Shown here: in pieces, positions 1-64,000 of the stretch | Layout of the letters: each line of letters begins with the position of its first letter | How positions within the stretch are numbered: the first letter of the stretch is position 1 | Origin: Styela clava | Lineage: Eukaryota | Assembly (NCBI RefSeq): GCF_964204865.1 | Contig: NC_135253.1 | Coordinates: forward strand, 17,794,001-17,858,000 | Direction of reading: 5' to 3' | Length of the DNA stretch: 64,000 nt | The notes under the pieces: model-generated | Database searches by the model: none | What the model saw: only the letters and a program-made list of their open reading frames with translations | Told to the model about the DNA's origin: nothing | Position numbers and translations under genes: made by a program

Positions 1-69
1 CCTTTTTGTACATTGACAAGTATTACTGTGGAATATTTATAGTAGGCTTCAAATATCCCAAGTACTGTT

Positions 70-3000
70 ATGAAACATCTTCATTGGATTCTGATATTCT
101 ATTTATGGAAACTTGCGTCAACTCGGGTTATCATTGATGGTGAGTTGTGACTGACTGATACGTTTGATATTGCTAAGAATGTAAAGTCTACAACTGCATT
201 ATAATATTGCATTTTGGTGTAAGGTTGTTTGGTATAGTATACTCTTACCCTAATTAAGTCATCCTATTTAGATTTCAGTTTTGAATCAACAGCGAGAAAC
301 AGACGAAGTGCGATTGAGTTTTACGCTCTTATTCAGTGTCATCAACCATCAACAATTGCTCTTAGGGCATATGGAGATTACGGCTGTTTTTGCGGAGTTG
401 GTGGTAATGGTAACTCACCATTGGATGCGACTGATGGGTAATATGCACTATCATACGGTCAAGATATTTTTTATATTTTCTCGAATATCCTAATATACCG
501 ATTTCTCACCAATACAATGTACTTTGATATTTAAGGTGTTGCAAAACCCACGACGATTGCTATCGACCTCTGAAGAATTCGATATCAAAATCATACTCTG
601 AATCCTTCATGATGGCCATGTGTGGAGAGCTGTGTGTTCCATATTCGAAAACGTGCAAAAACGGAACTATTGTTTGTGGCAAGTGATTCTGCTTATTTAT
701 CTTTCCTCAGTTCGGAAATGGGATTTTCATATTTATTGCTATAAAGATGGAGGTCGATACCGCGATGTGGCTCAACCTTGCGTCAAACCGCGGCCTTCTC
801 GTCCAGTTACCTATCCATGAAATAGAAGGTGTTCTAGACTAGGCATGGACTTGATTGATGGCGAGGAAAAATCATAACCGACCAGCAGATACGTAAATCA
901 TCCTACGAAGGCGAGGAGTAAACCCCATAGTAAATACGACATGCTTATCTGTCAATTTGCTAACTTGCGTATGACAATCAACGGACAGTGACGAGCGTTT
1001 TTCTGCGAATGGCTCTTACCGGCGACTCTATTTTATGCTATTACTTACGTTGAGCCTAAATTGACTACAAAACTCAACAAAAAAAGTTTTTCCGGCAATG
1101 CACATTTTTCACGACTACCCATCTAAAACAAAATCTGGTATTTTTTCGGATATGCTATATTCCGTGCTCTAATTCAGTGTTCTTCAACCTTTTTTTATTG
1201 AAGTATACCTTTTACGGTTTTTCAAGAACTTTGTATACCTTACAAATACCAATGTTTATTTAAGACTCAAATAAACAATAAATTTTAAGCACATATTGTA
1301 CTGCAATATCATCATGCAATCTAATAGGCTAGTGACCGCAAGTTATAAATTTGACTGACTGCCTTAGCGTCGACGGGAATAATGTTGGACGTAAATCAAA
1401 CAAAGTGCATGGCATCCGAAATCACCAACCCAGACACATGCTCGTATTATCTATATAATTTGTGATGTAACAACGTGCTCACGTCGGTTCTTAGCGTTAA
1501 TAACATTTTATATTTCATGTGCGCCGCGTTTGCATTGTTGTATCTAATTGGATATTTTATAAGCTGTACACCTTTCGTATACCCTTTATCAGTTGTATAC
1601 CCAACTTATGGTCTGGTATACACTTGAGTATACTGTATACCCGGATGAAGAGCACTGCTCTAATTAATTCCCTATTATATGCTACCGATTTCATTGTCAT
1701 TATTCTGATTTTTGACATCTTAGGCACCACACCATACCAGCGCACGTAAAATTCGAAACGACACGTTACCAGTTGATTCGTCTACCTACAGTCTGTTGTT
1801 TGAACAATCAACATACATATATACATAATGATTCTCCTATATATATATATACAACGATTCACAGCCCAAAATTGGACACGGAGTGGACCTATGGATCGTT
1901 TCGTTATTTCGCTTCGCTTTTCTCTTCAACTATTATACCAAATGCTTTAATATTTTCAGTGATTAAATGGCTATTACATTTGTTCGTTTATTTTATATTT
2001 TCAGATTCGGATAATTCTCCACTTTCGATGGCTGTATGTGAATGCGATAAGGCAGCTTCAATATGTTTTGCAGGAGCAAGATCAACCTACGATAAACGAT
2101 TGGGAAATGTCGATCCCAATATTTGGTGTAAGAATTAGAATAATAGATTATCGATTACAATTTACTATTCATTTGTTAGAACACTTGTTGTGCAGTAGTA
2201 TGCAGATTGTCCGCCATTTTCACGGATAAATACACAATGAGACTGTCTGACGTAACAAAGTACAGTTTGATCTAACAAAACCTAATACTTTTGCTTGCCT
2301 TAGAATCTTAGATAATAGTGTCTTTTCTAATTATCGAATAAATTAGCAATATTAAGTTAACTTTAACAAATTAAAATTTTCTTTAGGTACTGAAGAATCA
2401 AATGTAACCGACCTACTCAGCCAGCTTGAAAATAAAGGTTTGTTGTTTTTGGGTTATACCCAAAGCAAAGATAAATTCACATATAACGTTAAGCAAGTCT
2501 GCAGTTACTTCAATTATAGTACTCTAGGATAGGATTTACATATTTAGGAAAGCCGATAAGACGGCTTATCCATATGGCGAACCACGGCCTCTCGTCCGGT
2601 TACCATTCCAAGTCGGGTATGGGATTAGTTTTTACTGTATTGTTTGTTTTCGGAAGCATGGACTTGGTGGTGGAGGAAGCCGTAACCGACCAGCGGTTAC
2701 GTGAATCACCCAACGACGGCGAGGAGTCCAGCAATCCTCTCGCACATAACCATCCCTGCATGGGATTCGAACCTGCGAACCCACGCAGAGTAGTTAAAGG
2801 TGCGGTGGCGAGCGTATTCCTAACGCCTAGCCCGTTGAGCCACACCGCCGCGCCGAACTATTCACGACTTTTCTATTTGAAAGAATTAAGATTCCGTTGC
2901 ATTGGAAATTAATCTGAGACGTTTACTGATTTTAATGAACGTGTAGTTCAGGTAATTTTGACATTCAAAGACATTTAGTCAGCACTGGAATATTGATTTT

Positions 3001-3839
3001 ATACGACAGATCACCCAAAGTCAACCGTGGCCTCTGAGCCTTCAAATCAAATACTACATGAACATTCAACCACAGGTAGGATGCATATTTCACATATATC
3101 CTTTATTGCGATTCACAAAAGTCAGATGTGTCAAAATGCCCGCTATGTCGACATGTGGGCTGTTTTCTTACCGCAACGTCAGCAATATCAATTTAAACTC
3201 AGCGCGACTTAGGCCACGTGGTTCTTGACTGATTTACTGTGTAATAATTTTTGGTAGTCGAATTTAGTTCATCGAATATTCCACAATTCAAATCGAATTA
3301 CAAGCCAAACTCAAGTCGTAAACTATAGTCCGTTCTAAATGGTAGATATCTCGGTTATAATCTGTTTTTCCTATGGCTATTCTATCAATTTTTTCACCAA
3401 ACAGGCGTTTCAAAATGTACAAAGAAAGATAAACGAAATGTCATTCAAATTAGAAGTTTATTTAAAAGGAGTATAGTACTAAATATATTGTTTGGGTCAT
3501 TTTCAAATTCAAATTACAGCCGACTTGGAGGTAACCCCCTACACGAACTGGTCACTTACCAAAGCAAAAATATTTGAAGAAAATTTCGGAGATGAAGGCA
3601 TGTACGATAACACATACAACGATGACGTAATACAGCATCTTCCAGTATACCCACGTTTACCAAATGCAACTGAAGATACAGTTTTACTCGCTCGACTCAG
3701 AGTATTTGAAGGGGAAATTACTGAAAAGTCACCAGGAGGAAGTGGAAGTCGTGTGAAACAAAACCTCATTTTATTAGTTCTGCCTATGTTTCAATGGATA
3801 AGTCTATTTTATGAATCTATTTATTCGAATATATCATGA
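70..3839 (+). CDS. Secretory phospholipase A2 (group I/II-like) with C-terminal extension; 7 exons: 70-139, 272-437, 536-678, 2005-2127, 2387-2437, 3010-3075, 3520-3839 (~312 aa)
   Basis: Spliced translation gives a signal-like N-terminus MKHLHWILIFYLWKLAS, propeptide RNRR|SAIEFYALIQC, Ca-loop YGCFCGVGG, catalytic CCKTHDDCY, CECDKAASICF and 14 Cys in the mature domain. All exon phases are compatible. Exons 5-7 are less certain than 1-4. Confidence 0.88.
780..925 (-). mobile_element. Degenerate fragment of the tRNA-derived SINE family
   Basis: Segments gcatggacttg, taaccgaccagc and ggcgaggagt align in order with the SINE at 2525-2854. Confidence 0.7.
1175..1657. mobile_element. Non-autonomous hAT-type MITE (483 bp) in PLA2 intron 3
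   Basis: TIRs CAGTGTTCTTCAACC / CAGTGCTCTTCATCC; perfect 8-bp TSD CTCTAATT at 1167-1174 and 1658-1665. Confidence 0.9.
2525..2854 (-). mobile_element. tRNA-derived SINE, young copy
   Basis: Minus strand starts GGCGCGGCGGTGTGGCTCAACGGG (A box), has B box GTTCGAATCC and an (ATCCT)n tail; nearly identical to 62276-62622. Confidence 0.92.
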
Positions 3840-4910
3840 TACAGACTATATTCTGTTTTGTCATTTCCCATCGATTTTGAGTATGTAATAATTGAGTAAA
3901 GTAATTACATTACATCAATACAAATCTTCCTGCGCTGGGATCAGAATAAGATATGCGCAAGAGAACCTTGTACCACCTTACACCCTGGGTTGCGCGGACA
4001 TATCAATTTCATGTACACATATCGATTGGCTTACTATACCATATCGTTCATTATGATCACCCAAAAACAGGGGGGTGGAAAATTTATAGTCGATATCGCT
4101 GACTTGTTCCAATAGAGACGCCGGTTCGAGCAATTATAAGCACTAAAAACGGAAGTATTGTAAACAGCACTACCGGCTTGTAGTGGGGAATTGATTGCAA
4201 CCGAAAGCGACGAGCTCAAATAACACATTACCAACGACATTTCGACAACGCACGCGACATTTTGACGAGTATACCATTTTTCCTACGGTTCTGAGCGATT
4301 TTATAAAGATAAATAAAAGAAAACTCAATACTGGCAAAATAAAATATATTGTAGCAAGTTTAATAATAATAATAGTGGTCAATAGGTGTTTGAGTGTAAT
4401 ATAAATCAACAGTATGCGTATTGCGTATATTCATATAGACCCAACGATTTGAATGGAAACTTGCGAAACCTCCGTACTGTACTGGTGGAACACTTGGTTG
4501 CCGAAGAACTCCGGTTAAAAATCGCTGGACTAGTAAACATGATCTGAATCGCACACCTTGGTATGCCTTCAATCTCATAGAGACAATCTCATAAAATTCA
4601 GTTCCCATTCCCAACCCTGACTGAAATCACCAGGACCACACATACACAACCGCTGACATCGCATACCAAAGTAGCACCCAGAATGCATTGCCTATGGATT
4701 ACACATAACAACTTGTTAAAACATTGAGTAGGATACATATTGCAAGTATAACCGTTAACTCAATTTCCCTTTGCTAAATGGGGGAAATCCTTTACACATC
4801 CGGTTTAATATTTTTTTTTACAAAATGCAGTGTGTACACGACAAAGACGTTTTACGCTAGTAAAGCAGGATATATATATAGCTATTTTGAAGTTTGCAGT
4901 TAGCAGAGAA

Positions 4911-7482
4911 ATGGAATACCATGCTCATCCTATAAGATGGTTGTTTGTTGGAGTAATGTGGATTGGAATATTTACCCACGAGTTTACAAGTACTTCATAT
5001 ACTATCGTTAACAATGTCGTCACTTCGTACTTCAACAAACCGCCAGGATCAACGGATGTGTTGGGAGTCATAGGAATGTTTTCGGGAGCAGCATTTCTGT
5101 TGGTTGCTGTCATTTTTCTTAGATTTATAAAGTTTCGTGCACAAATTCTTTCCGCCAGTACTTTGTCAATTGTGGGCATTGCAACAGCATGCCTTGGATT
5201 TGTAAACAGGTAAACTTGCTGTCTATCATCGTCCACAAGCTTTATTGCAGTATACAGCGAATTAAAAGTAGTATTGTATCATATATGATATGTTTTACGA
5301 CTAAATACTTATCTGTATATGTATATCAACGTATCGAAAATTCCTCACTAGCTAATAACTAATGTTACATGTAAAAAATAATTTTGGAAAACTTTGTATA
5401 TCGTATATATAGCCTGTGGTCCGACCTAGTTTGAGTGCGTACTGAACTATCTATTCTTTTTCTACAGAAGCATTTCTTATCTGTACGCGTTTATAATTTG
5501 ACATAATTTTGATGATATCGGATGAAATTAAGGTGCATAAAGAAATACAATTGGCTATAACGGAGATTAATCCTCGTTATAGTGGTCCGTGTGTTCAAAA
5601 AAGCTCTTATTGATCAAATGCACATATATAATATAACTTCCCCATACCGCGAACCTTAATTTAATATAAACAAAGCTAAATTTTCTTACCAATACAACAC
5701 GAAGTATGTCATGAAAAGTAAATACGTCGTGAAATTTTTAAAGTTTTAAAATTTCGTACCAAGCGTGATATATGATATTTTGCATTTTCAGAAAAACTTA
5801 CTGGATGGTTCTTGTGGGTCAAGTGTTAATTGGAATATCCGGAGGACTATTTCATGCAATTCCTTTGACCATGGCGGCATCTTGGTTTCTCACAAGTGAA
5901 AGTGCGACAGTTATTGGAATAGCCTGGAATGCTGATAGTTTAGGAGTCGCGATTTCGTCCGTTCTATTCCCTGTAGCGTTTCAAAACACCACTCAGAGCA
6001 ACATTCAGTTTATTTCATCAAGCGAAGTTCGTCAAATATTCATGGAAAGTTTTTTGCCGCTCTGTTTTCTTCTATGTATTTCTACCGTGATAGTGTGTTT
6101 ATTCTCGAGAAATAATCCTTCATCTCCACCAAGTTTATCGCAGGAAAACTATTTACAACTCGAAGAAAATACTAGAACACAAGAGCAAAATTTGATGGGG
6201 AATTTTACGACTGCTTTGGAACCTTTTAAAAATTTGAATGTTGTATTGATTCTAATAGTTCGAAGTCTTGGATGTTCTATTTTCGCTTTATCTGTACCTT
6301 TGATTTCATCAATGATGTTGGGAACATTTCACAACATGTCTGATTCGTATCCAGGAGCTATACGAATAGTGGGAGCATTACTTTCTTCGATTGGATCCAT
6401 CGTTGTCGGTTGGTTGTTGGATTATTCCAAATTCAAGAAAGAAATAACAGTAGTTTGTAAGTTGTTACATAGAATTATTTTTATATTATTTTCAAATGAA
6501 AACACTGTTTGTGGCAACATATCCGCCATGGTTGTTAACAAATTTTGGTACTCCTGAAGTATGCGCACCAAGATGTCGCATGACCTGAACCCTAACCTGG
6601 TACACAACCTGAGTTCAGGTTGTGTGCCATCTTGGTGCGCATACTCCAGGAGGTCTCAAATTTTTATGCACACACAAGAATAAATATCTTTCGATAATAT
6701 TTAATCCCGACAAACAGCGAAACCGCGGTATCTGGTCTACTTTTTTCGGACAAGTTTGTCATATATATTTATTTACAGGCGTGATTTTGCTCTAATTCCG
6801 GCATTAAATAAGCCCGTGGGTGCAAATGCACGAGGTTGAAAATGTACGTGGGTGCAAATGAACATTAGAGTAAACAAATGCCTGCGGTGCAAATGCCGCG
6901 AGTGCAAATGTCGGTTTGTGAAAATGCCCATGGGTCCAATGAAAACTCACAAGTTAAAATATCTTGGGTGCAGTTTATGACTGAAAATGTACAGGTGCCA
7001 ATCTACGTGGATACAAATGTGCTGTCACTCTAATTTTTAACGCGTCGTAAAGCGCAATAATGAACATTGCCTTTCTCACTTAACTAATCTTTAATGCTCT
7101 CTACTTCGTTGCAGGTGTCACTGGGATGCTCATCTGTGCCGTGGGAGTGTTCATTGGACATCTTTTCGGCCTTGTTTACTTAGTAACTATTTCATATCCA
7201 TCGGCAAATATGTTTAATACGTTAGTTGGAGTATGCTGTACTGAACTTATTCTGGAAATAGGATATCCGAGCAATCCATTTATTATGATATCTTGGTTTC
7301 ACATAACTACCGGAGTATTGGTTTTTAGGTATTCTGTTATAATAAGATCACTTATGAAGATAGTGAACGATGCGTCTGCAGCTGCCTTACCAGCAGTTGC
7401 AAGCTGTTTGGCGCTTGTTTTAGTTACAGCGTTGAGGTCGGATTATAGAAGAAGCAAAACTGAAGAACAAGGAGTAATATGA
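4911..7482 (+). CDS. MFS transporter, FLVCR/SLC49-like; exons 4911-5209, 5792-6456, 7115-7482 (~443 aa)
   Basis: Phase-compatible GT-AG introns; many hydrophobic helices; motifs recalling the FLVCR family (HPIRW, GQVLIG, AASWF..E.AT, PSSPPSLSQ, GWLLDYSK.KK, ELILEIGYP). Confidence 0.85.
6547..6657. mobile_element. Palindromic MITE-like element in MFS intron 2; copies in each unit near 11083, 16550, 21094 and 25639
   Basis: Inverted arms CTCCTGAAGTATGCGCACCAAGATG / CATCTTGGTGCGCATACTCCAGGAG around a core containing AACCCTAACC. Confidence 0.75.
6817..7020. repeat. Degenerate short-period repeat of GGGTGCAAATG-like motifs in MFS intron 2 (present in every unit)
   Basis: Repeated gtgggtgcaaatg / ggtgcaaatg / gagtgcaaatg / ggtgaaaatg motifs at roughly 15-20 bp spacing. 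Confidence 0.65.
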
Positions 7483-7924
7483 GAAACTAAGACATAAAAT
7501 TATCTGAATTCATCTAAAAGTGACTGGTTGATTTCGTCTGATTTTGAATGCTGCAAAGGACTTTTGAGAACAGTTTTCCAGCAATATAGTATTAAAGCAA
7601 ATGCGTATTGTATTTCAGTTACTATAACAATAGAACAATTAAATGAACATTATTAAATTGTGACTCCGACTTCTCAAGCTCGGGACATAACAAGATTTTT
7701 GAAAACTTTCGTGCACTCGCGACATTTTTCTAGTTTTGATCAAAATGTTAAGTTGACTGAACGGCGTTTAGTTTCTGTTGGTAATTGTAAAATCCCCACT
7801 TTCAGAAGCCTCAAATGTCGAATATGAATGCATGAAATTTGACGGTCATTTCATTATCATTAGAAAACATGAAAAATTGCCTGACTTAAGTAATGACAAA
7901 ACACATTTGCGGTTTGTGTACGTT

Positions 7925-7937
7925 TTTATTAAATAAA
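7925..7937. terminator. Back-to-back polyadenylation signals for the convergent MFS (+) and tetraspanin (-) genes
   Basis: TTTATT at 7925-7930 (AATAAA on the minus strand) and AATAAA at 7932-7937, between the stops at 7482 and 8038. Confidence 0.5.
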
Positions 7938-8037
7938 AGAAAAATAGAAGTATGATTCAAAATTTCCACTCCCGGAACAAGTCTAGGAGTTGTGCCCTGA
8001 TCTATAGGTGCACAGGACAGCGAGGCGTGGTATTACA

Positions 8038-9994
8038 TTACCATTCCTCAAGACTCTCCAAGCTAACAATGGAGAGTTTGTCACCATTGATACTTCGTTT
8101 AACTTTTGGAGCGTCTGATTGGACTGGCGTTACCCATGTGTCTGTAGTAGGAACAGGTTCAGGGAAATCCAGTTCGGGAGCTCTAAAGGTGACGACGATA
8201 TCCTTATGAAACTTCAGGAACTGGGGTGGCATCTTAGCAGGTGTAGGAGGTCGTGGCCTAGCCTCATCACGTAAGTTTATGCCGCCGTTTTCAAAGTAAT
8301 CTTTGTGAGACAAGCTTCTCGAAGATCGGCTGATTTTGGCCCTTCCTCTCCAAGTTTTAGGGCTGTTTTTAATTTCGTTTATGGTACTCATTACTGGTGG
8401 TGGATTGTCTATTGGAGTGACAATTCTGCTTTCAAGTTGCACTCGTGACGTTGAAGGCAATTCAGGCATTTTACTAATTACATGATTGTTCTCCAAACTG
8501 GAAACATTGCTAAGGTTCATAGTCTCACTGCTGTTGTTTTTGACTCCATTTTCGAAAAACACCAAACTGATATTCGAATCCGTTGAACTTTCGTTTACTT
8601 TGAGGCAAATTGGTTGAACTCGATTTCTTCTATATGATTCACAGCATCCACGGAAAAGAGACGGAAGTCGGGCATTTCTACGCCAAATCACCCAAGATAT
8701 ATGAAGTAGAAGTAGCACGAATGCAAAGGTTAATAGCAATAAACCATGAATAATTAGCCATGACTGAATGGCCTCATTGCATCCTCTGTCAAAAGTTTCA
8801 TTGAAATATTCTCCAAACGGGATTGGGGTATTTGCGACAGGACTTGTCGTAGTACCCAACATAGCAAATGTTGAAACGTCAGTAAAAAAGTTCTCAGAAG
8901 GTAAAGAACAATCTGATATATTGATGCAACAGGATTGCGGTGTCCAATCCCGGACGATACCCCTATCGTTGTCGATCTGGATCCAATCCTTGCGGGATTC
9001 ACGTCCGCAGCATTGAAATGTACTCTGAAAATGACGGCAAATTAGCAAAGCATTGAAAACATATTTTGTATAAAATTGTGTATTCATCGATCCATGATAT
9101 TTATCGGAAATTTGTTATTATATATATAAGTATTTTCAATATTAAAAATCACATTCATCGACGGAAATACAGATTATGCATGCGGATATATAACCAGATA
9201 ATCGTGGGCGAGTGTTCAGAGACGCAATGTTCATGATGGCACTTTACCAACATTCTTTATATATATAACTTTCGCATTATATAAGATCTAACCTGATAAA
9301 CGTCCATAATATTTCGATCCGTTGCCTCAGTAACCCAGGGTATTGCCGACTCAATCAGAGACGACATGTGGCTTCTTATTGGCGAATCCACGAGGAATAA
9401 CAGTCCGCCTAAAGTAAGGCATAACACTATAACTATTCTCAAAACATAGATGAAACAAACTGATGCGTTCGGTTCTTTATCTGGAAAATCATCGATGATG
9501 CTCCTTTGACGATGAACACAAATCGCCCCATACAGTCCGATGACCTGGTTTGTAAAACACGACCTTAGGTTATCAGTAATAAATACTCCAATAAACCACA
9601 ATATGAGTTACTGATATTTACCAAAATTATCTCCAAGATATTTGCGAAAGCAATAAGGAAATTCCACGAAACGTCACCGAAACTTGTACCCACGCTGGGA
9701 AGGTACACAAAGATATCAGCACGCTTGATAACTCCGGAGAATTCTCCGCGATCAAACACGCCAGACTCAGCAAGATGAGCGAGAATTGCCCAAACCAGCA
9801 AGATGAATCCAAACAGAATACAGACAAATAGGTTGAACACATACCAGAAGAAAGAAATCTGCGATAAAAAACACATGTAATTTATGAATTCCAACTTGGG
9901 TTCTTCTTCATTTTATCAGGTATAAACTAACCTTCTCTGATCTTGTTCTCGTTATTACAAAACGTCTAGAAGGCATATTGATCAAATGATCCAT
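8038..9994 (-). CDS. Tetraspanin with long C-terminal tail, copy 1 (intact); exons 9994-9932, 9858-9622, 9544-9293, 9024-8038 (~512 aa)
   Basis: Three phase-0 GT-AG introns; TM1 FWYVFNLF..LFG, TM2 VIGLYGAIC, large loop YQSTFQCCG...PQSCC...C...RGC, then TM4. Confidence 0.9.
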
Positions 9995-10480
9995 ATCATA
10001 ACCGATGATCTAGGAAGATTCCGGTCAAATAATGGTTTATTTTCATTTTCACTCTTTTTCATGAAACAGTCAATATTGTGACGTCACAAAACACTTATGT
10101 TTTTATTTGCAACGCCAACTTGAAACAAAAAATATCAGCCTACCAGAACACTATGATTTTGAAGTTCAAATAAATATGTTGAACATTCTTCGTACAGAGT
10201 ATGGTATTTCGCCGGAGTATGAGAAGTGCGAGGAGGCTCTGATATTGATAATAATTAAAATGCACCCGATGAACTTATTAGACTCGACCATACTAACATA
10301 TATACGCAAGGCGCTTAGAAATGCGACGGAAAGCGTATTCGTAACGACTATCGCGATGTGTATTTCCAACAAAAACTACAAGGTCATGGAAGTGCTAAGT
10401 GCGTCCGTTGTATGAACAAAACTGTGACACTTCCAAAAATCACATTTTAAATGGCATCGCTCTCACGTATATTCGTTCCT

Positions 10481-12027
10481 AGTCGCGATTTCTCCCGTTC
10501 TCTTTCCTGTGGCATTTCACAACACCACTCAGAGCAACATTCAGTTTATTTCATCAAGCGAAGTTCGTCAAATATTCATGGAAAGTTTTTTGCCGCTTTG
10601 TTTTCTTCTATGCATTTCTACCGTGATAATGTGTTTATTCTCTAGAAATAATCCTCCATCGCCACCAAGTTTATCGCGGGAAAACTATTTACAACTCGAA
10701 GAAAATACCAGAACACAAGAGCAAAATTTGATGGGGAATTTTACGACTGCTTTGGAACCTTTAAAAAATTTGAATGTTGTATTGATTCTAATAGTTCGAA
10801 GTCTTGGATGTTCTATTTTCGCTTTATCTGTACCTTTGATTTCATCTATGATGTTGGGAACATTTCTCAACATGTCTGATTCGTATCCAGGAGCTATACG
10901 AATAGTAGGAGCACTACTTTCAGCGATTGGATCTATCGTTGTCGGTTGGTTGTTGGATTATTCCAAATTTAAGAAAGAAATAACAGTAGTTTGTAAGTTG
11001 TTAAACAGAATTATTTTGATATTATTTTCAAATGAAAACATCCTATGTGGAAACATTTCCGCGATGGATTGTTAACAAATTTTGGTACTCCTGAAGTATG
11101 CGCACCAAGATGTCGCATAACCTGAACCCTAACCTGGTACACAACCTGAGTTCAGGTTGTGCGCCATCTTGGGGCGCATACTTCAGGAGGTCCCAAATTT
11201 GTTAACAATCCATCGCGGATATGTTGTTATAATATCTTTTAAAAATATTTAATCCTGACAAACAGCGAAACCACGGTATCTGGTCTACTTTTTTCGGACA
11301 AGTTTGTCATATTTATTTACAGGCGTGATTTCGCTCTAAATCCGGCTTTACATAAGCCTGTGGGTGCAAATGCTCGAGGTTGCAAATGTACGTGGGTGCA
11401 AATAAACATTGGAGTAAACAAATGTCTGAGGGTGCAAATGCCGCGAGTGGAATTGTCGGTTGGTGAAAATGCCCATGGGTCCAATGAAAACTCACAAGTT
11501 CAAATATCTTGGGTGCAGTTTATGACTGAAAATGTACAGGTGCCAATCTACGTGGATACAAATGTGCTGTCCCTCTAATTTTTAACGCGTCGTAAAGCGC
11601 AATAATGAACATTGCCTTTCTCACTTAACTAATCTTTAATGCTCTCTACTTCGTTGCAGGTGTCACTGGGATGCTCATCTGTGCCGTGGGAGTGTTCATT
11701 GGACATCTTTTCGGCCTTGTTTACTTAGTAACTATTTCATATCCATCGGCAAATATGTTTAATACGTTAGTTGGAGTATGCTGTACTGAACTTATTCTGG
11801 AAATAGGATATCCGAGCAATCCATTTATTATGATATCTTGGTTTCACATAACTACCGGAGTATTGGTTTTTAGGTATTCTGTTATAATAAGATCACTTAT
11901 GAAGATAGTGAACGATGTGTCTGCAGCTGCCTTACCAGCAGTTGCAAGCTGTTTGGCGCTTGTTTTAGTTACAGCGTTGAGGTCGGATTATAGAAGAAGC
12001 ATAACTGAAGAACAAGGAGTAATATGA
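10481..12027 (+). pseudogene. 5'-truncated MFS copy (unit 2)
   Basis: Begins mid exon 2 at the array junction and lacks exon 1; the remaining frame is open. Confidence 0.8.
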
Positions 12028-12434
12028 GAAACTAAGACATAAAATTATCTGAATTCATCTAAAAGTGACTGGTTGATTTTGTCTGATTTTGAATGCTGCA
12101 AAGGACTTTTGAGAACAGTTTTCCAGCAATATAGTATTAAAGCAAATGCGTATTGTATTTCAGTTACTATAACAATAGAACAATTAAATGAACATTATTA
12201 AATTGTGACTCCGACTTCTCAAGCTCGGGACATAACAAGATTTTTGAAAACTTTCGTGCACTCGCGACATTTTTCTAGTTTTGATCAAAATGTTAAGTTG
12301 ACTGAACGGCGTTTAGTTTCTGCTGGTAATTGTAAAATCCCCACTTTCAGAAGCCTCAAATGTCGAATATGAATGCATGAAATTTGACGGTCAATTCATT
12401 ATCATTAGAAAACATGAAAAATTGCCTGACTTAA

Positions 12435-13352
12435 CCTTCCGACCGCTCCAATCCCTGACCATTTTATGGGTATTTTCAAACCTATTTTTTTTTGTCAACC
12501 ATTAAGCCCTTAAGCTTCAATCATGGCTTTTTAAAAGCGTCTGCTAGAGTTCTATTCAGCAATATATCTTTAAAACACACTCCTCGAAAAAAAAATTTTG
12601 CAAAAAAATTTCAAAAATTTCTAAAAAAAAAATTGGACTTTGAGATATTCTGTGTACAGTAGAGGGTTAATAATTAATTCCTAATTAATTAGTTTTTTCT
12701 TCAACGTTTTCGTCAAGTTTTTCCTAACATAACAATACCGAAACGACTATTATAGCATAAATGGTTATTACTCTGAAATTCACAATTGTATTTACAGTAT
12801 TGTCAAGTTCAAGGTCAAATTACCGATACTGATGACGTCACAGCTCTTATTATTACTGCACAGACCACCCCCAATGCAAAAAAATTAAATTTTTTCGACG
12901 GAAATGCGCGTAGAACGACGTAAACAATCTCATACGCGCATTCACGCGTTAAAATTACCATTAATTTTACGTTTTTTTTACATACAAAAAATCTCCATAC
13001 CTCTGCCAACTATGGAGCAGTCGAAATCATATTTATCAAAACAACACAGCGCCAGGAATGATCAGGGATAGTTAGTATGACTGAAAATACATGCTAAAGC
13101 AATAATAAGTCGTTATAAAGGAGTATTTTCTGTCTGAGCTGAGTCGACATTTTCAGACGTCTGACAGGCGATTTTGAAATCCACGCTATTTATACGATTC
13201 GCACTTTGCGTCACGGCTGGAAGGTTTTATCGCTTCTCTCATATCAGGGCATTACGTCAATAAACAGTTAAGAGCGATATTAACAGTAGGTTACCATGTG
13301 CTAGACTTAATAGCGTTGAGAATCCCATATGGACTAACGAGCGGCGAGAGAG
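12435..13352. mobile_element. Non-autonomous piggyBac-like element (918 bp), unit 2 only
   Basis: TTAA duplicated at 12431-12434 and 13353-13356; other units have a single TTAA; imperfect TIRs CCTTCCGACCGCTC / CTCTCTCGCCGCTC; no transposase ORF. Confidence 0.88.
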
Positions 13353-13504
13353 TTAAGTAATGACAAAACACATTTGCGGTTTGTGTACGTTTTTATTAAA
13401 TAAAAGAAAGATAGAAGTATGATTTAAAATTTCCACTCCCGGACCAAGTCTAGGAGTTGTGCCCTGATCTATAGGTGCACAGGACAGCGAGGCGTGGTAT
13501 TACA

Positions 13505-15461
13505 TTACCATTCCTCAAGACTCTCCAAGCTAACAATGGAGAGTTTGTCACCATTGATACTTCGTTTAACTTTTGGAGCGTCTGATTGCACTGGCGTCAC
13601 CCATGTGTCTGTAGTAGGAACAGGTTCAGGGAAATCCAGTTCGGGAGCTCTAAAGGTGACGACGATATCCTTATGAAACTTCAGGAACTGGGGTGGCATC
13701 TTAGCAGGTGTAGAAGGTCGTGGCCTAGCCTCATCACGTAAGTTTATGCCGCCGTTTTCAAAGTAATCTTTGAGAGACAAGCTTCTCGAAGATCGGCTGA
13801 TTTTGGCCCTTCCTCTCCAAGTTTTAGGGCTGTTTTTAATTTCGTTTATGGTACTCATTACTGGTGGTGGATTGTCTATTGGAGTGAGCATTCTGCTTTC
13901 AAGTTGCACTCGTGACGTTGAAGGCAATTCAGGCATTTTACTAATTACATGATTGTTCTCCAAACTGGAAACATTGCTAAGGTTCATAGTCTCACTGCTG
14001 TTGTTTTTGACTCCATTTTCGAAAAACACCAAACTGATATTCGAATCCGTTGAACTTTCGTTTACTTTGAGGCAAATTGGTTGAACTCGATTTCTTCTAT
14101 ATGATTCACAGCATCCATGGAAAAGAGACGGAAGTCGGGCATTTCTACGCCAAATCACCCAAGATATATGAAGTAGAAGTAGCACGAATGCAAAGGTTAA
14201 TAGCAATAAACCATGAATAATTAGCCATGACTGAATGGCCTCATTGCATCCTCTGTCAAAAGTTTCATTGAAATATTCTCCAAACGGGATTGGGGTATTT
14301 GCGACAGGACTTGTCGTAGTACCCAACATAGCAAATGTTGAAACGTCAGTAAAAAAGTTCTCAGAAGGTAAAGAACAATCTGATATATTGATGCCACACG
14401 ATTGCGGTGTCCAATCCCGGTCGATACCCCTATCGTTGTCGATCTGGATCCAATCCTTGCGGGATTCACGTCCGCAGCATTGAAATGTACTCTGAAAATG
14501 ACGGCAAATTAGCAAAGCATTGAAAACATATTTTGTATAAAATTGTGTATTCATCGATCCATGATATTTATCGGAAATTTGTTATTATATATATAAGTAT
14601 TTTCAATATTAAAAATCACATTCATCGACGGGAATACAGATTATGCATGCGGATATATAACCAGATAATCGTGGGCGAGTGTTCAGAGACGCAATGTTCA
14701 TGATGGCACTTTACCAACATTCTTTATATATATAACTTTCGCATTATATAAGATCTAACCTGATAAACGTCCATAATATTTCGATCCGTTGCCTCAGTAA
14801 CCCAGGGTATTGCCGACTCCATCAGAGACGACATGTGGCTTCTTATTGGCGAATCCACGAGGAATAACAGTCCGCCTAAAGTAAGGCATAACACTATAAC
14901 TATTCTCAAAACATAGATGAAACAAACTGATGCGTTCGGTTCTTTATCTGGAAAATCATCGATGATGCTCCTTTGACGATGAACACAAATCGACCCCTAC
15001 AGTCCGATGACCTGGTTTGTAAAACACGACCTTATGTTATCAGTAATAAATACTCCAATAAACCACAATATGAGTTACTGATATTTACCAAAATTATCTC
15101 CAAGATATTTGCGAAAGCAATAAGGAAATTCCACGAAACGTCACCGAAACTTGTACCCACGCTGGGAAGGTACACAAAGATATCAGCACGCTTGATAACT
15201 CCGGAGAATTCTCCGCGATCAAACACGCCAGACTCAGCAAGATGAGCGAGAATTGCCCAAACCAGCAAGATGAATCCAAACAGAATACAGACAAATAGGT
15301 TGAACACATACCAGAAGAAAGAAATCTGCGATAAAAAACACATGTAATTTATGAATTCCAACTTGGGTTCTTCTTCATTTTATCAGGTATAAACTAACCT
15401 TCTCTGATCTTGTTCTCGTTATTACAAAACGTCTAGAAGGCATATTGATCAAATGATCCAT
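13505..15461 (-). pseudogene. Tetraspanin copy 2, nonsense mutation in exon 3
   Basis: TAT->TAG at 14997-14999 in TM2 (GLY->GL*); also PQSCC->PQSCG, losing a conserved Cys. Confidence 0.88.
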
Positions 15462-15947
15462 ATCATAACCGATGATCTAGAAAGATTCCGGTCAAATGAT
15501 GGTTTATTTTCATTTTCACTCTTTTTCATGAAACAGTCAATATTGTGACGTCACAAAACACTTATGTTTTTATTTGCAACGCCAACTTGAAACAAAAAAT
15601 ATCAGCCTACCAGAACACTATGATTTTGAAGTTCAAATAAATATGTTAAACATTCTTCGTACAGAGTATGGTATTTCGCCGGAGTATGAGAAGTGCGAGG
15701 AGGCTCTGATATTGATAATAATTAAAATGCACCCGATGAACTTATTAGACTCGACCATACTAACATATATACGCAAGGCGCTTAGAAATGCGACGGAAAG
15801 CGTATTCGTAACGACTATCGCGATGTGTAATTCCAACAAAAACTACAAGGTCATGGAAGTGCTAAGTGCGTCCGTTGTATGAACAAAACTGTGACACTTC
15901 CAAAAATCACATTTTAAATGGCATCGCTCTCACGTATATTCGTTCCT

Positions 15948-17482
15948 AGTCGCGATTTCTCCCGTTCTCTTTCCTGTGGCATTTCACAACACCACTCAGA
16001 GCAACATTCAGTTTATTTCATCAAGCGAAGTTCGTCAAATATTCATGGAAAGTTTTTTGCCGCTTTGTTTTCTTCTATGCATTTCTACCGTGATAATGTG
16101 TTTATTCTCTAGAAATAATCCTCCATCGCCACCAAGTTTATCGCGGGAAAACTATTTACAACTCGAAGAAAATACCAGAACACAAGAGCAAAATTTGATG
16201 TGGAATTTTACGACTGCTTTGGAACCTTTAAAAAATTTGAATGTTGTATTGATTCTAATAGTTCGAAGTCTTGGATGTTCTATTTTCGCTTTATCTGTAC
16301 CTTTGATTTCATCTATGATGTTGGGAACATTTCTCAACATGTCTGATTCGTATCCAGGAGCTATACGAATAGTAGGAGCACTACTTTCAGCGATTGGATC
16401 TATCGTTGTCGGTTGGTTGTTGGATTATTCCAAATTTAAGAAAGAAATAACAGTAGTTTGTAAGTTGTTAAACAGAATTATTTTGATATTATTTTCAAAT
16501 GAAAACATCCTATGTGGAAACATTTCCGCGATGGATTGTTAACAAATTTTGGTACTCCTGAAGTATGCGCACCAAGATGTCGCATAACCTGAACCCTAAC
16601 CTGGTACACAACCTGAGTTCAGGTTGTGCGCCATCTTGGAGCGCATACTTCAGGAGGTCCCAAATTTGTTAACAATCCATCGCGGATATGTTGTTATAAT
16701 ATCTTTCAAAAATATTTAATCCTGACAAACAGCGAAACCACGGTATCTGGTCTACTTTTTTCGGACAAGTTTGTCATATTTATTTACAGGCGTGATTTCG
16801 CTCCAAATCCGGCTTTACATAAGCCTGTGGGTGCAAATGCTCGAGGTTGCAAATGTACGTGGGTGCAAATAAACATTGGAGTAAACAAATGTCTGAGGGT
16901 GCAAATGCCGCGAGTGGAATTGTCGGCTGGTGAAAATGCCCATGGGTCCAATGAAAACTCACAAGTTCAAATATCTTGGGTGCAGTTTATGACTGAAAAT
17001 GTACAGGTGCCAATCTACGTGGATACAAATGTGCTGTCACTCTAATTTTTAACGCGTCGTAAAGCGCAATAATGAACATTGCCTTTCTCACTTAACTAAT
17101 CTTTAATGCTCTCTACTTCGTTGCAGGTGTCACTGGGATGCTCATCTGTGCCGTGGGAGTGTTCATTGGACATCTTTTCGGCCTTGTTTACTTAGTAACT
17201 ATTTCATATCCATCGGCAAATATGTTTAATACGTTAGTTGGAGTATGCTGTACTGAACTTATTCTGAAAATAGGATATCCGAGCAATCCATTTATTATGA
17301 TATCTTGGTTTCACATAACTACCGGAGTATTGGTTTTTAGGTATTCTGTTATAATAAGATCACTTATGAAGATAGTGAACGATGCGTCTGCAGCTGCCTT
17401 ACCAGCAGTTGCAAGCTGTTTGGCGCTTGTTTTAGTTACAGCGTTGAGGTCGGATTATAGAAGAAGCAAAACTGAAGAATAG
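15948..17482 (+). pseudogene. 5'-truncated MFS copy (unit 3)
   Basis: Junction-truncated; premature TAG at 17480-17482 removes the last 4 aa. Confidence 0.8.
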
Positions 17483-18048
17483 GGAGTAATATGAGAAACT
17501 AAGACATAAAATTATCTGAATTCATCTAAAAGTGACTGGTTGATTTCGTCTGATTTTGAATGCTGCAAAGGACTTTTGAGAACAGTTTTCCAGCAATATA
17601 GTATTAAAGCAAATGCGTATTGTATTTCAGTTACTATAACAATAGAACAATTAAATGAACATTATTAAATTGTGACTCCGACTTCTCAAGCTCGGGACAT
17701 AACAAGATTTTTGAAAACTTTCGTGCACTCGCGACATTTTTCTAGTTTTGATCAAAATGTTAAGTTGACTGAACGGCGTTTAGTTTCTGTTGGTAATTGT
17801 AAAATCCCCACTTTCAGAAGCCTCAAATGTCGAATATGAATGCATGAAATTTGACGGTCATTTCATTATCATTAGAAAACATGAAAAATTGCCTGATTAA
17901 GTAATGACAAAACACATTTGCGGTTTGTGTACGTTTTTATTAAATAAAAGAAAAATAGAAGTATGATTTAAAATTTCCACTCCCGGACCAAGTCTAGGAG
18001 TTGTGCCCTGATCTATAGGTGCACAGGACAGCGAGGCGTGGTATTACA

Positions 18049-20005
18049 TTACCATTCCTCAAGACTCTCCAAGCTAACAATGGAGAGTTTGTCACCATTG
18101 ATACTTCGTTTAACTTTTGGAGCGTCTGATTGCACTGGCGTTACCCATGTGTCTGTAGTAGGAACAGGTTCAGGGAAATCCAGTTCGGGAGCTCTAAAGG
18201 TGACGACGATATCCTTATGAAACTTCAGGAACTGGGGTGGCATCTTAGCAGGTGTAGGAGGTCGTGGCCTAGCCTCATCACGTAAGTTTATGCCGCCGTT
18301 TTCAAAGTAATCTTTGAGAGACAAGCTTCTCGAAGATCGGCTGATTTTGGCCCTTCCTCTCCAAGTTTTAGGGCTGTTTTTAATTTCGTTTATGGTACTC
18401 ATTACTGGTGGTGGATTGTCTATTGGAGTGAGCATTCTGCTTTCAAGTTGCACTCGTGACGTTGAAGGCAATTCAGGCATTTTACTAATTACATGATTGT
18501 TCTCCAAACTGGAAACATTGCTAAGGTTCATAGTCTCACTGCTGTTGTTTTTGACTCCATTTTCGAAAAACACCAAACTGATATTCGAATCCGTTGAACT
18601 TTCGTTTACTTTGAGGCAAATTGGTTGAACTCGATTTCTTCTATATGATTCACAGCATCCACGGAAAAGATACGGAAGTCGGGCATTTCTACGCCAAATC
18701 ACCCAAGATATATGAAGTAGAAGTAGCACGAATGCAAAGGTTAATAGCAATAAACCATGAATAATTAGCCATGACTGAATGGCCTCATTGCATCCTCTGT
18801 CAAAAGTTTCAATGAAATATTCTCCAAACGGGATTGGGGTATTTGCGACAGGACTTGTCGTAGTACCCAACATAGCAAATGTTGAAACGTCAGTAAAAAA
18901 GTTCTCAGAAGGTAAAGAACAATCTGATATATTGATGCAACAGGATTGCGGTGTCCAATCCCGGACGATACCCCTATCGTTGTCGATCTGGATCCAATCC
19001 TTGCGGGATTCACGTCCGCAGCATTGAAATGTACTCTGAAAATGACGGCAAATTAGCAAAGCATTGAAAACATATTTTGTATAAAATTGTGTATTCATCG
19101 ATCCATGATATTTATCGGAAATTTGTTATTATATATATAAGTATTTTCAATATTAAAAATCACATTCATCGACGGGAATACAGATTATGCATGCGGATAT
19201 ATAACCAGATAATCGTGGGCGAGTGTTCAGAGACGCAATGTTCATGATGGCACTTTACCAACATTCTTTATATATATAACTTTCGCATTATATAAGATCT
19301 AACCTGATAAACGTCCATAATATTTCGATCCGTTGCCTCAGTAACCCAGGGTATTGCCGACTCCATCAGAGACGACATGTGGCTTCTTATTGGCGAATCC
19401 ACGAGGAATAACAGTCCGCCTAAAGTAAGGCATAACACTATAACTATTCTCAAAACATAGATGAAACAAACTGATGCGTTCGGTTCTTTATCTGGAAAAT
19501 CATCGATGATGCTCCTTTGACGATGAACACAAATCGCCCCATACAGTCCGATGACCTGGTTTGTAAAACACGACCTTAGGTTATCAGTAATAAATACTCC
19601 AATAAACCACAATATGAGTTACTGATATTTACCAAAATTATCTCCAAGATATTTGCGAAAGCAATAAGGAAATTCCACGAAACGTCACCGAAACTTGTAC
19701 CCACGCTGGGAAGGTACACAAAGATATCAGCACGCTTGATAACTCCGGAGAATTCTCCGCGATCATACACGCCAGACTCAGCAAGATGAGCGAGAATTGC
19801 CCAAATTAGCAAGATGAATCCAAACAGAATACAGACAAATAGGTTGAACACATACCAGAAGAAAAAAATCTGCGATAAAAAACACATGTAATTTATGAAT
19901 TCCAACTTGGGTTCTTCTTCATTTTATCAGGTATAAACTAACCTTCTCTGATCTTGTTCTCGTTATTACAAAACGTCTAGAAGGCATATTGATCAAATGA
20001 TCCAT
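18049..20005 (-). CDS. Tetraspanin copy 3 (frame intact)
   Basis: Same exons as copy 1 with splice sites intact; private substitutions include NET->IET, S->Y and F->Y. Confidence 0.82.
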
Positions 20006-20491
20006 ATCATAACCGATGATCTAGGAAGATTCCGGTCAAATAATGGTTTATTTTCATTTTCACTCTTTTTCATGAAACAGTCAATATTGTGACGTCACAA
20101 AACACTTATGTTTTTATTTGCGACGCCAACTTGAAACAAAAAATATCAGCCTACCAGAACACTATGATTTTGAAGTTCAAATAAATATGTTGAACATTCT
20201 TCGTACAGAGTATGGTATTTCGCCGGAGTATGAGAAGTGCGAGGAGGCTCTGATATTGATAATAATTAAAATGCACCCGATGAACTTATTAGACTCGACC
20301 ATACTAACATATATACGCAAGGCGCTTAGAAATGCGACGGAAAGCGTATTCGTAACGACTATCGCGATGTGTATTTCCAACAAAAACTACAAGGTCATGG
20401 AAGTGCTAAGTGCGTCCGTTGTATGAACAAAACTGTGACACTTCCAATAATCACATTTTAAATGGCATCGCTCTCACGTATATTCGTTCCT

Positions 20492-22038
20492 AGTCGCGAT
20501 TTCTCCCGTTCTCTTTCCTGTGGCATTTCACAACACCACTCAGAGCAACATTCAGTTTATTTCATCAAGCGAAGTTCGTCAAATATTCATGGGAAGTTTT
20601 TTGCCGCTTTGTTTTCTTCTATGCATTTCTACCGTGATAATGTGTTTATTCTCTAGAAATAATCCTCCATCGCCACCAAGTTTATCGCGGGAAAACTATT
20701 TACAACTCGAAGAAAATACCAGAACACAAGAGCAAAATTTGATGGGGAATTTTACGACTGCTTTGGAACCTTTAAAAAATTTGAATGTTGTATTGATTCT
20801 AATAGTTCGAAGTCTTGGATGTTCTATTTTCGCTTTATCTGTACCTTTGATTTCATCTATGATGTTGGGAACATTTCTCAACATGTCTGATTCGTATCCA
20901 GGAGCTATACGAATAGTAGGAGCACTACTTTCAGCGATTGGATCTATCGTTGTCGGTTGGTTGTTGGGTTATTCCAAATTTAAGAAAGAAATAACAGTAG
21001 TTTGTAAGTTGTTAAACAGAATTATTTTGATATTATTTTCAAATTAAAACATCCTATGTGGAAACATTTCCGCGATGGATTGTTAACAAATTTTGGTACT
21101 CCTGAAGTATGCGCACCAAGATGTCGCATAACCTGAACCCTAACCTGGTAAACAACTTGAGTTCAGGTTGTGCGCCATCTTGGGGCGCATACTTCAGGAG
21201 GTCCCAAATTTGTTAACAATCCATCGCGGATATGTTGTTATAATATCTTTCAAAAATATTTAATCCTGACAAACAGCGAAACCACGGTATCTGGTCTACT
21301 TTTTTCGGACAAGTTTGTCATATTTATTTACAGGCGTGATTTCGCTCTAAATTCGGCTTTACATAAGCCTGTGGGTGCAAATGCTCGAGGTTGCAAATGT
21401 ACGCGGGTGCAAATAAACATTGGAGTAAACAAATGTCTGAGGGTGCAAATGCCGCGAGTGGAATTGTCGGTTGGTGAAAATGCCCATGGGTCCAATGAAA
21501 ACTCACAAGTTCAAATATCTTGGGTGCAGTTTATGACTGAAAATGTACAGGTGCCAATCTACGTGGATACAAATGTGCTGTCACTCTAATTTTTAACGCG
21601 TCGTAAAGCGCAATAATGAACATTGCCTTTCTCACTTAACTAATCTTTAATGCTCTCTACTTCGTTGCAGGTGTCACTGGGATGCTCATCTGTGCCGTGG
21701 GAGTGTTCATTGGACATCTTTTCGGCCTTGTTTACTTAGTAACTATTTCATATCCATCGGCAAATATGTTTAATACGTTAGTTGGAGTATGATGTACTGA
21801 ACTTATTCTGAAAATAGGATATCCGAGCAATCCATTTATTATGATATCTTGGTTTCACATAACTACCGGAGTATTGGTTTTTAGGTATTCTGTTATAATA
21901 AGATCACTTATGAAGATAGTGAACGATGCGTCTGCAGCTGCCTTACCAGCAGTTGCAAGCTGTTTGGCGCTTGTTTTAGTTACAGCGTTGAGGTCGGATT
22001 ATAGAAGAAGCAAAACTGAAGAACAAGGAGTAATATGA
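20492..22038 (+). pseudogene. 5'-truncated MFS copy (unit 4) with nonsense codon
   Basis: Junction-truncated; TGC->TGA at 21790-21792. Confidence 0.85.
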
Positions 22039-22593
22039 GAAACTAAGACATAAAATTATCTGAATTCATCTAAAAGTGACTGGTTGATTTCGTCTGATTT
22101 TGAATGCTGCAAAGGACTTTTGAGAACAGTTTTCCAGCAATATAGTATTAAAGCAAATGCGTATTGTATTTCAGTTACTATAACAATAGAACAATTAAAT
22201 GAACATTATTAAATTGTGACTCCGACTTCTCAAGCTCGGGACATAACAAGATTTTTGAAAACTTTCGTGCACTCGCGACATTTTTCTAGTTTTGATCAAA
22301 ATGTTAAGTTGACTGAACGGCGTTTAGTTTCTGTTGGTAATTGTAAAATCCCCACTTTCAGAAGCCTCAAATGTCGAATATGAATGCATGAAATTTGACG
22401 GTCATTTCATTATCATTAGAAAACATGAAAAATTGCCTGACTTAAGTAATGACAAAACACATTTGTGGTTTGTGTACGTTTTTATTAAATAAAAGAAAAA
22501 TAGAAGTATGATTTAAAATTTCCACTCCCGGACCAAGTCTAGGAGTTGTGCCCTGATCTATAGGTGCACAGGACAGCGAGGCGTGGTATTACA

Positions 22594-24550
22594 TTACCAA
22601 TCCTCAAGACTCTCCAAGCTAACAATGGAGAGTTTGTCACCATTGATACTTCGTTTAACTTTTGGAGCGTCTGATTGCACTGGCGTTACCCATGTGTCTG
22701 TAGTAGGAACAGGTTCAGGGAAATCCAGTTCGGGAGCTCTAAAGGTGACGACGATATCCTTATGAAACTTCAGGAACTGGGGTGGCATCTTAGCAGGTGT
22801 AGGAGGTCGTGGCCTAGCCTCATCACGTAAGTTTATGCCGCCGTTTTCAAAGTAATCTTTGAGAGACAAGCTTCTCGAAGATCGGCTGATTTTGGCCCTT
22901 CCTCTCCAAGTTTTAGGGCTGTTTTTAATTTCGTTTATGGTACTCATTACTGGTGGTGGATTGTCTATTGGAGTGAGCATTCTGCTTTCAAGTTGCACTC
23001 GTGACGTTGAAGGCAATTCAGGCATTTTACTAATAACATGATTGTTCTCCAAACTGGAAACATTGCTAAGGTTCATAGTCTCACTGCTGTTGTTTTTGAC
23101 TCCATTTTCGAAAAACACCAAACTGATATTCGAATCCGTTGAACTTTCGTTTACTTTGAGGCAAATTGGTTGAACTCGATTTCTTCTATATGATTCACAG
23201 CATCCACGGAAAAGAGACGGAAGTCGGGCATTTCTACGCCAAATCACCCAAGATATATGAAGTAGAAGTAGCACGAATGCAAAGGTTAATAGCAATAAAC
23301 CATGAATAATTAGCCATGACTGAATGGCCTCATTGCATCCTCTGTCAAAAGTTTCATTGAAATATTCTCCAAACGGGATTGGGGTATTTGCGACAGGACT
23401 TGTCGTAGTACCCAACATAGCAAATGTTGAAACGTCAGTAAAAAAGTTCTCAGAAGGTAAAGAACAATCTGATATATTGATGCAACAGGATTGCGGTGTC
23501 CAATCCCGGACGATACCCCTATCGTTGTCGATCTGGATCCAATCCTTGCGGGATTCACGTCCGCAGCATTGAAATGTACTCTGAAAATGACGGCAAATTA
23601 GCAAAGCATTGAAAACATATTTTGTATAAAATTGTGTATTCATCGATCCATGATATTTATCGGAAATTTGTTATTATATATATAAGTATTTTCAATATTA
23701 AAAATCACATTCATCGACGGGAATACAGATTATGCATGCGGATATATAACCAGATAATCGTGGGCGAGTGTTCAGAGACGCAATGTTCATGATGGCACTT
23801 TACCAACATTCTTTATATATATAACTTTCGCATTATATAAGATCTAACCTGATAAACGTCCATAATATTTCGATCCGTTGCCTCAGTAACCCAGGGTATT
23901 GCCGACTCCATCAGAGACGACATGTGGCTTCTTATTGGCGAATCCACGAGGAATAACAGTCCGCCTAAAGTAAGGCATAACACTATAACTATTCTCAAAA
24001 CATAGATGAAACAAACTGATGCGTTCGGTTCTTTATCTGGAAAATCATCGATGATGCTCCTTTGACGATGAACACAAATCGCCCCATACAGTCCGATGAC
24101 CTGGTTTGTAAAACACGACCTTAGGTTATCAGTAATAAATACTCCAATAAACCACAATATGAGTTACTGATATTTACCAAAATTATCTCCAAGATATTTG
24201 CGAAAGCAATAAGGAAATTCCACGAAACGTCACCGAAACTTGTACCCACGCTGGGAAGGTACACAAAGATATCAGCACGCTTGATAACTCCGGAGAATTC
24301 TCCGCGATCAAACACGCCAGACTCAGCAAGATGAGCGAGAATTGCCCAAACCAGCAAGATGAATCCAAACAGAATACAGACAAATAGGTTGAACACATAC
24401 CAGAAGAAAGAAATCTGCGATAAAAAACACATGTAATTTATGAATTCCAACTTGGGTTCTTCTTCATTTTATCAGGTATAAACTAACCTTCTCTGATCTT
24501 GTTCTCGTTATTACAAAACGTCTAGAAGGCATATTGATCAAATGATCCAT
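22594..24550 (-). CDS. Tetraspanin copy 4 (frame intact)
   Basis: Same exons as copy 1; C-terminus LEDW instead of LEEW. Confidence 0.82.
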
Positions 24551-25036
24551 ATAATAACCGATGATCTAGGAAGATTCCGGTCAAATAATGGTTTATTTTC
24601 ATTTTCACTCTTTTTCATGAAACAGTCAATATTGTGACGTCACAAAACACTTATGTTTTTATTTGCAACGCCAACTTGAAACAAAAAATATCAGCCTACC
24701 AGAACACTATGATTTTGAAGTTCAAATAAATATGTTGAACATTCTTCGTACAGAGTATGGTATTTCGCCGGAGTATGAGAAGTGCGAGGAGGCTCTGATA
24801 TTGATAATAATTAAAATGCACCCGATGAACTTATTAGACTCGACCATACTAACATATATACGCAAGGCGCTTAGAAATGCGACGGAAAGCGTATTCGTAA
24901 CGACTATCGCGATGTGTATTTCCAACAAAAACTACAAGGTCATGGAAGTGCTAAGTGCGTCCGTTGTATGAACAAAACTGTGACACTTCCAAAAATCACA
25001 TTTTAAATGGCATCGCTCTCACGTATATTCGTTCCT

Positions 25037-26583
25037 AGTCGCGATTTCTCCCGTTCTCTTTCCTGTGGCATTTCACAACACCACTCAGAGCAACATTCAG
25101 TTTATTTCATCAAGCGAAGTTCGTCAAATATTCATGGAAAGTTTTTTGCCGCTTTGTTTTCTTCTATGCATTTCTACCGTGATAATGTGTTTATTCTCTA
25201 GAAATAATCCTCCATCGCCACCAAGTTTATCGCGGGAAAACTATTTACAACTCGAAGAAAATACCAGAACACAAGAGCAAAATTTGATGGGGAATTTTAC
25301 GACTGCTTTGGAACCTTTAAAAAATTTGAATGTTGTATTGATTCTAATAGTTCGAAGTCTTGGATGTTCTATTTTCGCTTTATCTGTACCTTTGATTTCA
25401 TCTATGATGTTGGGAACATTTCTCAACATGTCTGATTCGTATCCAGGAGCTATACGAATAGTAGGAGCACTACTTTCAGCGATTGGATCTATCGTTGTCG
25501 GTTGGTTGTTGGATTATTCCAAATTTAAGAAAGAAATAACAGTAGTTTGTAAGTTGTCAAACAGAATTATTTTGATATTATTTTCAAATTAAAACATCCT
25601 ATGTGGAAACATTTCTGCGATGGATTGTTAACAAATTTTGGTACTCCTGAAGTATGCGCACCAAGATGTCGCATAACCTGAACCCTAACCTGGTACACAA
25701 CCTGAGTTCAGGTTGTGCGCCATCTTGGGGCGCATACTTCAGGAGGTCCCAAATTTGTTAACAATCCATCGCGGATATGTTGTTATAATATCTTTCAAAA
25801 ATATTTAATCCTGACAAACAGCGAAACCACGGTATCTGGTCTACTTTTTTCGGACAAGTTTGTCATATTTATTTACAGGCGTGATTTCGCTCTAAATCCG
25901 GCTTTACATAAGCCTGTGGGTGCAAATGCTCGAGGTTGCAAATGTACGTGGGTGCAAATAAACATTGGAGTAAACAAATGTCTGAGGGTGCAAATGCCGC
26001 GAGTGGAATTGTCGGTTGGTGAAAATGCCCATGGGTCCAATGAAAACTCACAAGTTCAAATATCTTGGGTGCAGTTTATGACTGAAAATGTACAGGTGCC
26101 AATCTACGTGGATACAAATGTGCTGTCCCTCTAATTTTTAACGCGTCGTAAAGCGCAATAATGAACATTGCCTTTCTCACTTAACTAATCTTTAATGCTC
26201 TCTACTTCGTTGCAGGTGTCACTGGGATGCTCATCTGTGCCGTGGGAGTGTTCATTGGACATCTTTTCGGCCTTGTTTACTTAGTAACTATTTCATATCC
26301 ATCGGCAAATATGTTTAATACGTTAGTTGGAGTATGCTGTACTGAACTTATTCTGGAAATAGGATATCCGAGCAATCCATTTATTATGATATCTTGGTTT
26401 CACATAACTACCGGAGTATTGGTTTTTAGGTATTCTGTTATAATAAGATCACTTATGAAGATAGTGAACGATGTGTCTGCAGCTGCCTTACCAGCAGTTG
26501 CAAGCTGTTTGGCGCTTGTTTTAGTTACAGCGTTGAGGTCGGATTATAGAAGAAGCAAAACTGAAGAACAAGGAGTAATATGA
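25037..26583 (+). pseudogene. 5'-truncated MFS copy (unit 5)
   Basis: Junction-truncated; the remaining exon 2 part and exon 3 are open. Confidence 0.8.
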
Positions 26584-27138
26584 GAAACTAAGACATAAAA
26601 TTATCTGAATTCATCTAAAAGTGACTGGTTGATTTCGTCTGATTTTGAATGCTGCAAAGGACTTTTGAGAACAGTTTTCCAGCAATATAGTATTAAAGCA
26701 AATGCGTATTGTATTTCAGTTACTATAACAATAGAACAATTAAATGAACATTATTAAATTGTGACTCCGACTTCTCAAGCTCGGGACATAACAAGATTTT
26801 TGAAAACTTTCGTGCACTCGCGACATTTTTCTAGTTTTGATCAAAATGTTAAGTTGACTGAACGGCGTTTAGTTTCTGTTGGTAATTGTAAAATCCCCAC
26901 TTTCAGAAGCCTCAAATGTCGAATATGAATGCATGAAATTTGACGGTCATTTCATTATCATTAGAAAACATGAAAAATTGCCTGACTTAAGTAATGACAA
27001 AACACATTTGCGGTTTGTGTACGTTTTTATTAAATAAAAGAAAAATAGAAGTATGATTTAATATTTCCACTCCCGGACCAAGTCTAGGAGTTGTGCCCTG
27101 ATCTATAGGTGCACAGGACAGCGAGGCGTGGTATTACA

Positions 27139-29555
27139 TTACCATTCCTCAAGACTCTCCAAGCTAACAATGGAGAGTTTGTCACCATTGATACTTCGTT
27201 TAACTTTTGGAGCGTCTGATTGCACTGGCGTTACCCATGTGTCTGTAGTAGGAACAGGTTCAGGGAAATCCAGTTCGGGAGCTCTAAAGGTGACGACGAT
27301 ATCCTTATGAAACTTCAGGAACTGGGGTGGCATCTTAGCAGGTGTAGGAGGTCGTGGCCTAGCCTCATCACGTAAGTTTATGCCGCCGTTTTCAAAGTAA
27401 TCTTTGAGAGACAAGCTTCTCGAAGATCGGCTGATTTTGGCCCTTCCTCTCCAAGTTTTAGGGCTGTTTTTAATTTCGTTTATGGTACTCATTACTGGTG
27501 GTGGATTGTCTATTGGAGTGAGCATTCTGCTTTCAAGTTGCACTCGTGACGTTGAAGGCAATTCAGGCATTTTACTAATTACATTATTGTTCTCCAAACT
27601 GGAAACATTGCTAAGGTTCATAGTCTCACTGCTGTTGTTTTTGACTCCATTTTCGAAAAACACCAAACTGATATTCGAATCCGTTGAACTTTCGTTTACT
27701 TTGAGGCAAATTGGTTGAACTCGATTTCTTCTATATGATTCACAGCATCCACGGAAAAGAGACGGAAGTCGGGCATTTCTACGCCAAATCACCCAAGATA
27801 TATGAAGTAGAAGTAGCACGAATGCAAAGGTTAATAGCAATAAACCATGAATAATTAGCCATGACTGAATGGCCTTATTGCATCCTCTGTCAAAAGTTTC
27901 ATTGAAATATTCTCCAAACGGGATTGGGGTATTTGCGACAGGACTTGTCGTAGTACCCAACATAGCAAATGTTGAAACGTCAGTAAAAAAGTTCTCAGAA
28001 GGTAAAGAACAATCTGATATATTGATGCAACAGGATTGCGGTGTCCAATCCCGGACGATACCCCTATCGTTGTCGATCTGGATCCAATCCTTGCGGGATT
28101 CACGTCCGCAGCATTGAAATGTACTCTGAAAATGACGGCAAATTAGCAAAGCATTGAAAACATATTTTGTATAAAATTGTGTATTCATCGATCCATGATA
28201 TTTATCGGAAATTTGTTATTATATATATAGGTATTTTCAATATTAAAAATCACATTCATCGACGGGAATACAGATTATGCATGCGGATATATAACCAGAT
28301 AATCGTGGGCGAGTGTTCAGAGACGGAATGTTCATGATGGCACTTTACCAACATTCTTTATATATATAACTTTCGCATTATATAAGATCTAACCTGATAA
28401 ACGTCCATAATATTTCGATCCGTTGTCTCAGTAACCCAGGGTATTGCCGACTCCATCAGAGACGACATGTGGCTTCTTATTGGCGAATCCACGAGGAATA
28501 ACAGTCCGCCTAAAGTAAGGCATAACACTATAACTATTCTCAAAACATAGATGAAACAAACTGATGCGTTCGGTTCTTTATCTGGAAAATCATCGATGAT
28601 GCTCCTTTGACGATGAACACAAATCGCCCCATACAGTCCGATGACCTGGTTTGTAAAACACGACCTTAGGTTATCAGTAATAAATACTCCAATAAACCAC
28701 AATATGAGTTACTGATATTTACCAAAATTATCTCCAAGATGACTGCGAAAGCAACAAGAAAATTCCACGAAACTCGGAGGCGCAGTTCTTACCACTTCAT
28801 GGCAGCTCCTGCCACGAACGAACCGCGGCAGCTCTTGCCATGGTTTTATAGCGCTATTCAGTATTCAGTAATCAGTATTAACGGTATATTCACAAATTAA
28901 TGTACCAGATTTTAATTGATCATGTGGAATTATATCTACTTAAACCCTAACCCCAAATCAATCAAAACTGTATCCATAAGAAAAACGTTCCAACTTACCC
29001 AATATTTGTCACCATAATAGACAGCCCTGTCTTTACGGCCCACCTGCCGCGGTTACGGCAGCAAAATTTTACCTGCCATTGGTTTTCAATTTGCTGCCGC
29101 GGTAACGGCAGCTCGACATTGGTTTGTGGCAGCTAAAAAGTCAGTTGCCATGAGTTTGGCCGTAGCGGCCATGGTATGGAAATACCGCCATGGTTTTGCG
29201 GCAGCTGCAGATGCCACAGAATACTTAAAACTGCACTTGGAAACTCGTACCCACGCTGGGAAGGTACACAAAGATATCAGCACGCTTGATTACTCCGGAG
29301 AATTCTCCGCGATCAAACACGCCATCCTCAGCAAGATGAGCGAGAATTGCCCAAACCAGCAAGATGAATCCAAACAGAATGCAGAGAAATAGGTTGAACA
29401 CATACCAGAGGAAAGAAATCTGCGATTGTAAACACATGTAATTTATGAATTCCAACTTGGGTTCTTCTTCATTTTATCAGGTATAAACTAACCTTCTCTG
29501 ATCTTGTTCTCGTTATTACAAAACGTCTAGAAGGCATATTGATCAAATGATCCAT
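27139..29555 (-). pseudogene. Tetraspanin copy 5, exon 2 interrupted by an insertion
   Basis: Exon 2 frame runs LPSVGTSF-QVQF* into the insertion at 28777-29239; the other exons are open. Confidence 0.75.
28777..29239. mobile_element. 463-bp non-autonomous DNA element (8-bp TSD, hAT-like) in tetraspanin copy 5
   Basis: GAAACTCG at 28769-28776 and 29240-29247; imperfect TIRs GAGGCGCAGTTCT / CAAGTGCAGTTTT; many internal TGCC/GGCA repeats; absent from units 1-4. Confidence 0.8.
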
Positions 29556-30374
29556 ATCATAACCGATAATCTAGGAAGATTCCGGTCAAATAATGGTTTA
29601 TTTTCATTTTCACTCTTTTTTATTTATGAAATAGTGAACATTGTGACGTCTCAAAACAATTATGTTTTATTTGCAAAGCCAACTTGAAACAAAAAATAAC
29701 TGCATACCAGAACACTATGAATTTGAAGTTTAAACAAATATGTTGAATATTCTTCGTACAGAGTATGGCATTTCGCCGGAGTATGAGAAGTGCGAAGAGG
29801 CTCTGATATTGGTAATAATTAAGATGCATCCGATGAACTTAATAGACTCGACCATACTAACATACGTAAGGCGCTTAGAAATGCGACGGAAAGCGCATTC
29901 GCAACGTCTATCGCGATGTGTATTTCTAACAAAAACTACAAGGGCATGGAAGTGCTGAGTGCGTCGGTTATATGAACAAAACTGTGACACATCCAATAAT
30001 CACCATTTAAATGAAATTCTTCGTGAGGGGAAACGGATTGGCACGTGGACAGCCAGTTTTTATCTTTAGGACAACGCTCTCACGTAGATTCGTTCTGAAT
30101 AAGATACTAACATACAAACTCAATGATAGTTAATAAGCATGTACGGGCAGTGTGTTCCGTTAGCTCGAGACTAGTTGAGATAGGCTTCAAATAGTTAGAC
30201 ATTAGCAGCCATTTTTCAGATTGTTTTATATTATGGCACACCAAAAAGGTCTAAGGTTAGACCTTAACAACTAACTTATCAGGGGAAGCTGACTGGCGAG
30301 TCGCAGGTTAATATACTAGAATCATCTTGACATCTATGGGAACGGATTTTCATATTATTTATCTCAAGGGAATG

Positions 30375-30520
30375 ACAAGATGGCGAACTATAGTCTCTTG
30401 CCAGTCCGTGCCATTCATCTCAGATGCATGGACTTGATAGTTGAGGCAGCCTACACCTACGAGCGGCTATGTGAACCTCCTACCATGGCGATAACTCTGA
30501 CATTCACTCGCGCATAATTA
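30375..30520 (-). mobile_element. Old degenerate SINE copy
   Basis: atggcgaac, gcatggacttg, agcggctatgtgaa and ctcgcgcataa align in order with 2574-2750. Confidence 0.6.
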
Positions 30521-30741
30521 ACAAGCACTTGGCAGCCATGCTTCAAAACTATTCTTATCGATAGTGCGCCTGAATACATGCATGTATTAATTGAACGATC
30601 ATTGACTAGAAAAAAAAATCACGAAAATTAACAAAAAATAGAGATTACTCTGTTATAAGTGCTTCAATTTAACAATATTTAACAGTGTTTTTTGAGGTAA
30701 AATTAACTCAAACATAAAAACGGATGGATTAATAAAACTGT

Positions 30742-33096
30742 TCATGGGAGTTCATATGGAGCTAACTCTCTGGTCATCTTCCCTCGCAGTTTCTCTTTTC
30801 TTTTCTCAGCAACCTCTTGCATGTGTATTTCCTCTTCTTTTTGTTTAACTTTGATTTCTCTCATTCTCACTTTTTCGTCTTCCTTATGTTCTTTTATGAG
30901 TTGTTTTCTCCATTGATCTTCTATCACTCGCTGAAGATTGAGGGCATTTCTTTTATGAAATTCAGTTGATATTTTATCTGTATTATTAGGTATTTCAAGA
31001 TGATCTTTCAAAGTTGTCCGGTTTGGTGGAGGCTTTTGTCTTGGCGATGTGACAGAATGCTTTGCCTGTTTACCTGGTGATGTTTCTTTCGTTCTTGGAC
31101 TGATTCGAGTGCTTTGGCGAGTATCGCTATGAAAAGCTTGGGAAGAAGGGTTAGCCAGTGAAGATGGGCTTCTTGGAATAGGAAGAGTTGGTAACAGGAA
31201 ATGATCTGTAAGTGAATGCGATATACGAGACCATATATTTAATGATGTGCTGCTTCTTATGGTTTTGGTAAAATCAGGATATTCAACTTGTCCTACACGT
31301 AAGGCTTCCAGAACACAATCTTCAGTCGCTGCAGAATCTTGTAAAGATACGATTAAGGACCAAGCAGCAGAGCGCATTCCTTCTTTTAGTTTATCTTCTC
31401 GAAGTGCATGTGTCAAATGCAGCAAACCAGAAAGTGCCCCGTAACGTACTTTCCAACTCCAGTCTGCTGGATTGGAGCCAGCACCCCTAGATGAAGTTTT
31501 GTCATAAGGATCGATGCGAGGATTACGATATTCAAGTAGATCAACTAGTCCGCAACTTTCAATACAAAAATTAGGAACGCCAGCTCGAAAAGTAGTTACA
31601 TCAGCATCCAGCCATTTACCGAGCATGGCTAATTTCTGTATTGGAGCTGTTGCCCCATGAAGACAAATATCTGTCAAAATTTGAGAATACTGATAGGCGA
31701 TTTCCCATCCCCAAGCGGATATTCCAGTTACTATTGACTCGCTCATTTCACTCCTGGGAGTGTTAGGATTTGAAATACCTGACCCTCGGGTGGGAGTCAA
31801 TCGCGATGTTCCTGGCAAGTTAGAACTTTGATTATAAGTATTAGTTTTCGAGCGATTCATTTCAGATTGAAAATTACTTTCGGCAGTTGTGTTTCTTTTT
31901 GTGCTACGTCCACGAGGCGTTTTGCCAAGAGATGAATCAAAATCAGCCATCATTCCCTGCATAATATTTTGAAAAGAGTCGGATTGAACATCTCGTGCTG
32001 ATTCCTCTAAATTATCTGTTGCATTGCCAGCTGTATATTTTTTTGGAGAAGCAGTTGACATCATGAATTCTGTTGTTCTCGGTGTTGCTATTTGGCTTAT
32101 AGGAACAGCGACTCCTCTTGCCAGATCTTGAAAACTCCTGCAAACAAATGAATTGGCTTTTGCAGAATCCCCTAATATTGACAAAGCAAAAAGTGAGTCT
32201 ACCCAATCTTCTTGACAAAAATCTTTCGCACAAATTAGAACATCAAGAATAGCTCTTTTCAAACCAATTTCTTTATCTTTGCATCGCCATACATGAAGCG
32301 CTTGATACACAATCGGTCTTATCAGAATCGTAGGCATCACATTAGGGTCGTCTTCATTTTGTTTTGTTTGAGATTCCGTTGTATGTGGGGCAGTAATAAT
32401 ACCTCCAACTCGAGATATGAATCGGATTGCGAGCCAAACTCCAGGGTAAGATTTATACAGCATTTCATGGTCTTGTATTCCTTCTAAATAGGTTGATAAA
32501 CGAGATTTAAATTCATCTAATTGGATGAGATTATTAACCAAGTGATGATAATATAATCTGACAAAAACTAAAAATCCCATTTTTAAAAGTCTGATTTCAG
32601 CTGTTCTTAGTTGAGTGCTGTTAATGGTATCAGTACGTAACCAGTATAAAGTACTTTCAGCAAGAAAAAACAAAGTTGGTATATTTTCTTCATGGACAGG
32701 TGCATGGTTCAGTGACTGGCACAATATTTCAAAACAGTCTTCTTGCAATTTTCCTTTACATTGTGCTAGAATTGCAAGTTCAGACCAAGCCATTGGTAAG
32801 TCAACATGATCTCCTTCTCCTTGAGTTAGAATTCCTGCTCTTCTCTTACTGTGAATGAGAATCCTTTCAGCTTCTGCTCTCAGTGGTTCTTGGCCCTCAA
32901 AAGTCGATGCATTATATCGCTGGACAAACTTTTCACAAACCTCTAAAGGGTTTGCACGAATGTGAGCTCCGGCAGCAGCTGCTGCTGCATTTTCTCGTGC
33001 ATAGTTTTGTCGTAATAATCGTTCCTGCAAAGCCAATCGTTGGCTGTGTGATATGATGCCAAATTTATGGACAATTGGAATTTTCAAGACTGGCAT
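30742..33096 (-). CDS. TMEM232: Transmembrane protein 232-like, single-exon CDS (784 aa)
   Basis: Uninterrupted ORF; LPMAWSELAILAQCKGKLQE, LFFLAES.LY and W.W...Y.Y..IL..ICL match recalled vertebrate TMEM232. Confidence 0.88.
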   Translation of the reverse strand: MPVLKIPIVHKFGIISHSQRLALQERLLRQNYARENAAAAAAGAHIRANPLEVCEKFVQRYNASTFEGQEPLRAEAERILIHSKRRAGILTQGEGDHVDLPMAWSELAILAQCKGKLQEDCFEILCQSLNHAPVHEENIPTLFFLAESTLYWLRTDTINSTQLRTAEIRLLKMGFLVFVRLYYHHLVNNLIQLDEFKSRLSTYLEGIQDHEMLYKSYPGVWLAIRFISRVGGIITAPHTTESQTKQNEDDPNVMPTILIRPIVYQALHVWRCKDKEIGLKRAILDVLICAKDFCQEDWVDSLFALSILGDSAKANSFVCRSFQDLARGVAVPISQIATPRTTEFMMSTASPKKYTAGNATDNLEESARDVQSDSFQNIMQGMMADFDSSLGKTPRGRSTKRNTTAESNFQSEMNRSKTNTYNQSSNLPGTSRLTPTRGSGISNPNTPRSEMSESIVTGISAWGWEIAYQYSQILTDICLHGATAPIQKLAMLGKWLDADVTTFRAGVPNFCIESCGLVDLLEYRNPRIDPYDKTSSRGAGSNPADWSWKVRYGALSGLLHLTHALREDKLKEGMRSAAWSLIVSLQDSAATEDCVLEALRVGQVEYPDFTKTIRSSTSLNIWSRISHSLTDHFLLPTLPIPRSPSSLANPSSQAFHSDTRQSTRISPRTKETSPGKQAKHSVTSPRQKPPPNRTTLKDHLEIPNNTDKISTEFHKRNALNLQRVIEDQWRKQLIKEHKEDEKVRMREIKVKQKEEEIHMQEVAEKRKEKLRGKMTRELAPYELP

Positions 33097-33680
33097 TATT
33101 GGTTGATTTGGGTTAGTATGGAAGACTTAAGGATACTTCACATTGTTATGACTATATTCAAATGGTAAAAATAAATTTCTAATTGATTAAAATTATCTGT
33201 TTTTAAAGTAAAAATTTAAAATGAATTTTTCCATTCACATGGATATTTGATAAATTATTTCTGGCCTATGTCAAACCATATCCTATGTTCGAGAACCACT
33301 GTCTGGTTCTAGTGTATTATATTTTACCTCAATATTCAAGTATCAAATGTTAGAATGACTGATAACTATCAATTAACAACGCCATGAAAGATGTTATAAT
33401 AAGACGTAGGTTTATTAATATAGCTATTTAGCTAAACAAAAACGCATATATATCCAAGATGCAACAAAACTACATAGCCTACTTTAAATTGATTGATTGA
33501 TTAAAATAATAAGAATACCTAAAGTTATCAACCTATCCAGATTATGTATAGCCTGAACAAGATCTTTGACGACTAGGCCACTGTTTGCCGGTATCTGACT
33601 ATATAAACTAATTGAAAAAAACAACCTATACTTAATTAGAATTAAACTTTTCAACGAAACGCTATCGAGGCGGAAAGTAT

Positions 33681-33701
33681 GTAAACAGACACCATGGTCA
33701 C
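33681..33701. promoter_or_regulatory. Adjacent forkhead site and imperfect RFX X-box upstream of TMEM232
   Basis: GTAAACA (33681-33687) abuts GACACCATGGTCAC (33688-33701), ~590 bp upstream of the TMEM232 ATG in the divergent TMEM232/WDR43 spacer. Confidence 0.45.
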
Positions 33702-34805
33702 GGATGAGACGCTTGAATGCATTTTAGCTCTTTGGTGACAGCATGTGTGTCGTTACAGCTCGACAACCTTCCCGCTAGTTGTCGCTCAAATGCCTTGCGC
33801 CACAGTGATGTGGATTAGGCACGTGCGAGTATTGTGCAAAGACCGGTTGGTGCTTGTTTCTTCATCGTTTTTCGGGGGTGGTATTTCACGAAATAGTGAC
33901 TGGTTTGCGTCGCATATGACTATTTTTTCTTAATAGTTATATCAATGAACTGGATAGGACGTTTTGCTAAATACTTTAGTTGACTTTGCATGGAATTCAA
34001 AGTACCATACACCAGAGTATCATAGCTTAAATTTAGCTGTAACAATACCCGTCCTGGATGACAGTTCGCATAGTCGCTGTAGTTTGGAGGGCCTTACTAC
34101 ATCACTGCGACGTCATAGTCACGTAATCTTTGAATGACGTAGTCAGGTGGGTGTTGGGTTTGAAATATGCAAAAATTGTTGTCACGACCACTAAAAGTAC
34201 TTTAGGTACGAAACTACACTCAGACACTAGATCTAAAACTGTAATACAATAGTGAAGTTTGTTATACTGCAGTACTGTCATAATTTTGAACCCAAACGTT
34301 TATAACTCGTTCGCAAATTTTTGTTTTTATTTGAAATTTGTAAGAATCATCTGGGATTTGGGCTGTTTTTGTATTTTAATTCGAAATATTTTTACTATTG
34401 TGATACTTCGCAATTCTGCAATTGGTGTCTCACAGTAATAAGCTAAATTTATAGCAAGAGCACAATACTGCGATAATTAAATTCTGAAATTATCTTTTTT
34501 TTCTAAATATTGAGAAGTTATTGCAGTACTGAGACAAATTTATCTTGTCTCTCTTAGTACACACAGAATTCAGGAATTAGGTCTTCCCATTTTGCACTTC
34601 AAAATTTTATTGCATATGCTATATATATATTTCTAAAAAGAATAATATAATATTCTGTATAATCAGTAGTAATATTTGCAAAGAAATAATTTACAATCGT
34701 AGTAAAGTACGGGACTGATTTGGTGATCAGCGGTCAGCGGTGATTTTCTGATTCAAACATTGAACTATTTTTAAAAACTAGTCGTGTTGAGATATATTTT
34801 GAAAA

Positions 34806-37800
34806 ATGACACATCAGACAAACTGCACGGCTTTTCAAAATGAAAATAATTTGGCAATTTGCTCACTCAACGGTGTATTGCATATTTGGGATGTCGAAAC
34901 GGGAACAAAAAAGGTTGAATACACTCCTGCGAGTCACTTGACGTCAACTTTTACTTGCCTGTCATGGAAAATTCAGCAGAGAATTGAAAAGAGAAAGGTA
35001 AAGATTTCTTGTTGGATTTTTATCTGTTTTTCACCAATGTTGAATAATTAGGAGATTTAAAATTATTGATATGATGATAAAATAACAATTACATTTTTTA
35101 ATAATTTTTAGCAAAATGAAGCTTCTGGGAAGAAAAGAAAATCTAAAGCGTTTGAGGTTGATAAGACCGAAGATATAATTGCCCTAGGAACGGCAACTGG
35201 AGATATTTTACTTTATCGATACTTAACAGGAGAACTTGCTGGGAAATTAGTAAGTTATAACTATGTGTGGCCGGAATTAGAGCGCTGGGCTTAACTATGT
35301 TTGCAACACAGGTTAAGATCTCAGTTTCAGAATCCATACTCATCACTTAATTAACCAATCGTGTAATAAACTGAGTAGACACTGCCATAATAAAAAGATT
35401 CGGGTGCTTTTAAAATTTTGTAGCGACTGCTTAAATGCTTTATTTGGAGTAATATTCAAAGATTTAGCTTATCAATTTTTTTCTATTTTAAAATTATTGA
35501 ATATGTTTGCTTTCTGCAATACATGTCCCTCATTATCCTTTGCATAACTGAAGAAAAATTAAGTTTACTAGAAGATAATCAAACTCCTACGTGTTTCTGA
35601 TTCTGTTTTCGAATTTAAAAATATTTTTCGTACATACTTTAAACAGTGATATTGGCGTTCAGTGATATTGTTCAGTCTTGCGTTTAGTCAAACTTGGCTA
35701 TTCTAAATGAATCTTTTGATTTTAATGTTTTTTTTTTGTACAATACTATACAATACAGTACAATACTACCAACTTACATTTCAGGACGGAGAACATACAG
35801 GCAAAATCACTTGTATATGCTGGGATCCATATGAGTTTCGATTACTCTCAAGTTCAGAAGATCAACATATAGTACATTGGGATCTGAAATCTTATAAATC
35901 CATCTGGTATGATTACACATATGATTTTTCACTAGTCATTTTTTTAAAAACGCTGAAAAAATAGTTGAGCAAATTGTTGCACCGAACAAAAATTTAACTC
36001 AAAATTTTCAAAAATTCAAAACTCCTCATATTTTATAATTTATAGATTAATGAACTGGCATAAAACAAAATCAAATGAACTTTATTTCACTATTGAGTAT
36101 TTTTATTCATGAGTCCCTCTATTCTTGTTATTCAACACTATCCAGTATCAATTAGACAGGGAACTGAAGGGTTATTGAGTATAGTCCCAGAACTGTAGGT
36201 GTCTAGTGCAGTGTTTCTCAAACTGTGTTTTGCGGAACACTGCTGTTCTTCGAGCTGCTTCGGACTGCTCTGCGGACCAGGGATCCAAATCGTGACTAAA
36301 TTTCTGGTCATGGTGATCGCAACGACCATACTTTGGCACCTCTGGGTCGTTAATTTAGCTCCCAATTGATGACAAACAGGCGGACAGGGCTTGTGCCAGT
36401 CTGCAAGTCAGGCGTTTTTGTTAACTATAGGCCTACTAGTTTACAGCAAACTTTTTGATTTTACCATAAAGGCTAATTTTTTGGGAGCCACTCATCTGTT
36501 TTTCCTTTTTATTTCGTGGTGTTCCGCGAGGCAAGATAAAAAGCGTGTTTCGGGCCAAAAAAGTTTGAGGAACCCTGGTCTAGCGCATTGTTGGCCACTA
36601 TAAATGCCATGATAAATTCCACCCACCTCACAACTTTGCCTCAAACATGAAATGGTAATCGGCGATGCGACTTTGAGCATTCTTCGAGAATTAGACATGC
36701 ATAATATAATGTTAGTTATACTTCGTGTTTCTGGTCACAATAAACTGATTTTTTTAATATTATTTATTATTGAATTTTAGTAAATGGCAAGCAGATAAGA
36801 GAGGTGTCAACAGTATGTGCGTATGTCCCAACTCAACATTACTTTCAGCTGGAAAAACAATCAAATTATGGGATTTGAAAACAAAACAATTATTGAGGGT
36901 AAGATATAGGGTTCTCCTGTAGTGTGTCTGTCTACCAGGTTAGGCCATAATTTTCTTCCGATTTTCCTCATTTTAGTCCTATTACGAGTTTGGGGGCAGT
37001 CTGTGTTAGCAAAGTGAATATAACCCATGTCCCTAGGTTTCATTCAGTCTCAGCAGGCGAACAAAATTAGTTGCCCCTATATTAGTACACACACTTCTGG
37101 AGCGCCAGATATACTACTATGCAGTAACTGCTTTCTTTGGAACACTCAAGAAAAGTAGTAAAAAACGACCAATCATTTTTTTTTTGCAATATATAATTCA
37201 ATCAGTGAATATCTATCTATTCTTTAGGGGAAATTCAGGCGAAATATATCTAGTTATAAATAAAGATGGATGAAGTCGAATAGTTTATCATTTGGAATAC
37301 ATAAAACTCTGAATAAATTATTTCGATGAATTATTTCGAAGTATTTCAATTTTTCAGAGTTTCGTAGGTCATGCGAGTCCAGTTCTTGATTTAATGTATG
37401 TTAACATACCGGCAATATCACAAAGACAAGATGCAACTCCTCTAGAAATGGTCGAAGGTTTATATTTTTTATCATCTGCAATTGAAGATAGAGTTGTGAA
37501 TATTTGGTGAGTTGTTATTGAGTTGGAGCTTTGAAATACTTTTATCAAAATACTGGTGTTATTATATTTTTTTGATTTTATCAGTGTCATTTAAAAAAAA
37601 ACAGTAAAATTATTGAATAAACTCGGTTACAACTGAGAGCATGTATTTTATTCGAAAACGAAAACATATTTTCTAATCTCCTGTGACAATATTTGGAAAC
37701 TCTCACTATTGTAGTTTAATTATTTAAGCCAGATTTGGCAACAAAATTTCAGAAGTCATACTTTTACAAGGTAACAAACTTCTAAATTGTTCAAATTTGA

Positions 37801-40800
37801 TGAAAAAATTCTTTAAATATCTGTTTCAATAGACACATTAAAAAGTTGTATTTTTCTTCTCTAGATGTGGATGAAATTGTTCTAATTTTTATTCCAACCT
37901 TTTATTTTCAGGCAAATTCAAAGAAAACACAGAAAAATTGCTGTTGCGACATTTTCGTTAAATTCCGAACCGATATCTATGGCTTTGAAATCACCAACGA
38001 GCAAAGATAATCCGATCACTTTACTTGTTCTAACAAATGAAGGAGAATTAAATATATTTTCACACACATTAAATGGGTGAGATTTTATTTGAATTTATAT
38101 TTTCAAAATTTTCTTATTGTTTGAGTTTTGCTACAGTTTCAAAACTGACTTCTTTGACTTATAATTATGGAGGATTGGAATTACTTGACTTGTTTGTAAT
38201 TGTTGATCATTTTCCTTGGATGGGCATTTAGCGGACGATCTGATAATCTGTGTCAATCACATTGATCGCGGAAAAACTCTTTCTTTTCGCAAATTTTTGG
38301 GATTGTGACAGCCCATTTGCGAATTTTGCACAAAACTTCTTGTGAAACGATTCTTATGAAATTCCCCTGATTGCACTAACTAGACTTTACCAATAGAGAA
38401 GCTGACCTTAAATAACATGAGGTGACTTGGCAACTATGGCAGCCGCCTATACCGTCGATAACTGTTCACTTAGACATACAGATTTAATGGAGTTAAAACA
38501 TTATTTTCATTTCCACAAATAATTAATCACACATGAGCTGCAATGCCTACTACTTGACTTAATTTGTTTGTCAACAGTCTTGTACAGAAACAAAAGCAAA
38601 ATTTTAGATATATTTTGAGAAAATGAGATTGTTTACTAATGGAGATAGAAAACTAATATTTATCAGGACAGTCCTTATCCTCTCAAATTAATTGATTTTC
38701 TGTATATCCTCACATATAAACTGATCTTGCATATAAGCCAACCCCATAGAACGGTGAATTTATAAAATTCCACATATAAACCCCTTGTTTGTGAACATGG
38801 AATTTAATTTCAGGCAAATCAAGAAACCACTTAATGTGCAAATGACTGTCAAGGTGGTTGATCCTTCAGCAAAACAAATCAAAATATTATCAGCAACATT
38901 TTGTGATGAAAAAGAAAGCGAGACTGCTACAGTTTTGATCGCTTATGGAACGACATTAAAAGTTATTTTCGAAAAATTGGTTAGTTATTTGTTTCCTGTT
39001 TTTTATGAATTGCAATTAAGTGGGGAAATAAGAAAATGGAAATATACTGGAAATTAAATGTGTTGAAATAGCATTTATTTAGCATTGATAATTGAATGTA
39101 ATACAAGTTCTCAAGTAGTTTTGAGCATTGTGGTTTAGGTATCTCACACACGCTTCTACCACATTATCAGACGAGGTATTGTCATAAATTTAATTTTTCA
39201 CAATTGTAAAATAATTGAAATGTTTTGTTCCTGAATTTGAAAAATTGCTTGCATATTTTTTTGCTGTAATTTACTGCCAAATTTGATCTTTGTAAAAAAT
39301 TCAATTATAAAATGAATTATAATTTGTGATAATGAATTCTTCATCTTATTCACAATTGCAGAATCTTGACAACTACACAACAAAGGATGTTTGTATAATA
39401 AGAGAAGATCCAATGAAAGTTAAAATCACACAACCTGAAAATGCTTTAACCGTAAGATTTTGATTCTTTGATTGCTCATGGTTAGAATTTGATGGGTTTT
39501 CTTGGAAATACCATATATTCTCATTCCCAAACATGAATCTCTTTGTTGAAATGTTGATAAAATTGAATTTTTTTTGGGGAATACCATACCCAGGGTGTAT
39601 TTTTGGTAATTCCATTCCTTGCAGAAATAGACTCCTTAAACATAGTTAAATGTCAGTGGCTGTCTGTACCAGGCATGGTCGTAGCGAAACACGTGAATGA
39701 GTGAGTGTTAAAATAATGAAACTGCATATTTATGGAGCATTTTATTTGTCCCTTTCTTCGTTGAATATTACTTGAATAAGGATCAATGATCTTTTAACCA
39801 TGATGGTTCGCAATTGCTGGAAGAGATTGTAGAACAAAATCTTGGTAATTTAAAAATAGCCGCGTTGTTGCGTATAGTCTCAATCAATCTTTTGCGTTCT
39901 ATTCCAGACGAGAGAACCGATTCGAAATAAAAATGAAGTTGTGACGTTAGCACCAGGAATACCAGGTCACGCTCAAGATATATCTGCAATGTCTGAACAA
40001 ACATCAACGATCAAACATAAACGAAGGAAGAATAATGTTTCTACCAGTGAATCAGAGGTTTGTATGTATTTTTGAAGCATCTACAATCATTATACTGCAA
40101 GGATACTTTGCTTTTGTAACACTGTCGATATTGTTCAAAAAGTGTAACGTTTCACGCCGCAATTACATGGCCCGCAAGTCTGAGTGGGCAGATTTTTTGT
40201 TCCCTGATCCAAAAACTGTTCCCACCCCCGATCTGTAATATACTGCAAGGATACTTTTTACATTTATGAGGCTTTTTTCTAGTATTAAAGTCCAGAGTTT
40301 TTTTTTTAATTCTTGGGAGTGCTTGGGAGTGAGTATCATGCATTCTTGCTCGTTAGAATTTAGATAGGAGTACAAATTTATATGTATAAAATTTTGTTAT
40401 CCTGAAACAAGTAGTTAATATTAATTTCTTTGAAGAACCATGTGCAAATTGAAATTTAAGTGAAGTTTTGCCCTCTCTTCTCTCTCTCTTCTTGGCCGAA
40501 ATTTGAATCCGCAGTGCTTCCAAGTTTTCAAACCCAAATTCTTCTATTTTAATTCCAATTCATCTTCAGTTAAGTTTGTTTAAACAAATTGGAGTTTTAT
40601 AATAAATATGATTTGGTGACATTTCCTGCTTACATTTAGTTATTAGTATTAAATTTTATTCACCGTCCAATTCGAGAAATGTTTGTGTTTTTCAGATGAC
40701 ACTTGAGGATAGATTGAATGCGATTGGTTTAAAGAAGGAAGAAGATGGACAACAACAACAACCTCCTCGTGCTGATTCACTGTCTGTATTATTGGCTCAA

Positions 40801-43800
40801 GGTCTTCATAGCAATGATAAAGAAATATTAAATGTAAGGCGCCTATTTGGAATTAATGATTTTGGTATAGAATGCTAGTTTCATGTGAAAATTGTAAAAA
40901 CTTTGCTCTCACTCATGCCTATATATCAGGGGTGTGCAAGGTCTTTAGACCAGGGGCCAAAAATTTTGCCCACCAAGACTGACGGGCCATGTAAGTGTGA
41001 TGTAAAAAGTTACACATGACCGAGACAAAAGAAAGTGGTGTGAAAAGCGCGCTGTCTAGTTGAGGGAGCAAGAAAAGTTTTGTTAACGTCCCATATTACA
41101 ACTCCTCGCGTCCCTAAAATACAACCTACACAGACTACGATCATAATCTAACAAGCCTATTGTAGGGCCAGATTGAATCACCCAGTGGGCCGGATTTGGC
41201 CTCTGGCTATAGTTTGCCAACGTCAGCTATATATACACATAAGGAAGGATCTTTGTGGCACAGCAAAGCTTACCTGATCTGGTGTCTGTGCATGGTGACG
41301 TGTATGAAGCTGAAATCGGGTCTTGGATCTTATGATCTAACTATATTGCTATTGTGAATCTCTAACTTTATGTTCACTTATTAACTTATGAATATCAAAG
41401 ACTCTCGAGTGACCACAGGAAAAACGAGTTACATAGAAAATGCTTGCTTTCAAGTTGAACTCAATTTAAAAACATTTTTCTTTACAGAGAGTTCTACAAA
41501 AAACTAATGAAGATCTGATCTACAACACAGTAGCTAGACTTCCTCTCTCTCTCATTGTTTCACTGATACAAGATCTCACTACGAGGATGAAAACTTCTCC
41601 TGCTGCGTAAGTTCACTTTTTCATCTATTGTTAAACGCCAAAATCTGGCAACTGGCTCTTCGGTGGTTCGCTCATCATGCTAAAAGTTGTCAATCGCTGC
41701 GAGTGGTGGAATCTCGATCTTTACTCCCTACTATCTTAGGGCCATACAGTTACTCGCTGTCTCTTTCATTGACAAATAATTGGTTAACCATTCACATTTT
41801 AACATGGACTAGTTACTGGCCGAGTGCATTAATCCGTCTTGTCAGCTTTGCTTTACCCAATAATATAAACGAACATGGCTCAGTATTTTAAATTATATTT
41901 TCCTTATTTCCAGAGCATTTAAATTTGTGAAATGGATGAGAATAACATTAAAAGTTCATTCTTCGTATCTTATGACGGTAAGATTTATTTTTTTGTTGCA
42001 TTCAGTTTTTCAAACATTTCAAATATACATTTCAAAGGGTGGATTGAGAATGACTTGAATTGAGAATGAAAAAATATCTAGATGGAATGATCAATCGACC
42101 ATTGGTGAATTCTCGTAATTCAGTGCGGTTATGACTATTGCTACTCCTATGGTGTCACAAAAATTCTGACTTGTTACAAAAATGACAATAGTCTAATATT
42201 CATATAGTGGACTATCACACATTTGTTGGTTTGTAACCTCCCTGTTATAAATATATTGTAATTAATCCCATTTAAAAATTTTGTTCGACATTTGCCATCC
42301 AATGCTGGGATCAGTAGAATTACTAAAATATTGAACAAAATAGGAACTAGAATTTTCTATTTGTTTCAGTGAAAGCAGTTATTACAAATTATTGCAATTT
42401 TTCTACAGTTTTTCAGTCAAAAATGGTAACTTCGATTACCACTATTAAAAGTCTATAATTCTGACTTCCTCATACGAAAATTTCTGCCTCTACCTTTGAC
42501 CCCAATGTCAATCAAAATTGTTCAATTCTCGACTCCACAGCATGCAGCCCAGACTATTATAACAACAAAAATCTATTTTATAGTTGCCAGATCTTGTTCC
42601 GTTACTAAGTCAGTTGTATCAATTGATGGATGCAAGAACAGAAACTCACAGCAGATTTGTTAAATTAGAAGGAAAACTAGAACTTCTCACAACTCAAATC
42701 AAATCGAAGAAATCAGCAGAAAATAAAACAATTGACACAACACCAATGTTTGTCTATGAAGATGGTAAGATATTTTTTTAATGAGATTGTGGTCATATTA
42801 TCATTGTCTTAGTCGAGCGTTTCTCAACTGCGTTCCACCGAACGCTGCTGTTCCACGAGCTTCTTCGGTTTTTGTCAGCAGTTCAATATTGTTAACCTCC
42901 GGGCTCCTGCCTAATTTCTAATCATGAAGTTCATCAATTGATCATCAATCAACACTTTTTAATTTCATCTTAAGCTAAATTTTTCGGAAACCACCTTCCC
43001 TTTTCAATGGAAGAGTTTTGAACATGACAAAGTAAAGGTAAATTTGGAGGGCCCATAGTTCAAATACGATTAAACTGAGTACCATCTGCTTGGTATAATA
43101 TCTGAGGGTTCAGTATTTGGAAACTGTTTTCATTCAGCAATGTAAAAACTACCCGAAGTACCCTGATTTCTATTCTCCATTTCGGAAGCTGCTTAGCTTT
43201 TTATACTAGCGTGTAATTAACTAGCGTATATCACCTCATGTATATTTATTATGACAGAATCTTCAGATGAGCAAGAAGATATATTAATGGATGATTTGCC
43301 CGTTGATCCATCTGATTCCTCCGATGTAAGTATTTTATGATCAAAATATGATTTATTTGTTCTATATCTAATTCACACGATAGCTGTTTGGGTGAAAATT
43401 TCTGTGAGGTTATATTGTTGAAAATTATATGGAAATGGAATGTATTCGTATAAGTTGGTTTCACAAATTTCATTACCTCTTATTTTTCTGATTTTTATTT
43501 GCTATGAGAATATTTTTTTGTTAAATTTCAAAAAATAATCATCGGTCCATTTTTGGTCCACGTCAGAACAGCCCAAGTTAATTTTAAATTGCTATGGATT
43601 TAGTTATTTCGATCTTCTTGGCGATAATTTTGAACTTGGCATAACTTACTCCTTGAAAAGCAGAGAGTGAAAATTAATGTTTTTCTTTGTCTATAGCAAT
43701 TTCTTTATTTGAAAAATGCAAACGGAGTCAGTTTTCACTTTTGAACTCATATTTTCAACATTGTCTATTCATGAAACTTGACTTTTTGTATTCTTTATAC

Positions 43801-43968
43801 TTCCTTGATCTATCTTTGCTCTGAATTGCGAGTTTTCATTGAATCTTGCTTGTTTTGCCATAGAATGACTGGGAAGAGATGTCAGAAAGAGATGAGAAAG
43901 GAGAAATGGTCATTGATGAAGATGAAACTGACAGCGGAGTTGTTAATGGAATGTTGGATGAAGACTAA
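34806..43968 (+). CDS. WDR43: WD repeat-containing protein 43 / UTP5; 15 exons starting near 34806, 35112, 35786, 36781, 37358, 37912, 38814, 39362, 39908, 40696, 41488, 41914, 42584, 43258, 43864
   Basis: EYTPASHL...TCLSW, DIIALGTATGDILLY, LLSAGKTIKLWD, Utp12-type domain SLSVLLAQGLHSNDKEILN...LEGKLELL and an acidic C-terminus; GT-AG introns in phase. Confidence 0.93.
36209..36577. mobile_element. hAT-type MITE (369 bp) in WDR43 intron 3
   Basis: TIRs CAGTGTTTCTCAAACT / CAGGGTTCCTCAAACT; TSD GTCTAGTG / GTCTAGCG; related ends near 42815 and 50945. Confidence 0.85.
40927..41226. mobile_element. hAT-type MITE (300 bp) in WDR43 intron 10
   Basis: 8-bp TSD CTATATAT on both sides; degenerate TIRs CAGGGGTGTGCAA / CTGACGTTGGCAA. 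Confidence 0.7.
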
Positions 43969-44536
43969 ATTCGCTAATATATTTCCTCATTTCATGTGGC
44001 ACAAACTTGAGATAGATTGTTTGACCATATTCTACTAATCCCAATTTGTGTGCTTGGCTGTAAAAACATTTTTTTTTGACTATAGAATTTCTGTAATATT
44101 AGTCACTGATCTATTTGTAACTCCTAAAATATGACAATTACAATAAACAAACTACGCTGCCAAAATAGTAGCTTATATGCCCCTATGTTCTACAAACAAT
44201 TTCTAGTCAAGTTATATTTTGACTGTCAAATCTCCACTCTTTACTTTTGATCGCATTTTTAAAATATTCCTCATATTCCTCAGTTTTGACTGTGTGGGAT
44301 TTTGACTGAACATTCTGTTGTGCAGAACACACTATAATGTTCAAACTTGTATATATCCAATGAAATGGTCTGTTTCATTCCGACACTCAATCTAGACTGG
44401 TAGAGTGGTAGCCACACCAGGGACCTCAGTTCACACTATTGGGGTGTCTTCCTTTTCTATACTGCTCAAAAACCCTTGACTTTATGTTTTAATATGACTT
44501 GCAACTGGATACCGCAATATTTGATAATGTTGCAAC

Positions 44537-46678
44537 CAGGGATGGCCATTTCCGAATACTAAACTATTCCGAATACATTCTAAAATAATGTTTTCGAATC
44601 TGGAATTCCGAATACATTCTAAAATCGAAAATAACACATTTTTGGTTTAATATTAGGAAATAAGCTTCAATAGAAATATCATAATAAAGCCACAAACCAA
44701 CAGTATATGTACACAAAGTAATTGATAGTTTATAGCTATCAATAAAAAATAACAGCAACTTGTGACACAGTCAGTTTATTAAAATTATTCACTTTGTACA
44801 AATGACCATATGAAAAGATAGCCAAGGAGTTGTCTGATGCTTTCTATCATTGGTACAATGATATTACGATAATAGTCAAGTCTACAAAAATACTACTTGT
44901 ATTCAGATAATTGTGTATATTTTCTGAGAGTAATAAAATTTATTGGCAATACAGGCAACTGAAACAAGCAACAACAATCGAAAATCAGTTATGCCTTTAC
45001 AAATTCTAATATTTAAGCCTAGAGTATTCTACTACCTACCAGTATATTTGTATACTAATTTATGTGAACCATATTGTTATTATGTGTAACATATTGTTGT
45101 GTTTGAAATTAAAAATAAATTAGTAGAGGATAGATGACCACCACTGCCAGCCGCGCAGCCAGGATTTTCGAAATCGGAAATTCCCATTGCCGCCTGTAAC
45201 ACCCACCGCGATTCGTCGCTCGTTAAAAGAGCCGTCTTTTCAGGGTATAATGATCATCCTGTTAAGTAAAATATTCAATCCGTGACAACTATGAAATTCT
45301 AAAATATCTTTATTTAATTTAATGTGTCCAACGTAACTCGGGTTGCTTATTCTTATGCCAAAAAAAAAACATTACTATTCGGTCCACGGCGATCTGTGAC
45401 CTAAAAGTACGAGATAAACTGCCTGATGTATTTAATTTCAATACGTATTTTTGCAATCTTGCCAACTCGTTATCGCCGTTAGAAAAATCTCAAATAATGA
45501 TATAGAATCCTGTTAAGTGTAGAGTATAATTCATTTCATACAATGAATATACATATAAAGTTTAGCAGTAAATTAAAAATACATTTTCATCGCCGCATTA
45601 TGCCACCTGTTTAAAGAGTCGACTTTTACAACAAATAATATAACAACGAATATATATTTTTCTGTTGTGCAAAGCGATGAATTCGTGACCGATACGAGCA
45701 TATTTAAAATGTCTTGCTTTATTAATTTAATTGTCTTCAATTTAACCTGCGGTTGCGTCGACAAAATAAAATCCTCACCACTCTTATATACCATTGCAAT
45801 CCGCGGTCATAAAAATAAAAACGTGTGGTAAACTGTCGGATTAAATAATGTTTTGATCCGTATTTTGCGAATTCGGCAAATATTTAGATGTACTTGTTAA
45901 CAGTGACTCCGCTCAATCGAAATGCTGCCATTCTGATTATTTTTAGATAGAACCGTTCGAAAAATCCATAAATCTGCTGTAACATTTCAGAGTAAAATTT
46001 ATTTCATCACAATGAAATTGATTGAATATACTTTAAGATTGATTATTTTATATACCGGTACATCCTCAAACCCCGGGGAAAAGTCGCGTTTCAAACCTTG
46101 TATCATGTTAACACGAAAATATTCGACGGCAATTTAAAGTAATGGATAATCAGGCAAATCCCGCCCTCAATTCGTGACGATATGTTTCTAAATGCCGACC
46201 AAACATAATGTGTGCCAGAGGCACACAAAATTTTGCGGGTTCCACTGCCTAGAAGAGCGTTTTTTAAATTTCGGTTTTATTTTCAGTATTTTAAATTGCC
46301 GCTATTCAATCAAAAAGTTGCGTTGTCTTTAGAAACTCGCCGCCGATGAACGTACTCAACAGATTCCAATTCCGTGCGCGTACAAAAATAAAATAATTGT
46401 CATCGTTATCGTGGAACAAATTTGTGGAAAATTTTCGTTTTAGAGAAAATAACACAAAGGTAAAGGCGTTTACGGCCTAAATAACAAGTTACGCTGATGA
46501 GCGATGAAAACAATCACGCGCAGGTTTTTATCCAGAATGTTTTCATTCAACGGAAACGTCTTCAAAGCGGCGTCGAAAATGTGTGACGTCACACAAATAT
46601 CCGATATTCTTATGAACGCTAATTCCGATATTCGAATAACGAGATATTCGAATACTTTATTCGAATTGGCCATCCCTG
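44537..46678. mobile_element. Non-autonomous hAT element (2142 bp)
   Basis: TIRs CAGGGATGGCCATTTCCGAATA / CAGGGATGGCCAATTCGAATA; perfect TSD GTTGCAAC (44529-44536, 46679-46686); subterminal CGAATA repeats; no long ORF. Confidence 0.93.
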
Positions 46679-46859
46679 GTTGCAACTCAAAATACCTTGG
46701 TTTACAATATTTTTTCACAAGTTTAGCTTGTTATCATAATATGTTCCAGTTATCTTTATAATGCTACACTGAATCTAATATTTTTTCTAATGCTTATTTT
46801 GACTTGAAATTTTCCTGCCATTAATTTCTCTGTGCTTCAAATGAATATGACAGAATCGT

Positions 46860-48990
46860 GTCATGTGTTTCGTAAGCGCCAACAGGTTGACTCCGATTTC
46901 ATGGACTAAATATTTGTTTGATAATTGGCATGCTGTCGATTCTGTTTGTTGAATTTGCTTAGCCTTTTTGAACCGTTTTGTACATCAGATTTTGGATACA
47001 AAATATTTCAACAAATCGGATCAATCGCTTTTGCATTTATACCTATTTTCAGATTTATTGTTCAGTTTTGCCTTTATTTGAAAATTGCTGTTCTAAACAG
47101 TGGTCTCATACTCATTTTAGTTGCATGTATTTAGTAGTTGATATTTTTTTTTTGGTAGCATTCAAAATATAGCTAGCTGGGATATTATTCAAATAGAACA
47201 ATGCTATTCAATGAAACTTTCTATATTAAAAAACATTCAACTGACTCGTTTTGAACAAAACTGGCTTTGAACAAAATTTTCCCCAGATTCATATAGAATT
47301 TTGAACTTGATTTTCATTCTTTTTGCAATGGAATATTTATTATTCTCAAGCACCTGCTACTTGAATAAGCTACTTCGAACATGCACCAAAATGACTCGCA
47401 AGTAATACTAATTCATGCATACTGTCCTCTTTTGAAAAAATCGGAACAGTTCCTTATATTGTCCACATAATAACAACCTATTATTCTCTTATTTCATCTG
47501 TGTGCTACATACAGGCCTCTTGTTACTTTTTATTTCATACGTTCTAACGTTGGTGCTTTAATCTTGACATATAACTGCCCTGTTTGTGGTGACTATTTTG
47601 TCGGAATTGTGACATTGTCAGAATATGTAACCTATCTTAATGCTTAATTTTTGCAATTTATATAACTGCCTCTTTTCTTACAATTGTCACAGTCATTTCC
47701 TGAGACTTTATAGTGGATACAACCAAGTCTGTTTTCAACTTCAGAACTGTTGCATGTATACTCTTGAGCGCCCAACTAATCTCAATCTTTGTTTTGATGA
47801 ATCTTATATTATTTGCCAAAATGAATAATGTTATCAAAGCTTATCTTTTTTGCTTTGATTTCCAGTAAATTATAGCAATGCTTTCGAGTCAAGATTTTTG
47901 CCATCTTACTCGTAGTAATTCTAAAATCCGACTTTATCATTATAATATTTTGCCTCAGACTCAAATGTTTACTTAAAAACATTGGCAAGATTGAATCTTT
48001 TTTTTTGGAAATTTTGACAGCGACTTTGGGATATTTGAGATTCCTTTCTTTCAAGTCAATTATAATATCATTGAAAACATATCACAAATCACTTTTCAGC
48101 ATGTCTGTTAGAATAGTGTAAAATTTTTTCATTCAAATTGATTAGAATTCTATATTTAACTGCCAGTCTAAGTTACTTTTGGAAGACATTCATTGGAAGG
48201 CTGTCATATGTTTTTGATCAGCATTTACATATTTTGTAGGCAGTTGAATGCATAATAAATCTTGATGCTTTGATTATTTGCCTACTTTTGTTTTTCATTA
48301 TAATTTCAAGCATCTTAGTGCTGTTCTGCACCTCAACGTGCTCAGTTCATTTCGTGCTGCTATTCTAAAGTTGTGCCAATTTAAATTGTATATAATTAAT
48401 TATTATGAACTTCGACCTGAAACAACTTTTCCAAAATACTTCTTGAATTATGTATCAGGTGATGTTTCCTTCTGATCATTTTACTGAACAACATGTTTTT
48501 TGTTCATTCATTTGGTGGATTATTTTTTGCGAGACAATAAATTTGGTCTACAAGTGCCATTAGAGTGTGTTAGAAAAGTTGGTTAAATAAAAGTTGCTGG
48601 TTTAGTCTGCCATATAGATGTCTATAGACAGAGGTTGACACCAGAATTTAAAGCAATTATTGTCAATTTAACATAGCAATGCTGCGGAAATGGCTCGGTG
48701 GGAGTAAATTCTTGTTGTTGCTAACGAAGTGTTGTTGTGTTATCTATGAATAACGCTCTTTATTCGATATTGTTCCACACCCAGATATTTGAAGTCGAAC
48801 ATATTGACTTATAATCAGGAATGTTTTGTCCAAGCAAAGCTCCAGTTTCATAAGAATTTCCTGTCCGCACCAATAATTCTCAACTCGATTTGCCATGAAA
48901 TGTAAGAATTTTTCTGATTCTCCGAAGCTACACCATTGAAGAGCCCAGTTGGAGGAAACTGAGATATGCAGACAGTTCGTTGCATATATC
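46860..48990 (-). mobile_element. Highly decayed non-LTR retrotransposon remnant (boundaries approximate)
   Basis: Minus-strand peptide relics in LINE order: W...W (~48950), FKYLGV (48776-48793), TCRPNL (~48545), SHFGAC (~47390), PVGA (46875-46886); many stops and frameshifts. Confidence 0.5.
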
Positions 48991-50038
48991 ATTACACCTC
49001 ATACTGACAAATCGTTCAGATTTGCACAGAGGAAATATGTAAACAGGTAATATTATAAATCAAAACAAGTTTGTTTTTCTAGATTTAGCAAAACTATGTT
49101 GCTTATTCGACCAAGGCATGAATACAGTTCTATCATGAGCGCATCTGACTAAATCAAAAATGGGGTTATTCAAAATTCCATTAGTATATGTCAAGAACAA
49201 TGTAGGTCCACAAACTCAACCCTGAATGATTCCATATTTGACATTGAAATAAGATAATTGCATTTTTAAAATGAAGGGTAACAATTTGATAGCATCAGTT
49301 TAAACCGATATATCAGTGCTATAGAATGAATTTGAATTGTGGGAAGACAATCTGATTCGATCAGATCGTTTGAGTTGTGATTGAAAAGAATCTCTACTTG
49401 CACATAGGTTTCAAACAAATTTTTCCTCTACCTTATGATTCTTGTATTGAAAAATACCATATACAAGAAAAAACTTTTGTTTTCCGCATATTGTTTCAGT
49501 TGAAAATTTTGACTCTCAATTCAACAAGTTCTGTGATATCGCATTTGAAAACGAGAGCTTTAAAAAGTTGAAAAAATATAAGACAAACAAAAATGTCTAC
49601 TTTGATCCACAACACTGGAGATAAGCATTAGGGTGGACAAATTTCGGTTCATATTTAGCTAGTGTATACAAATCACAAACGATTAGCACATCGCACTAAT
49701 TGACGTAAGCAAAACTGCAACACACCATGCTGAAAGTGTGTATTCAGTACAGAAGTTGAACTCCTAAATGATATATGCTCATACGCGCCTTCAAATACAG
49801 TGGTATATGCTGCAATACCAGCTTTCTATCCCATCCAGTGAATGAACACACAAAAATTGCTAAAAACTTAAACTTATAATATCAATCTTACAAAAATATA
49901 TATTTTTTTGTTTAACGAAATACTAATTCGATTAAAGGTAACGACTAAGTGCAACAGTAACTGCACTTCTCGGTCATGTGGCAGAAAGAGGTTTTTCAAC
50001 GAATTATGAACTTGAATCACAGTTTAAAAAAATGAAAG

Positions 50039-53000
50039 TTATGTATAATAATCAAACTGTTCCTTTTCATCTTCAGCAATTACGCTGAGTGCTTTTGATA
50101 TTGTGTTTCGAACCACAATGGCTGCATGAATATCCATTGCAAGTTCGAATTTGTCCTGATTCTCACATTCTTTTGCAATAGCTTTCCATCGTCTTTTAAC
50201 AAGGTCGTTGTTATCATAGGCATCTTGACCATCCTCATAAATCACTTTTGATAAATCAGAAGCAGTGAGAGGGCTGTCATCAGAATCACCGACTTTTTCT
50301 ACTTTTTGACCGTTGTAGATTTGATCGAGAAGTTGAACCTTATTATAAAATAAAGAGTAAACAAACAACTCTTTGAAAATACATCATGAATCTAATTGGT
50401 AGAATCTTTTCTTAGTAGTGATATTAACTGATTAATTTATTTGTAAAACTATAACACTATATTGTAATTAAAACTACTATTATGATTGAAAAATTGAAAA
50501 TTTTTTTATACAATTTTGCAATTTCTCTCTGAACAAGGCTCTATGTAAGCACCACTTCCATACACAAAAAGCTACTATTTTTAAAAGAATTGTAAGATTT
50601 CCAGTTTGGCCTCGGCTACCCAATTTATTGCCTCTTGGGTGAGGTGATTAGCATGGGGGGTTTAATCACAGATGTTCAGTATGTGATGTTAACATAGTTA
50701 GATGAAATGTTCTAACCACTTAGTTTGGTATAGCAATAGATGAAGCTTATTTAGATAGAAAGGCCCGTCAGCCTGTTTGTCGCCAGTTGGGAGACAAATT
50801 TACGATCCAGAGGCACTGAAGTATGGCAGAGATCACCATGGCGACCAATTCAGTCCCTCCCAATTTTGATTCCTGTCCTGCAGAACCCTCCAAAGAAGCT
50901 CGTGGAACAGGAGTATTCCAGGGAACACAGTTTGAGAAACGCTGGTCTACTGCATATAAACCTACACTAAATTACAAGTCACCTTATTTCAAACAATCAT
51001 AACACAGAAAGCATTAAAATCACTTACCGCCAATATCTTTCCATCATCTCCCACTTGAATCAAATGTATTAAGGAATGACTGAGTGGTATAGGTAGTGGA
51101 GATTGATAACTGATGTAACGTTCACTTTGACCACTGGCAGAATCATCACTCGCACTATATTCATCTGGAGTTGTGCGACTCAGAATCCAAACAAGATTTT
51201 CATCCATGCATTGTTTTAATAATTCAAAATATGTCTCTGAACAAGAACATAGAAAAAAAAGATGGCAACGATCAGCGCATTGTGCTAAACATTAAGAACA
51301 TGCTTGTCAGGCACTTTTCCTTTTAATACTGGCTGGTAACCTTATTACAAACAGTCCAATGCCTTGATTATTTAAGCCATCAGATATGAGTGACAAATAA
51401 TGGTTGGAAAAAAGGTATCTTATCCTCATCACAATGAATTCATTAATGGCTCGACAGTTGCCACATTATGCTTAGTGTTCAAAATATGCTCACCATCACA
51501 CTGTGGTTCTCATCATGTAGCTGCAAGACAGTTCACATAGTGGCCAGTTGGACACGGCACCACCCAAGTCAATGCATCCGAAACAATAAACTGGTGAATG
51601 AACTATCCCCATATCCAACCTGGACTGGCAAGCAGGCGAGAGTTGTAGTCCGCCATATAATTAAGCCAATTTACTGGTTTTTCTAACTTTCGGGATATAT
51701 ATGAAAGTCCTATCAAATCCTTATCATATTAGTAACCAAGATGGTATTTAATTAAAAAGAATCAAAAAGGCAATACAGACTAAATGTCAAAAGTTCTATG
51801 TAAGTGAGTCTTAACCTCTTGTAAACTTCTCAACATGGGTATAGTCCAACATTCCAGCAACTTGTCCAATCTTGTACAACAAAGACGCAGCCAATATTTT
51901 GCATCCAGATGTTTCAGAATACATTTTCTGAGCTGCAGCTAAACAACTATCTTTATTTTGCGTACAAGATTCTGCGTATTCACACAGTCTGTCAGCAACT
52001 GCTTTACATGATTTAATACATCCTTGTGTTACCCAGTGTAATACCATATCTGGTCGATTTTCATTCAGTGCACAACTGTATAAAATCATGATAAATTTGT
52101 TAAGTAATAAGATGATCATTGACAAAAAATAACTAGACGCAATTGAAAAATACCATTATATGATGATGGTTCAATAACAGAAATAATTAGCCAGTTCAAT
52201 GTTCCAGTTGGTTAAAATCGTTTGCCGTCAAAGCCACACTGATCAATTCTAGAAACTACCCTGTCTGGTAATTTATTGCTTGGTTTGGTATTTTCAACTA
52301 GACTGTTTACTGGCAACAGTAATTTATTTGTTGAGTTTATATACTTGGCTCCGCTTTATCTGAGTCATGTTTTGTTGGTGCTTTATCATTTCATTGTGTA
52401 CTGCTTTAAGGTGCTGCTAACGTTTAAGGTAATTAAACCCTAGTATTTGTGGATGGATTTGTTTGTAAAGTAATAAACTAAACTTAGATTACCACACCCT
52501 GCAGTTTGCAGTTTGCAATTGCAGTTTGTTGCATATAATCATTTACGAAAAACTTGAATCAGCTCATTGCTCAATTGAGTGAGAAGACAAGAATCTTTTA
52601 CATGGTAAACATGGAAAACCACAGTAAGTTCAGCTTTCCATGAGCGTTTACTTGTTACATTTTTGTTCTTCTACATTTACTCCAAATTCAACCTATCATC
52701 TAATTCAGAAGATAAGCATTTATCAAAACTCACGGTTATTATTTTTTTGTCAATTTGACACCATTGAAAATTTTTGACATATTATATTCTTGATCTAAGT
52801 GAACGAATACTTGACATAAAATACAAACTCACTTGACACATTCATATGACATTTCTTCATCAGCAAAATGATTTTGGGCAGAAGATGAATACATGAATGC
52901 TTCCGCGAACATGAACAATGGGGTTGGAGTTCCAACATAATTGATACTGACTTCTTTGAATCTGAAACAATTAGGCAGTATTTTTCAAAAGTACAAAATA

Positions 53001-56000
53001 TTCAAAACTATTAATTTATTTCTAAATGTTTAGTCAGTCAATTAAATAAATTATCGAAAGTGAGTTTGTTTAAAACCACAAGCGACATTTTCAGCATTTC
53101 TCACCGTACTGGAAATATGTCCAGTACATAAAGAATATAATATTAAAATCAAAAATGGTATTCCAGGGTAGAGGAATTGATAAATAATAGCATAACAAAA
53201 AAATTAAAAAAAATACCTCCATTCGTGTAACCAGAGTGTAAGGTATTAATGATACCTTAGGAAAATCTAATGGTGCTTGTTTTAATCAAATTAACCTCAA
53301 AAATGTTTCCATAGCTCGAAGAACTCCTCTTGGACTGATCGCTGCGTGGGTTGCAGCATTTGCATATTCACCATCGTAGAACAATTCATTAAATTTCTCA
53401 ATATATTCAAGAATCATTTCAGCTTCTTTTTCTCTCGACGGATCATCGTCTTCAAATCCAGCCTATTTGAATGAAAGATGAATTTAAAAATGTATCATAG
53501 AATGAAATGTACTAAGATTGAATTGATATGATAAAGCGATTGAAGAATGTCTTGAAGATATTGTTCTGTGACTCATTATTTGGCACAATAGCATATGTTT
53601 AACACTGATTACTCTTTGTGGATTGAAGTTCCAATTTCTGCATTTCATACTGAGTATCCAGATGAAAGCCAGTGGTTACTATAGGACTGAGCCATCTCAT
53701 TAACTTTCCTCTCCTGCAGTATGGATACGGAAAACATTATATCACAACATTATATCACAATAAAAACAACTCCTACATCTTCACACAATGTTAATGGGCA
53801 TTTTTGTAGGAAAATGGACGAAACCTCTTGGGGGCTTCAAAGTTACCGGTATGTGGAAACTGCTTAGCTATTTCATCTGATAACAATATGATTTCGGAGT
53901 TTTTTTAAGTCATTGATCGATTTTTGTATCACATATGGTGATATCCTAATTCTGGATAGTTTCGCAATAGCTTCTAACATTTAAGTGGTTGCTTGAATAT
54001 CTTTAAGGTAGTTTCTAAACACTTCTGGGTGAGTGCATGCAGTCTTGTATGAATTAAATTGATTACATTCCTATAAAAATAAACTACCGGTAATGCATTG
54101 TTTTTAATGTACAGCATCAACAAGAGCTGAGTGTTAAATCAGGATCGGACTGTAGGTAGAAAATTAGAAATACACACTGCCGTGCTCAGTACTGCAAACT
54201 GTCAGTACATTCTCTATCCAAGAAAGCATACCACTTGTGAAAACAAAAAATACTTAGAATTACATGAGGACTATCTATCAGTAAAGAAGATTCTCTCTTC
54301 ATCGAATAATTTGTCACTTTCTTCAGAATGTAATCTGAAAGACCTTGAGATAGAAATAAGATGACAATTTAAAAAAAAAAAAATTTCACACCTTAAATCC
54401 AAAGGATTTACTTAGGTTGAATATATCACCATCATTGATATAATTAAGAAGTACCATAAAAGAATTGACTAATTGCAAAAAGTTCAAAAATAAACAACTT
54501 TATAATATACTGGTACTTCAATATGAATATGAACACCAAGAATTAAACTTCATTAATTTATTCAAACTTCCTGGGAAAATTTAAACATCCTTGCGCGATG
54601 CGCCACATCGGCGAGCCTTTCTCTTTTGTTTAGTCATAATCTGAGTCTGGTATAACTCACTTCCACCTTTTCGGTGAAGGGCAAGTTCCTTATATTCACG
54701 GGCAGCTTCATTAGCCATTTTCAAAAGTTTATGACGCTTTTTCAATTTCGCGCAATCTATAGCAAGTTGTTCTTTTTCTTTCATTTTCTCTTTAAATTCC
54801 TGTAACATTTCATCCCTTTTCTCTTTAGGAACGTACAAGGTTTTCTTTTGTTTCCCAAGTTCTTCAATAACAGAATTTAAATTCTCAACTGCCGACTTCA
54901 AAGTTTTTTCATTTGTCCAGTCAATAACTGGTAATCCTGAAACAAAAAATTATAGTTTTCCCTGATTTGACCAATACAAATTGTACAAAATAATATAGGT
55001 GTAGAAGATTATACAGGAAAAACTCAAGTTTGAGATTTAGAGATATTAATGTGGCCAACAAGTGGTCAAATATAAAGACAGCTTTATGATTCAGATATCA
55101 TTTATTATTACATATTAAAAATCAGAATAAAAGTTTAATAGAGAAATCTATACATTTTTGTATAAAACTTCAAATTAATACCAGGAATCGGTCGCTTCTC
55201 GAATTTTTCAGTTTTCGTTGTCATGGCAACTGAGTCTTCAACATTAATATTGTCCACATCACCAGTGCTACTGTTATCCTCCTCACCAATTTTTAACAAC
55301 TCATTGAGAGTATTTTCAAGTCTCTGGTTCTCCGAGTTTAAGATAGAAAGCCTGAAATATGGAAATATGATTTTTATGAATTACCATACTTTTCTGTCAT
55401 ATTTTAACATTTCAAGTGTTATGTCCATATTCAAATAAAATTGGCATTCTAGAATCCTCTCTACAATTTAGGAAAATCTAAAAAGAAAACATAATACATG
55501 TTGAATGCACTTCAAAAATGTTATCACAAAACATGATATCATTGCGTAATTGAAATAGAATTTCAGACACCGCCTAAAGTAATTTTCGAAACATCCCCAT
55601 CATAAATATTGGTCCACTGCTAATGGTGCTCGACTGCAGTGGATGTACATTCTATATAAAAGAGAAGAACATTGCAAGAATAGATAAATCGTAACATTTT
55701 TAAAGAGTGTTTTGCACCTTTGTTTATAAAGTCTCTAGACAAGCAGCAGTTTATACATAGAGCGATAAAGTTTTTCTGGTAAAGAATTTCTTACTCAACT
55801 CAAACCATATAGTGGGCGTGTGGTAATGATATATAAAATATGAATATCTAAAACTACAGTCCTACTAAAAATTATTCCATTCATGATAAACCCAAAATCT
55901 CTTTGCTAAGTGGAATGTTAGGTCATCAAAGGTATTTGTTTGGGGTTATGTCCATTTCGTATTTATGATAGGATCAGGTAAAATTTGTGAGATTGAAGGC

Positions 56001-57766
56001 TGTTGAGTCGGATCTTTATTTTAAAGTTTAGGGCCAATGAAATTTTGTTTTTTTTTATTCAAACAAATATAGATCATTAATATATATCTAAACAAACAAG
56101 AGATATTTGCCTACTATATAAAACAATATCTTCTTGAAATTGAAAATGGCGAAGATTTGAAATGAGTAATAAAAATCCTAAAAATTGTGAAGGTTTCTAT
56201 GACACGAATATAAAACATTTAATCGAGACATATGACAGAAATTTGGTATTGAACAACATATAAGCTTATTCATATTAAAAAACGGATTGACTTTTGATTC
56301 CTTCCTTGGCCATATAGTTTTAGGACCCATATGTTGTCATCATATTTGATGGCTGCTTTTCTGGACCATTATCTATGATAAATTTTCAAACACATTAAAA
56401 TTAATTATTCAGAAGCTAATTTATCTTCAAAACATTTTAACTACAACACCTGTTTTCCAGTTCTTTTTGTCGTCTTTGATAACCGTTAACAGTTGTAGGA
56501 AGACTGGACAAAGTTTTTATTTTGACTTGTAGAAACTTTGCTTCACGTTGACCTGTTTTCAATGCGGCAATGCAGTCTTCATATTCTCGTTTAATGTCTG
56601 ATAATATATCCTTATATACTGTCACTTTGCTAATCAACTTGCTGAATGCTGTGCTGTAAAGCCATTTTCACATATTAGGTTCTTATAAAAAGCCAAATTG
56701 CTAGATTGGTAAAATATGTCATATGTCAATTCAAAATGTGTCATATGAAATATGTCAATTCAAAATATACAGACTGCAGATTGACAAAAGTTTTGATTCA
56801 ACTTCCGACTGAGGGAAATATGGCCTTCTACTCTCGTTCCTAATTTAGAGAAAACCAAATTTTGTTCAAAAAAATTCTGGTATGCAAGCCTTCCTCAATT
56901 GTCTGTTGAGAATGCTCAGTCAACTTGATGCATTTTCAGTTTTTGTTGGAAATTCCTAAGGTAATAATCACAATTTCCAGTCAGAAATTACATCTCTCTA
57001 TTAAAAATTAAATATCTGAATCTGAATCTCCAAAAAATTCGAAATTCTTACTCCAAACACATGGAAGACTCTGGGTCGAATATGAATAAAAACATGTCAA
57101 ACTCATACTTCACAGCCTGAATATGAACCATTGTTTGAATTATTTTCTTTAATATTCAATCCAGTTGCCAGGCAATAAAAATCTCAAATTGAAATCTTGG
57201 AAAATGGAAAAAATTGGATCATATATGCATATCGAATACAATTGATATATATTCTGTTTTTTTTTGTTTTTTGTAAAAATAACATCATAGTTTTGTCTTT
57301 GGCCAAAAATGCAATACATAAACCCAATCAATTCCTAATCTATAGGTAAAATATCTTCAATTAAACATATCTAGAGGATGATCCAAAAAAATATCTTAAT
57401 CATTTTGTATGAAAATGAAGAAAATTTACTTTACACTTGAACTTCTGTTTGTGCATGATTGTAACCAAAAGTTTCAGTAATCTTTGCATAAAAGTTATAC
57501 TCTCTATAGAATATTTTGCAATTGACCTGGGTTCTGTTTCATTAGGATCACCCTGTATTAGTAAACTTATCATCTTACCTGTATATCCAATATCTACGAT
57601 CATCTGGTCCTGGAGTTGTACACCCAACTTTTTGTAACTCAGTTTTAATGTAATTTTGAACTTCTTTCAATGCTATCTTGTCTCTTTCGCACACTATTGG
57701 TGGCAGTGGTGGCTTATTTCCATGCAAACTTCGATCAGTGTAAAGCAATCTTTCCCCAGCATCCAT
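50039..57766 (-). CDS. CLHC1: Clathrin heavy chain linker domain-containing protein 1; ~10 exons (57766-57579, 56653-56450, 55351-55182, 54936-54661, ~54343-54267, ~53462-53296, ~52961-52833, ~52076-51815, ~51236-51027, 50338-50039)
   Basis: N-terminal LPPIVCERDK..L..VQ.YI.TE...GC...GP....Y.IY, YKDILSDIKREY and linker motif FNELFYDGEYANAATHAAISPRGVLR match recalled CLHC1. Confidence 0.9.
51540..51670 (+). mobile_element. Old degenerate SINE 3' fragment in a CLHC1 intron
   Basis: caccacccaagtcaatgcatccgaaacaa...ccgccatat...taagcc aligns with 62455-62570. Confidence 0.6.
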
Positions 57767-58538
57767 GCTTTATTAAACTAGAATATACTAAATGCAAAAT
57801 CAGAAAATGTTCAAAAATCTATTGGTACCATACTTGGATAATAATTCAATCTTCTTGTTGGCTCGAATATAAGTCCTACATTATCATGCAAAGATTTAAT
57901 TCACAATGAAATCAGCATTCTGCTATCTAAAACATTTAGCCAAATGGGACAAAATATCATGGCATTTTTTTGAGTGTGAATCTCCTTGTGAATTTCCTTG
58001 AAACTAAGGTAAATACCACAGTAGATGAAAGAAGTAAAAATAGGTATCAGTATCCCACTAAAGTTGTCTGTCTAAAAAGTACAGATATGAAGAGGCAGTG
58101 TTGTGTTTTGTTGTCAAAGTAGGAAACATCCTTATTCCATTCGTATGTTGTCACAATACTCACAAAATGTTAGCATTTATTAGGCAAAATGTTAAATAAA
58201 AGTAAACGTATGTTAATCAAAATGACACCAATTTTAAACTCGAGATTCTTAAACATGTACTGGTAATAGTACCAGAAATTGTATTGTCCTAATAAAAACC
58301 AACACCATACTAAAAGTACACAAAAAGCGCCGTGATGAAATTCCCAAGTTTTGTCAAAGCAAGGGAATTAGTAATTAAGTAGGGAGAAGTAAAAGCTGAA
58401 AAAACGACTAAAACATAAAAGAATTAAACAATCAATTTATCATTGTCAACGCAAAATAAGCATTGATAAGATGCACATCATTAAGAAATTCAGCAATATA
58501 ATGTGTGAAAGTGAGACAACAGTTCATATCTGCAATGA

Positions 58539-58688
58539 TCATTGTGCTTCTCTGAACGCTCGTGATTGTCCTTCATTCTTGTAGTACCAATACTCGACAC
58601 TTTTAGTTTGCAAATCCACTATTGGTTCTCCAGAATCAGCAGATAACGTCTCAAATACAATAACAGTAATTGGTTCTTGATCTGCCAT
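58539..58688 (-). CDS. Putative microprotein A (49 aa from MADQEP; the ORF extends to an ATG at 58808)
   Basis: Shares an ungapped 25-aa motif with the ORF at 59704-59898; no independent expression evidence. Confidence 0.35.
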   Translation of the reverse strand: MADQEPITVIVFETLSADSGEPIVDLQTKSVEYWYYKNEGQSRAFREAQ

Positions 58689-59703
58689 TTGCACACATGC
58701 TTCACCAAAAGATGGCAAATTTATTATGCAATCTAAATTATTTGTGATCCGCATGGTGGCACATTCGAGCGAGCTTTTTTGGTATTGCGTAGTACGACAA
58801 TGAGTCATATTATATAATATGCTATTTTTATTAAGGTTCTCTGAATTCTATCTTCTCTCTGAAACTATCTTCGAAGGTTATATAAATAACCGGAAAAATA
58901 TATCGACAATCTTGATCCGATCGAACTTTACCAAACTTACCACTTAGGAAGCAATTAGTTATCAGTCTGCACTATTCCAATATCAAGTGCCAATTCAACA
59001 CTCAAATATCGTAGCCGATCAAATTTCGCATAAATAATGCTCTCTTACAAAATTATACAGAAGGTATTGAATTTATTGTGTCAATATTTTTATCCAGTTT
59101 AGTCAGATGTACACAGATTTTCATTAGGTGTCAGGGGGTTATTTTAGTTTCATTTAGCTTAATCTTCATTTTTGATAATACTTGGTGGTTAAGTTGATGT
59201 GAAATATTTCAAGTATTACATTATCCGTTATTCTAAATGAATATTCAATTTGAATTTCTTGGATTTGTCAGTAGTTGCATGTGATCCTTCTTAAAATTTG
59301 TTAAATAATTTTCACTGCCGGAGTGCCCACAGCTTTGTCTTAAGTAAATTACCAGAAACAAGGCGTGTATGTGACTTTGTCTTCTATATATTGCTAAAAT
59401 ACCCACATTTTCTGATTAAGTTTGAAATAATAATACAAGGTACCATATCTTTATTCAGAAAAATTTAAATGGTTTTTGCACGCAATACGGCAATAAACAT
59501 GCACAATACTGTTAATATAAATAAGGCTGCAAATACTTAACATACTGCATGCTGTCATGTCTAGCCTTTTTCTAATTCCATGACAAGTTGATGAAGAATG
59601 AAAACGAAATTACATAACAAAAAAAAAATGAACTGGTGTTCGTATTTCTACATCCATAATAAAAAGTAATACAGGATAAAAAACGAAACATCCTTTAGCA
59701 AGT

Positions 59704-59898
59704 TTATTGATGATAGTCAAGTTGTAAATTGCTTATAAATGCTCTCCAACGTCCACTGAAATCCTTGTAATGATACTCGAATGTTCCATCATTTAGATTG
59801 ATCCAAATTTCTATGTTGGATTCTGTGTAATTCATCGAATCATCCATCTTGTGATGACTTGAAGATTCAACTTTTTTTTCTTGCGTTTTGTTATCCAT
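59704..59898 (-). CDS. Putative microprotein B (64 aa from MDNK, or 47 aa from MDDS at 59847)
   Basis: Shares E-x2-[VI][DN]L-x5-EYxY-x4-G-x2-RAF with microprotein A. Confidence 0.35.
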   Translation of the reverse strand: MDNKTQEKKVESSSHHKMDDSMNYTESNIEIWINLNDGTFEYHYKDFSGRWRAFISNLQLDYHQ

Positions 59899-62275
59899 TT
59901 CACGAAGCAAGCACTTCAACAGGTATGAGTAGCACTCAAACGTATTCGGTCACAATAATATTTTCTTTGTTATGTGTTTGTCACATGATTTATTTTGCCG
60001 CCAATCACTTGAGGTCATTCAAGAGCAGTAGAGAACATTGTCTAACTATTGCCCAGACTTTTAAAAACTCACAGGATAGGATGGAAACACGCAAGTCACT
60101 TACTTTTGATATGGCACCGCAATAAATACTTTGCAATATCATTTATTGTTACTAGACGTGTGGGGAATTCTCTGTTCAAGGTATTCTAATATTAATAATT
60201 TCAAAAATTATGCCGGTCTCACATATTTCTGACTTGCGGCTTTCATACTGTAAAATTTTGCCCCCCCCCTGTAATAAAGGATACTTATTGAACAGCAACG
60301 CGGCTAACATTTACGACTCCAAAAATGCTTGAAGATTGAGTAAAACCTGATTGGATTGAATAATCTCAAAGCATAATTGCAAATGACAACAAATAACAGA
60401 AAAGTACGTAACTGACCCAAACAGAGAAGTCCTCTATCACTTTATAATGTACACATCAGCCATTATTTGTTCAAAGTAATATTACATTGCCAAAACAATT
60501 ATTAACTTTCTAAGGTCAATCATGATGCTAAATATAACCCTAAAAAATACAGAAAAAAATTTATACAAATATATCTTTTAGAAAACCAAGTTTGTGCAAC
60601 TATACTAAACCACAAAAAGTTTCGAATTAGCCAATAGCTGTAACAATTATCATCAAACAAATCATATGCAACTCAAGATACTTCTAATCTAGCTTTACTT
60701 CAACTGCATAAACATGATCTTGCTTCGACCATTCAAAAAATGGTTTGTTTAAGATTCCCTCATGTTGATTCGAGACGTCATGTTCAAGTCTGGCATAAAT
60801 TAAAAAAATTTTCCACTATACTATCAAAGTCAAAATATATCACTCTAAGATAATAAGCATATGATAACGACGTTTTTTGATCATTCATATTTTTTTTATC
60901 ATGATATATTTCTCGTCTCTTGATATGTCCTAAATATGATTGCTCAAACACTTTTGTGTCATTCAATCGTTCAACATATTGCTCACAAACAAATTGTTTC
61001 GTATGTATCTTGTATGTGGACTTTATTTGATTTAAACATAGTCTCTTCTTGACATTTAATTCATACATACATAACGTAAATAATCAATTTTTATAATCTT
61101 AAATAAACTCTGTCTATAAAAATGTTTTATTGAAAAACTTGAAAATGTCCACTTCATTTTATGAATCTACTCCGTGTTATGCTACTACCAGTTGTTTTTC
61201 ATACCATGACAAAAATAAAATGTGAAACATTTCGTTTTACAACGACTGAAGGAGGAGAAGAAAATTCCATTTCAGGCCAAAACTGAATTTGAATTCATCT
61301 ATTGATTTAAGTGGTCATCATGTTAGGTGAATAATATTTCAGGAATAAACTCAATGACTCATTTCTGAGCTATTTCTTTAGTGATGTTCTCTCTATGTAC
61401 GATTTATAATATCATTTACTGCCATATTAGATATGACTTTATTTTACTTTTAAACTTGTCGTCAATATCAAATAAATTTTTTCATTGTTAATCTATTATT
61501 GAAGTTGAATTTTTTAACTCAGTGTGCGTTGTGCATGCAACTGTGATATAAAGATAGAAAGATTCTGAGCAAACGAATGAATACAAGATTCTAGGTTGCA
61601 GCTTTCTTTAATCTGCTCATGCATTATTTGCCCAATTTGTTACAATTTCACATTTTCTCATGAATCCTCAGTTTTAAATTATTGTTATCATTTTGTTTTT
61701 GTGCAAACATATTTTCAATTATTTGCAACAGGTTTCTTTCAACTGTTTTGCGAGTGCTCAAACATAGGTCAAACATTCGTGAAATAAATCGGTAATTATT
61801 GAAACAATAATGGTTTGAAGCAATTTGATAGTCCTTGGTTTTGAATTAAACAATGGGTTAGCATGGTAATTCATTTTACCACATTCAGACATACAGTTGT
61901 TGTAATGCAAACTGGCAAATTAGTCTACACCAAATAGCCAAACTAATGTTACTATTATGCTGAAATGAAATAATATAAAAGTATGAGAAACTTATGAAAT
62001 TCTTTATCAGCCAGATTAAATTAAAGAGATATTATAAAGTAAAATGAGAAAGAAACAACATCAAAATACAGTAACCGCACCCTGTAACTTATGCTTCATC
62101 ATTACTGCATTCTGAAAATGGCACACAATTAATGTGCAAAAACAAAAAAGCATGAAAAACGTATTTTCAATGCGTAAAAATGTAATTAACAAGTAACCTA
62201 ACATAATACTACTACCACCGTACCATAAACGCACTTACGGTACCTTACACTGTACCGCCTGACTGTACACAAAAC

Positions 62276-62622
62276 GGCGCGGCGGTGTGGCTCAACGGGC
62301 TAAGCGTTAGGAATACGCTCACCACCGCACCTCTAATTACTCTGCGTGGGTTCGCAAGTTCGAATCCCATGCAGGGATGGTTATGTGCGTGAGGATTGCT
62401 GGACTCCTCGCCGACGTTGGGTGGTTCACGTAACCGCTGGTCGGTTACGGCTTCCTCCACCACCAAGTCCATGCTTCCGAAAACAAAACAATACAGTAAA
62501 ACTAATCCCATACCCGACTTGGAATGGTAACCGGACGAGAGGCCGTGGTTCGCCATATGGATAAGCCGTCTTATCGGCTTTCCTCTCCCCCGGGATAAAT
62601 ATGTAAATCCTATCCTATCCTA
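62276..62622 (+). mobile_element. tRNA-derived SINE, full-length young copy
   Basis: A box TGGCTCAACGGG, B box GTTCGAATCC, (ATCCT)3 tail; TACACAA on both flanks is a possible TSD. Confidence 0.92.
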
Positions 62623-62841
62623 CACAATATTCCAGTGTTCTGATATTTCTGTATTCCATTCACTATACAAGCTTTTGGTTAAAATTTAAAATGTTCAGAC
62701 TGTCAGATTATCATCTAATGATTTCTTTTCATATTCATTTTGTGATTAATATATCCAAGCACAAACCTGTTTCGCGTAACAGCAATAATTATCCTTATCC
62801 TTAGCTGAAGTTCAATTTTAGGCAGGGAAATCCCCGCGTCA

Positions 62842-62855
62842 GTTGTCCTAGCAAC
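62842..62855. promoter_or_regulatory. Canonical RFX X-box
   Basis: GTTGTCCTAGCAAC (reverse complement GTTGCTAGGACAAC) in a locally CpG-richer patch ~5 kb upstream of the CLHC1 ATG. Confidence 0.6.
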
Positions 62856-63452
62856 GGTCATCAAGAGTTGAATCAATAAAAATCCTAAATTCCAATATTA
62901 AAACAACAGGTTTATTAAATATTATTTTTTTATAATAATTTTATTAATAAGAAAAAACATTTATGAACAAGATAATAACTTTAACCTCTTCAAAAACAAA
63001 ATCGACGTTTTCGCTACAGCGTTTCTATTTGCAGCGGCGGCAAGGACATCCTGCTCTTTCAACCATAAGAGAGCTGGCGCTTGCTCACCCTCTCGGCCTG
63101 TTTTGAATTTTATTATTTGTTATTCATTATCTATATTTTCGTGGTACGGTACCGGTATTTCGTTTATGTACCTATATTATTAAGTTAACGTATGGTACGA
63201 TATGGTAAAATAGGAACAAGATTTATTTGAGGGAAAGGTGGGCCGATAATGAGACACGGCAATCCAATCATATTAGCATTTTTCTCTATTTTGAACAATG
63301 TCCGGATGTGTTAGCAGGCACAACTGCACAACTTAATTCATGTAATTACTGAATTATGTAGCCCATACAGCTACATGCAAAAAATATTCAAATGGGTTAG
63401 GAAATTGTTGAATTACGAGTTAGACTAATTCATTTGTTTGTATATTTTTTTA

Positions 63453-63640
63453 GGGTCTCATGTAGTTTCGTACCTATTGACCTAACATACAGATATACGG
63501 TACTTCTAGTGGGTGTAGCATGACAATTTTTTCACGTATCAATCCTAACTCCCACCTGACTACACCACCCAAAAATTACGTCATTACGACGCCCACTAGA
63601 AGTACGTTAGGTAGGTACCGTACGAAACTACACGAGACCC
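63453..63640. mobile_element. MITE (188 bp)
   Basis: TIRs GGGTCTCATGTAGTTTCGTAC / GGGTCTCGTGTAGTTTCGTAC in T-rich flanks. Confidence 0.8.
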
Positions 63641-64000
63641 CTTTTTTCAGTTTTTATTTGTTTGTATATCTTTCTTTTTACTTATGTCTCGCTTTTTTTC
63701 ACTCCCGACCTCATGTCTCGATGATTGTGTGTGTGTGCGTGCCTAATTAGTCCTGATACTGTAAAACTGGGTAACTTTGGATGATTTCACTATACTTTAA
63801 TCAATACTTCTGCCGTTTGTTGTCCAATTCGTGGTAAATTAAGTAAATGTAATTCTCTGCACATGTATTTAATTTTCTCGACGGTCCGATCATTTTTTCT
63901 GTCTTGATTGTTTCATTTTTCATTACGCTACTGAATATCTAACTTGGGATGGTGAATCACCTCCCTGCGTCACCGCAACTCGAGCGAAAAGTGCGTGTGT

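What the first reader, a model, noticed from the sequence alone, without database searches (positions are those of the whole stretch)
2005..3839. Secretory PLA2 with a stalk and GPI-signal-like tail, and a possible soluble/anchored splice switch
Seen: after the PLA2 domain the donor TGG T|GTAAGA (2127) joins three phase-1 exons encoding an acidic Ser/Thr-rich stalk ending SPGGSGSRVKQ-NLILLVLPMFQWISLFY-ESIYSNIS*. If the intron is not spliced, the frame ends IWCKN* at 2138 (~170 aa). Both forms keep the 14th Cys (T|GT). Known: group I/II sPLA2s are usually small soluble enzymes, and GPI signals are small residues, a spacer, then a hydrophobic end. Inference: a surface-tethered, catalytically intact sPLA2 (His-Asp and Ca loop present) with a soluble isoform from the same gene.
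Basis: partly seen in the sequence, partly recalled or inferred. Interest (0 to 1): 0.7.

Follow-up and report, generated by a model that had tools for sequence, protein, structure and literature searches.

The report
Sea-squirt phospholipase on a lipid tether
A sea-squirt gene encodes a pancreatic-type lipid-digesting enzyme joined to a long stalk that ends in a likely lipid (GPI) anchor signal, a layout kept in four sea-squirt species and unusual for this normally small, free enzyme; the proposed soluble splice form found no support.

Summary
The gene is Styela clava LOC144422036; my seven-exon model equals NCBI's 312-aa protein. All six splice joins appear in public transcript-type contigs, including 2127>2387>3010>3520. 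The enzyme domain keeps the His-Asp site, the Ca loop and a furin-type propeptide, and folds like pancreatic PLA2. Orthologues in Ciona, Phallusia and Clavelina (4 of 4 species, three ascidian orders) also end in a polar stalk, small residues and a hydrophobic C-terminus, though the stalks share no alignable sequence. GPI anchoring is therefore likely (about 0.7) but untested. Styela's signal is the least typical of the four, and RNA covers it only to residue 294. The splice switch is not supported: one contig per run joins across intron 4 in 4 of 4 runs. Reading Cys from T|GT is automatic at any phase-1 GT donor, 4 of this gene's 6 introns stop within three codons, and a paralogue with a different tail has the same intron. 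Tail-less soluble enzymes come from paralogues. The 14 Cys are not the canonical set. Prior art: Oikopleura oikosin 44, a PLA2-domain protein predicted to be GPI-anchored. Verdict: new variant of a known kind.

The parts
70..139 (+). Exon 1 coding part: likely signal peptide (residues 1-~19)
   Evidence: In-frame stops upstream of the ATG; KD11 window 1.65; helix 2-17 in model; join 138>271 in 4 of 4 runs. Cleavage site inferred.
272..437 (+). Exon 2: propeptide, mature N-terminal helix with Cys11, Ca2+ loop YGCFCGVGG
   Evidence: joins in 4 of 4 runs
295..306 (+). RNRR, furin-type propeptide cleavage motif before S36
   Evidence: R32, R34, R35 invariant in alignment A3 of 4 rows; cleavage inferred
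536..678 (+). Exon 3: catalytic CCKTHDDCY helix, loop with extra C108/C112, Cys77 and Cys84 equivalents
679..2004 (+). Intron 3 with a GC donor; low-depth intronic contigs
   Evidence: join 677>2004 reads GC..AG when the cut is moved one base; contigs 649-1229 (depth 4.8) and 649-828 (depth 5.2)
2005..2127 (+). Exon 4: CECD helix with catalytic D141; ends in the first base of the last domain Cys
2128..2386 (+). Intron 4 (the proposed switch): read-through stop TAG at 2136-2138, AATAAA at 2337-2342
   Evidence: spliced out in 4 of 4 runs; AATAAA occurs in 81 of 191 AT-rich tiles of this length
2387..2437 (+). Exon 5: completes Cys168; short helix; resembles the same exon of the C14 paralogue
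3010..3075 (+). Exon 6: Ser/Thr-rich part of the stalk
3520..3839 (+). Exon 7: acidic stalk, GPI-like signal, stop
   Evidence: join in 4 of 6 distinct runs; 7 of 10 differences in a second allele are synonymous; single copy in the genome search
3735..3749 (+). GGSGS (279-283): candidate omega site, best S281 or G280
   Evidence: rule scan; covered by RNA-type contigs in 3 runs; one allele has Ala at 282, still small
3765..3812 (+). Hydrophobic segment L289-Y304, followed by 8 mostly polar residues without Lys/Arg
   Evidence: KD15 2.19; RNA-type contigs cover it to 3784; no difference in X10 from 3752 to 3901

Best explanation
This Styela clava gene splices a pancreatic-type phospholipase A2 domain to a stalk of about 113 residues and a C-terminal signal that is likely swapped for a GPI lipid anchor, so the enzyme would sit tethered on the cell surface rather than switch to a soluble form by splicing. 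Shown: gene structure, splicing through residue 294, intact catalytic and Ca-binding residues, and the same layout in orthologues. Inferred steps: the signal peptide takes it into the ER; GPI transamidase cuts after S281 (or G280) and adds the anchor; sequons N121, N173, N216 and N255 are glycosylated; a furin-type protease cuts RNRR|S36 and frees the N-terminus; the flexible acidic stalk lets the domain (net charge -3) reach past the cell coat. I think it most likely works as a retained ectoenzyme on an epithelium facing food or seawater, hydrolysing phospholipid of passing particles where a free enzyme would be washed away. Tissue and substrate are untested. Soluble activity would come from tail-less paralogues or from shedding.
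For: Six of six joins in transcript-type contigs; one 1047-nt contig spans exon 1 to position 3768. The domain matches PF00068 at 2.2e-21 and pancreatic PLA2 by sequence and fold (E 2.6e-9). The orthologue group is starred with 3 species (96/88) and 89/84 with 4. All 4 species end in small residues plus a hydrophobic C-terminus: Ciona omega candidates lie 25-27 residues from the end, Phallusia 27-28, Clavelina 29-30, Styela 31-33; the textbook signal is 20-30 residues (PMC7125958). Stalks of 125-349 residues show no pairwise similarity among the three compared (best E 0.94), so the layout rather than the sequence is kept. Clavelina was found after this reading was formed. No Lys/Arg follows the hydrophobic segment in the three species scanned for it, and in Ciona, Phallusia and Clavelina the segment reaches within 0-2 residues of the end. 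Of 150 representatives, 11 have a hydrophobic end (KD13 >= 1.5): 9 of 13 in the query's wider clade and 2 of the other 137. Exon 7 looks constrained: 7 of 10 differences in a second allele are synonymous, P 0.001-0.006. Paralogues on C13 and C4 stop 17 and 0 residues after the domain.
Against: No experiment and no trained GPI predictor; my scan is a hand rule. Styela's signal is atypical: 31 residues after the best omega, one over the textbook range; Pro and Gln in the core; 8 trailing residues including Glu. Phallusia's end scores 1.41, under my 1.5 cut-off. Support for the four-species clade is under the starred level in the mixture-model tree and neither bootstrap had fully settled. Three of the four orthologue proteins are genome annotations whose C-termini I did not check against RNA. 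In 2 of 6 RNA-type runs the contig stops in or at the end of exon 6 (3062, 3075), unexplained. Nothing here shows tissue or substrate; an acidic domain argues against a group IIA-style antibacterial role but does not prove a digestive one.
Confidence: 0.65

Rival explanations
1. One reading: retention of intron 4, or polyadenylation inside it, makes a regulated 170-aa soluble enzyme from the same gene.
For: The unspliced frame keeps all 14 Cys and stops at 2136-2138, so such a protein would be complete; an AATAAA lies at 2337. Contigs drop rare variants, and tissues or stages that were not sampled could differ.
Against: A single contig joins 2127>2387 in 4 of 4 runs at depth 25-51 without a break there, while the GC donor of intron 3 breaks contigs in 2 of 4 runs and gives intronic contigs at depth about 5. 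T|GT always reads Cys; 4 of 6 introns stop within 3 codons; 81 of 191 AT-rich tiles hold AATAAA. The C14 paralogue has the same split Cys and a similar exon 5 but a different tail. Tail-less paralogues exist.
Confidence: 0.08
2. In Styela the tail is an uncleaved type I membrane span with a short cytosolic end, whose YSNI (308-311) could act as a tyrosine sorting motif.
For: Eight residues follow the hydrophobic core, and the best omega lies one residue beyond the textbook range. YxxI fits the YxxPhi pattern (recalled).
Against: The core is 16 residues with Pro and Gln; the rough insertion sum is +1.4 for 16 and +4.3 for 19 residues (recalled scale, no position weights). Basic residues R284 and K286 lie on the luminal side and none after it. 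Orthologues have 0-2 residues after the segment.
Confidence: 0.1
3. The family is GPI-anchored but the Styela signal has decayed, so the protein is secreted with its stalk, clipped, or held in the ER.
For: Styela has the longest and least terminal signal of the four species and the longest domain branch in its clade.
Against: Small-residue cluster, spacer and hydrophobic core are all present; exon 7 variation is mostly synonymous; X10 has the same frame and stop.
Confidence: 0.1
4. It is anchored as proposed but acts in cis, remodelling its own cell's outer leaflet or releasing signalling lipids (for example on gametes or blood cells), not on passing particles.
For: A stalk modelled at low confidence (pLDDT under 50 over most of 194-284) could fold back. 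Mammalian sPLA2s act on adjacent cell membranes, and group X is furin-activated (PMC3111613; PMC7603386).
Against: Stalks of 113 to over 300 residues are longer than a cis role seems to need (inference); the nearest solved relatives are digestive enzymes. No direct evidence either way.
Confidence: 0.2

Closest known systems
Group IB pancreatic sPLA2 (PLA2G1B; PF00068, conventional I/II/V/X collection)
   Same: His-Asp site, Ca loop, Cys11-Cys77 equivalents, N-terminal propeptide, fold
   Different: Lacks the C61-C91 pair; two extra Cys in Styela; furin-type rather than trypsin-type site; 144-residue tail with a GPI-like end, where the mammalian enzymes are 14-19 kDa and soluble (PMC3111613)
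Oikopleura oikosin 44 (Hosp et al. 2012, PMC3390340)
   Same: Tunicate protein with a PLA2 domain, predicted GPI-anchored
   Different: A prediction in one sentence of a house-proteome paper; I did not have its sequence, so orthology and catalytic state are unknown; appendicularian house epithelium
sPLA2-IIF and sPLA2-III (C-terminally extended sPLA2s)
   Same: sPLA2 domain with a C-terminal extension
   Different: IIF has a 30-residue tail with a Cys; III is a bee-venom-type domain processed to a domain-only form; the passages read describe neither as GPI-anchored
Ascidian sister paralogue (Ciona XP_026689661; Styela C14 gene model)
   Same: Sister group in the tree (92/83); same phase-1 intron in the last Cys in Styela and a similar exon 5
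   Different: Tail of Cys-rich repeats (called galaxin-like from recall), no hydrophobic end
GPI-anchored ectoenzymes in general
   Same: N-terminal signal, small omega residues, spacer and hydrophobic end (PMC7125958)
   Different: Anchoring not shown here; signal is 31-33 residues with a polar end

Membership tests
Conventional sPLA2 (I/II/V/X, PF00068) | Ca2+ loop XCGXGG and catalytic DXCCXXHD | tested here: met
   FCGVGG and DGCCKTHD; D141 (definition PMC3111613)
Conventional sPLA2 (I/II/V/X, PF00068) | Pfam score over cut-off and matching fold | tested here: met
   76.9 bits against 32.1; Foldseek top hits pancreatic PLA2, TM by target 0.83-0.89
Conventional sPLA2 (I/II/V/X, PF00068) | Six absolutely conserved disulfides | tested here: not met
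   Five of six Cys pairs present; the 61-91 pair (numbering recalled) is absent in Styela, and Cys91 is absent in the Ciona, Phallusia and Clavelina orthologues. So not filed as a strict vertebrate group member.
Conventional sPLA2 (I/II/V/X, PF00068) | Small (14-19 kDa) soluble enzyme | tested here: not met
   312-aa spliced product with a 144-residue tail
Group I sPLA2 | Cys11-Cys77 pair and N-terminal propeptide | tested here: met
   C46 is residue 11 after RR|S36; C119 aligns with the pancreatic Cys77
Group I sPLA2 | Ca2+-dependent sn-2 hydrolysis | not testable with these tools
   Residues intact; no assay
GPI-anchored proteins | N-terminal signal peptide | tested here: inconclusive
   KD11 1.65 in Styela, 2.66 in Ciona, 2.06 in Phallusia; no SignalP available
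GPI-anchored proteins | Small omega and omega+2 residues | tested here: met
   GGS, GSG, SGS at 279-281; candidates in all four species
GPI-anchored proteins | Signal of 20-30 residues ending in a hydrophobic stretch | tested here: inconclusive
   Styela 31-33 residues with 8 trailing polar residues; orthologues 25-30 with the stretch at the end
GPI-anchored proteins | No basic cytosolic tail after the hydrophobic stretch | tested here: met
   No Lys/Arg after it in Styela, Ciona or Phallusia; Clavelina ends IAQ
GPI-anchored proteins | Covalent GPI, PI-PLC release | not testable with these tools
   needs bench work
Soluble/anchored splice-switch genes | Both isoforms detected as transcripts | tested here: not met
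   Only the spliced join is seen, in 4 of 4 runs; contigs can drop rare forms

The most novel reading that the evidence does not exclude
Ascidians of all three orders keep one orthologous pancreatic-type sPLA2 that is GPI-anchored at the end of a fast-evolving stalk: a surface-tethered, furin-activated ectoenzyme form of a family known as small soluble proteins. It arose by putting a new tail behind an old phase-1 exon boundary, while the sister paralogue took Cys-rich repeats. Seven unnamed marine proteins with GPI-like ends fall in the same wider clade, so the design may be wider still.
Probability: 0.6. Interest if true: 0.6.

Novelty: new variant of a known kind. Interest (0 to 1): 0.45.

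Why it matters
Conventional sPLA2s are treated as diffusible enzymes that must find a membrane. A natural GPI-tethered, catalytically intact form kept across ascidian orders would give a direct test of whether a tethered sPLA2 acts on its own cell or on outside lipid, and of how such a cell avoids digesting itself. It would also show tail swapping at a fixed exon boundary in the sister group of vertebrates. The effect is limited: the domain is ordinary, a predicted GPI-anchored PLA2 is already noted in Oikopleura, and the most striking claim, the splice switch, did not hold up.

Tried and rejected
No RNA-type contig covers 3785-3839 or the 3' UTR in 6 of 6 runs laid; contigs stop at 3744, 3768, 3784 and 3784, and at 3062 and 3075 in two runs, while X10 continues to 3901. 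The stops are not at one place across studies and the tool filters records, so I draw nothing from this gap. The run search listed no holder on record as RNA and only contigs, no raw reads, so isoform levels and 3' ends could not be measured. Single-sequence folding gave a useless model (pLDDT 32); the alignment-based model was used, and its low stalk confidence partly reflects few tail rows. The tail had no Pfam hit, no Atlas hit and no second copy in the genome. The single-sequence homologue search found only the protein itself. My first script had two exon boundaries off by one and gave a broken frame, corrected. Rejected: a second PLA2 domain in the tail, as in otoconin-90 (no Cys in the tail); the intronic AATAAA as evidence. 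Trees left out P0009 and P0059 (partial domains; 148 of 150 rows) and used subsets of 46 and 30 rows. P0059, a 61-aa fragment 65-67% identical to exon 2, has no tail to test. Earlier scan findings: none returned. The search for a paper on a 31-residue GPI signal in Thy-1 found none, so that recalled precedent is not used. No complex prediction was run: no binding claim is made. The oikosin 44 sequence was not in the supplements searched.
Full report
Observation. The window lies at G000:C4:17794001-17858000. Seven exons (70-139, 272-437, 536-678, 2005-2127, 2387-2437, 3010-3075, 3520-3839) give a 312-residue frame; intron 3 has a GC donor and introns 3-6 are phase 1. The last exon retrieved one protein among 185 candidates, NCBI XP_077967895.1 of Styela clava, 'uncharacterized', identical to my model.

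Splicing. I laid 6 of the 9 RNA-type runs listed, from three studies; all are assembled contigs and the RNA label is the tool's guess, but they skip introns at GT..AG ends. In one search the first five joins are in 4 of 4 runs and the sixth in 3 of 4; one 1047-nt contig runs from before exon 1 to 3768. One search, which covered only 2870-4700, adds the sixth join in X6. In all, 4 of 6 runs from three studies show it; in X1 and X3 the contig stops at 3075 and 3062, which I cannot explain. RNA support ends at 3784, so it covers the omega region, the spacer and six residues of the hydrophobic core. The last 18 residues rest on the genome, on NCBI's model and on the unspliced X10 contig, which has no difference from 3752 to 3901 and may come from the source sample.

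The switch. One contig per run joins 2127>2387 at depth 25-51 in 4 of 4 runs, with no break at the donor. There is an internal control: at the GC donor of intron 3 the contigs of X1 and X4 end at 678, and intronic contigs branch off at depth 4.8 and 5.2. So retention at roughly a tenth to a quarter of the spliced depth was visible elsewhere in this gene. Contigs can still drop rarer forms. The sequence arguments for a short form are weak. A phase-1 GT donor after T must read TGT. Retained introns 1, 2, 3 and 4 stop after 3, 1, 2 and 3 added residues; 11% of 288 donor-like sites stop within two codons; AATAAA, present at 2337, occurs in 81 of 191 AT-rich tiles of intron-4 length. The paralogue on C14 splits its last Cys at the same phase-1 donor and continues into a 48-nt exon resembling exon 5 (CTANPDLRDL against CTEESNVTDL), then Cys-rich repeats (this model is my prediction, not RNA-checked). 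Two other paralogues end 17 and 0 residues after the last Cys, in the same exon. Two more (L016, L019) I did not model to their ends. The boundary is thus an old exon edge behind which paralogues carry different tails.

The enzyme. PF00068 scores 76.9 bits against a cut-off of 32.1. The best solved matches are pancreatic pro-PLA2 and PLA2 by sequence (8.7e-22) and by fold (E 2.6e-9, from a 115-row model with domain blocks at pLDDT 84-98). H84, D85, Y88, Y115, D141 and the Ca loop match columns conserved in 105-115 of 115 rows. RNRR precedes S36, and C46 is then residue 11. The 14 Cys are not the textbook set: position 133 is Leu where 75 of 115 rows have Cys, and C108 and C112 are extra; Ciona and Phallusia have 12. 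The mature domain is acidic (net -3, pI 5.2).

The tail. It has 144 residues, net charge -12, no Cys, Ser/Thr 0.29 in 169-220 and 0.07 in 221-275. The best omega candidates are G279-S281, 33-31 residues from the end; the core L289-Y304 is followed by eight residues without Lys or Arg. Kinoshita 2020 (PMC7125958; passages) gives 20-30 residues with small omega and omega+2, so Styela is borderline. A second allele differs at 10 places in exon 7, 7 of them synonymous, against an expected share of 0.22-0.27 (P 0.001-0.006); G282A stays small. Pooling the visible differences of all runs gives 8 of 12, but some rows of those tables were hidden.

Relatives. Among 150 representatives the best full-length hits are Ciona XP_078494984.1 (293 aa) and Phallusia CAB3264919.1 (393 aa); a profile search then added Clavelina LOC143468693 (523 aa) and a second Ciona sequence. 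The species cover Stolidobranchia, Phlebobranchia and Aplousobranchia. On the domain alone they group together: 96/88 starred for three species (46 rows) and 89/84 for four (30 rows, mixture model); neither bootstrap had fully settled. All four species have a basic propeptide site, a polar stalk, small residues 25-33 from the end and a hydrophobic C-terminus. The three stalks compared do not align (best E 0.94). By my cut-off (KD13 >= 1.5 in the last 30 residues) 11 of 150 representatives have such an end: 9 of 13 in the query's wider clade (FastTree 0.98) and 2 of the other 137; Phallusia misses the cut-off at 1.41. Seven unnamed marine proteins with GPI-like ends form their own branch (97/93; 95/79); whether the anchor arose once is open, because the Cys-repeat paralogues lie between.

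Mechanism. Shown: structure, splicing, intact active site, conserved layout. Inferred: ER entry, GPI transfer at S281 or G280, glycosylation, furin-type activation, surface display. I put anchoring at about 0.7 and the whole reading at 0.65. For function I favour a retained ectoenzyme acting on lipid that passes an epithelium; this rests on kinship to digestive enzymes and on stalk length, with no tissue data. A cis role is the main functional rival.

Prior knowledge. Hosp et al. 2012 (PMC3390340; passages, section 7 and a supplement search) state that oikosin 44 has a PLA2 domain and is predicted to be GPI-anchored, and suggest defence or pre-digestion for the PLA2 oikosins. PMC3111613 and PMC7603386 (passages) describe conventional sPLA2s as small and secreted, with extended IIF and III. 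PMC9876418 (passages) notes that most GPI signals in its Plasmodium sets end 0-3 residues from the terminus and four lie 5-14 away. Ten searches (listings only, apart from the five papers named) found no paper on this ascidian gene and none showing a GPI-anchored conventional sPLA2 by experiment. The library lacks most subscription journals, and one search missed the Oikopleura paper, so these blanks are weak. Supplements of bioRxiv preprints were closed and figure schemas could not be seen. Recalled, not from calls: PLA2 Cys numbering, the galaxin-like label, the YxxPhi motif, the positive-inside rule and both hydrophobicity scales.

Verdict. The tethered form is real as a transcript and likely GPI-anchored; the splice switch is unsupported. 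New variant of a known kind; interest 0.45.

Noticed in passing
window 679-1229: Intron 3 has a GC donor, and its 5' part appears in low-depth contigs in all four runs (two start inside exon 3). Retention would stop after 128 residues, before D141, giving an inactive product; likely slow splicing.
   Followed up: partly
window 3075: In run X1 the main contig ends exactly at the exon 6 donor and no exon 7 contig is listed; X3 stops at 3062. It could be a branch between divergent exon 7 alleles, a filter, or another 3' end. Retaining intron 6 would give a 251-residue protein without the anchor signal.
   Followed up: partly
window 3589-3751: Exon 7 carries a divergent allele: X10 has 10 differences in 3611-3751 and none in 2870-3610; X8 has 9 in 3516-3744.
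   Followed up: partly
window exon 3, residues 108 and 112: Styela-specific CxxxC in a predicted helix while the usual 61-91 pair is lost; a new disulfide or free thiols for dimers.
   Followed up: partly
L015:2227-4204 (G000:C14): Paralogue with Cys-rich tail whose predicted frame ends in HEDL, resembling an ER-retention signal (recalled pattern); the Ciona counterpart has more repeats and no such end. Model not RNA-checked.
   Followed up: partly
window about 7000-28300: Tandem array of five near-identical units, about 4.5 kb apart (first gap 5.5 kb), each with a tetraspanin-matching frame on the minus strand; four also show a long MFS transporter-like frame on the plus strand. Recent duplication or assembly artefact.
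   Followed up: no
window 30745-33126 (-): 794-codon uninterrupted frame matching TMEM232 (PF15877, 4.6e-81).
   Followed up: no
window about 2525-2855: High-copy repeat in intron 5 with very high depth in RNA-type contigs, likely a SINE; a related short stretch lies near 840-930.
   Followed up: no
P0018, P0020, P0024, P0028, P0034, P0107, P0134; P0097: Unnamed marine sPLA2s with GPI-like ends: seven form one branch near the ascidian genes; P0097 lies outside, suggesting an independent gain.
   Followed up: partly
window position 1 and upstream: The X2 contig has 110 bases before window position 1, so the 5' UTR extends beyond the window.
   Followed up: no

What the first reader, a model, noticed from the sequence alone, without database searches (positions are those of the whole stretch)
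5945..30095. Recent five-fold tandem amplification whose only complete gene is an unusual tetraspanin
Seen: the breakpoints cut the MFS gene in exon 2 but include the whole tetraspanin plus ~485 bp of upstream DNA. Internal units differ by scattered substitutions and almost no indels. Copies 1, 3 and 4 are open, copy 2 has a stop and lost a Cys, and copy 5 is transposon-hit. Copy 5 is the only one still attached to the native distal upstream region. Inference: birth-and-death evolution in progress, probably a copy-number-variable locus in which function moved to short-promoter duplicates.
Basis: partly seen in the sequence, partly recalled or inferred. Interest (0 to 1): 0.7.

Follow-up and report, generated by a model that had tools for sequence, protein, structure and literature searches.

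The report
Two-step sea-squirt tetraspanin gene array
A sea squirt carries five head-to-tail copies of a gene for a membrane-organising protein with an unusually long inner tail, three open and two broken; the array likely grew from an older duplication by later misaligned recombination, which is ordinary gene birth and death in an uncharacterised protein subfamily.

Summary
The array is real. Five ~4.5-kb units each hold a four-exon, 512-aa tetraspanin gene and, in units 2-5, a headless piece of the neighbouring MFS gene. Copies 1, 3 and 4 are open. Copy 2 has Y105* and C217G. Copy 5 has a 463-bp transposon plus an 11-bp deletion. Depth fits 4 junctions and 5 cores, and a second sample has a junction-spanning contig.

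It is not one recent event. The interior is ~99% identical, but the outer edges differ by 5-10%. In the truncated MFS piece those differences are mostly synonymous (16 S/8 N, dN/dS 0.14), so they arose while both versions were working genes; expansion came later.

The 'short promoter' loses little: it keeps a TGACGTCA (CRE-type) palindrome shared with 4 of 6 distant paralogues, which the native-position copy has lost. The gene is a six-cysteine tetraspanin of a subfamily found here only in Styela clava, with a ~214-aa tail. A second tandem cluster lies 0.55 Mb away. Copy-number variation and selection for dosage are not shown. Verdict: ordinary birth-and-death, in a mildly interesting orphan subfamily.

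The parts
4911..7482 (+). Native, open MFS transporter gene, 443 aa (exons 4911-5209, 5792-6456, 7115-7482); only its 3' part is in the repeat unit
   Evidence: open spliced frame; Pfam MFS_1, 44.3 bits, cut-off 33.4, exon 2
5945..10480 (.). Unit 1; its first ~1 kb (5945-6960) is of a divergent lineage, 4.7-10% from units 2-5
8038..9994 (-). Tetraspanin copy 1, open, 512 aa; exons 9994-9932, 9858-9622, 9544-9293, 9024-8038
   Evidence: introns 2 and 3 skipped in X5 and X8 contigs; same protein as database entry P0005
10079..10086 (.). TGACGTCA palindrome (CRE-type) 92 nt upstream of the ATG; also at 15546-15553, 20090-20097 and 24635-24642; mutated in unit 5 (position 29651)
10455..10487 (.). 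Junction 1 (also at 15938, 20482, 25027): promoter DNA with a 57-nt deletion, 2 untemplated nt, then MFS exon 2; no long homology
   Evidence: spanned by an X7 contig
10481..15947 (.). Unit 2, with headless MFS piece and a private transposon
12435..13352 (.). 918-bp non-coding transposon with TTAA target duplication (piggyBac-type by its TTAA target; label from my knowledge), only in unit 2
   Evidence: 40 of 461 candidates scored, 94-99% alike; TTAA on both sides in 10 of 12 loci
13505..15461 (-). Tetraspanin copy 2, dead: stop at codon 105 (14997-14999), C217G (14395)
   Evidence: database model P0004 ends at residue 104
15948..20491 (.). Unit 3
18049..20005 (-). Tetraspanin copy 3, open (the database model P0006 is 5'-short, but all four exons and splice sites are intact)
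20492..25036 (.). Unit 4
22594..24550 (-). Tetraspanin copy 4, open; same protein as P0001 (LOC144422088)
25037..30095 (.). Unit 5; its right part (28741-30015) is of a divergent lineage and joins the native flank
27139..29555 (-). Tetraspanin copy 5, dead: exon 2 holds a transposon and lacks 11 nt that are present in copies 1-4 and in paralogues C4b and C6
28777..29239 (.). 463-bp non-coding transposon with 8-bp target duplication (hAT-like by TSD length; label from my knowledge)
   Evidence: 40 of 1119 candidates scored; 8-bp TSD in 12 of 12 loci
30742..33126 (-). TMEM232-family ORF, native upstream neighbour; an X8 contig of it reaches down to 30272
   Evidence: PF15877, 273.6 bits

Best explanation
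Five tandem 4.5-kb units each carry a long-tailed tetraspanin gene and four carry a headless piece of the neighbouring transporter gene; the array likely arose in two steps, an older duplication whose two halves diverged as working genes and a later expansion by misaligned recombination, and three copies are predicted to make the protein. Step 1 (inferred): a segment holding the whole MFS gene and the tetraspanin was duplicated, and both halves diverged under purifying selection (dS about 0.15). Step 2 (inferred): a non-homologous deletion removed the second MFS gene's 5' part and made today's junction. Step 3 (inferred from the shown mosaic): unequal crossover or conversion in the middle of the unit multiplied junction-bearing units and homogenised 6961-9639, leaving old divergence only at the outer edges. 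Step 4 (shown): copies 2 and 5 were broken. The open copies keep the family's conserved TGACGTCA element. The protein most likely works as a tetraspanin membrane-domain scaffold whose ~214-aa disordered tail, with conserved juxtamembrane cysteines, a PPTP motif and a terminal Ser/acidic cluster, docks partners under phosphorylation control (inferred, untested), and its gene is likely CREB/ATF-responsive (inferred). Extra copies are most likely drift plus redundancy, not shown to be selected.
For: Edge/core step in divergence. Truncated against native MFS exon 2: 16 synonymous and 8 non-synonymous differences, dS 0.146, dN 0.021, binomial P 1e-5; if half of dS had accrued neutrally, 28 replacements would be expected, P 7e-6. 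All 3 unit-private changes in that piece are replacements, so it now looks neutral. Three shared SNP patterns in the core join non-adjacent units. Both transposons have relatives 98.9-99.5% alike, so they are young. Differences between this genome and other samples' listed contigs here are 0.7-4.2%, below the edge divergence. The C4a/C4b tandem pair has a similar age, dS 0.11. Depth and an independent junction contig. Palindrome at -92 in U1-U4 and at -93 to -101 in 4 of 6 paralogues; background 2 in 39,844 nt and 4 in 45,286 nt. Family-wide dN/dS 0.18-0.38 over 15 of 15 pairs, tail 0.20-0.73.
Against: Steps 1-2 cannot be told from a single duplication between two very divergent alleles. Single-copy paralogues already differ by 2.9% of residues between two database versions, so alleles are diverse. 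The X1 contig over 6683-8605 gives 4.0-fold depth where 4-5 is expected. X15's unit depth (4.9) equals the genome mean expected from bases read (5.0), so its 5.7-fold unit/flank ratio could be flank drop-out. Private changes in exons 3-4 of the open copies are 2 S/7 N, with no sign of purifying selection (low power). The palindrome is also mutated in the open paralogue C4a. X5 and X8 are only guessed to be RNA. No RNA could be assigned to a unit. The structure model is poor (mean pLDDT 41), so the tail's role rests on sequence only.
Confidence: 0.55

Rival explanations
1. One non-homologous duplication joined two unusually divergent alleles (ancient or introgressed haplotypes), and unequal crossover then expanded the array. 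The edge divergence is allelic, not paralogous.
For: Needs one rearrangement, not two. Explains the synonymous excess equally well. Proteins of single-copy paralogues differ by 14 of 491 and 15 of 520 residues between database versions.
Against: Edges differ by 7.5-10% in non-coding DNA and dS is 0.146, against 0.7-4.2% for other samples' listed contigs and a published heterozygosity of 1.72% (PMC7540406, passage). The flank-attached promoter contig in X8 is only 8 substitutions and 2 indels from U5.
Confidence: 0.33
2. Copy number is being raised by selection for dosage of the tetraspanin, for example in gametes or in stress or immune cells.
For: Two separate tandem clusters of this subfamily on one chromosome. 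X1 depth suggests that both homologues carry the array. The junction is present in another sample. The conserved promoter element is kept in the duplicates. X8 shows high depth for both this gene (116-158) and TMEM232 (270), a sperm-flagellum gene in mice (PMC11549365, PMC10296807; listing and start of abstract only).
Against: 2 of 5 copies are dead. Recent changes look neutral. No paralogue pair has EC2 dN/dS above 0.43. Tandem arrays are common in this genome according to other, unchecked AI notes.
Confidence: 0.15
3. The headless MFS piece is itself a selected, expressed half-transporter, made from the tetraspanin promoter in the opposite direction.
For: The frame is open in 4 of 4 pieces; the junction supplies an AG after a pyrimidine run, and the first ATG after it (10578) is in frame.
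Against: 5 of 7 differences upstream of that ATG are also synonymous (read), so the constraint predates truncation. All 3 private changes are replacements. Depth over exon 2 in X5 and X8 is 0-1.5.
Confidence: 0.04
4. The array is an assembly artefact (haplotypes or reads stacked in tandem).
For: Units are about 99% alike, and no single read or contig spanning the array was seen.
Against: Private transposons in U2 and U5 with clean target duplications; depth 4x and 5x; junction contig in another sample; junction-containing sequence occurs only at these four places in G000 (7 of 7 candidates scored).
Confidence: 0.03

Closest known systems
Six-cysteine ('6-cys-a') tetraspanins: CD63, CD151, TSPAN3/6/12/18, RDS/peripherin-2, UPK1 (PMC2965184, passage with the motif table)
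   Same: Four hydrophobic segments, CCG, DW, PxxCC, C and GC in EC2; Pfam PF00335 above its cut-off; best PDB sequence matches are TSPAN15 and CD63 (E 6e-4)
   Different: 512 aa with a ~214-aa tail; longer EC1, inner loop and EC2 variable region than the short tetraspanins aligned; no orthologue outside S. clava found
Fungal Tsp2 and Tsp3 long-tailed tetraspanins (PMC2278132, passages)
   Same: Long C-terminal cytoplasmic tail; Tsp2 is multigenic in some species
   Different: Their tails are 66-110 aa, about half this one; different Cys pattern; no homology tested or implied
Drosophila Tsp42Ea-r tandem tetraspanin cluster (PMC11917152, passage)
   Same: Tandem amplification of tetraspanin genes of little-known function
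   Different: That cluster is old and lies in a region free of breakpoints across species; this one is young, homogenised and losing members
Tandem arrays shaped by unequal crossover and gene conversion, with partial duplicates of neighbours (PMC3449122, passages)
   Same: Complete gene plus partial neighbour; homogenised paralogues
   Different: Here the truncated neighbour keeps a synonymous-site record of an earlier coding history, which dates the founding event
RefSeq S. clava LOC144422088, LOC144421932, LOC144422123, LOC144422185 (uncharacterized proteins)
   Same: Automatic models of copies 4, 1, 2 and 3 already exist
   Different: Not named as tetraspanins; copy 3 modelled 5'-short; no array or family description found

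Membership tests
Tetraspanin (PF00335) | Profile score above the curated cut-off | tested here: met
   58.6 bits against 32.1, residues 25-292
Tetraspanin (PF00335) | Four transmembrane segments with a large loop between TM3 and TM4 | tested here: met
   Hydropathy windows 21-57, 83-111, 124-157, 269-299; matching helices in a low-confidence model
Tetraspanin, 6-cys-a type | CCG--[DN][WY]--PxxCC--C--GC in EC2 | tested here: met
   C189 C190 G191, D197 W198, P213-C216 C217, C223, G265 C266 (pattern from PMC2965184)
Tetraspanin (PF00335) | Tetraspanin fold by structure comparison | tested here: inconclusive
   Model mean pLDDT 41; 0 of 10 Foldseek rows reach E 0.001; the top two rows are PRPH2 and TSPAN15
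Tetraspanin (typical members) | Short cytoplasmic tails (typical, not strictly defining; recalled, exceptions in PMC2278132) | tested here: not met
   Tail 299-512; no Pfam or Atlas match for it
Tetraspanin (PF00335) | Palmitoylation and lateral partner clustering in membranes | not testable with these tools
   C311 and C312 lie next to TM4 and a Cys pair is present in 4 of the 5 paralogues that reach this region; no assay
Named vertebrate subfamily (CD63, TSPAN15, peripherin/RDS) | Orthology by strong best hits or phylogeny | tested here: inconclusive
   Only weak EC2-region matches to several subfamilies, E 1e-5 to 7e-4; Atlas scores 0.88-0.89. No tree with outside members was built.
Birth-and-death multigene family | Repeated duplication with pseudogenes and purifying selection on survivors | tested here: met
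   11 members in G000, 3 broken (U2, U5, C4c); dN/dS 0.18-0.38 among older paralogues
Copy-number-variable locus | Different copy numbers in different individuals or haplotypes | tested here: inconclusive
   X1 about 5 units, X15 ratio 5.7 with caveats, X7 too shallow
CRE (CREB/ATF site) | Canonical palindrome TGACGTCA | tested here: met
   motif as in PMC1796609, which reports no TSS-proximal bias for it in Ciona
CRE (CREB/ATF site) | Factor binding and cAMP-responsive transcription | not testable with these tools
   needs a reporter or binding assay

The most novel reading that the evidence does not exclude
Styela has its own subfamily of tetraspanins with a long, conserved signalling tail, all switched by one CRE element, and selection is raising their dosage in two independent tandem clusters, most plausibly as a sperm-surface or gamete-recognition scaffold; the array would then be an adaptive, species-wide amplification caught while the original copy dies.
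Probability: 0.12. Interest if true: 0.6.

Novelty: new variant of a known kind. Interest (0 to 1): 0.33.

Why it matters
As genome evolution it is an ordinary process, but a tidy case: a truncated passenger gene records, in its synonymous sites, that a 99%-identical array is much older than it looks, a caution for dating duplications by unit identity. As protein biology it points to an undescribed tetraspanin subfamily with a tail about twice the 66-110 aa of the long-tailed fungal forms and a promoter reduced to one conserved element, which makes a simple reporter and expression test possible. It would matter more if dosage were shown to be selected or tied to fertilisation in this invasive species.

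Tried and rejected
Two homologue searches with MFS exon 2, meant to find a full-length allele of the internal type, gave nothing (0 of 1855 candidates at E 1e-20; 0 of 403 at E 1e-10), so the allele-versus-paralogue question stays open.
No RNA holder is on record; X5 and X8 are only guessed to be RNA.
Structure prediction of the full-length protein was poor and the fold search gave no significant match; VIA-align was not run.
Atlas search of the tail gave no usable hit.
Positive selection on EC2 was not seen in pairwise dN/dS (4 of 15 EC2 pairs saturated).
A first MFS dN/dS run was in the wrong frame and is discarded; one search is the corrected one. The other outputs are used.
The idea that copies 1-4 carry a transposon excision footprint was rejected: paralogues C4b and C6 have the same 11 nt (the other three paralogues gave no printed row).
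P0010 (2875 aa, E 3e-6) was treated as a chance match and left out of alignment A2, as were P0013, P0016, P0018 and P0019.
Depth baseline: four values were used (16.7, 15.6, 18.6 and the sum of two neighbouring half-depth contigs, an assumption); contigs at 12.7 and 8.93 were left out. For X15, 15 repeat-free unit bins and 5 right-flank bins of the 30, and 9 left-flank bins of the 30, were used.
Earlier-findings look-ups by place and by sequence returned nothing.
Literature: 'Styela clava' + 'tetraspanin' 0 papers; 'tetraspanin' + 'ascidian' 56 papers, 25 listed, none about this family by title; searches gave no description of the locus. No supplements were read; gene-family tables in the supplements of PMC7540406 could list these genes.
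Full report
OBSERVATION. Self-BLAST and a five-way alignment show five head-to-tail units: U1 5945-10480, U2 10481-15947, U3 15948-20491, U4 20492-25036 and U5 25037-~30095, with four identical junctions. The window lies on contig C4 of a 377-Mb genome. Database proteins identical to two copies are named Styela clava. The left breakpoint lies 153 nt into exon 2 of an open 443-aa MFS gene. The right breakpoint lies 484 nt upstream of the tetraspanin ATG. The junction has a 2-nt filler and no long homology, with a 57-nt deletion next to it. The tetraspanin has four phase-0 exons and 512 aa; introns 2 and 3 are skipped in contigs of X5 and X8, runs guessed to be RNA. U1, U3 and U4 are open. U2 has Y105* and C217G. 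U5 has a 463-bp element with an 8-bp target duplication (12 of 12 loci checked) and lacks 11 nt present in U1-U4 and in paralogues C4b and C6.

IS IT REAL? In X1, probably the assembled sample and so not independent, contig depths are 3.9, 4.0, 5.0 and 3.9 times a flank baseline of 16.9. That fits 4 junctions and 5 cores per chromosome on average; one value (6683-8605) is at the low end, the baseline left out two contigs, and the tool warns that contig depth is not copy number. In X7 (different sample, study and organism label) one 412-nt contig spans the junction with 11 differences. In X15 (raw Hi-C reads, another sample) unit bins are 5.7 times deeper than flank bins, but the unit depth equals the expected genome mean, so this is only suggestive. 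The junction occurs nowhere else in G000. An artefact is unlikely. Copy-number variation is neither shown nor excluded.

NOT ONE RECENT EVENT. The middle of the unit (6961-9639) differs by 0.2-1.0% between any two units. U1's first kilobase differs from U2-U5 by 4.7-5.1% in the exon and 9.6-10.4% in the intron, and U5's last 0.8 kb of aligned sequence differs from U1-U4 by 6.1-6.6% (P 7e-32 and 2e-21). The right-hand step begins 36 nt from the U5 transposon. In the truncated MFS piece the differences from the native exon are 16 synonymous and 8 non-synonymous (dS 0.146, dN 0.021, P 1e-5 against neutrality). Had the piece been dead since the duplication, about 28 replacements would be expected (P 7e-6). 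So the two versions diverged as working genes. All 3 private changes since are replacements. Two histories fit: (B) an older duplication that included the whole MFS gene, then a deletion that made the junction; or (A) one duplication between two very divergent alleles. Other samples' listed contigs differ from the window by 0.7-4.2%, and published heterozygosity is 1.72% (PMC7540406, passage), which favours B. Alleles of single-copy paralogues differ by 2.9% of residues, which keeps A alive. Either way, unequal crossover or conversion then multiplied and homogenised the units (inference; three shared SNP patterns join non-adjacent units).

THE PROMOTER. The native ATG lies 1187 nt from the TMEM232 stop and at most 717 nt from the end of a TMEM232 contig in X8, so the duplicates keep most of the intergenic DNA. 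Among upstream regions of the 11 family members, similarity between U4 and the paralogues is confined to about 100 nt before the ATG. It centres on TGACGTCA, at -92 in U1-U4 and at -93 to -101 in C4b, C6, C10 and C18 (dS to U4 0.39-1.72). It is mutated in U5, in the broken C4c and in the open C4a. Background is 2 in 39,844 nt and 4 in 45,286 nt. This is the canonical CRE sequence (PMC1796609, abstract and passages; that paper finds no TSS-proximal bias of CREs in Ciona, so the position here is not a default). Binding is untested. The spliced X8 contig carries the intact, U1-4-type exon 2, while X8's flank-attached promoter contig is U5-like. This is compatible with expression from junction-linked copies, but X8 is another individual and no unit can be assigned.

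THE PROTEIN. Pfam PF00335 58.6 bits (cut-off 32.1), four hydrophobic segments and the 6-cys-a pattern of PMC2965184 (passage) make it a tetraspanin. Its tail (299-512) is predicted with low confidence and little secondary structure and matches nothing in Pfam or the Atlas, yet it is conserved across paralogues (dN/dS 0.20-0.73), including juxtamembrane cysteines, a PPTP motif and a terminal Ser/acidic cluster. Reading these as palmitoylation and phosphorylation sites is my inference from general knowledge. G000 holds six more members: three in tandem 0.55 Mb away (one broken), and one each on C6, C10 and C18. A profile search of 1.84 billion representatives gave 12 hits at E 0.001; the 2 strong ones are S. 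clava proteins and the other 10 are weak (7 of 12 looked up by name). No subfamily could be assigned.

MECHANISM. Shown: array anatomy, mosaic divergence, two dead copies, conserved palindrome, splicing of two introns in other samples. Inferred: order of events, role of unequal crossover, CRE function, scaffold role. I put the two-stage origin (A or B) at about 0.9, B alone at 0.55, and selection for dosage at 0.15. Against selection: private changes in exons 3-4 of the open copies are 2 S/7 N, and EC2 shows no dN/dS above 0.43. A gonadal role is a lead only: X8 has high depth for both this gene and TMEM232, which mice need for sperm flagella (PMC11549365, PMC10296807; listing and start of abstract only), and a Botryllus tetraspanin is gonad-expressed (PMC4523013, passages; no orthology tested).

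COMPARISON AND NOVELTY. Tandem tetraspanin clusters (Tsp42E, PMC11917152, passage), long-tailed tetraspanins (fungal Tsp2 and Tsp3, 66-110 aa, PMC2278132, passages) and partial duplicates homogenised by conversion (PMC3449122, passages) are all known. Four of the five copies already have automatic RefSeq models. I found no paper on this locus or family (PMC12627437 and PMC7540406 main texts have no 'tetraspanin'; supplements not read). Other AI notes on this genome describe several similar arrays (unchecked).

VERDICT. Real; first reading partly right; ordinary birth-and-death in an undescribed long-tailed tetraspanin subfamily. New variant of a known kind, interest 0.33.

Noticed in passing
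G000:C4:18367619-18380800 (L011-L013): Second tandem cluster of the same subfamily: three copies at about 5.1-kb spacing, 83-93% alike, two open (530 aa) and one broken; dS 0.11 between the open pair.
   Followed up: partly
L014 4740-7108 (G000:C6): The C6 paralogue stops at 493 aa in this assembly, while another database version (P0007) runs on to the conserved C-terminal motif: a possible segregating truncation.
   Followed up: no
window 10479-10580 and equivalents: The junction creates a pyrimidine run plus AG, and the first ATG after it is in frame with the MFS gene; no expression seen in two runs.
   Followed up: partly
window 5792-6456: The MFS gene belongs to a large family in this genome (69 matches of 81 candidates), with several tandem groups and broken members. 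Its resemblance to FLVCR/SLC49 transporters is recalled, not tested.
   Followed up: no
window 304-680 and exons to about 2130: Secreted phospholipase A2-like exons (PF00068, E 2e-7 and 0.009, below cut-off) upstream of the MFS gene.
   Followed up: no
window 30742-33126: Uninterrupted 794-aa TMEM232-family ORF; Pfam covers only residues 58-340.
   Followed up: no
window 2525-2855 and 62275-62617: Two copies (94%) of a very abundant dispersed repeat, SINE-like by my reading, also present in each unit of the second cluster.
   Followed up: no
window 6515-6663 and equivalents: Palindromic high-copy element (MITE-like) in MFS intron 2, whose ends differ between unit 1 and units 2-5.
   Followed up: no
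window 29843-30260: An X8 contig (depth 5) covers the intergenic DNA between TMEM232 and copy 5; it could be read-through transcript or DNA in the run.
   Followed up: no
window 34803-44000: Exons of a WD40-repeat gene on the plus strand (weak Pfam matches), head-to-head with TMEM232.
   Followed up: no
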